From NCBI GenBank assembly GCA_015680685.1, contig MNCI01002989.1, positions 455,484-519,483 on the forward strand: DNA of 64,000 nt, in the 5' to 3' direction. This DNA is from Gnetum montanum (taxonomy: Eukaryota > Plantae > Gnetophyta). The first letter of the stretch is position 1. Every line of letters starts with the position of its first letter. A program made the translations under genes and the position numbers. Shown here in pieces: positions 1-64,000 of the stretch. Below the pieces are notes generated by a model. That model searched no databases and was not told where the DNA came from. It saw only the letters and a list, made by a program, of their open reading frames with translations.

Positions 1-1351
1 ACCTTCTACTATGCCTTGACCCCACCATGCCACCTTGAATTACTATTTTGCAACCTCTCTTTTGCTATGTCGTTCCTACCACATTCTTATTATTTCCACT
101 ACCATGACATTACAAGAAATGCTTCTTTACAGTTCATATGATCTTGACATCCCTTTGTGCTAGCTACAACTAGTGAGGTACACCTTCATAGTAACAAGCC
201 ATTAATTACATTCAAGTGGCAAAGAATAGAAATCATCATGGCCTCTAGAATCATGGGTCTTCATCATAGCCATGCTTTTAGCATAGTTAGTGTGGCTTAC
301 TACCTTACACTACCTTCGTACTACCACTTCATGCTATTTCATCCTTCCTCCAACACATGCATCATTGTCTCATGTAGCATATGTTTTCATTCATCTATCA
401 TTGCCCATGTGTCATTGCATTCTATTCTATACTCTTCATGCTCTATTGTTCTACGCTATCCTTTACAAGTGTGAACTGCACTAATTTTAGCCATGAATCA
501 TCATTTCACTCTTTAACCTTACCAATCCACTCTATATTCTACTACACACCTCTCCTTTGTTGTGATGTTTTGGTCACATCACTTACATGACAACATCATG
601 TGCTATTTCATCCTTTCTGCATTGCATTCACTGTCATCCCATACAACCTATGCCATTGTTCCTCTATTGCTCCCCATGCAATACTATTTTTTATTCCACA
701 CTCTTCAAGCCCTATCATTCTACACCATCTTGGCAAGGTGGTGCACATTACTACTATAGTAATTTTAGCTATTATTGCCTATGTGCCTTGTCCTCCAACA
801 TTGTCTTTCATATTTGGCATAATTCTTTCCACTTTTGTACATGTTGCTTTTACCAATAACTTTCCCTTTATCATTTTACTGTCATTGAAAATTCCATTTA
901 AAATTTTGGCAATCCAAAATAATAGTAGATATCATTAGCACTATAAAATTATACCTTCAATGGAGCTTTGTGGATACCACAGGTGCTATAAAATCATGTC
1001 ATGCACTAAGCTCCATGGACACTACTAGTGACATAAAATTGTACCTCGCATGGAGCTTTGAAAACACTACTAGCATAATAAAATCTTGACATCTACGAAG
1101 CTCCAATGGATACTATTGTTGCCATAAAATCATTCTTTATAGTTTAATAAACACTACTAGTGCTACCAACCTACCTCCTTGACAAGTTTGAAAACTTGAA
1201 AATTTTATATTAATTAATGGAAAAATTGAAATTTTTTCATAAATTGATGAAAATTTCATACATTTATAAAACAAGTGGTAAAAATAAAATTTGAAAATGG
1301 GGAAAAAATTTCTAAATGGAAATTTAGTGCATTGGTAGCAATTAGGATAAA

Positions 1352-1415
1352 GCTTTCATAATTAAGCATGATCATTCTAGAGTAGTAGGTGGATGGATGA
1401 CCTCTTGGAAAGTCT
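1352..1415 (+). pseudogene. 5S rRNA-derived fragment (box A-IE-box C; about nt 40-105 of 5S)
   Basis: ATTAAGCATG..AGAGTAGTAG.TGGATGGATGACCTCTTGGAAAGTC vs plant 5S GTTAAGCGTGCTTGGGCGAGAGTAGTACTAGGATGGGTGACCTCCTGGGAAGTC. Confidence 0.85.
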
Positions 1416-1539
1416 CACTTGCATGTCCATAGTTTTGGACATTGGTATCCATAACTTTTGGTGCTAGACATATTTTTTAGCAAGTGAGGAGTCATTTTCT
1501 TTAGATTTTAACCTTCCATAAATAAACTTAATTTTAACA

Positions 1540-1632
1540 AGTTAGGGTAGTGAATCGAATCCAAGACCTTCTAATTATGCTTCATATAGCTAACGTCAAC
1601 ATATTCTTCTTCATATAGCTAACCATCAATGT
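1540..1632 (-). pseudogene. tRNA-like module (internally rearranged copy)
   Basis: Minus strand AGGTCTTGGATTCGATTC; the CTTCATATAGCTAAC block is duplicated. Confidence 0.55.
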
Positions 1633-3038
1633 GAATATTTTTCTTCTTAAAAAATTAATATACGTTAATTATATTTCACTCTTTATATTAATAAATAATA
1701 TTCTATTCAAGAAATAAATTTTTTACTTTCATCCTAATCCTTACTATTAGGACCAGCTAGTCACTATGACTAGCTATGTCCCACTAGTCCTACAGCACCA
1801 TGTCAATTTTCTGTCATCTATAATATCCCCACATATTCTCCCAAGCCTTAACCATGTCATGTCATTCTAGTTACTATTTCATTAGCTCTCTTCTACTAGG
1901 TTGTTCCTGTTACACTACTTGACCTTACCACAACCATGCCATTCTAACAATCCCATTTTTGCAATCCTCATGGCCCTTTGATGATCCTCTCTTTCGTAGA
2001 ACCCTCACATCGCTCTATGCAGGTAACCACAGGTATGCTTGGCTTGGTTTCCACATTGTCACTATCGAGATGACTAGCTTGCCATAGGCACAATTGGCCT
2101 TCCCATCCTCCACAATGATAGGTCACTAATTATAGCTAAGTAGCAAATAAGAAAAATCCTTAAAACTACCACAATTGTGATCCTTTTTCATAATTGCATG
2201 TTGCACATAGTTGCAATGGCTTGCCACTTTGCACTACCTTCCCACTACCATTATGTGTTGTTTCATCCTTTCTCCACTACATGCACCATCATCTCAAGTA
2301 GCTTGTGTTACCATTCCTTTAATCCTACTTGTGTACCACTATCCTATATTTACTACTCTTCATACCTTATCATCCTTGCTACTCTTGTTACTACCCTAAA
2401 TTTGACAACACTTCCATGCATGTCCTATCCTATATTACCATTCTTTGAATTTTGTATTATCTTTTCCACTCCCATGCATGCGATTTTTACTGGAAGCTAT
2501 ACTTCTATTACCACCACCTTCATCTAAGTTGTCATAAACATTCCCACAAAAAATCTTGATAGTATAGTAATCATGAATAACATTGGCACTATATATTCCT
2601 ACCTTCTACAAAGCTCTATGGACACTACTAGTGCTAGAATATTATATCTTCTATGAAGGACCATGGATACCATCGATCCCTTAAAATCCTACCTCCCATG
2701 GAGCTCTATGGATATCTCTAGCACTATAAAGTTATACCTCCATGGAGCTCCATGACCATAATCAACATCATAAAATCCTCTCTCTCGTAGAACTCTAATG
2801 AGCATTGTTGACACCATAAACTCCTACCCTTTAAACAACTCTGACCAATACTATCAGCTTACCTTTGTTGTAGGTCTGGTAATGGAAAATTTTTTTGTTA
2901 ATCGAAGGAAAAATTTAAATTTTTTTTCAATCAATGAAAAATTCAAACATGTCAAAAACAAGCAATAAAATGAAATTTGAAAACTTGAAAGAAATATTCA
3001 AAAAGAAAATTTGGTGTGTTAGCATAAGATAGGATAAA

Positions 3039-3101
3039 AATTTTGTAATTAAGCACACTCATCCTAGGGAAGTACTATGACGGATGACCTATCACAAAGT
3101 C
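3039..3101 (+). pseudogene. 5S rRNA-derived fragment
   Basis: Degenerate copy of the unit module: TTAAGC..AGTACTA.GA.GGATGACCT..AAGTC. Confidence 0.75.
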
Positions 3102-3228
3102 TAATTTTTTATGCCTAAATTTTTAGACTATTAAAGACATAACATTTATTTTGGATGCATTTTTCAGCAAATGAATAGTCATTTTCTACAAGTCTCAACC
3201 TCATGTAATAATAAACTTAGTTTTAAAA

Positions 3229-3314
3229 ATTTTGGATTGGGAATCGAACCCTCAACCTCCTAATTATTAACCTTAACATCTTATGCTCCATATAGCTAAT
3301 CATTAAACCTAAGC
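3229..3314 (-). pseudogene. tRNA-like module (B box/T arm)
   Basis: Minus strand GGGTTCGATTCCC is a canonical B box. Confidence 0.65.
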
Positions 3315-4878
3315 TTTTTCTTCTAAAAAATATAATATACTTTAATTATATTTAACTCATTTCAATAATAAAAAAATATAATAATAAATATATTAAAAGA
3401 AAAAATTGAATTTTAGGCTTTGGCACTAATCGATAAGATTAGGGTCAGCCAACTGCTCTAGCTAGACATGAACCATTGGTCATGTGATCCCATGAAATAG
3501 ACTCATGTAGCCTTGTATTATTTCCATATCATCTGCTATTATTGACACACATTCTATAAAGCTATAGCCTCACTGTGCCACTCTAGTCATCATTGTGTTG
3601 CCTCTCTTCCATCACATCATTATTTCCACACCACTTGATCCTATCACTAGTGCATTTTTGCAAAAGTCCTTTTTTGTGATGCAAGTGGTCCTTCCACAGT
3701 CTTGACTCCCTCTTCATTATCACTTCCCTCCATATCTATCATCACTAGAAGGGCTAACCTAGTCATGGCTTAGCCACCATGTTATCACAAAGCATCATGA
3801 AAGGCCACCATTGATAAGGCTAGCTTGCCACAAGCCTCTCTTTCATCAACAAGGATGGCTTATAATGGGTCTTTCTTTATAATGCCTTTCTTTTGCTTTA
3901 CCATTACAACAAATCCTTGTTTGTGGCTCATGCAGTTCTTGCATTATCCTTGCTCCCTCACCATCCTCATGTCTCTCTATACCTACCATGACTAGTAGTG
4001 GTGGAAAGGCTAGCTTGCCACAAGCATGGTTGGCATCATGATCCTTCACCATCCTTTGTAGTAACAGACCATCAACCATGGTCATGGCCCTCCACCATAT
4101 CTACTTTTCTGACATAATCATTATGTTATTTTACCTTGTGCTATGTTTCCACTGCTGTTGTGTACTATTTTATCCTTCTTACAGTGTGTGCACCAACATC
4201 CCACATAGCTCATGCCATTATTCCTTTGCTAATACCTATGCACCACTGTCCTCTATTTGACATTTTTCATGCCTTGTATTCTTGCATCATCATTGCCAAT
4301 GGTTGCACCATACTATTGGATAAATTTTAGACATGCATACATATGCATCGTACTCTCTAGAGTCATTATTTAAGTTTAATACAATTTTTTTCATTACCAT
4401 GCATGTCATTTTTGCCATAGCCTATGCCTCCATCACTACCATATTCACCTTTATTTTCCCTAAAAATCCTAGCAAAAATTTTAGTAGTCCATGGGCATTA
4501 CAAACACCATTGGTACTATAAAATTCTACCTTACATTGATCTCTATGGATACAACTAGCATTGTAAATTCTTGTCTTTAATTGAGCTTTGTGAACACTAT
4601 TAGGGTTATAAATTCCTATGACTCATAGACCTTGAATAGACATCAATGATGCTATAAAATTCTACCTCCCATGAAGCTCTAATGGACACTTATAGCTTTC
4701 CTCTTTAGTAGCTTCAACATCTAGAAATTTTTTCATCAATTGACAGAAAAATTCAAATTTCTTCATAAATTAATGAAAATTTCAAATATGTCATAAACAT
4801 GTGGTAAAATGGAAATTTGAAAATATGGAAAAACATTTTCAAAAGAAAATTTAACACATTGATAGCAACTAGTATAAA

Positions 4879-4941
4879 AGTATTGTAATTAAGCATGCTC
4901 ATCCTACACTAGCAATAGGATGGATGATCTCTTGGGAAGTT
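4879..4941 (+). pseudogene. 5S rRNA-derived fragment
   Basis: TTAAGCATGCT..TAGGATGGATGATCTCTTGGGAAGT. Confidence 0.8.
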
Positions 4942-5079
4942 TCATTCTTAAAAAGTAAGTTTGGCACCTTGGCAATAACTTCAGTAGCCATGAATGTTCA
5001 TTTTGAATGTACTTTTTACAAAACAAAGATTCATTATCTACAAATTTCAACCTCCCATAAAAGAGCTTAATGTTAAGAA

Positions 5080-5160
5080 GTTAAGATTAGGAATTGAACC
5101 TAAGATCTCCTAATTATTAACCTCAATACTTATGCTTCATATAGCTCACCAAAAATGCCA
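5080..5160 (-). pseudogene. tRNA-like module
   Basis: Minus strand TTAATAATTAGGAGATCTTAGGTTCAATTCCTAA, with a paired T stem. Confidence 0.6.
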
Positions 5161-6403
5161 AAATTTTTCTTGTTAATAAGTTAATACAAATTACTTAAAA
5201 TTTAATTATTTTCATTAATTATAAAAAAATAACAAATATATTTAACAAAAAATATTATAGTTTTAGCTTTGGTCCTAATTTGTAGGGTTAAGGCTAATCA
5301 AATGCTAGTAATGCTACCTTATATAATAGCCCTGTGGAGTCCTATGCCATTTTCCTTTCATTTGCCACTCCTCACATGCCTTCTACTAAAGCTTAGAACC
5401 ACCATGCCACTCTAGTCCTTGTTGCTTCACCTCTCTTCTGGCATACCATTCCTTGAGCACTGCTTGATCTTGCTGCTACAATGGTATTTCAATAAAGCCA
5501 TGTTTATCACCCATGTGATCCTTGTATATCCCTTACTTCGTCAATGTTCTCACATCCCTCTATGCCCACCACTACTCATAAGGCTAGCTTGTCTAGAGCA
5601 CAGCCACTACGCTACAATGAGGCATCATAGTAGGCCACTGTTGGTAAGGTTGGCTTATCATGGGCATGGGCAGCCTCACCATCCTCCTCCATCCTCCACA
5701 ATGGAAAGTCACTAATAATGATCAAGAGGCAATAAGAAAAATACTTATGGCCATTATAGTCATGGTCAATAAACACAAATTCCTTTTCCATGCCGTCGAC
5801 ATTACCTTCTACCTTGAGCTACCTTTCTACCTCAGTTGTGTGTTATTTCATCCTTCATATACTATGTCTCCTATGTTTCCATAAAGCTCATGCCATCATT
5901 TATATATGACTACCAGTGCATCATTATTCCATATTTTGCACTCTCCAATCCCTATCATCCTATGGCATCCTTGCTAAGTACTATGCCTTGTTGCTTCACT
6001 GATTTTAATCATGTATACCTATGTGTCCTACCCTTCAACGCTGTCCTTCATATTTTACACCATTTTTTTCACTACCACACATGTTATTTATGTGACCTCC
6101 TTTTCCTTCACCAACATCAAAAACCTTAATGGGAATTTTGGCAATCCATGATGATGAAAAACACCATCAACACCATAAAATCCTACCTCACATAGAGCTT
6201 TAGTGAACACCATTAGCACCATCTACTTGACTTCCTAGCAAGTTTGGCAATGAAAAGTTTTTTTATTAATTGATGGGGAAATTCAAATTTTTTCATCAAT
6301 AAATTAAAATTTCAATGACATTAAAAATGATGGTAAAATTTAAATTTAAAATATAGAAAAATTTTAGAAAGGAAATTTGTTGGATTTGCATCAATTGGAA
6401 TAA

Positions 6404-6467
6404 AACTTCCATAATTAACTATGCTCATCCTATAGTAATACTTAGATTGGTGATCTCTCCTTAAGTC
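6404..6467 (+). pseudogene. 5S rRNA-derived fragment
   Basis: Degenerate, positionally homologous copy. Confidence 0.7.
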
Positions 6468-6594
6468 TTATTTCCTATGGTCAAAGTATTAAACTTCAAA
6501 AGCTATAACTTTTGATCTAGAACATCTTTTTCAGTAAATGAAGATTCATTTTCTATAGATTTCAACCTCTTGTAAAAACTTTTAATGCTAAAAA

Positions 6595-6672
6595 TTTAGG
6601 CATAGGAATCAAAGCAAAGACCTTCTAATTATCAACCATAACATCTTATATTTTAAATTGCTAACCACCAGG
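6595..6672 (-). pseudogene. tRNA-like module
   Basis: Degenerate homologous copy. Confidence 0.5.
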
Positions 6673-7037
6673 ATTGTTCTTGTCAATAAATTAATATACT
6701 TTACTTATATTTAACAATTCTAATTAATAAATTAATAATTAATATATTTAAAGAAAAATTTATATTTTTCTCTTTTGTCCTAACCTTAAGGTGAAGGCCA
6801 ATTAGCTATTTTGACTGGCTACATGCTGCTGGCTATGTAGCACTATGCAATAGCACCATGTTATTTTTGTATCATCTACCAATACCTAGACATCTTCTGC
6901 CAAGCCTTGGCCTTACCATGCCACACTAGTCACAGTTGCTCTATCTATATTTTACCATGTCATTCATGTTGCACAACCTGCTACTACTGATGTTGTTCCA
7001 TTGCAGTAAATCCTTGATTGTAGTTTATACCATCCTT

Positions 7038-10000
7038 TGTAGATATGGAAAATCTTGGCCATTGGAAAGCCAAGGATTCTCAACTACAAATAGCCTCAAC
7101 CCTAAATCCCCAAGGACTTTGAGAAAGAATGGGATTCAGGATGCCTTGGATGCTCTAGTGGTCACCTAAGGACTTAGGAGGGTCTAAAATGGGGTTGTAA
7201 AAAATGTAAAAAATTGTAGATTTGAAAACCAAAAATAGATACAAATTACACATAAAATGAAACTATAAATTTTATTAATTAAATAAAGAATGAGTTCATA
7301 AGTGTATACAAAGGTTCACGTAGAAGAGCAAAGGGGGGTTTACTTAGGTGGGGGTTCCAAGTTCGTTGAAGAAGATAGAATTTGCTTCATGATCTAGATG
7401 CTCAACCACTCTTGATGTTGTCAAACCTTCTCTACTATTGCTCAAGATCTACAACATGGGTCACTACTAGGATTGTGAAATGTCAAGGATTTTGTTTGTC
7501 AAAATGCTCCACACTGGAATTTGGAGATCTCAACAGGTCAATGTTGATATCCGAGACACACAAATGCCAAGGTGGGTAACATGGGTAACAAGGTTACAAT
7601 GGTTTTATGCTAGCAGGCCCCAAGAAGCTGCATTTTTGCTAGGAAGTAAGAGCTCTTGAATGTCAAAAATTCCAAATGCTTCAAATGCAAAGTGTGTGGA
7701 ATTGCCAAGAATGTGAAACCTTGAAATGGTGTTGGGTTTTAATTTTATAGGGGTTTGGCCATGATTTGGGCTACAAATTGGTTTGGCCATTAGAGTATTA
7801 TTAATGTTGTACCAAGAATACTCTAGCATCTTCCTCATGTTCAGAAGATAACATGCACCAATGGTGTCATTTGTTTCCACTGGCTCTCCTACTATTCCAG
7901 TCTCTAGATCATTGGTTATGAATCAAGTAACCAACTATGCATAGCCTAGCAGTAGGGTCTCCACTATGACCTTGGCTACCTCGACAAGTATGATCACATC
8001 ATCATACTAAAGTTCTAAAGAGATAGGCAAGGAATTTCCTTGCCCCTAAATGAAACCATAGTAACCCCTTCTCTAGGTTCATGTTAGGAAGAGGGATGTT
8101 GGCCTTAGGCTAGCTGATACAACATAAGATGACCACTAGCTCAACCATGATGAGAACGAGATTTAGCATGACCTTGCAAGGGGAAGACATAAGCATCATT
8201 AGTATCATGTTTAAATGCTTAGAATTTCCTTATGAATTTCATAAAACCTCGTAGTTAAGGATGAAATTAGCCCCTATAAAAACTATAAAGTGTTTGTCAA
8301 AATTTGTTTAGAGATTCGACAACTAGTTTACAACCTTCTTAGCCATTAAAAATTTATAGCCAAGACATCATAGCCAAAATTATGCCTTAGTCCAAACCAC
8401 ACATTAATTTAGAAAAAGCTCTAAAACCTAGAAGAAAATAGCCATAGGAAAAAGATTACTAAAAATAGCAAAAATCTCTATTTCTCATGAAACCAACTTT
8501 AGAACATAGTTTACATCTTTAGGTATTCCAAGGAGTAGGGAAGTTGGCAAGAGAAATCTCTAAGTATGTTAATAACATCCACCTCCAAAGGGTAAATTGC
8601 TACAACTAGAATTAAGCCTAATTAACACAACCATAGTCAAATACTCATAAAATATTTTTCAAAGCTCTAATTTTAGTGATTCCACATTGAAAGGATCATG
8701 AAATCACAAGAATTGGAATCATAGCTAGTAGAAATAGAAAAAAATGACCAATTTTAGATGAACCATAGCCAAATTTGCACAACTATAGCTATCAACATAA
8801 ACCCCATTTCATGTAGGGTTGGTAAAAAATTCACCAAAAATTCTTTTAAGTTCCAAATGGGGTGATTTCACTATCATTTGAAAGTTAAATCAAGCCCTAT
8901 GAACCAAAAATTAACAAAAATTTAAATCCTTTACCTTTTATTCACAAAAAGTTCACAAACTTGGATGAAAATATGAAAAATGGCACAAACTCTAATTACA
9001 CAACCTACTTGAAATAGACATAACTTCATTGTTATGAATCCAATTTATATGAGACCACAAAAAATGTAAAGATTAAACATAATCTTAAATACCCATAACA
9101 TTATATTTTTCCACCATTTAGCCCTTTTTTTAGTGAAAAATCCACAACATTGCTTGATATTTTCATTAAAAAAGCATTTAAAAACCCAAAATTCTTACAA
9201 CCTAAGTTAATTTAGCCATGAATTGAAGTTTAAAAATCCAAAAAATCTTAAACCCACAAAAAAAAACATCAAAATAGGGGATAGGATTTTGTTAGAATTT
9301 AATTTTAGCAAATATATCAGCTTAGATCTAACAAAAACATCTTCACTCAATTTTTTTAGAATAAAAACACACAAAAAACAAGCCTATTTCAAAAGTCAAA
9401 TTTGCCAAAGCTTGAATAGCCAAACAACCTTAGATCCATGTAGAAATAGCCAAACTATGAGGTAGGATTTTTTTCAAAATTCAATGTCATCAAGTCCTTT
9501 TGAGTAGATTTGAAGAAAATGACCTTTTCCTAACTAAAAAGCACAATACAGTTGGGAAACTAGAGAAAGTAGCAAAGAATGACATACCTTGGAGTCAGCA
9601 AGGAGGATGCCTAAATGGTAAGTAGCCTAAGTAGTTGGAAGATGTTCTTAGCTACTTCAATAGTGGCATACATCCTTGGGTTTTTGTTGCTAACTCCATG
9701 ATTCTTCATCATTTTTGTACTAGCATTCAGGAAACTAAAACCTCTATGCTACCTAGGAGAAAGATCTAGTGCTTCCACACTAAGGATTGATGGTGGTTAA
9801 TAGTTGGAATCTCTACTAGAGCTGTAGGAAGTGTGCTATGGTGGAGAATGATAATTTGTGCCTAAAACTTAGTAAAATCAACAATAAAAATTAAACTTAA
9901 ACCCAAATGTTTCCACTCTAAACCCTATTGCCATTTTTGTGGATTAGAACTCAAAGTGCACTAAAGTGCAAGGGGGAAAAGTATTTCCTATGTTATATGG

Positions 10001-11779
10001 ATGGTGGAAAACAAAAGCTTAATTTTAAATTTTTAAATTTTAGGTAATGGGTCCCACCCTACACCCTCATGCATGACTAAAAACTCCATCAATGCTAGGG
10101 TTTTAACCCCTTGGAGCATCCACAACCCTACCACAACCCATCCATCCTTGTATCCATGTTTGGTAGCATGGAGCTAGCAAGGATACCAATTCCTATAGCC
10201 TTACAATGTTTCCACACTAACTCCCTCGCCATTTTGGGTAGTTGTGACCCACCTCATCCAACCCCAAGCTTCAAAAGGGGGCTAGGTCTTCATAAATCTA
10301 GTAATGTTGAGCTTCCACGCTAGGGCAACATTGCCTAACATGGAGCCCAATGTAGACCCAAGGTTGTAACATTCAAACTTACCTCCCAATGCCCATTAAG
10401 CTAAGATCTAACCCCTAGAGTAGGCCCACATGACCTAGAACCCCTCTACTCATTTCTAGTAGCCCTAAAACCTCATCAATCCTATAGTTCAAAGTGCATG
10501 AAACCTTTGGACTTAGCTTTTCCACCTTGGTGAATCATCCCTCCATGCTTCCTAGCATGGCACTAATGTAGAGGCTTAGTGGTTATGACCTAAAATCCTT
10601 CTTCAATTTCTAAGTAATCATAAATTTCACCTTAATAGCCCATATGCTTCCCCATTAGCTTAGGTAGTAGATAGTAGCTAAAGTTTAAGTCGATTTCCAT
10701 CCTTGAATCTTTTCCTCACTAGTGAACCTTCCTCTCAATGTTGGCTAGCATGGAGCCAATCCAAATGCCCTTGGAGTATGTGGTACAACCTTCTCCATAG
10801 CTAAAAATGACCTAATAACCTACCTTAGTGACCTTGAGACCATGTTGGAGTCTCTTAGAGCCTTCAGATGTTACAACACTAGTCAAAAATGGTAAAACAT
10901 CATCACCCCCTCCCTTCCATACTGAGGACATCCTACCTATGAAAAACTGGGGGGATAACTTCATGGCCATCTAGGAGCCTTCAAACCAATCAATTTCAAC
11001 ACTAAATTGTGACCCTCAATCCTCTACAGCCATAGTACCTTTCAAGCCCTATCAAAAATAGCCTAAAACGTGACTCCAAGTTCATCCATGCTAGGGGAGA
11101 ACCATGCTAGCTAGTGTAAAGCTAGCATGGACTGAAATGGGGATGGCCAGAAATCTCAATATTTACCTCCAAATGGAATTCTATTGACAACCCAACCTTC
11201 CTAGAGGCTTTGGAGGTTGAAACTTGATAGAAATGATCATTTTTCATGAGTTTCTTAGTCTCCATGCTAAGCACCCCTCTCTTCCACATTGGCTAGAATG
11301 GATGTAGCTAGGAAGATCCATGGGAGATCATAGGTGCATCAAATACTGTCAAATTTCCTTATACATATCCTACAACCCTATTAGCACTTCCAATAGTTAC
11401 AAGACTTACTTAAAATGATCAAATATGATCAAAAATTAATCTTATAAGGTCTTCCTAGTTGGTTCAATTTTGGTTACATGGAGCTAGTGTGGAATTAAGG
11501 GGGTAAGGTAAAAACCGTTGATAAACCCTTGAAATTGACAAATTTTGATCTTAGGTCTTAACTATTGATGCTTGCAAACTTGGAACTACACATGCATAGT
11601 TAGAATTAATCTAAAATAGCCAAAAATTGATTGCCTCTTCTCTCCTAGTTGGTTCAACACTGACCAACATGAAGCCAATGTGAAGACTACAATGGGAACT
11701 AATTTAGGGCTCATAAACACCTTATAATAACATCAAATGACCTTGCATGCACCTTAGAACTTTGTAAACACCCTCTATT
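7038..11779. mobile_element. Unassigned TE-like insertion, possibly LTR/UTR of a Tat/Ogre-type element
   Basis: The array unit stops abruptly at TGTAGAT (7038); 4.7 kb without a recognisable domain follows, abutting a Tat RT. Confidence 0.4.
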
Positions 11780-13162
11780 GTCTTCAAAACTTAAGAAAGC
11801 AACTCTTAAGGTTGATTTCCCTCTGCCTAATATTAATCAACTTATCGATGCTATGGCTAAACATGTCTTGTTGTCCTTTATGGATGAATTCTTGACATAT
11901 AAACAGATTAGGATTAACCCAAAACATCAACTTAGCATGACCTTCATGACCTATTGGGTTACCTTTTGCTATACTATGATGTCCTTTGGCCTTAAGAATG
12001 TAGAAGTAACCTATTAACAAGCTGTGACCTATATCTTCAACAATTACATTCTAGGTTATCTCAATGATCACATATACGATATAGCCACTAAGTCCAAAGT
12101 GGCTAATGACCATGTTAATGACCTAGATCTTATGCTTAAATGATTCCTCAAGTACAAGCTTAGGTTTAATCTCAAGAAGTGTGTCTTCAGTGTCAAGACT
12201 AGTAAGATGGTAGGCTTTGTAGTATTTGGAGTAGGAATACATGTCAATCTTGATAAGGTTAAGGCCATATCCAAATTACCAGCACCTACCAATCTTAAGG
12301 AACTTTATGGATTACAAGGTAGATTATAATTTATTCTTAGGTTTATTGCTAGACTTACAGATAATTTATAGCCCATCCAATATTTGCTTAAGAAAGGGGT
12401 TCACTACGAATGAATGACTCAATGCCAAGAGGCCTTTAAAAATCTTAAAAGTAAGAGTTAGCACAACTATTGATAATTTATCCTCCATAGGAGGGTAAAT
12501 CATTTTACATCTACCTTGCCAACTTTGACACATCCATTGCCCCTCTACTCTATAAAAAATGTAATGATGGAGTAGAGATGCTAGTATACTGCCATGCATT
12601 AGTTGCCCATGAGATCCAATACATTGAAGTAAAGAAGTATTATCTAGCAGTAGTCTTCTCATTGAAGAAGTGGATACATTACCTCTTCAAGATCCAAGTT
12701 AACATCATTTGCAAAGACAACATACTCAGAGACATAATGATCAACATCTACCAAAGTAATTGCATAGCCTAATGGAAATCCATAACTACAAAATTTGACC
12801 TTTATTACATCTCTCAATTCTTAACTAAAGGTCAAGCTATAGTTGTATAGCTCATGGTATCACCTATTGATGACCAGGCAACCATAGATCTTGAGTTTTC
12901 TAATAAGCACATTAACACTATTAGCAAAGTGCCTAAGGGTTATGATGCAATCATGGACTTTGACGGAGCTTTAACTACCCATGGGGCTAGTGCCACTACC
13001 ATCGTAACATTTTCATCTAGTAAAATTCAACCCTTCACCTATCATTTTGAATTTTCATGCACCAAAAATATAGTGAAGTATAAGTGTTTGATCAAACTGA
13101 TGATGGTAGCTCATGATCTAGGAATTAGATTCTTAGCAATCAAAGGTGATTTCCAACTTGTG
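11780..13162 (+). pseudogene. Ty3/gypsy Tat/Ogre-type pol remnant: RT, RNase H, additional (archaeal-like) RNase H
   Basis: KATLKVDFPLPNINQLID, TFCYTMMSFGLKNV, LNLKKCVF, YIEVKKYYLAVVFSLKK, and aRH MDFDGA..FSCTKNIVKY..KGDFQLV; many stops. Confidence 0.9.
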
Positions 13163-16100
13163 GGTGGTCCTACCTTGCTGACTTCCTAGTCATCCATGTA
13201 GAAAAATGTAAGGGGAACTTTCCAATCATCATGGGAAGAGCCTGGCTAAGCACGGTGAATGCACGACTAGGACTCCAAGATCTTTCCCTAGAAATTTCAA
13301 AGGAAAATCCTTTCGGGAAGATCGAGAAGAAAAGAGTTCCATGCATCACGTACAGTGACTTAGGGCGCAACTATGTGCAACAGTTATGGTCTACTAAGTG
13401 GACATCCATTCAAGCATGCAGTCGGTGTATCGAGGAAACGCCAATTCAACAGTGCCTATATGTAGCAGCCACTAACCAAGAAGGCACCCAGTGGCTGACA
13501 GCTAATCCTGCTAGCAGCACATTATGCATAGAATCATCTGAGGGGCTAGTGCAAGCCTATATTAATAGCACATATGTGATGGAGGAGATCCAACGAACCT
13601 CCATCGTTAATGACTTAGATGATTGGGGAAAGCTAGAGATCCCTGAGAGCTTCAAGTAAGAGCCCCTTGAGCTAAAATCCCTACCGACTCACTTAGAATA
13701 TGCATTCTTGCAAAATGGCAAGCTGGTAATTATCAATGCTGCCCTTGCTCCTGAACAAAAAAAGAAGTTGCTGGTGATGGTAAAAAAATGGGTTGCTACA
13801 TTTATGTGGTCCTATCCTGAGCTGATTGGCGTTGATCCCAGGATTTGCCAGCACCGGATCTACCTTGACCCTTCCATGAAGCCACGGTGACAACCACAAA
13901 GACGATTGAATCCCAATCTGAAGCAAATAGTAAAGGATGAAATTGAACAACTACTTAAGGTAGGATTCATTTATTCTGTCGTTGATAGCGAGTGGGTTAG
14001 CCCCCTTGTTATCGTACCCAAGAAAGGTGGCAAGTGGAGGGTCTGTATCGACTTACGATTGCTCAACATGGCAACTTTCAAGGACCACTTCTCACTCCCA
14101 TTTGTGGACCAGGTGTTGGACACAATCGCAGGACACCAATATTACAAATTTTTGGATGGTTATAACCAAATCCAAATCGTACCAGAGGACCAGGCCAAAA
14201 CTACTTTCATGAGTCCATGGGGGACTTTTGCATATAAGAAGATGCCCTCTGGCCTGTGCAATGCACCTACGACATTCCAACGCATTTTCCTAAGCATCTT
14301 CCAGCAACAAATCAGCAATGATGTAGAAGTCTTCATGGATGACTTCTCCACCTATGATGCCACGTTTGAGCAAGCTTTGGAAAGTCTAGAGTAGGTTCTA
14401 AAGAGGTGTGTAGACACCAATCTGCAGCTCAATTGGAAAAAGAGCCATTTGATGGTCTAGGAGGGCATAGTGTTGGGGCATCGCATTTCATCAACAGGAA
14501 TTAGCGTAGACCCTAAAAAGATTAGGGTCATTCAAGGAATTACCCACCAACCAAGTACTGTCAAAGATGTGCAATCATTCCTTGGACACACTAGTTACTA
14601 CCGGCGCTTCATTGAACACTTCTCGAAGATAGCCCGGCCGTTGGTAGAGCTTACAAAAAAGGACATTCCATTCATCTGGACCAGGGATTGCGAATTTGCA
14701 TTCCAAGAGCTGAAGTAGAAACTCGTAGAAGCTCTGGTTCTACGGGCACCTGTTTGGTCTAGATCCTTTAACATTATGATGAATGCCTCCAACTACGCCT
14801 TGGGAGCCATGCTTACACAGTGTGATGATTAGAAACGTTCATATTATATCCACTGTGCAAGCCATAGCATTATGGGTGCACAACTGAACTATACCACCAT
14901 CGAGAAAGAAAGAATTGATGGTGATGGTGTTCGCATTGGATAAATTCCAGAACTATGTGCTTGGATACGAGGTGTTTGTGCACATAGATCATAGTGCTAT
15001 CTGGTTCCTGATGAATAAACCAACGGTGAGCCCCCGCATAATTCGGTAGCTGGTGATTCTTTAGGAGTTTGATATGACCATGGTAGAAAGAAAGGGGTCT
15101 GAGAATGTGGTCGCTAACTATTTGTCTCAATTACGATGGGATAACACAGAAGAGGAGGAGCCTTTATCCTATCAATTTCCAGATGAACTTCTCTTTACAG
15201 GCGCCGTTGATCCTCAAGCACCCAAGGAATCTCCTTGGTTTAACCGCATCCTCACCTACCTTACAACCCATGAGCTGCCAAAAGAATGGAACCATCGGCA
15301 GAAACAACAGTTTCTCCATAAGGCCAAGCATTTCATGGAAATCAACGGCCACCTCTACAAGGTGTGCGTAGACGGCTTGGTTCGATGGTGTCCTTGACGA
15401 TGATACACTGCGCTTCTTCAAGATGCTCACAAGGGCCCCTGTGGGGGCCACTATGCTAGATGCAGAATAATCATTAAAATCCTTCTTGTAGGGTATTATT
15501 GGCCTACACTTTTTAGGGATGCACAATGGTTCACCCACTCCTGTGAACGATGCCAGAGAGATGGTGGGATGTTGGCACAGTTGGAGGGACCTCAACAATG
15601 GATTCAGCCACTGGAGCCCTTTGACATCTGGGGTATCGACTTCATTGGCCCCATCACCTACTTGTCAAATGGAAAGGCATACATCATCATAGTGGTGGAC
15701 TACTATACAAAGTGGGGAGAAGCAGTAGCCGTCATCAACTGTTCTTCAAACACCACCGCACTATTTGTCTAGCAACAAATCGGTACCAGGTTTGGAGTGC
15801 CTTGCGCACTTATTTCTGACAATGGGACTCACTTAACGGGGGTCACTTTTCGAAAACTCATGCAACGCTTAGGGGCAACACATAAATTCACAACACCTTA
15901 TCACCCCCAAGCCAATGGGTAGGCCGAAGTCACAAATAGGGAAATTACCAAAATCCTTACACAAATAATTAGCAAATATAGGAGGGATTGGAGTACCAAG
16001 CTCAACGATGCCCTATGGGCCTATTGCTCTACTTGGAAACTTCCTATGGGGTATTCTCCCTATGAGTTAGTGTACGGTAAGTTGCCAACACTTCCAATCC

Positions 16101-16470
16101 AGGCAGAACTCCGGAGACTATCCACCACCTGTGACCTTGACCTTGACTACCGCTAGAATAATGAGAATGATTAATCAATTTGAGTCTGTTGGATGAGAAC
16201 CGATTAGTGGCCCTATTTTCAAATGAAACCCACAAGGCCTATAACAAGAAATGACATGATCTTAGGATTTGGAAGCTCACGTTTAGATGTGGAGACAAGG
16301 TACTTTATTGGAACCCCTCACATATATCCCAATCAACTAAGTTTCAGACACTATGGGATCCTTTCCATCTGAAACCTTTCCATCTGGGTCCTTGCTCATC
16401 CAAAACCCTAGGGATCCCACCAGAACACAGTTGGTCAACTGCCAACAACTCAAACCTTTCTGTGAGATTC
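13159..16470 (+). pseudogene. Gypsy pol with stops and frameshifts
   Basis: SEWVSPLVIVPKKGG, FLDGYNQI, GLCNAPTTFQR, VFMDDFS, SFLGHTSYYRRFI, RKGSENVVANYLS, H..CGGH..YYWPTLFRDA..CERC, WGIDFIGP, ISDNGTH, TTPYHPQANG. Confidence 0.95.
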
Positions 16471-18297
16471 ACACAGCCAGTGTCATAGCCTCGTCATCAA
16501 TCGGTCATCCACACTCCATCTTTTGCATCTCCTCCTTTCCACCTAGTCATGGGGGAGACCCTCATCTCTGCCAATCCATCCCACTACACCCCTCACCATA
16601 TTATTATTATTTTTTGTTTTACACTTTTTTTTCTTCCACTTTTTGTTTTCCATTTTTTGTTTTACACTTCCTTGTTTTCCACTTTTTGTCTTACAATTTT
16701 TTGTTTTCATTTTTCATGTTTTTTATTTTTTGTTGTCATCATATTGTTTGGTGCGGTTGATTTTTGTTATGATGGGTATTGTAATAGTCTTCCTAGTTAT
16801 CTGGTTCCCACCATTGCATGGTTGTCCTTAGATTTTAAGTTGTTTCCACTTCATAAACTTGGCAGTGAGTCCATGTCATCCACCCATTCCCCATTCCATG
16901 GTTTTCCTTGTGTCATGAACATGCAATCCCTTCTTCATTTAAAAAAATTTTAATCAATGTGTGACTTGTGTAGTTACTAGACTAAGGGATGACCCAATGG
17001 TTTGAATGGTGTGACTTCAAGGAGAGTGCTTTATTCATTGTTTTGTTCTATTCCTTGGGTTGCTAGTGTGTCCTTATGGATTTCCTCCCACTCCAAGTCT
17101 CTCTTCACGGAAGCTTCTTGGCAATTCGACCTTGCATGGTGTGGTCCTCACTAAAAAACTTCCAAAAATAAATAAATAAATCAAGGATTCAAAGCACACC
17201 CCTTGGTCAAATGCATGCAAACACGCATGGGTCTTTGCATGGTGTGGTTCCCCCGCACAAAAGAAAAGAAAAATGAATCGTGGTGGGAATTCAAAGCACA
17301 CCTCTTAGACCGCCTCTCACGGGCCATACACTGTAGTTATGGGACTTCCTTGGTCCCCTCTAACTTTGTCCTGTTTTACTTCCTTCTTCTCACATTTTCT
17401 GGAGTGGTGGTTCTTTGTGGGGTCATTCTTGTTTCCTTGGGGGATGGTCGGAACTTTGTTTATTGCTGCGATGTCATTGTTTGCAGATGGTTTTGGGTCT
17501 GTCCTCAGGAAGGTTCTACCAGGTCACTTAACCACACTCTCACATGGGGTTTCATGTGGTTGACACTCGAAATTTCCATTTTCTCCTCTTCTTCCATTCC
17601 CACTTCTCTCCGTACTCACCTCACTACCCTTTTTATGTTTTGTGTGTTCGTTGTGTTTTCTTTAGGTCTCTCATGCCTTGGCGGGTTCTCTTGGTTTAGA
17701 GTCTTAATTGGTGACACAACTTATCGACATTAGGGCCCATGGACCCTGGTGTTGAGGGTATGCAAGGGCTACAAGGCTATTGCCTGCTATGGGGAGGACC
17801 CACCTACATATTTCTGGTTATGCTTGTTAAGCTTCCCATCCTTTGGATTTCTTGGTTGCCTAGTTTCAGTGTCCCATCATTCGATTTCATCCTTGCAAAG
17901 TTCTTTTTCCATCCTGTTCTCCCATTTTGTCTCTTTTTCATGCTTAATTACCTTCATCCTATCCTTAATCATGATCGGGCCTTTCCTGTGCTTCAAATGC
18001 TTTAATTTGGATTTTCAAATTTTTCAATTTGGGTGTTTTTTAGGTTGGTTAATGCTGGTCCACGGGTGAACAGTGCTGCATATACGGGGCACCGTATACA
18101 CAACCACTACGTATATGCGGCCCTATCGATGCAGTGCCCAACCCCTATATATACCCCGTCGTACTTCTTCATTTTTCATTATTTGGAGTCCAAATTGAGG
18201 GGATTTTTTGCCATTTTTTCTGCCTAACCCTTCCCAACGCACCTACACTCCATCGCGTGTCCGCATCAACCTGTCCTTGCCCTTTTCCACAACCGAA

Positions 18298-18327
18298 NNN
18301 NNNNNNNNGGGGGGGGGGGGGGGGGGG
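18298..18327. other. Assembly gap (N run) followed by poly-G
   Basis: N characters, then about 19 G. Confidence 0.98.
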
Positions 18328-18530
18328 TGGTGCCCTTGTGTAATTAATTGATTAATTAACTAATTAGTTGTTAATTACAAAACCTTTGGCCCTAACCCCT
18401 AACTTAACACTCCGCGAAACTTAACGGTGTGCCTGTGCTATTAACATAACTTGGTCAAACTGAGAAAGTATATACGGACCATCTTAAACTACTTATGAAT
18501 GGTCTAACGGACAGTTATGTTTGTTTTCAA

Positions 18531-21341
18531 ATGGCACCAAAACCAAGGCACCCAAGGGATGAAGGACCATCACAACTAAGGGACAAGTGCCCACGCATGG
18601 GAAGGGGACGAGGTGTGCAACCGCCAGAGTATGTGGAGGGTCCCCATGCAACTGGGCCCTTCCGCAAAGGACCTGACGTGGAATCTGTTCACTAGATTCC
18701 CGAAGAGGAGATTCCCGACGTGCAATCACTAGGGGATGAGACTCTTGGGATAGCACCATGGCTTGAGGTCACCCTGACCCAAGCCTGCCTTGATGCTATG
18801 ATGCCACGCAAGGTGCAATGGATGGTCCTCTAAGAGTTAAATTTTGGACCATTCCTCGATAACGCTCCAGATGACATGAGACTTCAATTGCAGAACTCTC
18901 CGATGTGGCCAATCATCATAACCAGTGGTGAGTGGTACTTAGGAGAAACTTATCTCTTCTGGATGAATTAGCAACTAGGGTCAAGAGTAAGAATAAAAGA
19001 CATTTATGTCTCTTACTCTTCGGAAGCTATAGCGCAAGCTCTGGGGTTGCCCAAAATAGGGGAAGATGTGGCAGAAATCCCTAAGCAGGCTAATCCAAAG
19101 GTGAAGGTGCAATGGATCCAATGGTGCTATGGGGTAGAGTGCAAGGAATTTGGTTCCTTGGCCACGGCGGAGAGAGTATACTCCAAGATAGTGTCTTACC
19201 ATTTGAATCCAATGGTAAGACCCAGCAAAATCACAACCTTCTTTGCTCGTGCGTGTGGCGCCTTAAGTGGGAAATTTTCCATGAGTCTTCCACAACTGTT
19301 GTTTCTGGAGATTGAAAAAAGGTTCGCTAAGAATGGACGTGGAAGACGAGCTCTCCCTTTTCCCTACCTAATTCAAAAGTTATGCAAACGGGCAGGGATA
19401 GCACGGTACTCTAATGATATAATCTGGCGTGCCTCAAATGCCTCATGGCGAGAGATGATGAAAGATAAAACTCCTGCCACCACACAGATAGAGGACGAGC
19501 AACAACCACCTCCACCACATCCACGAGCTCTGAGAAACACTCTTGAGCCAGCAAGAGCAATCTAGCAGGACTAGTGGAGGAGAAGATACTTCGGTCTATC
19601 ACCCTGCCATGAGCCACCTGGAGTAAGTTGAATAATCAGTCAGCTTGCTTGAAAGGGCAGGGTCAATATTCTCCACCGCCCAAGCATCAATTCCACTCAG
19701 AACAAATCCAAGCATCTGAGATGTATCAACTACAACCCAGCAGTTATTCCCTAAAATCTCAGGGAATGCTGCTACTTTCTCGGTATGCTTGGAGGATGGT
19801 GAGGGGGCGACGGTCCTGGTGATGTAGCACCAGGGATAGGAAGTTGCAGCCGAAGTGGTTCCTGATACAATTGCTACAGTCCTCAATGCACCGGTAGCAC
19901 CTGTACCAAACATTTATGGATTACAAGATGTATAGGTATCTCCTAAAACTTCGCATAGCAAGATTGATGCAGCCCAACATGAAGAATTGTTGGACCGACT
20001 AGTAGGAATCGGGCAATCGCTTTCAGATGGCTTCAATCTTCTGGACAACATCACTGCAACCCAGTCAGAGCTGCTATTGGCAAGGGGCAAGAACCTTATT
20101 TTGGAGGGGCAACTAGAAGTGGCTCAAGCTGCTTGTCAGCGCTTGGCAATGGAGGTTGCCCAATTAAGAGCCCAGCTTGCCGATCTGGCCATCCTCGATC
20201 GTGAAATCACTAAAGATGAAGCTTTTCAATAGCTTCAGCTTAAACTTTAAGTTGTTGAGGATGAAAGGGAGATGGAGATCCTAGACAAGTCCATAGCAGA
20301 TGCCCGAGTGTATTACTTAGAGAAGGACTTGGTGGAGGTTTGCCAGGAGAATGTGCAACTGACCGTAGAAGTTCATCGCCTGCGTAATGTTGGTGCAGAG
20401 AACGAGCACATGAAAGATTTCATCCACCAATAGTAGGAGGAGCTAGCCAGGGTGAATGCAAATATAAGAAGGTTGGCTACTAAAAATTGAAATCTGTCAA
20501 TGGAGGAGGTTCGGGCATTGCGACAGAAGTTTGCAATCGAAATTTCCACTTGGAAGAACGAGGCTCTAAAATTTGAAAAAGTCAAAAATCATTACAGGGA
20601 CCAAGTGGGATTGCAGAAGGAGGTGAACGAGAAGCACATTCAAGTCGCTAAAGCCCAGAGGAACCAGGTGCTCCAGCAGCTCCGAGAAGGAGGCAATGTA
20701 TGGCCATCCATCTTTGATGGACTGAACATCTACAATAAAGCAGAAATTTGCCTAAAGGAGTTGCAAATTGAAGAAATGACAAAATACATGGAGTTAGCCA
20801 ACCTTTGCTCTACAAACTTGGCGTTGCTCACAGCCGGGAGACTACGATCAGAATTAGAAAAATAAGTGGCGCCTCATATTCCCTATACGAGGGTGAGTTT
20901 TAGGAGTACAAGGTAACAAAATAGAAGTTGGCAATAGCAAACGCAGAACTCGAGGTCCTCCGAACAAGCTTTGAAGGCCAACATACTATCGCGGAGGACC
21001 TAGCCCGAAGAATGAATGACTACCAATAGCTACAGTTATCAATTCGAGCGTTTGATATCAAACGCAAGAAGTTTGCAGCCTAGTTTGTCAATTTAAAAGA
21101 ACTCTTCCTAGCGCTGCCTTGCCCTTGGGAAGTTCCAATTCCAGCACACATTGGAGAAGTCGCCTGGACTATGAATGAACCCAGAAGCAAAGAAGAGAAA
21201 ATGAGGGCTCTCTTGGAGGCTTTCCGACTACCTCCAGAAGTTGCAGCTACCACAGGACTTCCGACATCCATGCCACCACCAACACATAGGACAGAGGCTG
21301 GAGAAGGACCATCAGAACCACTACCCCCAGGGATGGTGTAA
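18531..21341 (+). pseudogene. Extra 3' ORF in the env position (~930 codons, interrupted): plant-transposon-type domain plus long coiled coil
   Basis: Starts MAPKPRHPRDEGPS; KIVSYHLNP..LLFLEIEKRF..LPFPYLIQKLC; heptad-rich E/L/K/Q segments at 19987-21080; ends EGPSEPLPPGMV-TAA. Confidence 0.72.
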
Positions 21342-21591
21342 TCTTCTCCAGTAATTTTATGCATCATCCTACATAGCAGAGGCTCCAGGACCAGCGGAGT
21401 GTTCAATTTTATCTTTGAACACTACCATTTTTGTAATTTGTCCCCCTCTGTAACTCAGGCACTTGGTCAAATTTATGTTGTATCATGTGTATATCATTTA
21501 TGTGTTAAGTTATGTGTGTTGTAAATAAGAATCCATACCTTTCAAATTGTAAAGTAAATTGAGGACGAGTTTTTGCTCAGTTGTGGGGGTA

Positions 21592-22517
21592 TGATGAAGT
21601 GTCAAAAGTCAATGCGTCGATTGGGCCGCGTATACGGGGCCACGTCGACGCGGGACCATCAACGTAGCCACCCTACATCAATGTGGCCCCGTTTATGCAG
21701 CTAACTTTCCTGGATCTATAAATATAAGGGCCTTCCACCTCATTTAGGCATCTTTTTGAGTAGTAGTAGCAAAGCTCTTGCAGTTTGTTCCTGTAAGAGA
21801 TAGAATATTTTCAAAATGCCCGCAGCAGGTGTAAGAAAAGTGATCGGATCTTTATTCAAGCGTTGATGTATCTAAGCCCATTAGCGTGACGAAAATAAAG
21901 TTGAACTGTTCAAGCATACCTTGCAGCATTTGGACTTAGTTGTTTCATGCATTTAATAGTTTAAAATGTTTATGCTTTATTAATTACTTGTTAATGCTTT
22001 ATTAGTTACTTGTTGATTATTTATGTTTTCATTATTATAATTTTAATCATTATTGTTCATTTGTAGCTCATTAAAGCCATAAGTATGACCATCTCGAACG
22101 TAATCCAAACACTTGGTAAGCCCAGCGACGCTTAACGTTTGGTAACCCAGTAGTGTTAAGAAATGCTCAAAATGTGCTTGGAAGATGGGACCAGATACTT
22201 ATGCTAGGAGTAGTTAGAATATAAACTAGGATAATTAGAGATTAGATTATAGTTTATTCCTTACCTTCCATACTTCAATTAGTCACCAAAAAAGATAATT
22301 AAAAAGATATAAAAATAATTAGCCTTAGTCTCACTTAACCAACGTAAACAAAGCCTCACAAGTGAGATTAGGATGTCAACGACCGTTCTAACCCAAGGTT
22401 TCACTGGTTAGAAGTTTGGTGTATGTTATGTGCTTATAGTCTGCAGATTTCGACTGAGTCGTGCGTGAATGCTCGTGATTCATATGGTTGGGCGTAGGGG
22501 TACCTAGCCACTCATCA
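21592..22517 (+). repeat. 3' LTR of the Athila-like element (926 bp)
   Basis: TGATG...CATCA termini; preceded by PPT-like TGTGGGGGTA; TATA (CTATAAATATA) at ~21716; the 3' end matches the reverse complement of 47388-47420. Confidence 0.92.
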
Positions 22518-25500
22518 ATGGCCATGAAAGAAATTAGAGGCCTCTTAACTCTAAAATATGAAGAGCTTCAAAATGCTCTCATTGCTTATGAAACGAATCT
22601 CATAAGTGGAGGAGCTATTCAAGAAAGGTCCATTACCTTAAAGACTACCTCAAAGGAGGAGCTCAATGATCATGATGAGGGTAGTGAAGATGAAATTACC
22701 TTTCTCACTAGGAAGCTACAATGATTGATAACTAGAAGAAATAAAGGAACATATTAGCAAAGATTCAATCAGTCCAAAGGTAGAGAAAGTGTAAGAATTT
22801 TTTAAATTCTAATTTAGATTTTTCTTCTCTAGAATGTTGGATGTGTGGTGAAAGAGGGCATCTGGCCTCCGAACTTCCTAGTAGTTTCAGGATGCAATCC
22901 AAGAAAAAAATCCATCGAAGGGGTAAAGAAGGCTAGGGCTCCATCATTTATAGTGATTTTTGTTAGAGATGTCCCACAAGAAGATTGGAACATCTAGGGC
23001 ATCATCAAAGAAATTTTTAAGAGGAAGCTCCAGTAGTGCATTACCTTTTTAGATGTCTTAGTTTTGAAGCACAAGCATCCAACATAGGTTTGAGGTAACT
23101 TGAATGACTACTATCATTTCTAAGTGTTCTCTTGCTTTCCTAATTCATAGATAGCAAGCTTTGTTAGACTACTTCAAGCTTTTGCACTGGACAATTTCGT
23201 TTCCATGAATCTTCTTATCCCTAAGGTGTTAATTAGGGAATTCTATTATAATAATGCTATCTTTGATGCTGTTGTTGGACATTCACATCAACTATTGGGG
23301 GAATTGTTGTTAAGGTCTCTTCCTAAATTGTGAATGTCATTCTAGGTACCTCTAGTCTTGATGTATTCTAGATTACCATTGATACAATGCATGATATTTA
23401 CACAAATGGTATAATGCCCATAGGACATGATGAATTTTGGGATGTTTTGTTTGGCAGAGATATGTCATTTGATAGGGATCATATCTAGAGGAGCAAGATG
23501 ACTCCTGATGCCTCCACCTTGTCATTCATTGTTTTGTATAACATCATGTTAAAAGAAGTAGCTACAGTTATCTACTATCACACCAAGGTTTTGTACTATA
23601 TTTCTTCTTATATGGTTGCCACTGGATCTAGGACACACTCTTTGCTAAGACATTTTAAGCATTTATGACAAGGATAGAATCCTTGGGCACCCCTACCTCA
23701 TCAGTTTGTTGATTCCCTAGAGGGATGTAGCTATTCAAAAATTTCCTTTGCTTAATAGCAAGAGGAGTCTCAACAAGTATGTGGAGAAGAGGAGTACTTC
23801 CCATGTACTAGAAGTAGAACCTAGCACCAAACCTTAGAAATAAAATAAGGAAGCATCTCTATAATTAAGAAGATTCAAATCCACTAGTGCTTAGATTAGC
23901 TCATCACTAAAGAAGCTTCTTCAACCCTATACTTAAGCCATTAGGAAACTTGGAATGAACCTCTCTTACTTGCATAATAGTTTGGATGTAGCTGGGACTC
24001 CTTCTTTCTTTGATTGGCAGGTGTTTGAGGAGGTTACTACTCCTTCTATCTTTGATAGTGAGGAGATGTTCTTGCTCCATCGTAACATTCTTCTGCAATG
24101 GGACCATCATGTATGTATGACTCAAGGATGGAGTTAGATTCTAAACCAAAGGCACCCCCAACTAGTGTCCAGGGAAAGCATCATGATTCCATGTAGGAAC
24201 CAAAGCACCATGATCTAGTCCCTCTTGCTTATATAGTTTCACCTCCTACTAATGTTCCTAGCTCTTTTAAGTAATGGAATATTAAGAGTATCTTTGGGAC
24301 CATGTCCCAATGGGTCCCAATTCAGCAACCACTACCTCCATCAACTCCACTAGCTTCCTCTCAGTTTTAAGTGAAGCTTCATCTTAGGTGGGCTCTAGTG
24401 CATCAGCTTGAATCCTCTAATAAGGATACCTAGAGATCTAGCTAACCCAACAATAGTAGTGATGATGATTAGAAGGAGACTTATCATCCATCTAGAGCAA
24501 TAGTGAATTCTAAGTCTAAGGATGCTACCAAGGTTAGTGATTAAGCCCTTAGCTGGTTGTTTATTTTCTTATTTTGATGTTCAATAAGGAAGAAATATTT
24601 TTTTTCTCTCACATATGTGATTTTGGGACTTTGCACATATGTGATTGATGTGGAATAAAAGTTGTAGGTAGTTGTACTCTAATGTGCTTCTAGTATATAA
24701 CAATTTGAAAATGGTTATGGATAGATGGTATGTTTTCCCTATTATCTTTGTGTCGTCTATCTTTGCTATTTATTTATTTTGCTTATACCTTGATTATGTA
24801 CCATTGAACCTTCATGTTTATCCTAATCCCTATATATCATAGGAATTTATATGTCTTAATGTTTTTTCTTCATATATTTTATGCACTTTCTTTATATGCT
24901 CTATCCTTTTTGGTCATGTCCAAAAGGAGGGAGAGCTAGCGTATGGAAGTAGCTTATGTATTGGGATAAGACTAAGTGATTTTCTTAAGTTTTGGACATT
25001 ACAAAAAAGGGGGGAGATTGTGGATCTTTTGGTATATCAAAATGTTAAGAAAAATGGAAAACAAGGTTTTTTGTGTGTGTGATTGTTGTGCTTGCAGAAA
25101 AACTTGGATTAAGCCTTAGGTTGAGACAAGAAGGTTTGTAGAAGATCACAATTGTGGACAAGGAATGATGAATTCATCATGTAAAGGAAGGTTAAAAAAA
25201 GATGTCCATGAGAAATAGTAGACGTGTTGGCAGTATTAGAGACTTCATAGACAAAGACGTCTTCAAGAAACAATAGACATCTTTCCTCGAGCAAAGACAT
25301 CTTCATAGAATGCAAGCCAATTTTAGAAACATATCTTTGATTAGACAAAGATGTCTTCTGCAAATGGAGATTTTAGAAAGATGTCTTTCCTAGATAAAGA
25401 CATCTTTCCAGAATAGAGGGAAAATACAGAAATCCATCTCATGCATAAAGAGGATTCTTCCAAGATGGATTTGAAAAAATGATAGCTATAAGAAGAGATC

Positions 25501-26095
25501 ATATGCATTGGAAAATATGCAAGCTTATGTGTAATCATTGTACAATCATTTTTTCAACCATTGTAATCTCTGTTCCTTTTCATTATATCATCATTTGTTC
25601 ATTGTAAAGTGTGCTATACCTCAAACTACAAGGATCATCAAACTAAGTTGCATTTATCCCTTGCAATTGTTCTTTCTTGTTGCTGTTTGAGATTAATGTA
25701 CTTCTTGTAAGAAGGCATCTTGCTTGAGCTTGTTGGGATCCTATAGGATTGAGTGATTGGTATTGCTACATAACATTTTGGAGTGAAGCTCATGATTGTA
25801 AAGGTTATGGAAGCCTAGAAACAATATTCCAAGCCTCATAGAACCTTGTGGGATTGAGTGGTTGGTGTTGCAACACAACACTCTAGAGTGGAACTTGAAG
25901 ATTGTATAGGGTGTGGAGCCTTCAAATCATATTTGAGAGAAACAATGTCTAGAGTTGTGGTTGTGATGTACCCTTTGAGTGTGAACTACCCAAGTTGGAT
26001 AATCATGTTAAATTTGTTGTATGTACTTTATCTCAAAAAGTCTTAATTTGAGGAACTTATTCATCTTTCCACCCTTCTAAGTTCAACGATCCACA
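22518..26095 (+). mobile_element. Pol-less SIRE-like Ty1/copia derivative: gag end, decayed extra ORF, multiple PPTs, 3' LTR
   Basis: Copia gag AMKEIRGLLTLKYEELQNALIAYE..SITLK..EDEITFLTRKL; knuckle CWMCGERGH at ~22875; PPT-like CCAAAAGGAGGGAGA (24920) and ACAAAAAAGGGGGGAGAT (25001). Confidence 0.8.
25019..26095 (+). repeat. LTR of the SIRE-like element (1077 bp)
   Basis: 8-bp terminal inverted repeat TGTGGATC...GATCCACA; repeated AAGAC(A/G)TCTT palindromes at 25250-25410; TATTCA..CCACCCTTCTA near the 3' end. Confidence 0.85.
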
Positions 26096-26158
26096 AAGAC
26101 CTCCTACTTATGAACCTCAACATCTAATGCTTCATATAGCTAACCATGAAAGCCAAGC
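26096..26158 (-). pseudogene. tRNA-like module with the B box cut off by a copia LTR
   Basis: Begins at AAGACCTCCTA immediately after the LTR end GATCCACA. Confidence 0.55.
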
Positions 26159-27637
26159 TTTTTCTTATCAAAATATTGATATGCTTTATTTTTATTTTAG
26201 TCTTTTCATTAATGATAGAAAATAATAATAAATATATTTAAAGAAAAAATTAAATTTTGGACTTTAGCCCTTATTGTTAACATCAAGGTTAGGTAGCTCC
26301 TATGCCCAACTATGCTCCATGGGCCATGTAGCCCTATGTAGTAGCCTCATGATGTTTCCATATTATCTGCTACTACTTAAACAACTTTTGCCAAGCCTTG
26401 ATTCTGCTCTGCGATTCTACTCACCACTAGACTAACTCTCTTCTACTACCTCATTTCTATTGCATCTCTTGATCCCATAGTAGTCACATCATTGTAACAA
26501 ATCCTTGTTTATGGGTCATATATCCCTTCGATAGTCCTTGATCCATCACTTTCTTTTCCTTGCCCTTTGCTTGGACTACTAGTAATATCGTCCAAGCTAT
26601 GATACATCATTCTTCATAGGGGTTACTTGCCATAGGTATGACCAAGTTGTAGGATACTTATCATAACCAAGCATCAATAAGAAAAATACTTGTGACCACT
26701 ATAGTCATGACCCTCCATTGCAACTATGCTTATTGCATAACCCATGTGGCCTACCATCTTGTGTTGCCTTCTCACCACCATTACACACACTATTTCATCC
26801 TTCCTTCACTACACATGTCATCATCTCAAGTATCATATGTCATCATTTCTCTACCACTATCCATGTACCACTGATATTTGTTCCACACTCTTCATATACT
26901 ATTTTCTTTCATAGTCTTTGCCAGGAATTGCACCATGTTGTAGTACTAATTTTGTCCATGCTTGCTTGCACACACCATACCCTCAAAGACCTTTCTTCAT
27001 TTTTTAAATCATTTTTCCACTATTTTGGATGTCATTTTTGTAGTAGTCTATAGTTCCATCACAACCTTCTTTACCTCCACCATTACCAAAAATTTCAACA
27101 ATTCACAGTGACCATGAATATCATTGGCAGCATAAAATTTGGCCTCTCATTAACCTACTTGTATATTACTTACATCATAATAACCTACCTTCCATGAAGA
27201 GCTACAAATACCACTAGAATCATAAAATATTACTTTTCATAGAGCTCTGCAAACATCACTTACCTCTTAAAATCCTATCTTCCATGGAGCTCCAATGAAT
27301 ACTACTGATGTTGTAAAATCATACCTCCCATAGAGCTTTGATTGATATTGCTAAAACTATAAAATCTTACCTTCCATAGAGCTTCAATGTACACTATCAA
27401 TGCCATAAAATCTTATTTCCCATGAAACATTGATAAACATCATTGGCACTACGAGCCTACCTCCTTTGCAAGTTCAATAATGGAAAATCATTTCACCAAT
27501 TGACTAAAAAATTTAATTCTTTTGTCAATCAAGGAAAATTTCAAATACCTCAAAAATGGACAATAAAATTTAAATTTAAAAATGGGAAGAAAATTTTTTA
27601 AAAGAAAAGTTAACATGTTAGCATCAATTTAGATAAA

Positions 27638-27700
27638 AATTCCATAATTAAGTGCACTTATCCTCTAGTAGTATCAGTATTGGTGATCTCTTAAAAATTC
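27638..27700 (+). pseudogene. 5S rRNA-derived fragment
   Basis: Degenerate, positionally homologous copy. Confidence 0.7.
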
Positions 27701-27766
27701 TTGCATTTCATGCCTAAAGTTTTCTACATATCTCAAATTGCCATTAAAAAATATTAGTATTAAAAT

Positions 27767-27850
27767 GATGGAGCTGGGAATGAAACCCAAGACCTCCAAA
27801 TTATTAAGCTCTACATCTTATGCTTCATATAGCTAACCACCAAAACCAAG
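27767..27850 (-). pseudogene. tRNA-like module
   Basis: GGGAATGAAACCCAAGACCTCC on the plus strand. Confidence 0.55.
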
Positions 27851-29310
27851 ATTTTGGTTGTTTAAAAATTAATATACATTAATTATATTTAACAATTTTA
27901 ATTAATAAATAATAATAATATTTATAGAAAAAAGTCTGATCTATGACCCTAAAACTCATCATGTAGGCTTATGTAATAGACTTGTGCCATTTCCATGTCT
28001 TTTGCTACTACTTGCATTCCTTTTACTAAGGTTCGAACCTATTTGGTTGCTCTAGTCACTATTGTGTCACCTCTCTTTCATTTTGCAATTCCTTCTACAT
28101 CTTCCAATCCTACAACTATTATGCTCTTGCAAAAACTCCTTCTATGAGATCCATGTAACCCTTCCACGACACTCACTCACTTGCTGCCATCACATTCCTC
28201 TATGCCTCTCACCACTGGTTAGGCTGTCCTAGCCATGGCATGGTTGCTACACTATTGAGAGACATTGTTGTAAGATACTACTAGTAGACTGGCTTGCCAT
28301 GAGAATGGTAAGCCTTGTCATCCTCTACCATTATCCATAATGGCTAGCTAGTGATTATAGATATGTGGCAACAATAGTAATCCATTACTAAATCTACAAA
28401 GAAAGGAAGGACATATAGGTAAGCACACCCAAAATCAACATAATAGTAGGGAGTGGCACCTAGCAAGGATAGCATAGGATGATAGGACATGAAGAGTGCA
28501 GAATAGAGGATAGTGATGGACATTTAACAACAAATGAATGATGGTATGTGTTGCATGAAACAATGTTGCATGTTGTGTAGAAAGGGTGAAATAGCCCAAA
28601 ATGATAGTGTGAAGGCAACGCGAGGTAGAAAGCTATGCAAGAAGCATGGCTATGGAAAATGACTATGATTGTAGTGGTCATGAGGATTTCTCTTATTTCC
28701 TCTTGGCCACAAAGAGTGGCTTGCAACTATGAAGGATGGTGGAGGATGTTGAGGTAAATTATTCCTTATGATAGTACAGTATCCATGCAGTAGCCAAGCC
28801 AATCTTGCTAGTGATGGTTGACATAAAGAAATGTGAGGATGTCAACAAAGCAATGATCATGGAAGGGTTTCATAAATCACAAACATGAATTTTTTGCAAT
28901 GGTATGATAGTGGCATGATTAAGAAATGTAGTATGAATAATGCAATGGAGGAGAGATGGTGAAGCAGTGACTAGCATGGCATGAATGTATTGAGGCTCTA
29001 CAAAATTTATGTGGGTAATACTAGATGACATAGAAATAGCATAGGGCTACATGGGGCTATTGCATAGGGCTACATAGCTAGCGACAACAATAGAAACCTA
29101 TTTATCCTACCCTCTTGCACTTTAATATGCCATAGATTAATGGAGCTCCAATAGATACCATTGGCTTGCCTTTTTAGTAGGTTTAGCAATGTAAAAATTT
29201 TCTATCAATTGATGGAAAAATATAAATTAATGAATTTTTTTTTTTACAAAGCTCCATCAAACATAGGTAGAATAATTTAAAATTTATAATTTGACAACAA
29301 CTATGATAAA

Positions 29311-29373
29311 AATTTCATAATTAAGCATGCTCATCCTAGATTAGCACTAAGGCTATTTAATCTCTTAAGAACT
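29311..29373 (+). pseudogene. 5S rRNA-derived fragment
   Basis: TTAAGCATGCT box A retained, box C decayed. Confidence 0.65.
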
Positions 29374-30562
29374 TTCATTTTCTAGTCCCAAAGTTTTCAA
29401 ATTCGAAAGCTTCAAGTTTTGATTTTGGATATCTTTTTTTATAAACATAATGTTAAAAACTTAATTATAATTAAAAAACATATTAAAGATTTATTAATAT
29501 AGATTATTATTAAATTAAACATATTAAAGTTAAATATTAATGAATAATTTTCTCCTGTATAAAAAACATAATGTTAAAAACTTAATTATAATTAAAATTT
29601 TTCATGAATAAAAAATAATAATAAATATATTAAAGCAAAAAAATTAAATTGTTGGCTTTTGTACTAACACTTAGGATTAAGGCTAGCTAGCCACTATGTC
29701 AGGATGCACCATTGGTTGTCTAGCCATGTGTCATTTTTGTGTTACCTATGGCTACTTGCATGCCTTTATCCAAGCCTTGGCCTTGCCAGGCCACTCTAGT
29801 TGTTGTTGTGTCATCTCTCTTCTACCATTTCATTCCTTCTATACCACCTAAACCTACTGCTTACATGCTCTTGTAACAAACCTTTTTTTGTAGTTCATAT
29901 GATTTTTGCACAATCCTTGCTTCCCCATAACCCTCATGTTCCTCTATGCCTGCCAGTACTGGCAAGATTGGCATGGCTACGACATGGTCATTACACTACT
30001 ATGAAGCATCATTGTAGTCCATCATTGCCAAGGCTAGCTTACAATAAGCACAGAGGACATTGCCATCCTCAACAATGGTAGGCCACTAATTACTACTAAG
30101 TGGAAATAATAGAAATCCTTGAGGCAAATGTATTCATGAACCTTAGCTATAACCAAGCTTCTAACATGGCCAATGAGGCCTCACACATTGTGTTGCCTTT
30201 CTACTACTATTACATGCCATTTCATCCTTCCTTCAATACATGCACTATCATCCCATGCAACTCATGTCATCATTCCTCTATCACTCATGCACCATTTTCC
30301 TCTATTCCATGCTCTTTATGTCCTATCATTATACATAGTCATTGTTAGGTGTTGCACCCTATTACTTCACTAATTTCAACTACATCTACTTATGTGCCAT
30401 ACCCTGCAACACCATCCTCTACATTTTTTTGCAATTTTCACTTTTGTGAAGATCATTTTTATAGCCACTAGTGCCTCCATTACCATAATCTTAGCCTTTA
30501 CTATCATTGAAATCCTAGCTATAAATTTTGACAATCCATGATGACCATGGATAACATTAATA

Positions 30563-30789
30563 CCATAAAATCCTAACTTGCATGGAGCTTCATAGATATC
30601 GCTAGCACCATAAATTCCTACCTTCCATGAACCTTCATGGATACTACTAGTGTCATAATATCTTGCCTTCCATAGAGGTTTGCAGACACCATCAGTGTCA
30701 TAAATTCTTGCCTTCCATGGAGCTCTAATTGACACCACTGATGGCATAAGATCCTACCTAACATGGAGCTCTAATAAACACCACTAGTG
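30563..30789 (+). repeat. 45/46-bp tandem sub-repeat (representative 5-copy array; 1-7 copies per unit)
   Basis: Consensus CCATAAAATCCTACCTCCCATGGAGCTC(C/T)ATGGACACCACTAGTG; monomers here measure 45,45,45,46,46 bp. Other arrays at ~940, 2590, 4516, 6173, 27130, 32262, 43628, 45336, 47063, 55706, 57320, 58957, 60600, 62123, 63827. Confidence 0.9.
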
Positions 30790-30978
30790 CCATTAAGTGA
30801 CCTCCTTCATAGGTTTGGCAATAGGAAAATTTTTGACCAATTGAAAAAAAATTAAAATTTTTACCAATTAATGAAAATATCAATCACATTAAAAATAGGT
30901 AGTAACATTTTAAATTGAAAATGCAAAAAAAAAATTTCAAAATGGAAAATTTGGTTAATTGGTAGCAACTAGGATAAA

Positions 30979-31041
30979 AATTCCATATTTAAGCATTGTC
31001 ATCCTGGAGTAGTGCTAATATGAATGACCTCTTGAGAAGTC
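30979..31041 (+). pseudogene. 5S rRNA-derived fragment
   Basis: GAGTAGTGCTAATATGAATGACCTCTTGAGAAGTC. Confidence 0.75.
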
Positions 31042-31168
31042 TCATTTTTCATGTTCAAAGTTTTGTACTTTTGAAGCCGTAACTTTTGATTATAGATGCC
31101 ATTTTTAACTGAAAAAGGGCATTTTCTATGGATTTCTATCTCTCATAAAAGAAAAATAATGTTAAAAA

Positions 31169-31252
31169 TTTAGGACTAGGAATCAAACCCACAATCTTAT
31201 AATTATTAAGCTCACATCTTATGCTTCATATACCTTACAACTAAAGCCAAGC
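31169..31252 (-). pseudogene. tRNA-like module
   Basis: GGAATCAAACCC..GCTTCATATA. Confidence 0.55.
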
Positions 31253-32679
31253 ATTTTCTTGTTAAAAATTAATATGCTTTAATTATATTTAAAAATTTTC
31301 ATTCATAAAAATAATAATAATAAAAATAATTTAAATTTTAGACTTTGACCCTAACCCATTAGTTTAGGATAATAATTATCATTGGCTACACACTAGTAGT
31401 TGTGCAACCCTGTGCAATAGTCCATGTCATTTTTGTATGATTTGTCATTGTGTGTATGCCTTCTTCCAATCCATAGCCTCACCATGCCACCAAAGTCACA
31501 ATTGTGTTATCCTTCCTCTATCACATCATTCTTACTACATCACCAAAACCCACTACTTCTGCACCATTACAACAAATCCTTGTTTTCATCCAACAAGGCC
31601 CTTTCATGATCCTCTCTTGCTCATCATCCTCATGTTCATTTACACTTACGACTGCTAGTGGCATTGTCTTGGCTATCATAGCATTGCCATGAGACATTGT
31701 GGCAAGCCATCACTGGTAATGTTAGCTTGCTACAAACATGATTAGCCTCACCATATTCTACCATCTTCCATAGTGGATGATCATTACTTACGGCCAACTA
31801 ATAATAAAAGAAATACTCATGGCCACCATACTTGTGAACCTCCACCACAACTACAACTCCCATGAAGCTAATGTGACCTATTGTCTTATGCTACCTTGTC
31901 ATCATTGCTACATTATGTGTTACCCTTCCTTCAACACATATGCCAGAGCTCCATGTACCTCATGTTGTTATGCCTCTACTATTGTCCATGTGCAATTATC
32001 CTCTACATTCTTCATGTGTTATCATCCTTTTTCATCCTCACTAGATGTTATGCCCAACTATTGCATTGGTTTCAACCATGTGTACATGCATGCCCTACCC
32101 TGTACTTCCATCCTCTACATTTTATATCATTTTCTTCTCTATTGCAAATGTCATTTTCATCAATGTCTATGCCATCATCATCATCATCGTCTTTGCCTTC
32201 ATTATGATCAAAAACCTTGCCTCAAATTTTAGCAATCCATGATAACCATAATCATCATCAACATTAGCAAATTTGGATTACCATGGAGCTCCATGGAAAC
32301 CATTAATGTCATAAAATGATACCTCCCATGGAGATCCATTAACATTGCCAACATCATAAAATCTTGCCTCCCAAGGACTCCACATACACCATTGATACTA
32401 TAAAATCCTACCTCTCATGGAGCTACAATGGACATTACTTATGCCTTAAAAACCAACATTTCATAGAGATTTGATGGACATCACTGGCATTACCAAATTC
32501 CCACCTACACAAGTTTAACAACAAGAAAGTTTTCTATTAATTGATAGAAAAATATAAATTATTTTATCTATCAATGAAAATTTCAAACACATCAAAAATA
32601 GACAATAAAATTTAAACTTAGAAACATGGAGAAAATTTATAAAGATAAAATTTAATGCCTTCACAACAACTAGGATAAC

Positions 32680-32742
32680 AATTCCATAATTAAGCACATT
32701 CATCCTTTAGTAGTACTAGGATGGATGACCTCTTGGAAAGTA
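32680..32742 (+). pseudogene. 5S rRNA-derived fragment
   Basis: Exact AGTAGTACTAGGATGG followed by ATGACCTCTTGGAAAGT. Confidence 0.88.
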
Positions 32743-32868
32743 TAGTTTTCCATGCCCAAAGTTCTAGACCTTTAGACACATAAATTTTCATTTTTTATGT
32801 CTGTTATGGTAAAAGAAAATTCATTTTCTATAGATTTCAAACTCCCATAAAGAAACATAATGGTAAAA

Positions 32869-32952
32869 GTTTCATGTTGGGAATCAAATTGAAGATCTTC
32901 TAATTATTAACTTCAACATCATATGCTTCATATAGCTAACCATCAAAGAAAG
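32869..32952 (-). pseudogene. tRNA-like module
   Basis: Homologous copy. Confidence 0.55.
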
Positions 32953-33689
32953 ATTTTGCTTGTAAAATAATTAATACACTTTAATTATATTTTACTCTTT
33001 TCATTAATTAAAATAATAATAATGAATATATTTAATGCAAAAATTAAATTTTGAAAATTTTCCCTAACCTTGAGAACTAAGATTAGGTAGCCATTACGAC
33101 TGTACATGTGTCAATGGTTATGTAGGGTTGTGTAATAGCCCTATGTCATTTCCATATCATCTGCTACCACTCACATGTTTTATACCAAGCTTCATCCCTA
33201 CCATATCACTGTAGTCATTTCTACGCCACCTATCTTTAATTTTGTCATTAGTTAACCTTTCCACTACCATGTTGTTGCAATAAATCATTGTTTGCAACCC
33301 ATGGAGCCTTTTCACTACAATTGCTCCCTCACTGTTCTCATGTCCCTCTATGACTCACACTCTTTTGATGACTCTGGGATTATCCTACAATCCCAACCCC
33401 AAGAGGACAATCAAACAAGTCAAAGAATACATGCATTTACAAAAAGTTACATGATGTAATAAGCATATATAGATCATCATTAGTTATAGATGGTAGAACA
33501 TGCAAACTCAAGGTCATTCTAGATAGATTCATACAAAATTTGTAATATTTTTGAGCTATTAAAAAGAGGTAGAAGATCATGTAAGCTTTCTTGTTCTAGA
33601 TTACTATAGTCATTAATGTCAATTGTTTACCCAACTTATGAACAATAGGAAACAAATAATACAAACAAATGTGCCAACATGAGGTCAAA

Positions 33690-36420
33690 TATAGTTTGAG
33701 ATAAGAATGGTTGATTTCATTAACTAATTCATTTTCATCCATGTTCATCAACTTGAATGCTTTGTTGCCATAATCTTTGATGAGTAGGAAAGGTTTTTTC
33801 TAATTGAGTAAGAATTTATCTACATGCATGTAAACAAAATTGATGACAAGGTCTCCTTCCTTGAATTTTCACCTATTTAGATCATGATGATGCTATTTTT
33901 TTTTTTTGCCTTTGTGGATTTTGCTCAATGTTGGGGTGCATTTTTATTTATCATTTCTTCATCAAGTCAAAGTTAATGATGTGCAACTACTTATTCAACT
34001 CATCATTAATGAAGTCAAATAAATCTATACTTAAGGATGGAACTTGTAATTCAAGAGATAAAATAACTTTAAATCCATAAACTAGGCTTTACAAGGTGGC
34101 TATGGTTGTGGTTTAAAAGGTTTTCCTATAGGTCCATAGTGCATATAAGTGTTTTTCATGCCATTCTCATTTATATTTGCTTAACATATTCTTAAGTAGA
34201 TTCATGATGATCTTGTTTTTGGCTTCAACATGGCCATTGCCCTATGGATAGTAAGGTGATGAAAAAAAATGCTTATTTCTTAGTTGTTGACAAAAAGTTT
34301 GTATTTCTAGGGTATTAAATTCTGGTCCATTTTCTATAACAATTATTAAAGGTAGAACAAAATGGAATGTGATATTATCCAAGATAAATTTATATACTTG
34401 TTATATTGTTCTTTTCTCGTAATGATAGCTTTAGCCTACTTTGTAAAATACTTGATTGTGATGATGATGAAGAATTTGGGTATGATTAATACAACTATGT
34501 CAATTCCCCATCATTGAAATGGCAACGTGATCTAAGTGGTATGTAACTTAATTAACAACACATGTATTATGATTTTGTACAACTAATAAGTGTCACAAGT
34601 TATAACTTTTTGGAGATAGTCACTTTCCATATAGAGCCAACACTATCCTAAGCATTTAATCTTTATGACCATGGATCTAGGTCTTATATGTCATCCATAC
34701 ATGCCATTGTGTACTTACTCAATGATTATATGGGCTTCCTCCTTACTCATGCTTACTAATAATACACCATTATACAACCTTCAACATAATTTCTTATTTT
34801 CTATGATGATATATTATTAGTAATCCCTAGGTTATGCCATTCTTTTGATTAATCCTTCATATTATGCTACATTGTTAGTACCCAAAAATTGGAAATGACA
34901 GGTGAAAAGTTTAATCTCAATAAAGGGTAATGTTAAAATCATAGTAGCACTTTCTCCATGGGCAGTTCAAGCTCCATCAAAGTGCATGATGCCCTTATAT
35001 CGTTTGGGTACCTTGGTGATAATGTTGACATGCTCATTAGGGAATTTAGGATCTATGGCTGTATTATCCTCCGCTAGGGAAGTTATGATTTGTATGGGTA
35101 TAACATGACCTTTTGTTGAGGCTTGGAATATGTAATGTAGGATAAACTTAGCTATTATGGCCTTTCACCATGTATACGACTACTCTCATATATGTTGGTT
35201 GTTATGGATCTTAGTACATTAGCTTTTCATATGACATTAACTTGGCCCCTAAAGATGTAGTGTCTTAACTTCTTCAAAGAGAAGACTAGGGATAGATAGC
35301 ACTTTTCAACCATATTATATTGGGTGTTGTAAGCAACTGGTGCATGCCTCATGTAGTAGATAGGTAATTCTAAGTCTAAGCTATGAAGATTTCAGAGATT
35401 ACAAGGTCGATGTAGAATGGTTTATCTTTTTATGGAGGCTACATGTTAGGAAATTGGACCAACTTTATTTCATGTTATCAAAGGATATTTGGAATTTATT
35501 AGTCCACTTGTAGTGAGTTTCTTTCTTAAATAAGTGTTGCATAGATTTTATCTTATTAGTGAGCCTCATGATAAACCTACGAATAAACTGCAATCAAACT
35601 TATAAACCTATAAAGTTTGTTAAGGCTGCTAGATGGAAAGAGGTTTGATGTGGCCTTAACCTTATTAGGATCCACTCATACCCCTTCCTTGAATACTACA
35701 AAAGCAAGCATTTTAGCTATTTGGACACTGAAGACATACTTTTTAATATTAAGTCTAAGCTCATATTTGGAAGATTGTTTAAGTGCTGGGTTTAGGACAT
35801 GGGCATGGCTATCAACTATTTAAAACTTGATAACTATATCCTCAACATAATCATTTATTAATCCTAGCATGTATTTACTAAAAATGTAAGACATATCCCA
35901 TTGATAAGTTTCTCCTACATTTTTTAGAACAAATAGCATCATCATGTAATAAAAGGTTTTGCAAGGGGTACTGAAGGTTATGTACAATTGATGCACTAGG
36001 TTAATCCTAACTTGGTTTTCTCTTGAGAACCTATCCATGGCATGTCTAACTATAGTATCAATGAATTGAACAATACTAGTAAAAGAAAATTCATCTTTAA
36101 TAGTGACCTTGTTGAGGTCATAGAAATTGATATAGATATGGATACTTCCATTTTTCTTATAAGCTACTACTGTGTTAGATATTGATTTTGTATAATTGAT
36201 GGCTCAAATGAAATCAACTTGTTAATGCTTTTCATTTTATCATGAACTACAAGGGTCATATTTGGTCTAATCTTATGCATCTTTTGCATAATCAGTTTGA
36301 TAGTAGAATCTAGTATTATATTACGTTGCACTAAATATGGATCAAGCCCTAGCATATCCTTGTATGAACAAGCAAAGAATTTAATATTATCCTAAAGGAC
36401 CTTGGTGATATCTTGGGCAA
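33690..36420 (-). pseudogene. Tat/Ogre pol remnant RT-RH-aRH-INT
   Basis: Motifs as above, heavily interrupted. Confidence 0.88.
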
Positions 36421-38579
36421 TCTAGGGTTCTAGTGAGGAACTTAATTTTAATATTTTTCACCATTGTTTGTTGTAACAAAAATTTCAACTAGAGAGTCCT
36501 TAATAATGTCTCCAATCTTGAGTTTAATGGTTTTGACTATGTACTTAGGCCATTGGGGGAATTTCTCTAGTAATGATATGTGGTTGAATAAGCTCTCACC
36601 TTTAAGATCTAGAAATTCTAAGTTCATTGATCATTCAACATTATTGTAAGATCCATTCAGGTTCAAGGGTAGGTCTAACTATGTCTATGTATTCATGATT
36701 TAGTCTTGCATGTCAACAAAATTGCATTAACTAGCATCTATATTTCATAATTGTTAAAAAATGTTAAAGTAATGCTAAATATAGCAATAATAAAGCACAT
36801 CATTGTCAAATAGGGTTAGACATAAAGGAAGCTGACATTGATGGTTGGGAAGCAGTGGTAGAAGCCCTAGGTTGCATAGTTGTTAGCCCCTATGTGGTTC
36901 TGGCTTCTTTTGTCATAGTGGTCATAAGTACATGTGCTTGTTTGCCATTATCCCTATCTTGTTTGATATGTTAATTCTTATAAGTTATGTACATGGAATC
37001 GTTGATGCCTTTAGTTGCCTCTTCTATGTTCTTAACTTCGTAAAAGGATTAACTTAAGAACTAGAAATCTAAATAGTAGAGCTTAGACTTGATAAAATAA
37101 TTAATCACTACCTTGAAGATGGTCAAGACTTGTGTCTCAAAGATGGGCTTAAATATCTCATTAAGCATGATGTTTCATCTTTGTATGAATTTTTGGATAA
37201 GCTGAAGGGGCCCCTACCTCACTTTCATTACTTGATCAAGCATTATTTCATGTTTTAGGTTCTAAATTGAAATGATTAATGAATTGAATTATCAAGTCAT
37301 ATAAGAAAGAGCTAGATCCTTTGGGTAGCACTTGGTACCAGTCAAGAGATTTTCTAGTCAAGGACATACATATGACATGTAATGCAGTGTGGGAACAAGT
37401 CTACAGTAATAAGCATTTTGACCAAAAGATAATCAAGTGGATATTGGAATAACCTTCATAATTATATTTGGTGAAGTCATGGATTAGTATACCTAATGGA
37501 AGGGTTATTTGCAATATATTGGGACTAACTGGGTCATCTTGATAAAAGTCCATGACCTTTAACATTTTTGTGGTTTTAGCCTCAAGATTTTTAACCTTGT
37601 AAGTGAGGTTTTGAATTATTTGAAAGCTAGGTCTAGACTTTAAGGTACTTCTATAGGTTGTATAGGTTACACAACTAGTTGCACGAGTAGTCGAACACCT
37701 TGAGGCTAGATGATAGGATGTGGCACCATGTGAAAAGCCCTTGTTTCCATTACTACAAGGGTGTTAAGGAGGGAGAATGATGTCTACATAGGGATTTGTA
37801 TGATAAAGGAAACAAAGGGTATGTGAGAAGTTTGTTGGACTTGAAGTCCTAAAGAAGGGTCCATCAAGATGACAAATGGAGGAGGCACAGAAGGCACACT
37901 ATGTGTTGGCACCATGAAATGGCATAGAACGGCAAATGGAAGAGATGTGAACATGGAGAAAACTTGAAAAACTAGTTGTAAAATTTTTCCTAAGAAGGAA
38001 GTAGGTGTTACTTGCATATTATATAAGTGGTTAATCATAAATTTAGAGATGGATGTTTTCAAGTTTTTCTCCCCTTGAGCATCCTCTTCATAGAAACCCT
38101 CAAATTCCATCTGATCATCCCAATCATGATCTAGGCTAGACTCCTTACCTACCATGATATCCTCATCATCATCTACTAGCTTGGCTAGTATGTGAATGTA
38201 AGCTTTAGAGAGTTCTATTCTATTGTACAGGGAAGGAATATATTCCTTTCCAATCTTGAGAAAAATCTCAAATTCACACTTCAAGTCTAACTCCTTACAA
38301 AAAATGAGAAAGCCATCTTTGATCTTCATGAAGATGAAGTTATAATCCTCTCAAGTAAGGGTAGCATGTGCAGGATCATGTCCTAAATGCCTAAGTGACT
38401 ATCTACACTCCAATATAGTTAGGTCCTTAGTGTCATAAATGTGGATAGATTGCTAGTTAATGAAATAACGATGATATGGTAAGGTAGAATGGTAGAGAAA
38501 AAAGACATAAAATGTAGCAAACTAATTAATTAGTCAAGGTGGTAAAGACTTATATGGTTTTTAATGTTTTACACAAGCT

Positions 38580-38925
38580 ATAAACTTGCAATGTGTAAGA
38601 TCACAACATGTGAGGCTGCAGCATGTGAGGCTATAATGTGTAACACTTACAACATGTGGGACTTATAGTGTGTGGAAGGTTGTAGTGTGTGAGGATATAC
38701 CTTGTGGAGATATAGCATAGAAGGTTTATATCTTGTAACTCTATACCTTATGAAGCTATAGTGTATGGACGTTATAGCCTATGTAAAGGTGGTAGCTTAT
38801 GGAGCTTTGGTGTATGGTTAAAATGTAGCCTATAAAGCTATAGCTTGTGGAGCTATAATGTAAGGAATATGTGTAGCCCATGAAGTAATACCATGTGAAG
38901 CTATAGTGTATGGAATGAATAGGCA
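38580..38925. repeat. Degenerate ~15-bp tandem repeat (TGTGAAGCTATAGTG-like) in the Tat 5' leader
   Basis: Recurrent TGTGAGGCT/GAAGCTATAG motifs. Confidence 0.6.
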
Positions 38926-40211
38926 TGAAATACAATACAACTGTAAAAGTAAGTTTTTAAAAATTTTCTTTTAAGTTTTTCTTACATATGTGAATGAATG
39001 AAAATGAGTTGTAGCATATGAAAGGAAAAAGATAAAAAAACTACAAAGTGCAAACAGTGAAAATAGAGATAGTAGTGTACATTACAACTATAAAGGTAGT
39101 GTAGGGGTCTATGATAGCACTGTGCATTACACTGTAAACAATTAATAATATTAATCCTTTTGGTTGCAACATATAGGAAATAGGTGTAGCCCTAGACACA
39201 ACAACTACAAAGTTAATAGAAAAATTCAATTATAAGTAAATGGTCTATGTGACTATACATAGGGTTTTCTAGAAAATCCAAAACAACTTTTGTTTGATCT
39301 AAGGAGTCATCAACTAAGGCACAAAAAAGCATAAAATGTTTTGCAATAGGTTTTTCATAAAGAATCTAGGTAGAGGCCCTCATTTTAGTGCTAGAACTTT
39401 TAACAATGGAAATTTTTTGTGTTAGAAAACTGAAAGATCCCTTATAGAATAGTTTAACCTATAGATCCACAAGTCTCAAAAATGATCTGGAGTATCCTAA
39501 ATTTGTTATTGATTATTTTCAATGGGATGAAATACAATAAAAGCATATGAAATGAGAATGCAATGCATGATTTGAGAACAAATAAAATAAGAGAACAATA
39601 TAGCCAAACAAAAATAACTAAAAATCTTGTATTAAAATTGTTGCAATCAACAAATATAGAAATGAGGGTTTAGATAGGTATAGATCAAGGGCTTTAAAGC
39701 ATGAAAAATTAAAATATCTGTTGTATACTATTGCAAATTACAAGGTGTATTTTTGACAATATCTATAATGGGTTTCTAATTCTATATGCACTATAATAAA
39801 TTTCTAGTCCAATTCCTATGCTCAGAAATTAGCATTGCCAAGGTTGCAAAAAGGTTATAAAAATTTGTTACTATATTTTGTTATTTCATGTTAAGTGATG
39901 TACCAAGAGTTTGCTCAAAAGGTCCTTCAAGATGAGTAAAATATGGTATTTATAGGCTATGAATTTCTCATGTTGGCATCCGTTACAGTTTCGAAGCATT
40001 ATAAATTATTATTGGGCCAAAGTGCAACATGTGGATTTACAACCCAAGTGATACATGTTGCCTCACACACTACAATAACATGTAAAATTAAGATGTAAAA
40101 CATATGAATTTAAAACCCAAATTCCACAACCTGACCCACATGCTACCACAATGTGTGGAGTTGGAATGTGTGGTGTGTGAGATAAAAATATAAATTTTTT
40201 GTAGTGTGTCA

Positions 40212-40360
40212 AGCATTTTTAGATCCCACAAGCTAGTATAAATGGAATTTCATAATGTGTGGAGCATTTTTGAATTCTACAAGATAGGATGAATTGAATT
40301 TACAGCCTATAGAGTATTTTTAACCTTCACAACCTAGCATAAATGTAGTTTACAACATGT
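40212..40360. repeat. Three degenerate ~50-bp repeats
   Basis: AG(C/T)ATTTTT..ACAA..TAG at ~40212, 40263, 40312. Confidence 0.6.
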
Positions 40361-40681
40361 TAGTTGTAAATATTATTGTTATTTTGAAAATTGCTTTAAA
40401 TCCTATTAATACAAGGTCATAGGATAGGATATTTCATTTGCAATAATAATTTTCTTTGAGGTGTTTTCACTATGATGAACACTATCAAAACCATCAGCTT
40501 GTCACCTCAGTAGGTTCAGCAATGGGAACATTTTCTCTAAATTAATAAAAAAATCTCAAATTTTTTCATAAATCTACAAAAAGTTCAAACCCATTAAATA
40601 CCAATGGTAAAAGTTAAAAATAAAAACATGAAGAATTTTTTTTAAAAAAAAATTTAAAACCTTGGTAGCAGCTAGGATAAA

Positions 40682-40744
40682 AAGTTCATAATTAAGTGCA
40701 CTTATCCAAGAGTAGTACTGGAATGGATGAGCTCTCAAGAAGAT
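40682..40744 (+). pseudogene. 5S rRNA-derived fragment
   Basis: AGAGTAGTACTGGAATGGATGA. Confidence 0.75.
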
Positions 40745-40870
40745 AAGTTTTCCATATCCAAAGTTTTAAACTTAAAGATCCATAACTTTTAATTTTGGAT
40801 ATCTTTTTTCACAAACAAAGAATCATTTTCTATAGATTTCAAACTCTCAAAAAAATCTTAGTGTTAAAAA

Positions 40871-40954
40871 GCTAGGGCTAGGAATCAAATCAAAGATCTT
40901 CTAATTTTGAACCTCAATTCTTATTCTTAGTATGTCTAACCATCAAAGCCAAGC
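40871..40954 (-). pseudogene. tRNA-like module
   Basis: Homologous copy. Confidence 0.5.
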
Positions 40955-41057
40955 TTTTGCTTATGAAATAATTAATATACTTTAATTATATTTAAATTTT
41001 TCAATAATATTATTATAAATAATAAATATATTTACCAAAAATTAAATTTTGGACTTT

Positions 41058-41082
41058 AGCCCTAATCCTTAGGGTTAGGGCT
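41058..41082. promoter_or_regulatory. Telomere-like palindrome AGCCCTAATCCTTAGGGTTAGGGCT (representative; about one per unit)
   Basis: Near-perfect inverted repeat; decayed homologues at ~1733, 3423, 5273, 6779, 42740, 46133, 57989, 59692, 62928. Confidence 0.6.
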
Positions 41083-42356
41083 AGCAAGTTGTTATGGTTG
41101 TCTATGCACTACTGGAGGTACAGCCTTATGCAATAGCTTTGTATCATTTTCATACTTTTTGCTACTAGCCACAGACCTTCCATCAAGCCTCAAGATAGCT
41201 ATGTCACTACAGTCATCACTACAATTACTCTCTTCTACTGCAACATTTCTATTGCAATAGTTGTTCCTACTACTATAGCACCATTGCAACCAACCTTTGT
41301 TTCTAGTTAATGTAGCCCTTTAAAAGTACTTGCTTCCACTATGTCCTCATGTTCATCCATGACTTCTACTATTGTTAAGGTTGACCTGGCTATGGAATGA
41401 CCACCACTTTATTGCAAGCCATGATATTAGGGCACTATTGTTAATGCTAGCTTGTTGTAAGCATAACTAGAATTACCATTCTCCACCATCCTCTATAGTA
41501 GCAAGACACTAATAATGGCCAAGAGATAGCAAGAGAAACCCTTGTGGCATTTCCAATCATAGCCATCTACTATAGCTAGATCATATCTTCTATCAAGCCT
41601 TAACCTCACCATGTTACTCTAGTTGCCACTACCCTACCTCTACTTTGCTACACCTTTCCTACCACAACACTAACACTCCCACTCTCATGTTGTTGCAACA
41701 TACACTTGTTTGTAGTTCATGTAGTCCTTACATGACCCTCATTCCTTACTACCCTCACATCCCTCTATCCCCTCAACTATTGGTAGTGCTAGCCTAGTTG
41801 TTGTAGGCCATCACTAATAGTGCTAGATTTTCATCAACACAACTGCCCTCACTATCCTTTACTATGACAAGCCATCAATTATGGTCAAACAATAATAAAA
41901 GAAATGTTCACATCTTTTATAATTATGATCCTCTACTCTAACCCTCTTCCTACTACTATTATACATTGTTTCATCCTTCCTCTATTGCACACATTGTCTT
42001 CTCACGTAGTCCATGCTTTCATTCCTCTAATGCTGCCTATGTGTCACTATGCTCTATTCCAACCTATTTATCTACTATCACACTACTTCATCCTTACCAA
42101 GCACCATCTCCTACTATTGTATTGCATTTTTCCATGGTAGCCTATGCACACTATCATCTAGCATTATCCTCCATAATAGTAGGCAAATAATTATAACCAA
42201 GTTGCAATAAGAAAAATTGTTGTAGCCATCATAGTCATGGAAATTTGCTGCTACCATAAATTCTACGTAGCCTACTCCATGCACTATTATCTTGAACTTT
42301 CCTTGCTAGGTAGCACACCCTACTATTGTGCTAATTTCTACAACAACTAGAATAGA

Positions 42357-42419
42357 AATATCATAATCAAACATGTGCATCCTAGAGTAGTACTAGGATG
42401 GAAGACCTCTCAAGAAGTT
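42357..42419 (+). pseudogene. 5S rRNA-derived fragment
   Basis: 18-nt exact match to plant 5S, AGAGTAGTACTAGGATGG, at 42384-42401. Confidence 0.88.
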
Positions 42420-42546
42420 TCATATTTGATGTCCAATGTTTTGAATGTTGGAATCCATAACTTTTGATTATGGATGCCTTCATCAACAAAAGAAGAGTAT
42501 TTTTCTATAGATTTTATGCTCCCGTGAAAAAACATAATGTAAAAAA

Positions 42547-42630
42547 GCTAGGACAAGGAATCGAACCTAAGACCTTCTAATTATTAACATCAACATCTTT
42601 TGTTTCATACATCTAATCACCAAAGCCAAG
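42547..42630 (-). pseudogene. tRNA-like module
   Basis: Minus strand AGGTCTTAGGTTCGATTCCT, intact B box. Confidence 0.65.
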
Positions 42631-44043
42631 GATTTTCTTATCAAATAATTAATAAATTTTAAATGTATTTAGCTATTTTCATTATTAAAAAATAATAATA
42701 AATATATTTCAAAAAGAAAAAATTAAAGTTGGGCTTTGGCCCTAATCCTTAAGGTCAAGGCCAACTAGCCACTATGGTCAATTATAGGTCACTACCCTTG
42801 TAGCCTTGTGCAATAGCCCCATCTTATTTTCATGTCATTTGATATTGAATGCATGCCTTTTATCATGGCTTGGCCCTACTATGCCACTCTAGTTACCATT
42901 GCACTACCTTTCTTCTACCTCACCACTTCCTCTGCACCATCAAACCCCAATTTTGTATTTCCATTATAATAAACAATTCTTTGCAACACATGTGATCATT
43001 TTGCAACCCTCACTAGCCTCATGTCACTCTACTTCTACTATTTTTGGTAGGTCTAACTTGGCTATGGCATGATCTAGTGCTACTACGAGGCATCGTGATA
43101 GGCTATCATCAATAAGGCTATCTTGACATGGGCACAACAAGTCTCATCATCCTTTGTAGTGGTAGGCCAAGCGACAATAAGAGAAATCCTTGTAGCTACT
43201 ATAGTTGTGGCCCTTCACTACAACTATGCTTCCCATGCACCCAGTGTGGCATGCCACCTTCCCACCATTGCTACATATTATGTCACCCTTCCTCCACTAT
43301 GCTTGCCATCATTCAATATAGCCCATTCCATCGTTCCTCTATCACTATCCATGCATGACTATCCTCTGTTCTACATTCTTCATGTCCTATTCTCTTCAAC
43401 TATCCTTTCCAAGCATTACACCCTACTATTGCACTAATTTTGACTACCCCTACCTATTTCTCTTGCCATTTAATTTCATCTTATACATTTTACATTATTT
43501 TTTTGATTCCACACATACTAGTTTGGCTAACACCTATGCCTCCATCACTGCTGCTTATGCCCCTGATGTGACTAAAAGTCATGCTGAAAATTTTAATAGT
43601 CCATGGTAACCATGAAAACTATTGTCACCATAAAATCTAGCCTCCCATAGAGCTTTATAAAGACCATTAGTACTATAAAATTCTACCTTCTACAAAGATC
43701 TGTAGACATTGTTGGCACTATATAATCCTATCTCTCATGAAGCTCTCTAGATACCACCATCTCCATAAAATCTTGGCTCCTTTAAAGCTTTGCAAATACC
43801 ATCATTACTATAAAATGCTACCTCCCATGGAGCTCTAATGAACATTGCTAGTGCCACCAGCCTACCTCCTTGGAAAGTATTTGTAATGAAAAAAATTTTT
43901 GTTAACTAATGAAAAACTTAAAATTTCTTCATCAATCAACAAAAATTTCAAACATGTAAAAAACATGTCATAAAATTTAAATATGAAAACATGAAGAAAA
44001 TTTTAAAAAGAGAATTTAATGAATTTGAAACAACTAAGATAAC

Positions 44044-44106
44044 AATTATGTAATTCAGCATGGTTACCCTAGAGAAGTACAGGGATGAATGATATTTTAG
44101 GAAGTC
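44044..44106 (+). pseudogene. 5S rRNA-derived fragment
   Basis: Degenerate copy AGAGAAGTACAGGGATGAATGA..GGAAGTC. Confidence 0.72.
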
Positions 44107-44231
44107 TTATTTTGCTTGCCAAAAGTTTGAACTTAGAAGATATCACTTTTGATTTTTGAATATCATTTTGGGCAAATGAAGAGTTATTTTTTATATATTT
44201 AAACCTCTCAAAGATAAATTTAATGTTAAAA

Positions 44232-44316
44232 TGCTTGGGCTTGGAATCAAAATGAGTACCTCCTAATTATAAACCTTAACATTATATGCTTCATGTAGTT
44301 AATCATCAAAGCCAAG
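44232..44316 (-). pseudogene. tRNA-like module
   Basis: Degenerate homologous copy. Confidence 0.5.
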
Positions 44317-45750
44317 ATTTTTTCTATTAAAAAATTAAAAAAAATTAATAATAATTAAAATTTTTGATTAGTAAGAAAATATAATAATAAATATATTTAT
44401 AGATGAATTAATTAATTCTTGGGCTTGAACCTTATATGGTAGGGTGAGATCTAGGTAGCTGCTATGGCAAGCTATGCAGCCCTGTGCATTCTTGTGCCAT
44501 TTTTTGTGTCATTTACTACCATTCAGATTCCTTCTACTAAGCCTTAACCTCACCATGCCAGTCTAGTTGCCATTGCACTATCTCTCTTTTGCCACATCAT
44601 TCTTGCCACACTACTATATCCCACCACTATCACATTGTTGCAGCAAACCCTTGTTTAAGATCAATGTGCTCCTTCCATAACCCTCACTTCCTCATTTTCC
44701 TAATATCCCTATGTATCTACCACCACTAGTAGGGCTAGGTTGGCCATGCCATAGTTGTCACATTGCAATAGGGCATCATGAGAAGATATTGCTAGAAAGG
44801 TTGGCTTACCATGGGCATGGTTGATCTCTAGATCCTTTGCAATGGTAGGCCATCTATTGGATTCATGCTATAACAAGAAACATCCTTAACACTACCATAG
44901 TCATGATACTCCACCATATCCATGCTTTACATGTAGCTACTACCATTGATTACCTTCTACTACCTTTCCACAACCACTATGCACTATTTCACCCTTCCTT
45001 CATTACAATCACTATTGTCCCTCATAGCTCCTGATGTTGTTCCTTTGTAGAAAGCCATGTGAAACTATGCTATCTTCCATGCTCCTCATGCTTTGTCATC
45101 CAAAACCATACTTCCAACGTGTTGTGTTCTATTTCTACTTTGATTTAAACTATACCAACCTATCCACCTTGCCCTCCAGTGTCATCCTCCATATTTTATG
45201 GTATTTTTTTTCAATGTTATGTATATAATTTGCACCATCACCTAAACCTATATTGCCACTACCTTTACCTCTGCTATGGCCAAAAACCACATCAAAAATT
45301 TTGGCAACCCATAGTGACTATGAATATCATTGATACTATAATATCCTACCTTCCATGGAGCTTCATAGATAGTCTAGGTACTATAAAATTCTACATTCCA
45401 TGAAGCTCTAAGGATACTATTGGGATTGTAATATCCTACCTTCCATAGAGCTTAGTAGATACTATTAACACTATAAAATCATTCATCCCATAGAGCTTTA
45501 ATGAATATCACCAATGTTGTAAAATCCTACCTTCCATGAAGCTCTAATGAAAACTACCAGTTCCACTAGCTTGCCTCGCAGGGAGATTCAATAATTGGAG
45601 AATTTTCCATCAATTAACAAAATAATTCAAATTTTTTTCAATCAATAGAAATTTCAAATACGTTAAGAATATGTAGTAAATTTAAAATTTAAAAACATAG
45701 AGAAAAATTTTAAAAGGAAAATTTGTCACATTGGTAGCAAGTAGGATAAA

Positions 45751-45813
45751 AAATTTGTAATTAAGAGCACTCATCCTCAAGTACTACTTGGATGAGTGAT
45801 CTCTTGGAAAGTC
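45751..45813 (+). pseudogene. 5S rRNA-derived fragment
   Basis: TACTTGGATGAGTGATCTCTTGGAAAGTC. Confidence 0.75.
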
Positions 45814-45940
45814 TTGTTCTTCCTGAGCAAAGTTTTAGATTTTGGAAGCCACAACTTTTAAATGTGGATACCATTGCTAAAAAATGAAGAGTCATTCTCT
45901 ACATATTTGAATCTTCCTTAAAAGAACATACAGTTAGAAA

Positions 45941-46025
45941 GTTTGGATTGGGTATCAAACCCAAGATTTTCTAATTACTAACCTTAATATATTATGCTTC
46001 ATATAGCTAATTACCAAAGCCAAGA
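45941..46025 (-). pseudogene. tRNA-like module
   Basis: TTGGGTATCAAACCCAA, T-arm stem intact. Confidence 0.55.
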
Positions 46026-47349
46026 TTTTTCTTGTCAAAAAATTAATATACTTTAATTATATTTATACCATTTCATTAACAAAAATATAATAATCAATAT
46101 ATTTAAATAACAAATTAAATTTAAGCTTTGGGTCTAACCCTTATGGTCTGGGCTAGCTAGCCATTATGGTTGCCTAGGTGTCAGTTTCCATGTACTTCAA
46201 TAAAAGTTATGGGTAACATTTCCATATTGTCTGCTAATGATCACACACCTTCTACTAAGCCTCAACTTTGCCATGCCACTATAGTTGCTACTACACTATA
46301 TATCTTCTTCTTCACCATTACTACCACACTAGTAAATCTTGCTAATACCATACCATTGCAAAAAATCTTTGTTTGTGTCCCATGTGGTCCTTCCACAACA
46401 TCTACTTCATCACCACACTTATGTTCCTCTATAACTACCACCATTGGTAGGGCCTATATGGCTATAGCATAACTACTTCTCTATTGCAAGGCATCATGGT
46501 AGGCTATTACTAGTAGGGCTAGCTTGCTATAAGCATGGATGAATTCATCATTCTCCACCATCCTACATTGTGATAGGAAACTAATTGTATCTAAATAAAA
46601 ATAAGAGAAATCCTCATGGCCATCGTAGTTATGATCCTCAACTACAGTTGTGCTTCCTGCATAGGCAGTATGACCTATTGCCTTGCACTGTCTTTCATGT
46701 GCTATTATGCACTATTTCATCCATCCAACCCGATGCATGTTATCATCCCATGCAACCCATGCTACCATTTAGTTACCATGTTCTTTGTGTCACTATCCTC
46801 TATTTTCACTCTTCATGCCTTATCATCCTACACCATCCTTGCCAAGCAATGGGCCCTACTACTACATTTATTATAGTACTACATGCTTGTATGCCCTACC
46901 CTTCAACACCATACTTTGTGTTTTGCCCTATTTTTTCCATTGCTATGCATGTCATATTTACCACATGTTGTACCTCCACCACCATCGCATTTTTCTCTAC
47001 CATCATTAAAAATTTCACTCAAAATTTTTGCTATATATGATGACCATAGATACTTTTGACACCATAAAATCCTACCTCACATGAAGCTCCATGGACACTA
47101 CCAATGCCAAAAATATCTAACTTTGACCAAGGTCTAATGGACACTATCAATTCTATAAAATCTTGCCTTTCATAAATTTTTATTGGACCTTGCCAACCTA
47201 CCTTCTCAGTAGGTCTAGAAATAGGAACATTTTTCATAAATTAACGAAACTTTCAAATATGTCAAAGACATGTAGTAAAAATTAAATTTAAAAACATGTA
47301 GAATAACCTCAAAAGGGAGATTTGGTACATTAGCAACAACTACAATATA

Positions 47350-47387
47350 AAATTTATAATTTAGTATGTTCATCCTAGAGTAGCACT
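47350..47387 (+). pseudogene. 5' part of a 5S-derived fragment split by an LTR insertion
   Basis: ..CATCCTAGAGTAGCACT abuts the LTR start TGATG; the module continues at 54445. Confidence 0.82.
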
Positions 47388-48195
47388 TGATGAGTGGCGA
47401 GGTACCCCTACACTCAACCATACGAATACGAGCATAACACGTGCGATCTGGTCGAACTCCACAGACTAAGTGCCTACACACCTCATGGAACACTTAGGTT
47501 AATTATTCATTGTCTTCCCAAACTTACTTCTAGTTGTCATGGTGTATGGTTAAGTAAGTCTGAGGTATATGATTTTTATGTCTTTTTAGTTTTATCTCTT
47601 ATGCTGATAAGGTGAAGGGTGAAGAGACTAATTACTAACTTTAACTAACTAACTAAGTCTTAATTAACCTAGCGTTAGCATCCGTTCCCACTTACCGTTC
47701 ACACCCTGAACCAATGCAACCTTGGTTACTAAATGCTAATCGTTGCTGGGATCACTAAGCATAACGCATGTGCTCGAAGCAATCGTACTGAGGCACTTAA
47801 CTAGGAGAGAAGGGTTGAGAGAGAATTAATTACTAATAAAGAATTTAAATGATAAACAATAAATAACAGTAAATAAAATCCTATTTAGCCTATTCCATGC
47901 ACTGCAAGGTTTATCCAAGAAGTTTGTATTTATTTCCATACAAAAACATGTGTTCAGGTACAATATTTGCTCGAATAAAGATCCGTTCACTTTAGAGCTC
48001 CTACTGCAGGCACATGGAAAATATTCTATCTCTGGAGAGGTAAAACTGCCAGAGTTTCGCTAAGGGTCTAGATCTAGATGAGAAACAAAGAGAGAGCTGC
48101 CTCTTATTTATGGACTTGGCGGCTAACCATGATATCGTGTACGTGATATCGGGGGGACTACGCGATATCGCGTGGGATGCAATATCGCGGCATCA
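47388..48195 (-). repeat. 3' LTR (808 bp)
   Basis: Direct repeat of 53671-54444; PPT ATGGGGGTA on the minus strand at 48196-48204. Confidence 0.95.
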
Positions 48196-48388
48196 TACCC
48201 CCATGACTAAATAAAAACTTGTCCTCGAGTTCCTTACAAAATATTGGGATGGTATGGGATTATTAACTCAAATGAAACTAATGGGATGACATGTGAACGT
48301 ATCATCATTACAAGATAAGACAAAACTAGTGTTCATGTCAACAAGAGTGAACACCTTATTACATTTGACATCAAGCCTTATTGGTAGC

Positions 48389-48408
48389 AGAGAGAGAGAG
48401 AGAGAGAG
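48389..48408 (+). repeat. (AG)10 microsatellite
   Basis: Direct reading. Confidence 0.95.
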
Positions 48409-49936
48409 AAGTTTTGCTACCATCAATGCCAAGATTGCGCCTTTCGTTGTCCATTTGTAAATGCACCATCGATGTTGCTCCTTGCATAGCTACTTTAGCA
48501 CTGCTCCATTCCAAGTGTTCCCTCCAAATCCAATCCGTTGTTGTATGATTGCCATCTACACACACAAAATAGTCTTTTGTTAGCAAGGGTAAATGAATCA
48601 TAACGCAATTGATACCTTGCTTCGGTGAAAGGTCCATTGGCTGAGTTGTGGTATGGCTGATACGAATCTGGAGATATCATAGTGGTGACTACTGAAGGTG
48701 TAGGGGTTAGGAGAAAAATTGAAAAAATTTGGGTCTAGAGCCCCATGACTAAGAGCAAACCTCCGGTAGTGATAGAATGGAGAAAGAAAAAAAGAACAAG
48801 AAAGATGGAGAAAAAGAGACAACTATGACATCGATGAAAGGGATGTCAAGATGGAAATTAACAAAATAAAATGGATTAAAAAAATGTTAGGGGAAAGAAG
48901 TGAACTGGTGCACCAAATAGGAATGCTAGTGGGTCCTCCCCAAAGCAGGCTCATGCCCTTAATGCCCTGACAAATCCACATTCAAAGAGTCCGTAGGCTC
49001 TGGGAATGTCATTTGAAACAAGAGTTAAAGTCTTAACTGCAAGAATTTACCAAAAAGAAAATAATGCATCAACCAAAATATATATTAATGATACAACTGA
49101 CAATAAGGTGAACAATGGAGAGAAGGATGGAGAGAAGAGAATGGAATGCAGTCTCAAGAACAAGGTGGTGTACAGCCCCTTGTGTATTTCATGATTAATG
49201 TGACTTAGCAAATCCCATTTCAAGTCCGGCCTCAAATAAACCACATCTAGTGACTTTGCATTAATGTATTCGGCCAATCCATCCTCTTGAAGTAAAAAGA
49301 ATGCCTTTACCCAAGAGCCACCACTGTTCCGAAAAAACAAAGGAGGGGAGAATGGGAAGTGAGAAGGGCCTTATTTAGAGGGAACATTTTTATTTTAGTT
49401 CCATAACCAATGTTTGTAGCCCAAATGATTATTTCTTCTAAGGGATGTGCTTTGAATTCTCACTATTTTTTTTTTGCTTTTTGTGTTTTATATGTTTATG
49501 CATGAGAACCACACCATGCAAAGACTTTGTTATTTTTGTTTGCTCAGCTTCTCGATAATTGAGTAACGTCAAAACAGTAAGAGAACTCAAGAAGAAAACA
49601 TTTAAGCACCCAAGAGAATGGTCAACAAAAATGCATCAAGTTCCCTTGAAGTCACACCCTTTTCAATCCTTGAGTCCTTCTTTAGTTTGAGAAATGCTCA
49701 GTCACCAATTTGTTATAGTTCTTATTTAGAAAGGGACTATACATTTCCCAGTCGAGAGAGACCATAGAACTGGTGGATGTATGGATGAAGTGAACTCATT
49801 GCCTACTATATCAAAAGAAACATACCTTAGTATCAACATCATAACTTAAAGGTAAAAACCAAACATTAGCAATCAATAGAAAAATAGTTCATACCATCAT
49901 GAAGAACACTTATTAGGTGACAAACTTACACGGTGG

Positions 49937-49940
<4 letters not shown>

Positions 49941-49974
<34 letters not shown>
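49941..49974 (+). repeat. (CA)17 microsatellite
   Basis: Direct reading. Confidence 0.95.
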
Positions 49975-49981
<7 letters not shown>

Positions 49982-50029
49982 AAAGTATAACAATGTTGTA
50001 AAAGAAAAACAACAGAATTTAAAGAAATT

Positions 50030-50145
50030 TGTAAAACAAAAATGTGTAAAACAAAAACGTGTAAAACAAAAATGTGTAAAAAAAATGTGTAAAACAATGT
50101 GTAAAACAAAAACATGTAAAAAAAAAAATCTGTAAAACAAAAACT
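50030..50145 (+). repeat. ~15-bp TGTAAAACAAAAA(T/C)G minisatellite
   Basis: About 7 copies; homologous T-rich TTTTGTTTTACAC tract at 16610-16740 in the related element. Confidence 0.85.
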
Positions 50146-50501
50146 TAAGAAGAACTGAGGGCCCCAAATGATTAGCATAGGTGGCCATCTACCCTATGAC
50201 TGAATGAAAAGGGAGAGATCTGAAATAATGAATGTCTAGTTGAATTTCTTAAAAGTGTCCAACTTCTCCCAACTGATGTTCTTAGATTAAGGGGTGAAAG
50301 TTGGCGATATTCATATTCCAAGGTATTTATGCTTTCATTATGGGCATGAGTTATTCCCCCAATTCATTCCATGCATGTTGGTTTGCTCTTTCGACTAGCT
50401 GTCAACCGTGGGGTGCCTTCTTATTGAGTGGTTGCTACATACAGACACCTTTGAATGTTATCCTCTGGTGCACACCAGTTACATGCAGGAGATGTTAAAT
50501 T

Positions 50502-50960
50502 TCACATCACCCATGATTCCTGCATGTCATCACCCTCTAAGTCACTGTATGTGATGCATGAAACTTTCTTCTTCTCGATCTTTCCATAAATGTTTACCTT
50601 AGATATTTCCAAGGAAAGATTGTAGATCCCTAGGCATGTGTCTATTGTACTTAGCCATGCCCTTCCCATTATAATTGGGAAGTCCCCTTCATTGTTGTTA
50701 ACTTCTATCACCAAGAAATCAATTGGGTATGACCAAACACACACAGTGGTAATGATGTCCTCCACCAATCCCAAGGGAATGGTGATGGACTGGTCAACCA
50801 GCTTTAGTTGAATGTTCTTCTTCTTGAGTTGGGGCAGGTTCTAGGCTTGATACATTTCTCATGAGATTAAGTTGACTCTAGAACTTGAGTCAAGAAGAGC
50901 CTTATGAGGTTTGTTCCCAGCAACTTGGAGGTAGATTATGGAACTTCCAAGGTCAGATAG
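50502..50960 (-). pseudogene. Aspartic protease remnant
   Basis: KALLDSSSRVNLIS, LKLVDQSITIPLGLVEDI, YPIDFLVI, FPIIMGRAWLST. Confidence 0.88.
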
Positions 50961-51608
50961 GTTCCTGGGAAGGTGGCCTACCTTGATCCAATTGGTTACG
51001 ATATGTGTTAACATAACCGTATGCGTTAAGCTTTGTTGTTGGATTGAAGGGTGCTCCGAAGCCTTGTATGTTGGAGGAGTGTGCATAGACTCAACCACTT
51101 GTGGTTGTGAGAGCTTGTTTGGGCTTTTGGTTCTGAAGAAAGGTATTCTCTTTTTGTGATTGTCAAAACTAAAAGCGGGTTGAATGGTTACGGCTCTCGT
51201 AGCGTTACATTGCTATAGTTGAGTGGGGAGTTCCCCTTGCATTGTTGGAGCAGGAGGTATGGGAACTATTGGTGGAAGAGGTCCAAATGGATTAGGAGGA
51301 TGGTATAGATGTGAAGCATCTCTCGGAGGAGAAGGAGTCCTAAAGTACTCCCAGACTTGGTAGTGACATTGGGGAGTTGCATGACCTATAGAGTCACTTG
51401 GAGAAACTGGTTGCTGCACGTAGTATCCATAAGGATCGGGTTATCGGTAAGGATATTGTTGTCTTGGCAGTGGCATCCCCCATCACTGTGGATATTGCCA
51501 CTGCTAATGTTGCCTGATGGGTTGTGGTGGAGTTCCACTTGGATAGTATGTCAACGGTTGGTGGAATTATCTTGGGTTACCTTGGAGATAAGGTAACCTT
51601 TGGGGTGT

Positions 51609-52643
51609 CTACCGTCTATTAAGTCTTTGGTTGAGTGAATACACCCCAGACTCTTGTAGATGTGAGATGATTGGACAACATCCCTTAGGATGGTCATATT
51701 GGTATATCTCACATCCACCATCATTGTCTGTATCTGAATCCACAACCTCATCAGAGATATTCATTTTTCCCTTACCCTTCTCACATGCAGGGCCTGAATC
51801 TCTCCGCTTTTTCTTGTCCTTGTCACTACTTCGTTCCTCCTTAGACTCCTCTATAATTTTCAGGACAATTTCAATTTTACTATCTAAGGAGCTCCATATT
51901 TCATCCACCTTAGCCGATACTTCCATTGTTAGCTTCTGAAGTGGCAAGGTTTTCCTATTCACCAACTCTTCGAGTGGTGACTCATCCTCTTCATCGCAAA
52001 ATCTCACTCCCTTCTTTCGAAGGGAGGGATCACAGTTATATTCTTCCGCACTTTCTCTGTTTCGTAGCTCCCCTTCTTCTTTAGCTACTTGCTCCAACAA
52101 TCGATGAATTTCATGAGATCTAAGTTCTGATAGTCTCCCTTGGGCATAAGTCCCAAGGGTTCTCCTAGTTTCATACCTTAGCCCATCTACAAGAAGGTGA
52201 AGTTGATCCTGTTGTGCGTAATCATGGCCCGGGCAATGATGTAACAATGCGTAGTAGAGGCCCATGGTAGCATCCAAGGGTTCATGAGTACCTTGCTTCC
52301 ATCCTTGGATCTTCTTATGCAAGTTAGACACTCTGGAGTATGTTTGATATTTATCGTTGAAGAGTTCTAACATCGTACTCCACCTCCTAATGGTTTCCAA
52401 CTCTAAGGACTGGTACCAATTCTCTGCTTTCTTTATGAGTGTCCTGGAAAACAACTTCGGTTTCTGCCACGCATTTTCTATGTTTTGCAAGGTGCAGGCA
52501 TCATGAAATGCCTGTAAATGATTTTGCAGATCCGTGTTATATCCCCCTTCGAAGCGTGAGATATTGTTCATATCTAAGCACTTGATTTGGCTATCTTTTT
52601 TATGCCTTTTTGGTATTCTCACTGCCTCCATTATATCTAGCAT
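51609..52643 (-). CDS. Retrotransposon gag core (344 aa open segment of a disrupted gag-PR)
   Basis: FEGGYNTDLQNHLQAFHDAC, KLFSRTLIKKAENWYQSL, W..MLELFNDKY, KQGTHEPL, LLHHCPGH, DGLR. Confidence 0.88.
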   Translation of the reverse strand: MLDIMEAVRIPKRHKKDSQIKCLDMNNISRFEGGYNTDLQNHLQAFHDACTLQNIENAWQKPKLFSRTLIKKAENWYQSLELETIRRWSTMLELFNDKYQTYSRVSNLHKKIQGWKQGTHEPLDATMGLYYALLHHCPGHDYAQQDQLHLLVDGLRYETRRTLGTYAQGRLSELRSHEIHRLLEQVAKEEGELRNRESAEEYNCDPSLRKKGVRFCDEEDESPLEELVNRKTLPLQKLTMEVSAKVDEIWSSLDSKIEIVLKIIEESKEERSSDKDKKKRRDSGPACEKGKGKMNISDEVVDSDTDNDGGCEIYQYDHPKGCCPIISHLQESGVYSLNQRLNRR

Positions 52644-53651
52644 GCTTTGCGTGGCAAGTAGGGGTTCATCATGATCATCTCTTTCGTGACGTCTATGATG
52701 TCTATGTTGTTCCCTACTTTCCCTTCTTTCATGCCCTTGTCCTCGCTCCTGACTCTCTCGTCGAGGTCTCTCATTTTGCCTACCTCTATCCTCATCATTA
52801 TGCTCTTTATGACTATGCCCAGATGTGGAAGGAGAGGGTGAATGATGTGATGAAGGTGAAGAAGAAGGAGAACCGCCATAACGATGTTTCTTACCTTCTC
52901 TTTGATGGCTTCAGCCTCGATCGTGATGACAATCTGAGTGCCTGTCCTTGTCACGTCTTGTTGTTCCCTCAGTGAACAGTTGGCATTGACGAGGATCAAA
53001 ACCAGGGTTGTGTATCATAGAGCATAGGTTCTGATACCCACCTCCTCACTATTGTTAGGAGGGGGAACATCATTTGATGGAGAACCCTTTATAAGTGGTT
53101 CACCATCTCCAATTTCACTTAGGACGTGCGGGACCTCTTTGCCCTTCAATAGTGTATGGTGGCTCTCCTGCCTTGAGTCCCTTGAACGTTGTGCTTCTAT
53201 GGGATGATAATCCCTTGTGTCAAAATCACCTATAACATATTCAGCATAGAGCTGAGTCATGCCAATCTATACCAAAGCACGAAGGAGCATGTTGGGGAAT
53301 GCACGATCTGGAGGTAACACTATGTTACCTTGCAAGTCTCTCCAGCGCATCTATTCATCCTGATGGAGGATAAAAGTAAAATTAGGTATATACTCATCGG
53401 GATGAGTATATACCACCCTATATTGTTGAGGAACTGACGGATTTTGGTTATGTGTTTTAGATTACCGACTGTTTCTTGTATGATCCCTAGGTGGTGTAAT
53501 GCTCTTGTGAGAAGAAGAAGAAGACATTGTCTTTTATCAGTGTGCTAATTAACCATTATATAATTTTTTGTTTAATTAACCCTAAGGGTTCATTTAAACT
53601 CCCAACGATGTGAGTGATCTCCTATGTTCTACTTAGCGCACAAACACTTAG

Positions 53652-53669
53652 TCCCCGACAATGGTGCCA
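53652..53669 (-). promoter_or_regulatory. Primer binding site complementary to the tRNA-Asp 3' end
   Basis: Minus strand TGGCACCATTGTCGGGGA vs Athila-type TGGCGCCGTTGCCGGGGA (three transitions), 1 nt from the LTR. Confidence 0.88.
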
Positions 53670-53670
53670 A

Positions 53671-54444
53671 TGATGAGTGGCGAGGTACCCCTACACTCAA
53701 CCATACAAATACGAGTGTAACACGCACGATCCAGTCGAACTCCATACACTAAGTGCCTACACGCCTCATGGAACACTTAAGGTTAATTATTCGTTATCTT
53801 CCCAGACTTATAGTTGTCACGGTGTATGGTTAAGTAAGTCTAAGGTATATGATTTTTATGTCTTTTCAGTTTTATCTCCTATGCTGATAAGGTGAAGGGT
53901 GAAGAGACTAATTACTAACTTCAACTAACTAACTAAGTCTTAATTAACCTAGCGTCAACATCTATTCCCAGTTACTGTTCACACCCTGAACCAATGCAAC
54001 CTTGGTTACCAAACGCTAATCGTTGATGGGATCACCAAGCGTAACGCATGTGCTCGAAGTGGTTGTACTGAGGCACTTAACTAGGAGAGAAGGGTTGAGA
54101 GAGAATTAATTACTAATAAAGCATTTAAATAATAAATAATAAATAACAGTAAATAAAATCCTATTTAGCCTATTCCATGCACTGCAAGGTTTATCCAAGA
54201 AGTTTGTCTTTATTGTCGTACACAAACATGTGTTCAAGTACAATATTTGCTCGAATAAAGATCCATTCACTTTGGAGCTCCTACTGCGAGCACATGGAAA
54301 ATATTCTATCTCTGGAGAGGTAAAACTACCAGAGTTTTGCTAAGGGTCTAGATCTAGATGAGAAACAAAGGGAGAGCCACCTCTTATTTATAGACTTGGC
54401 AGCATACCGCGATATCGCAGCGGACGTGATATCGTGTCCCATCA
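53671..54444 (-). repeat. 5' LTR (774 bp)
   Basis: Direct repeat of 47388-48195; differences are mostly transitions plus a ~30-bp indel in the GATATC repeats. Confidence 0.95.
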
Positions 54445-54475
54445 GTATTGGAATGGATGATCTTTAAAGAAAACT
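54445..54475 (+). pseudogene. 3' part (box C) of the split 5S-derived fragment
   Basis: GTATTGGAATGGATGATCTT directly after the LTR end CATCA. Confidence 0.8.
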
Positions 54476-54602
54476 TGTTTTTCATGCCCAAAGTTTTAGA
54501 CTTCATAGAGCATAAATTTTAATTCTATATGCCTTTTTTTGACAACCAAAGATTCATTTTCTACACATTTTAACCTTTCATAAAAATACATAGAGTCTAT
54601 GA

Positions 54603-54687
54603 TTTGGGACTAAGAATCAAACCCAAGAATTTTTAATTATTAACCTCAATATCTTATGCTTCATATAGCTAACCACCAAAGACAAGC
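54603..54687 (-). pseudogene. tRNA-like module
   Basis: Homologous copy. Confidence 0.55.
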
Positions 54688-56030
54688 TTTTTCATACTAA
54701 ATAATTAAAATAATTTAATTATATTGAATAAATTTTATTAAAAAAATAAGAAATATATTTAAAGAAAATTAAATTTTGGGTTGTGGCCCTTATCATTATA
54801 GTTTGGGTAGAATAACCACTTTTACTAGTTATGCACCACTAGCATTGTATCCTCATGAAAGAGCCCTATGTTATTTCCATGTCATCTATGAATTCCTACA
54901 TGTCCTTTGTCAAGCCTTAGCCTTACCATGTCACTCTAATTGCTCTTGTGCTACATCTTCTCTACCACATCATTCCTGTTGCATCACTTGAACTTGTGGT
55001 TGCAGCAAATCCTTATTTGTTGCTCATGTAGTTCTTTCATTATCCTCATTCCATGACTGTTCTCACATTTCTTTGTGTCTATCACTACTAGTAGGACTGG
55101 CATAATTACAATGTGGTTGTTGCACTACCATGAGTCATCATGGCAAGCCCCCACCAACAATGTTATCTTACAGCAGGCATGGTCACCCTTGCTATTTTCT
55201 ACAATCCATCATTGTAAAAGACCACCAATTTTGGCCAAGTTGCAATAAGAGAAATCCTCATAGCTACCATAGTCATGGCCCTCTACCATAGGCATAGTTC
55301 TTGCATAGCCAGTGTAACTTATTGCCTTGTGCTACATTCTTGCTATTACTATGTGTTGTGTTATCCTTCCTTCATTGCATGCACCATAGTTTCATGTAGT
55401 CTATTCCATTACTCCTCTACCATTTTCCATGCATAGCAATTCTTTGTTCTACACTCTTCATGCCCTATCATCCTTTTCCTTCTTTCCTAGGTGTCATGTC
55501 TTGCTACTCCATTAACTTAGACCATGCCTACCTATGTTTCTTATTCTTTATTATATTGCTCCATGTTTTACTACATTTTCTTTGCTGCCATGAATACCAT
55601 CACCACCACCACCTACACCTCCATCATTTCCACCTTTACCTTGACCATCATAAAAAAGTCACTAAAAATTTCAGTAGTCCATGATGATCATACAAAACAT
55701 CTGCACCATAAAATCATACCTACCATGAAGCTTCGTAGACACTGCTAGCATTGTAAAATCTTGCCTCCTAAGGATTTCCTTAGGTACAATCAATGCCATA
55801 AAATATTATTTGCCATGATTGTTTAATGTACACCACTATCTTCATCAGCCTTCCACCTCGAAAAGTTCAAAAATGGGAAAGTTTTCTATCAATTAATAGA
55901 AAAATTCAAATAATTTCATTAATTTAATAATGTTTCAAATCCTTCATAACAAGCAGTAGAATTTAAACTTGAAAATTTGGAGAAATTATTTTTTAAAAAA
56001 ATCTGATGTGTTATTAGCAACTAGGATAAA

Positions 56031-56093
56031 AATTTCATAATTAAGCATGCTCATCCTAGAGTAGTATTAGGATGGCTAACCTCTTGGGAAGTT
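56031..56093 (+). pseudogene. 5S rRNA-derived fragment
   Basis: TTAAGCATGCTCATCCTAGAGTAGTATTAGGATGGCTAACCTCTTGGGAAGT. Confidence 0.88.
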
Positions 56094-56219
56094 TGGTTTA
56101 CCATGCCAATAGTTTTACACTTTCAAAATCATAACTTTTTATTCTTGATGTCTTTCTTGGCAAACAAAGATTCATTTTCTACAAATTTCAAATTCTTGTA
56201 AAAAATATAATGTTAAAAA

Positions 56220-56303
56220 GTTGAAGCTAGAAATCAAGCTTAAGGCCTCTTGATTATTAACCTTAACATCTTATGCTTCATACAGCTAAACATAAAAACC
56301 AAG
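56220..56303 (-). pseudogene. tRNA-like module
   Basis: Degenerate homologous copy. Confidence 0.5.
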
Positions 56304-57609
56304 TTGTTTTATTAAATAATTAATATAATAAAATTATATTTAACACTTTTCATTAGTAAAAATAATAATCATAAATATATTTCAAGAGAAAAATAAATTT
56401 TGAGCTTTGGCCCTAACACCTAAGGATGGAGCTAGCCAGTTGTTGTGTCTATCTACACACACCACTAGCCATGTAACCCCATGAAATAGTCTTGTGATAT
56501 TTCCATTTCATCTACTACTACTTGCATTCATTCTACCAAGCCTTGGTCCCACTATGTTATTGCAATCACCTCTACATCACCTCTCTTCTACTACATCATT
56601 CCTGTTGCACTCGTTAATCCAATCTCTATCACACCATTGCAACCAACCTTCTTTTGTGGCCTATGCCATCCTCCCATGGTAATTTCTCCCTCAATACCTT
56701 CATGTCCTCCTACAACTATGATCATTGGTAAGCCCAACCTAGATTTAGCACAACCATTACATTGTCGCAAGCCACTTTCAAGAGGGATTACTTGCCATAG
56801 GAATGGTAAGCCATGCCATCCTCCACCATCCTTCGTAGTGACAAACCACTAATTATGCCTAAGAGATAACAAGAAAAACCCTCATGGCTACTATAGTTGT
56901 AGCCTTCCATTGTAGCTACATATCCTGCATAGCAAGTATTACATATCATATTACACTACCTTCCTACTACCACTATGCCCATCCTCAACCACATGTGCCA
57001 TATTTCCATGTAGCACCTACTATTATTCATCTATTACTACATGTGCATTATTATCCTCTATTTTTTTCTCTTCATGCCTTATCATCCTATTCTATCCTTG
57101 CCAAGTGATGTGCCCTATAATTGTGTTTATTTTGGTCATGCCTCTTTGAGCATCTTGCTCTCTAGCATCACCCTCCATGTTTTGCATCATCCTTTCCATT
57201 GATGCACATGTTTTATTCACCACTTGCTATGCCTCCATCACCACTGTCTTCAAGTTCATTATTATTGAAAACCCCATCAAAAGTTTCGGTAGTTGATGTT
57301 GATTACATATAATATTGGAATAATAAAATCCTACTTCCTATCAAGCTCTATAAACATTGCCAATATCATAAAATCATAACTTCAATGGATCTCCAATGAT
57401 CACCACTAACATTGTAAAATCCTACCTTCCATGAAGGTTTGATGAATACCACTAGCCTACCTCCTTTGTGGGTTCAGTAATGGGAAAATTTTCTATTAAT
57501 CAACAGAAATTTAAAACACATCAAAGAAAATCCCATAAATTTTAAATTTGAAAGTGGAGGAAAAATTTTCAAAAATGAAATTAGATGCATTAGCTAAAAC
57601 TAGGATAAA

Positions 57610-57672
57610 AATTCAATAATTAACCATGTTCATCCTCAAGTGGTACTAGGATGGATGATTATTTGGGAAGTC
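57610..57672 (+). pseudogene. 5S rRNA-derived fragment
   Basis: GTACTAGGATGGATGA..TGGGAAGTC. Confidence 0.8.
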
Positions 57673-57799
57673 TTGTTTTCTATGCCCAAAGTTTTAGAGT
57701 TTGATAATGATAACTTTTGATTTTGGACACTTTTTTAGCAAATTAAGATTTGTTTTCTATAAATTTCAATGTCCTATAAAAGAAACTTAATGTTAAAAA

Positions 57800-57884
57800 G
57801 TTCAAACTTGGAATCAAACCTAAGATCTCATAATTATTAACCTCAACATCTTATGCTTCATATAGCTAAGTACTAAAGACAAGC
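57800..57884 (-). pseudogene. tRNA-like module
   Basis: GGAATCAAACCTAAGATCTC. Confidence 0.55.
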
Positions 57885-59315
57885 TTTTACTTATCAAAAA
57901 GTTAATGTACTTTATTTATATTTAAAAATTTTCATTAATAAAATAATAATAATAATATTTAAAGAATAAAAATTAATTTTTAGGGTTTAGCCCTATCCCT
58001 TTGGATTAGGGCTATCTAATCACTATGGCTAACTATGCACCACCGCTAGCCATGTAGCCTCATGATGTTGATCTATCATCTATTATTGGATGCATCTCAT
58101 CTACCAAGTCTTGCCTCATTGTATTATTCTATGTTATTTGCTACTCTCCACACGCCTTCTACCAAGCCTTGGCCCTACCATGGCACTCTAGTCACCACTA
58201 CATTGTTTATCTTTTACCACATCATTCCTGCGACACCACATGACCTTGCTGTTTCCATGCTATTGTAACCAACCCTTGATTTTAGCCAACATGGACCTTT
58301 CATAGCACTCACTTCCTCATGGCTCTTATATTCCTCTACATCTACCACTTCTAGCAAGGCTAGCCTAGCTATGGCACAACCACTACACTGCAATAAGGCA
58401 TCACAACAAGTTGTTACCAATAGGGCAAGCTTGTTGTGGGTATTGTTGAACTTGCCATTATTTGTAGTGGTAGGCCATCAATTGCATCCAAGATGTAATA
58501 AGAGAAATGCTCATGGCCACCATAACCATGACCCTTATTTGTAGCCATCTTTCCCATGCAACTGATGTGGCTTGTTGCTTGGTCCTACCTTTTCACTATC
58601 GCTTTGTGCTATTTCACACTTCTTCCACTACACATGTCATCAGCCCTTACACCCCCTACCATCATTCCTCTACTATTATTCATGAACTACTTATTTATTC
58701 TATGTTATTCATGACCTATCATCTTGGATCATACTTACCAGGTGTCACACCCTACTACTACATAAATTTTAGCTACACCTTTGTGCATGCAGTATCCTCC
58801 AATGCCATTCTTTGCATTTTGTGCCATTGTTTCCAATGCTACACATGTTATTTTTGCCACTCCCTATGTCTCAGTCACGATTTCCTTCATTTGCACTATA
58901 GCAAAAAATCCCACTGCAAATTTAAAAGTCCACAATAATCCTAAATAGCATCGACACTATAAAATCCTACATTCCAAGGAACTACGTAGACATTGTCAAC
59001 AACATAAAAGCCTACCTCCCATGAAGCTTTGTAGATACCACTAGTGCTATAAAATCCTACCTTTCATAGAGCTTCATAGATACTCCTAACATTGTAAAAT
59101 CCTACCTTTCATGAAGGTCATACGGATACTACCAATGCCATGAAATCCTACCTCCTAGAATGCTTTGATGGACATTGTGAATATCACTAGCCTACCTTTT
59201 GTTAATCAATTGAAAATTCAAACATATCAAGAAAAAGCATTAAATTTTAAATTGAAAACACATAAAGGAAAGTTTTAAAAAGGAAATTTGAAATGTTGGT
59301 AGCAACTATGATAAA

Positions 59316-59377
59316 AATTTCACAATTAAGCATGACATCTTGGAGTACTATTAGGATGGATGATCTCTTTGGAAGTA
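59316..59377 (+). pseudogene. 5S rRNA-derived fragment
   Basis: TTAAGCATG..TAGGATGGATGATCTCTTTGGAAGT. Confidence 0.78.
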
Positions 59378-59502
59378 TCATTTTTCATGCATAAAGTTTT
59401 AAACTTTGAAAGACATAGCTTTTAATTTCAACATATTTTTCAACAAAGAAGAGTCATTTACTATGGATTTCAATCTCCCATAAAAAGACATTATGTTAAA
59501 AT

Positions 59503-59585
59503 GTTTGGATTATGAATTAAACCCAACAACTCCTATTTACTAACCTCAACATTTTATGCTTCATATAGAAAATTACCAAATCTAA
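59503..59585 (-). pseudogene. tRNA-like module
   Basis: Degenerate homologous copy. Confidence 0.45.
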
Positions 59586-60883
59586 TATTTTGCTTGTAAA
59601 AAATTAATATACTTTAATTATATTTAAATCATTTTATTAAAAATAAAATAATTTCAATATATTTAAAGAAAAAATTAAATTTTGATTTTTTCCCTTAATC
59701 CTTATGGTTAGGGCTACCCAACCTTTGTGGCCATCTATGCATTGATGGTCATGCTACATCATGTAATAGCCTTATGCTAAATCCACATCAACAGTTTTAG
59801 ATTGCATGCCTTCTACTAAGACTTGAACCTAGCATGCCATTATGTTCATAAATGCACCATCTAACTTCTACCTTCCTATTTTTACCACATTGGTTAATCC
59901 CACTACTATTGCATCATTACAACCAATCCCTTTCATGGCATTTGCTCCCTCATCAGCATTACTTTTCTCTATGCCTACTACCATTTACAAGGGTACCTTG
60001 GCTATAGCATGACCATCACTCAATTACAAGGCATCATAGAAGGCCACCACTGGAAAGCTTTTCTTACTGCATGCATCACTAGACTTGTTGTTCTTCACTA
60101 TTCTCTATAGCAGTAGGTAATCGATTGTGGCCAAGAAGTAATAAGAGAAACCTTCATGGCTTCTAATGTTATGGAGCTCCACTATAGTTCTACTTCTTCC
60201 ATAGTTAACATGACATGTCACCTTGTGCTATCTTTCTATCACTACTACATAATGTTTCATCCATCCTTCACTATTCATATCATTATCTAATTTAGCTCAT
60301 GTTATCATTCATCTGCCACTACCTAGGCACCACTAGTCTTTGTTTCATGCTCTTCATTCCCTATCATCATGTGTTGTCTTTACTAGGTAATGCACCCTAC
60401 TACTACACTATTTTGGCCATGTTTTCCTTAACAACCTATCCCCTAGAATTATATTTTTTGTTTTGCATCCTTTAATCTACTGTTGCGCATGCTATTTTTT
60501 CATCAACTATGCCTCCATCACCAACACCTTTACCTCCTTCATTATTGAAGATCCTATTGGAAATTTTGGTAGTGCATTGCTACAATCAATACTATCAACA
60601 TGGTAAACTTCTATCTACCATAGAGTTAGATAGTACTGATGACATAAAATCTTAACTTCTATAAAGCTCATATGGACACCACTAGTGCTATCAAATTATA
60701 CCTTCCATGGAGCTTCACCAGATACTACTAGCCTTCCTTCTTAATAGTTTCAACAATGGAAAAATTTGTTGTCAATCAATAGAACTTTTAAACACATCCA
60801 AAATAAGTAGTAAAATATAAATTCAAAAAGTGCAGAAAATTTTCAAAAAGGAAATTTGGCACATTGACAGCAACTAGGCTAAA

Positions 60884-60946
60884 AATTCTAGAATTAAACA
60901 CTCTCATCTTGCCCTAGTAGTGGGATGGGTGACTTGTTAGGAAGTC
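60884..60946 (+). pseudogene. 5S rRNA-derived fragment
   Basis: Retains exact box C GGATGGGTGAC. Confidence 0.78.
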
Positions 60947-61073
60947 TTGTTTTTTGTTCCTAAAGTTTTAAACTTTGGAAATCATAAGTTTTAATTTTGG
61001 ATGCCTTCTTTTGAAAAACTAAGAGTTTTTTTCTTTAGATTTCAACTTCCATAAAAAATACTTAATGTTAAAA

Positions 61074-61159
61074 AGTTGGTACCAGGAATCAATCCTAAGA
61101 TGTTCTAATTATGAACATCAACATCTTATGCTTCATATAGTTAATCAATACAGTCAAGC
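61074..61159 (-). pseudogene. tRNA-like module
   Basis: Homologous copy. Confidence 0.5.
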
Positions 61160-62540
61160 TTTTGCTTATTAAAAAAAGAATGTAATTTAATTTTATTAAC
61201 TTTTTTCATTAATAATAATAATAATAATATATTTAAAAAAACAAATTAAATTTTTATCTTTGGCAATAATGCTTAATGTTAGGGCTGTGTAGCACCATGC
61301 AATAGTCACATGCCATTTTTGTATCATTTGTTACCATTCACATGCCTTTCACTAGACCTCAACCTCACTATGTCACTTGACTCTTTGGTACATCATCTCT
61401 CCTCTATTGCACCATTCCTACTACACCACCTGAACCTACTGCCACCATGCCATTGCAACATATCCTTTTTTGTTATACACATGCTCCTTTCATGATCCTT
61501 TCTCCCTCACCATCCTCATGTTCCTTTATGCCTACTGCCACTAGTAAGGTTGGCTTGGCTATAGCATGGCCACTATTCTATCGCAAGGCATTGTGGCAAG
61601 TCACCGATGTCAGAGTAAGGTTACTACAAGAAAGATCAACCTCTTCATTTTCTACCATCCTTCATAGTGGAAGACAATTAACTACTTTTAAGAGGCAACA
61701 AGAGGAACCCTCATGATAGCCATAGTGTGGTCATAGTGTGGTCCTTCACTGCAGCTATAGTTCTCGTGCAATTGGCAAGACTTATTATCTTGCACTACCT
61801 TCTTGTTGTTACTAAAGGCTATTTTACTCTTCCTCCACATGTGTCCCATGCCATTGTTCCTATACCAATGCTTATGCATAATTATCCTTTGTTCTATGCT
61901 CTTCATGCCCTATCATCCTACTACTATGCTAATTTTGGTGATATGCACCTACATTTTCTATCATCTAGTGCTATCATCCATTTTTTATGCCATTTTTTCC
62001 ACTACCGTGAATGCAATTTTTGCCACCATCTACACCTCCATCATTGTTGCCTTCACCTCTATTGTTGTTTAAAATCCCATCTAAAATTTCAATAATCCAT
62101 GATGACTATGGATACCATTATCATCATAAAATCCTACCTCAAATGAAGCTCTACAAATACCATTGATGTTGTAAAATCCAACCTCCCATGGAGTTCTATG
62201 GACATGCCAGCAGTATCAAATGCTACCCTCACAGAGCTCTATGGATATCGTTTATATCATAAAATCCTACCTTTCATGAAACTCTAATGCACACTATCAA
62301 CAACATAAAATCTTGACCTCCACCAAGCTTTGATAGATAGCACTAGCATCACTGGCCTACAACCTTGGCAACTTTAGCAATGAGAAGCTTTTCTATCAAT
62401 TACTAGAAAAAATCAAAAAAAATTTGTCAATCAATGAAAATTTCAAGCACATCAAAATTAGGCAATAAAATTTCAACTTGAAAACATGAATAATAAATTT
62501 TAAAAGGAAAATTTGATGCCATGGTAGTAACTGGAATAAG

Positions 62541-62603
62541 AATTCCATAATTAAGTGCATTCATCTTGAAGTATTACTAGGATGAATGACATTTTGGAAA
62601 GTC
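62541..62603 (+). pseudogene. 5S rRNA-derived fragment
   Basis: TACTAGGATGAATGAC..TGGAAAGTC. Confidence 0.78.
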
Positions 62604-62730
62604 TAGATTCTCATATGTAAAGTTTTAAACATCAAAGCCATAACTTTTGATATTGGATGTCTTTGTTGGTAAAAAAAGAGACATTTTCTATAAATGTCAA
62701 CATCTTATTAAAAAATTTTAATGTTAAAAA

Positions 62731-62815
62731 GCTAGGGTTGGAAATCGAACCTAAGATCTCCTAATTATTAGCCTCATCATGTTATTCTTCACATAACTAA
62801 TCACTTGATCTAGGC
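62731..62815 (-). pseudogene. tRNA-like module
   Basis: Minus strand TAGGTTCGATTTCCAACCCTAGC followed by TTTTT. Confidence 0.6.
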
Positions 62816-64000
62816 TTTTTCGTGCAAAATAATTAATATATATTAATTATATTTAACTCTATTCATTAATAAAAATAACTATAATAAATATATTTAAAGA
62901 AAAAAATTTTAAATTTTACACTTTTTTCCTAACCCTTAGGGTGAAGGACAACTAGTCGTTTTGGCTATCTACATGTTCATGGTTGTGCAACCCCATGCAA
63001 TAGCCTTGTGTCATTTTCGTGTCAGCTACTATCACCTGCATGTCTTTTGCTAAGATTTTTTTCTACTATTTTATAGTAGTCATCTCTTCTTTTCTCTCTT
63101 CCCTTCCATCATTCTTGCTACATAGTTTAACCCTATCACTACTATGTCATTACAACCAATCCTTGTTTGTAGCCCATGTAGCTATTTAATGGTAATTGAC
63201 CCCTTAACTCCCTCATATCCTTTGTGATTGTCATTGTTGGTAGGGTTGGTGTGGCTGCAACATGATCATCTCTCTACTATAAGACATCATGGTAGCCATC
63301 TCCAATAGGGCTGGTTTGCTACAAGCATGACCAAAATCGTTGTCCTCCACTATCCTTAGCAATGACATGTCACCAATTTTAGCCAAGAAAAAATAAGAGA
63401 AATCCTCATAACTGTTGTAGTTATGATCCTCTATTATAGCTACGCTTCCTCTGTAGCCACCGTGACTATCAACTTGCACTACCGATAATTCCTGCTGGTA
63501 TGCACTATTTCACTCATCCTCAATGGTCCATGTCATCATCCCATGCAACTTGTGCCATCATTCCTATACTAATAGCCATGTGTTACTATTCTCTATTTCA
63601 TGCTCTTCATGCCATGTCATGCTACGCTCTCATTGCTAGGAAATGCATCCTACTATTTGCACTAATTTTACCTGGTAATGCTTATGCATCTTACCCTCCA
63701 TCATCATCCTCTATATTTTGCACCATTTTTTTCATTGCCATGCATGTTATATTTTCCATAGACTATTATTATCCAAAATCCCTGAAGAAATTTTAATAGC
63801 CCAAGGTGACTATAGATACCATTACCATCGTAAAGTTCTACTTCCCATAAAGCTCTAAGAACGTTGTCATTTATGTAAGGTCCTATCTTCCATGGAGCTC
63901 TGATCGAGCCATCGGCACTTACTACCTTCCATTGAGCTATAACAAATAACACCTACTTGCCTTCTTGGTAGGATTAGCAATAGGAAATATTTTCAGAAAA

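Follow-up and report, generated by a model that had tools for sequence, protein, structure and literature searches.

A probable relic macrosatellite carrying 5S-derived and tRNA-like modules in Gnetum montanum

The stretch of Gnetum montanum DNA analysed here (the window, positions 1-64000) holds about 20 units or pieces of units arranged head-to-tail, with a period of 1.55-1.73 kb in profile searches. The unit profile placed this order on the + strand (nhmmer), and self-BLAST of the window returned 163 direct against 12 inverted self-matches. The tandem array is genuine and far beyond chance. Module profiles found 18 5S-like modules on the + strand and 18 tRNA-like modules on the - strand, the latter invariably downstream of the former and with the internal order fixed, as the original prediction of 18 head-to-tail units had it. 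TRF overlooked the macro-period only because its longest period was set to 500. The array extends past both ends of the window and is broken by three blocks, which are retroelements or without recognised identity.

The first array block (1-7038, +), defined with nhmmer unit and module profiles and by direct reading of the sequence, contains a partial, rearranged unit at 2-1138, units starting at approximately 1198, 2889 and 4727, and lastly a truncated unit spanning 6258-7038. Its 5S-like modules lie at 1320-1437, 3007-3125, 4847-4957 and 6373-6489 (+), and its tRNA-like modules at 1529-1649, 3218-3326, 5068-5176 and 6583-6685 (-). The second block (25882-33363, +; unit and module profiles) begins at 25882 with a partial unit and continues with a unit at 27491-28383, the single inverted unit fragment at 28405-29110 and units from about 29196 and 30828; a truncated unit (32528-33363) closes it. 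Here the 5S-like modules are at 27607-27723, 29284-29397, 30947-31065 and 32648-32764 (+), with an extra, doubtful match at 25831-25951; the tRNA-like modules are at 26045-26171, 27755-27862, 31157-31265 and 32858-32965 (-), and the module profile search found none in the unit at 29196.

The third block (40530-47387, +; unit and module profiles) opens with a rearranged unit at 40530-42302. Units starting at about 42341 (partial), 43894 and 45601 follow, and the block closes with the left portion of a split unit (47224-47387). It carries 5S-like modules at 40650-40768, 42339-42443, 44013-44128 and 45719-45837, plus a left half at 47318-47387 (+), and tRNA-like modules at 40859-40966, 42535-42643, 44221-44329 and 45929-46038 (-). 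The 5S-like module at 42339-42443 contains the 23-nt palindromic core as an exact copy. The fourth block (54446-64000, +; unit and module profiles, with reads and contigs on 55877-60748) starts with the right portion of the split unit (54446-55847), followed by units from about 55880, 57469, 59197, 60750 and 62388, the last continuing to the window end. Its 5S-like modules are the right half at 54446-54498 and those at 55999-56117, 57578-57696, 59284-59401, 60852-60970 and 62509-62627 (+); its tRNA-like modules are at 54591-54699, 56208-56311, 57788-57896, 59492-59599, 61063-61171 and 62719-62827 (-).

The interruptions are not parts of the unit. The 7,058-bp LTR retrotransposon at 47388-54445 (-) is inserted inside a 5S-like module, which it splits at 47387/54446. 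Its LTRs (about 47388-48162 and 53671-54445) differ by a K2P distance of 0.093, its 5-bp target duplication has decayed (GCACT / GTATT), a PBS-like TGGCACCATTGTCGGGG adjoins the 5' LTR, and a gag ORF lies at 51609-52643. The 18.8-kb block at 7039-25881 is decayed retroelement or transposon sequence with an RVT_1 ORF (13906-14394), a Transposase_32-like ORF (19047-19565) and LTR-like pieces at 21767-22518 related to the 47-54 kb element; after it, the array restarts out of phase. An N gap (18298-18308), after which come about 19 consecutive G, lies inside this block and outside all units, and the array findings are independent of continuity across it. In the 7.2-kb block at 33364-40529 no domain was recognised; the array restarts after it at a unit start, so that about 800 bp of the preceding unit are missing.

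Among the remaining unit parts, the palindromic 45-bp array that had been predicted is real (TRF) and stands at the 3' end of each unit, for example at 45335-45498 (+), 27268-27415 and 30562-30673; a pattern search for the palindrome CCATGGAGCTCCATGG, to which its core is close, allowed up to 3 mismatches and gave 12 matches where 0.17 were expected. The predicted inverted repeats were found in the AT-rich head of the unit, as in the hairpin at 43893-43948 (+), whose 27-nt arms are 81% complementary. The telomere-like palindrome is present at the level of the consensus (CCCTAA..TTAGGG, beyond the AT-rich stretch following the tRNA-like module), but an exact copy, CCCTAATCCTTAGGG, exists in one unit only (41060-41074, +).

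The module on the + strand is derived from 5S rRNA. The majority consensus of the 5S-like part, essentially the string given in the original prediction, is identical to the organism's own 5S at 54 of 68 nt without gaps, and the alignment scores 80 against 15.4 +/- 2.5 for shuffles (shuffle maximum 35), a significant similarity on the consensus. Genuine 5S rRNA reads cross-map on a 37-nt core with 4 fixed differences, and their loose ends read full 5S rRNA; the proposed 5S homology is thus real. AATTAAGC occurs in box A of both the 5S rRNA reads and the units, which indicates the lineage's own 5S as the source. The module retains no more than roughly the 3' two-thirds of 5S; to the first ~40 nt the consensus shows no significant similarity. 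Boxes A and C are 18 nt apart, and a palindrome takes the place of the intermediate element. Being common to all units, such derived features were present in the founder. In the best-scoring module (55999-56117, +; module profile, Rfam and reads), a box A-like AATTAAGCATGC and a box C-like AGGATGGCTAACC flank an 18-nt spacer with the palindrome CATCCTAG..CTAGGATG, TTTT lies downstream, and true 5S rRNA reads cross-map on 56056-56092. Its match to Rfam 5S_rRNA (17.0 bits, E 0.58) falls under the gathering score of 38, as do the Rfam 5S scores generally (13.8-17 bits), and boxes A and C each with at most one mismatch are kept in only 3 of the 18 units.

A 5S-bearing array of this kind could also be a non-autonomous LTR retroelement of the Cassandra/TRIMp3 type that became tandemised; the period would then equal one LTR (with the 5S segment) plus one internal domain. 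This is the main rival reading, although we consider it unlikely, together with the origin by LTR-LTR unequal recombination that it would share with Cassandra. Plants are known to contain long tandem arrays of Cassandra TRIMs in which the LTR forms the unit and the internal domain the spacer (Kalendar et al. 2020, PMC7215508); like the Gnetum array, they resemble a 5S rDNA array without being one and carry a 5S-derived segment with boxes A and C 18 nt apart and a T-run. Purine-rich runs upstream of the 5S-like part, the TGG-starting stretch TGGTAGCAAC at its 5' edge and the high copy number of the module family in four species point the same way. However, the Gnetum array has neither a tRNA-iMet PBS nor definable LTR ends: the PBS TGGTATCAGAGC occurs in no unit at up to 2 mismatches, in keeping with the absence of a Cassandra PBS noted originally, and no TG..CA boundaries or adjoining PPT can be defined. 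The stretch complementary to a tRNA cannot serve as PBS because it ends in an A run (T on the tRNA strand) and not in TGG. Furthermore, the unit is twice the size of Cassandra, its period of ~1.6 kb comparing with 565-860 bp for whole elements (<0.9 kb; PMC10886601), and it carries a convergent tRNA-like module; the units are ~40% diverged whereas those of Cassandra arrays are nearly identical, and reviews record no Cassandra from gymnosperms (PMC10946416). The TRIMp3 elements Helenus (tRNA-derived LTR) and Ajax (LTR derived from part of 5S) likewise keep a non-coding, promoter-bearing part of a small-RNA gene, only part of 5S in the case of Ajax (Kojima 2024, PMC10886601), but they have two LTRs, PBS, PPT and target duplications within 0.3-1.3 kb and one small-RNA type, while none of those defining ends is seen in the Gnetum array, which combines two types convergently.

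The tRNA likeness of the - strand module is weaker than the 5S homology. Its consensus holds a significant T-arm/B box followed by a T-run (the former in 3 of 20,000 shuffles, both together in none of 20,000), and to this extent the predicted tRNA-type promoter stands; the A box, on the other hand, is poor, with 3 mismatches even in the consensus, and no tRNA was called by Rfam or default ARAGORN. The B box has at most one mismatch in 7 of the 18 units and is exact in two, and no unit ends the module in TGG/CCA. The best-kept copy (3218-3326, -; direct reading, Rfam and box search) combines an exact B box/T-loop GGGTTCGATTCCC with a D-arm-like TAGCTATATGGAGCA; TTTTT follows 11 nt past the B box, and there is no CCA. 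In Rfam, its match is confined to the 13-nt T-loop and is to tmRNA, a member of the tRNA clan.

With two gene-like modules, each with its own T-run terminator and AT-rich flanks, the array might instead be what remains of a true Pol III gene cluster or rDNA spacer that later died. In the first case, an ancient tandem array would once have encoded a 5S variant together with a tRNA; in the second, part of a 35S-5S linked intergenic spacer containing a 5S pseudogene and subrepeats would have been amplified. Taken jointly, these variants seem distinctly improbable. With relaxed settings, ARAGORN returns a 74-nt Ile(AAT)-like cloverleaf for the consensus, but only at a threshold that 3.8% of shuffles pass. 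The rDNA spacer of the gymnosperm Ephedra contains 5'-deleted 5S pseudogenes with conserved terminators, adjoined by short subrepeats (Garcia and Kovarik 2013, PMC3692318); those pseudogenes, however, lie between 26S and 18S, whereas the Gnetum window has no 18S, 5.8S or 26S and does carry a tRNA-like module. The founder 5S was moreover already defective, given the 5' loss and the intermediate element replaced in all units, and the Rfam scores are low, as described above.

Pairwise identity between units is 56-66% without neighbour effect, and the unit tree is a star, with a mean terminal branch of 0.355 against a mean internal branch of 0.021, which argues for one old burst with no later homogenisation. 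Between-unit K2P is ~0.57, compared with 0.093 for the LTR pair of the element inserted in a unit; the claim of an ancient, non-homogenised ~1.65 kb array is therefore supported. CpG is depleted to 0.12 of its expected frequency, with TG and CA overrepresented and a Ts/Tv ratio of ~2.5. The units have decayed independently under mutation of the cytosine-methylation type and have been invaded by retrotransposons.

The original prediction had further suggested Pol III transcription or a chromatin boundary function, that is, paired modules still recruiting TFIIIA/TFIIIC as a Pol III unit or boundary/insulator array. The fixed module order, the exact B box in two units and the somewhat better conservation of the stretch from the 5S-like module through the AT-rich part after the tRNA-like module, relative to the body, would be consistent with this idea, yet we regard it as highly improbable. 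The conservation excess peaks in the AT-rich flank and not in the boxes, extends to the spacer (spacer and flank being conserved as well as the modules, or better), and probably reflects base composition and alignment quality. Most boxes are mutated, the module stems show no covariation across units, and a retrotransposon sits inside one 5S-like module. RNA reads and species contigs were compared over 55877-60748 only. There, module-bearing pieces of related-species contigs differ by 4.4% and 3.6% against 3.4-9.3% elsewhere and evolve no more slowly between species than the rest, and a sample of ~2% of one run, from a library type that captures short Pol III RNAs poorly, yielded no locus-specific RNA; the reads on the module are the cross-mapping 5S rRNA. 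The array appears now to act as neutral, methylated DNA, with no indication of an active Pol III system.

We consider it probable that the locus is a neutral relic macrosatellite seeded by a segment with 5S-derived and tRNA-like pseudogenes, and the window is best read as part of the interior of a dead macrosatellite that spans 64 kb or more. Mechanistically, unequal exchange or a rolling-circle-type process would have multiplied a founder segment of ~1.6 kb into head-to-tail copies during a single old burst. This founder would already have carried a 5S-rRNA-derived pseudogene (about the 3' two-thirds of 5S, boxes A and C 18 nt apart, a T-run), with the complement of box C in place of the intermediate element forming an 8-bp palindrome, and, ~110 bp further on, a convergent tRNA-gene-like pseudogene ending in a T-run and not in CCA. 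The rest would have comprised the AT-rich hairpin region, a C-rich, G-poor body of ~900 bp and the short array of 45-bp palindromic subrepeats. Both Pol III-like modules may have bound TFIIIA/TFIIIC in the founder and would now be inherited relics that are no longer maintained. The predicted composite element that captured both promoters before amplifying is possible, but a founder that merely held two Pol III pseudogenes fits equally.

In DNA contigs of four species the 5S-like module recurs in numerous further copies whose flanks resemble those of the unit, and module depth is 4717 against a baseline of ~10, so that the module family is genome-wide. This fits many arrays and equally a dispersed element; the unit is known here from one locus and may elsewhere be a mobile element with defined ends. 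Satellites derived from 5S rDNA, such as frog PcP190 (PMC11675491, PMC4201667), also take part of their unit from the transcribed 5S region, but they are animal, ~190 bp long and homogenised, whereas the Gnetum unit is a 1.6-kb plant composite without concerted evolution. Chimeric SINEs of the SINE3/AmnSINE1 group (PMC10946416) similarly combine 5S- and tRNA-derived sequence, on one strand, in a single Pol III transcript and with a LINE-type tail; in Gnetum no tail or target duplication is seen, and the two parts are convergent, each immediately followed by its own T-run.

The window was compared with itself by BLAST, which returned 163 direct and only 12 inverted matches, at 70-76% identity over 500-900 bp and with offsets that are multiples of ~1.6 kb. 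Searches with nhmmer, using one unit as the seed and then the resulting profile, resolved about 20 units or pieces of units, which follow one another head-to-tail on the + strand every 1.55-1.73 kb. Both ends of the window lie inside units, so the array must be longer than 64 kb. The repeat parts have a GC content of 0.32-0.36, with a strong excess of C over G on the + strand. TRF was run with a maximum period of 500, at which the macro-period is invisible; at lower score it reported the 45-bp subrepeats and a 30-bp AT-rich repeat at the unit heads. Profiles of the two modules found 18 5S-like modules (one of them split, with one extra match that is doubtful) and 18 tRNA-like modules, whose order and orientation relative to the 5S-like module are constant. 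The repeat array of the original prediction is thus confirmed by self-BLAST, unit profiles and module profiles, and its consensus string for the 5S part agrees with ours. The 45-bp subrepeats with their palindromic core and the inverted repeats that it described, including the hairpins at the unit heads, are present as well, as is, at the consensus level, the telomere-like palindrome.

The array is interrupted by three blocks (7039-25881, 33364-40529 and 47388-54445), on which the module profiles gave no credible match (best E 0.69). An inverted unit fragment at 28405-29110, covering unit positions ~537-1218 and flanked by two + units, represents a local inversion. The unit at 40530-42341 is rearranged into overlapping pieces of unit positions 3-985, 619-1237 and 892-1028, and the following unit begins only at unit position 137; both features point to duplications and deletions at this place in the array. 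The units contain no conserved ORF and no Pfam domain. Their coding potential was considered and rejected: the ORFs that do occur are due to the G-poor composition, are not homologous between units and lack any Pfam match. With its ~20 units and pieces in a single orientation, the array is built from a head-to-tail, non-coding unit above ~1 kb, as in a satellite. It is probably a very old macrosatellite that escaped homogenisation, whose founder carried a 5S-derived pseudogene and a convergent probable tRNA pseudogene, and which is now neutral, methylated-looking DNA. In kind, it is akin to 5S-derived repeats and to macrosatellites seeded by retroelements or pseudogenes.

No 5S match was obtained with the Rfam 5S_rRNA model over the whole window, either at the gathering score or at E <=10, and the two best single units reached 13.8 and 17.0 bits against RF00001, for a gathering score of 38. 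A same-species RNA run placed 80 reads on 56040-56202, 74 of them less than 90% alike and with four fixed differences in the 37-nt core of the module. Their overhanging ends supply the remainder of a 5S rRNA, with GGATCCCATCAGAACTCCG on the upstream side and CCTGGTGTTGCACCC on the downstream side; these reads are genuine 5S rRNA cross-mapping on the module. Pieces taken from the overhanging reads served as the organism's own 5S for comparison. Against them, the module consensus aligns without gaps at 54 of 68 nt with a score of 80, compared with 15.4 +/- 2.5 and a maximum of 35 for shuffles, so that the predicted 5S similarity proves significant on the consensus. The similarity spans about the 3' two-thirds of the gene, the first ~40 nt of 5S being unrecognisable in the module.

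Box A and box C of the consensus each differ by one mismatch from the published Cassandra/5S patterns and lie exactly 18 nt apart, a spacing kept in 11 of 18 units, and the combined box A-18 nt-box C pattern has four matches at <=3 mismatches where 0.02 are expected. The box A mismatch of the module, AATTAAGC, is also present in the organism's own 5S reads, and this common change suggests that the module derives from the 5S of its own lineage. In the overhanging reads on 56038-56110, box A of the organism's 5S rRNA seems to read TAATTAAGCGCGC, unlike the published Cassandra/5S pattern RGTTAAG. Some of the 5S reads on this interval extend beyond the T-run and enter the spacer. An intermediate form, with a unit-like ATAATTAAGCATGC followed by a true-5S-like CTTGGG, occurs in some DNA contigs of one related species (run X9). 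The region of the intermediate element is replaced in all units by CATCCTAG, which complements the start of box C; the founder therefore had an 8-bp palindrome around AGTAGTA. Selection does not maintain this palindrome, in which 6.06 of 8 pairs are kept on average, compared with 6.11 when the partners are shuffled.

An origin of the array as a dead cluster of Pol III genes, or as a derivative of an rDNA spacer, is distinctly unlikely. The 5'-deleted 5S pseudogenes with subrepeats of gymnosperm rDNA spacers (PMC3692318) are relatives in kind. Features of a functional 5S rDNA array are lacking, given the absence of a full-length 5S at gathering score, a similarity confined to 68 nt and units only 56-66% identical. 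PcP190 and other 5S-derived satellites are likewise relatives in kind, as are the TRIMp3 elements Helenus and Ajax, the latter retaining, like the array unit, only part of the 5S.

The module on the minus strand reads, in consensus, as a D-arm-like TAGCTATATGAAGCA, ~30 nt, TTGGG-TTTGATT-CCTAG, ~7 nt and TTTTT, where the central motif is a B box with one CpG-type change within a 5-bp stem. In a test designed post hoc, shuffling the unit consensus 20,000 times produced a B box in a perfect 5-bp T-stem in three cases, and in none together with a T-run. At default settings, ARAGORN called a tRNA neither in the window nor on the consensus, and Rfam gave no tRNA match over the whole window at the gathering score or at E <=10. 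Relaxed ARAGORN (ps80) folded the consensus into a 74-nt Ile(AAT)-like cloverleaf with 6/7 of the acceptor stem, at a threshold that 38 of 1000 shuffles also pass. On single units, Rfam matched only the 13-nt T-loop of this module, and its weak snoRNA, miRNA and FopS matches are read as chance. The A box carries three mismatches even in the consensus and lies 48 nt from the B box, compared with ~44 nt in a standard tRNA by our own count. Of the predicted tRNA-type module, then, the T-arm and B box stand well beyond shuffles, and the A box is poor.

In 12 of 18 units, a T-run of 4-6 residues lies 11-12 nt past the B box; a Pol III transcript would therefore end directly past the tRNA-like part. 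We also considered whether the tRNA-complementary stretch could be an extended primer-binding site (PBS) or a product of primer read-through. On the + strand, the position facing the primer CCA holds TGG in no unit and is occupied by a run of A; the stretch is therefore neither a PBS nor a reverse-transcribed primer. This makes a tRNA gene copied at the DNA level, together with its terminator, the better explanation, and a tRNA-gene origin of the module is likely. Covariation in the T-stem is at the level of shuffled partners (3.71 and 3.68 pairs, respectively). Downstream of the tRNA-like head, a SINE body with a LINE-type tail and target duplications was not found, and chimeric 5S + tRNA SINEs differ in having both parts on one strand and in one transcript.

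The closest known system is the Cassandra TRIM with its long tandem arrays, with which the array has in common the tandem arrangement and the 18-nt spacing of box A and box C (PMC7215508). The main rival explanation is a non-autonomous LTR element that became tandemised. In Cassandra, the PBS TGGTATCAGAGC lies 8 to ~173 bp downstream of the 5S part, and it is found in no unit; at <=2 mismatches it has four matches in the window, for 4.84 expected, all of them outside the units. TG..CA ends of LTRs, a polypurine tract (PPT) and 5-bp target duplications have no definable boundaries within the continuous array, and the period of ~1.6 kb is about twice the length of whole Cassandra elements (565-860 bp; PMC10886601). 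Since the defining PBS is absent, LTR ends and PPT are undefinable, the period is doubled and the units are heterogeneous, the array was not classed as Cassandra, and its origin from an LTR element seems to us rather unlikely. At the 5' edge of the 5S-like part, TGGTAGCAAC matches no tRNA 3' end known to us.

Pairwise identity among 14 near-complete units is 56-66%, and adjacent units are no closer than distant ones. Their maximum-likelihood tree is a star, with a mean terminal branch of 0.355 and a mean internal branch of 0.021 substitutions per site, and the mean K2P distance between units is 0.57. Neither the star tree nor the lack of neighbour similarity is what concerted evolution leaves; together they indicate a single amplification burst followed by independent decay without homogenisation. 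CpG is reduced to 0.12 of expectation, TG and CA are in excess, and Ts/Tv is ~2.5 in the C-rich body, which is the signature of long-term cytosine methylation. The locus is also present in DNA runs of related species, whose long contigs differ from it by 1.4% in one species (over 1810 nt) and by ~4-5% in another, so that individual units are orthologous across species. Contig joints with short sides (20-44 nt) are read as paralogous units rather than as polymorphism in unit number. If the array is such a relic, it offers a dated example of a non-homogenised macrosatellite surviving in a large plant genome, with units that gained ~0.3 substitutions per site since the burst and a locus common to several related species.

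The array had been suggested to function in Pol III transcription or as a chromatin boundary, and the maintenance of its modules was therefore assessed. T-runs are retained in 12 of 18 units on each side, 5S-like and tRNA-like. Compared with the C-rich body, the region that begins with the 5S-like part and includes the AT-rich stretch past the tRNA-like part shows somewhat higher per-base conservation. Within it, the spacer is as conserved as the 5S-like module, and conservation peaks in the AT-rich flank, which we read as an effect of composition and alignment quality rather than as constraint on the boxes. Most boxes are mutated, those within one mismatch being found in 3 of 18 units for box A, 3 of 18 for box C and 7 of 18 for the B box. 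Module-bearing contig pieces diverge normally between species (4.4% and 3.6%, with other pieces at 3.4-9.3%). No RNA specific to the locus was seen in ~2% of one RNA run, in which short Pol III RNAs are poorly captured. With covariation missing from both modules, present function of this kind is highly improbable.

In contigs from three related species, depth over the C-rich body stays at baseline (~8-25 in the deepest run). It rises to 60-900 in the bins of the AT-rich part, the 5S flank and the tRNA-like part, and to 4717 in the 5S-core bin; matches were filtered at 85% and units are ~40% diverged, a filter that would retain the AT-rich and 5S parts alone, as these decay more slowly. Most of the 5S-core depth has true-5S letters and hence belongs to 5S rDNA. 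Dozens of contigs nevertheless run on, to either side, into sequence resembling the unit consensus (TTTGGTGCATTGGTAGCAA on the upstream side, CTTAATTTTCATGCCAAA on the downstream side), indicating that the module family is multi-copy genome-wide. These depth data are equally compatible with many such arrays and with a dispersed element. It is conceivable, if improbable, that the convergent 5S/tRNA pair is the core of an undescribed repeat family derived from small-RNA genes, spread genome-wide as macrosatellite and in or near LTR elements, either as a gymnosperm-type counterpart of Cassandra/TRIMp3 or as a boundary module that binds Pol III factors. Such a family would belong to a plant group, the gymnosperms, for which reviews list no report of Cassandra (PMC10946416; bioRxiv 10.1101/2023.07.14.548913), and the finding would gain weight if whole-genome data showed the pair to be mobile or factor-binding. 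The array also shows that 5S-derived repeat families are not confined to the Cassandra lineages described so far. In practice, such modules make 5S copies look more numerous than they are and, as in this case, collect 5S reads by cross-mapping.

The interrupting block at 47388-54445 is an LTR retrotransposon of 7,058 bp on the minus strand, with LTRs of ~775 bp (K2P 0.093), a 344-aa gag ORF and a 5-bp target duplication that has decayed from the consensus GTACT to GCACT / GTATT. Its PBS-like TGGCACCATTGTCGGGG resembles the tRNA-Asp-type PBS of Athila/Tat elements, with two CpG decays. The element separates box A from box C in the 5S-like module that it entered; being a single insertion, it is uninformative on targeting of Pol III sites. 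It does show how 5S-like segments can come to lie within or beside LTR elements merely through retrotransposon insertion into a unit. The burst of the array is about six times older than this insertion.

The 7.2-kb block at 33364-40529 has no repeat elsewhere in the window, and its sole ORF of at least 90 aa (37784-38329, minus strand) lacks a Pfam match. A snoRNA-like match to sn2429 at 39504-39580 (28.4 bits, E 0.13) is probably due to chance. The 18.8-kb block at 7039-25881 consists of decayed retroelement or transposon sequence, in which one ORF (13906-14394) matches RVT_1 and another (19047-19565) is Transposase_32-like. It also contains an assembly gap (18298-18308, 11 N) followed by ~19 G up to 18327. 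The gap touches no unit, none of the conclusions depends on continuity across it, and it resembles a homopolymer that is difficult to sequence, or an artefact of assembly, within the decayed retroelement block. A 15/43-bp tandem repeat, with a unit of about AAATGTGTAAAACAA on one strand, occurs in opposite orientation at 16609-16734 and 50025-50144. Similarity also links 13205-13363 with 50537-50693, and 21767-22518 with the LTR of the element at 47388-54445. The shared tandem repeat and these pairs suggest that the 7-26 kb and 47-54 kb blocks hold related elements, two in all, that are oppositely oriented.
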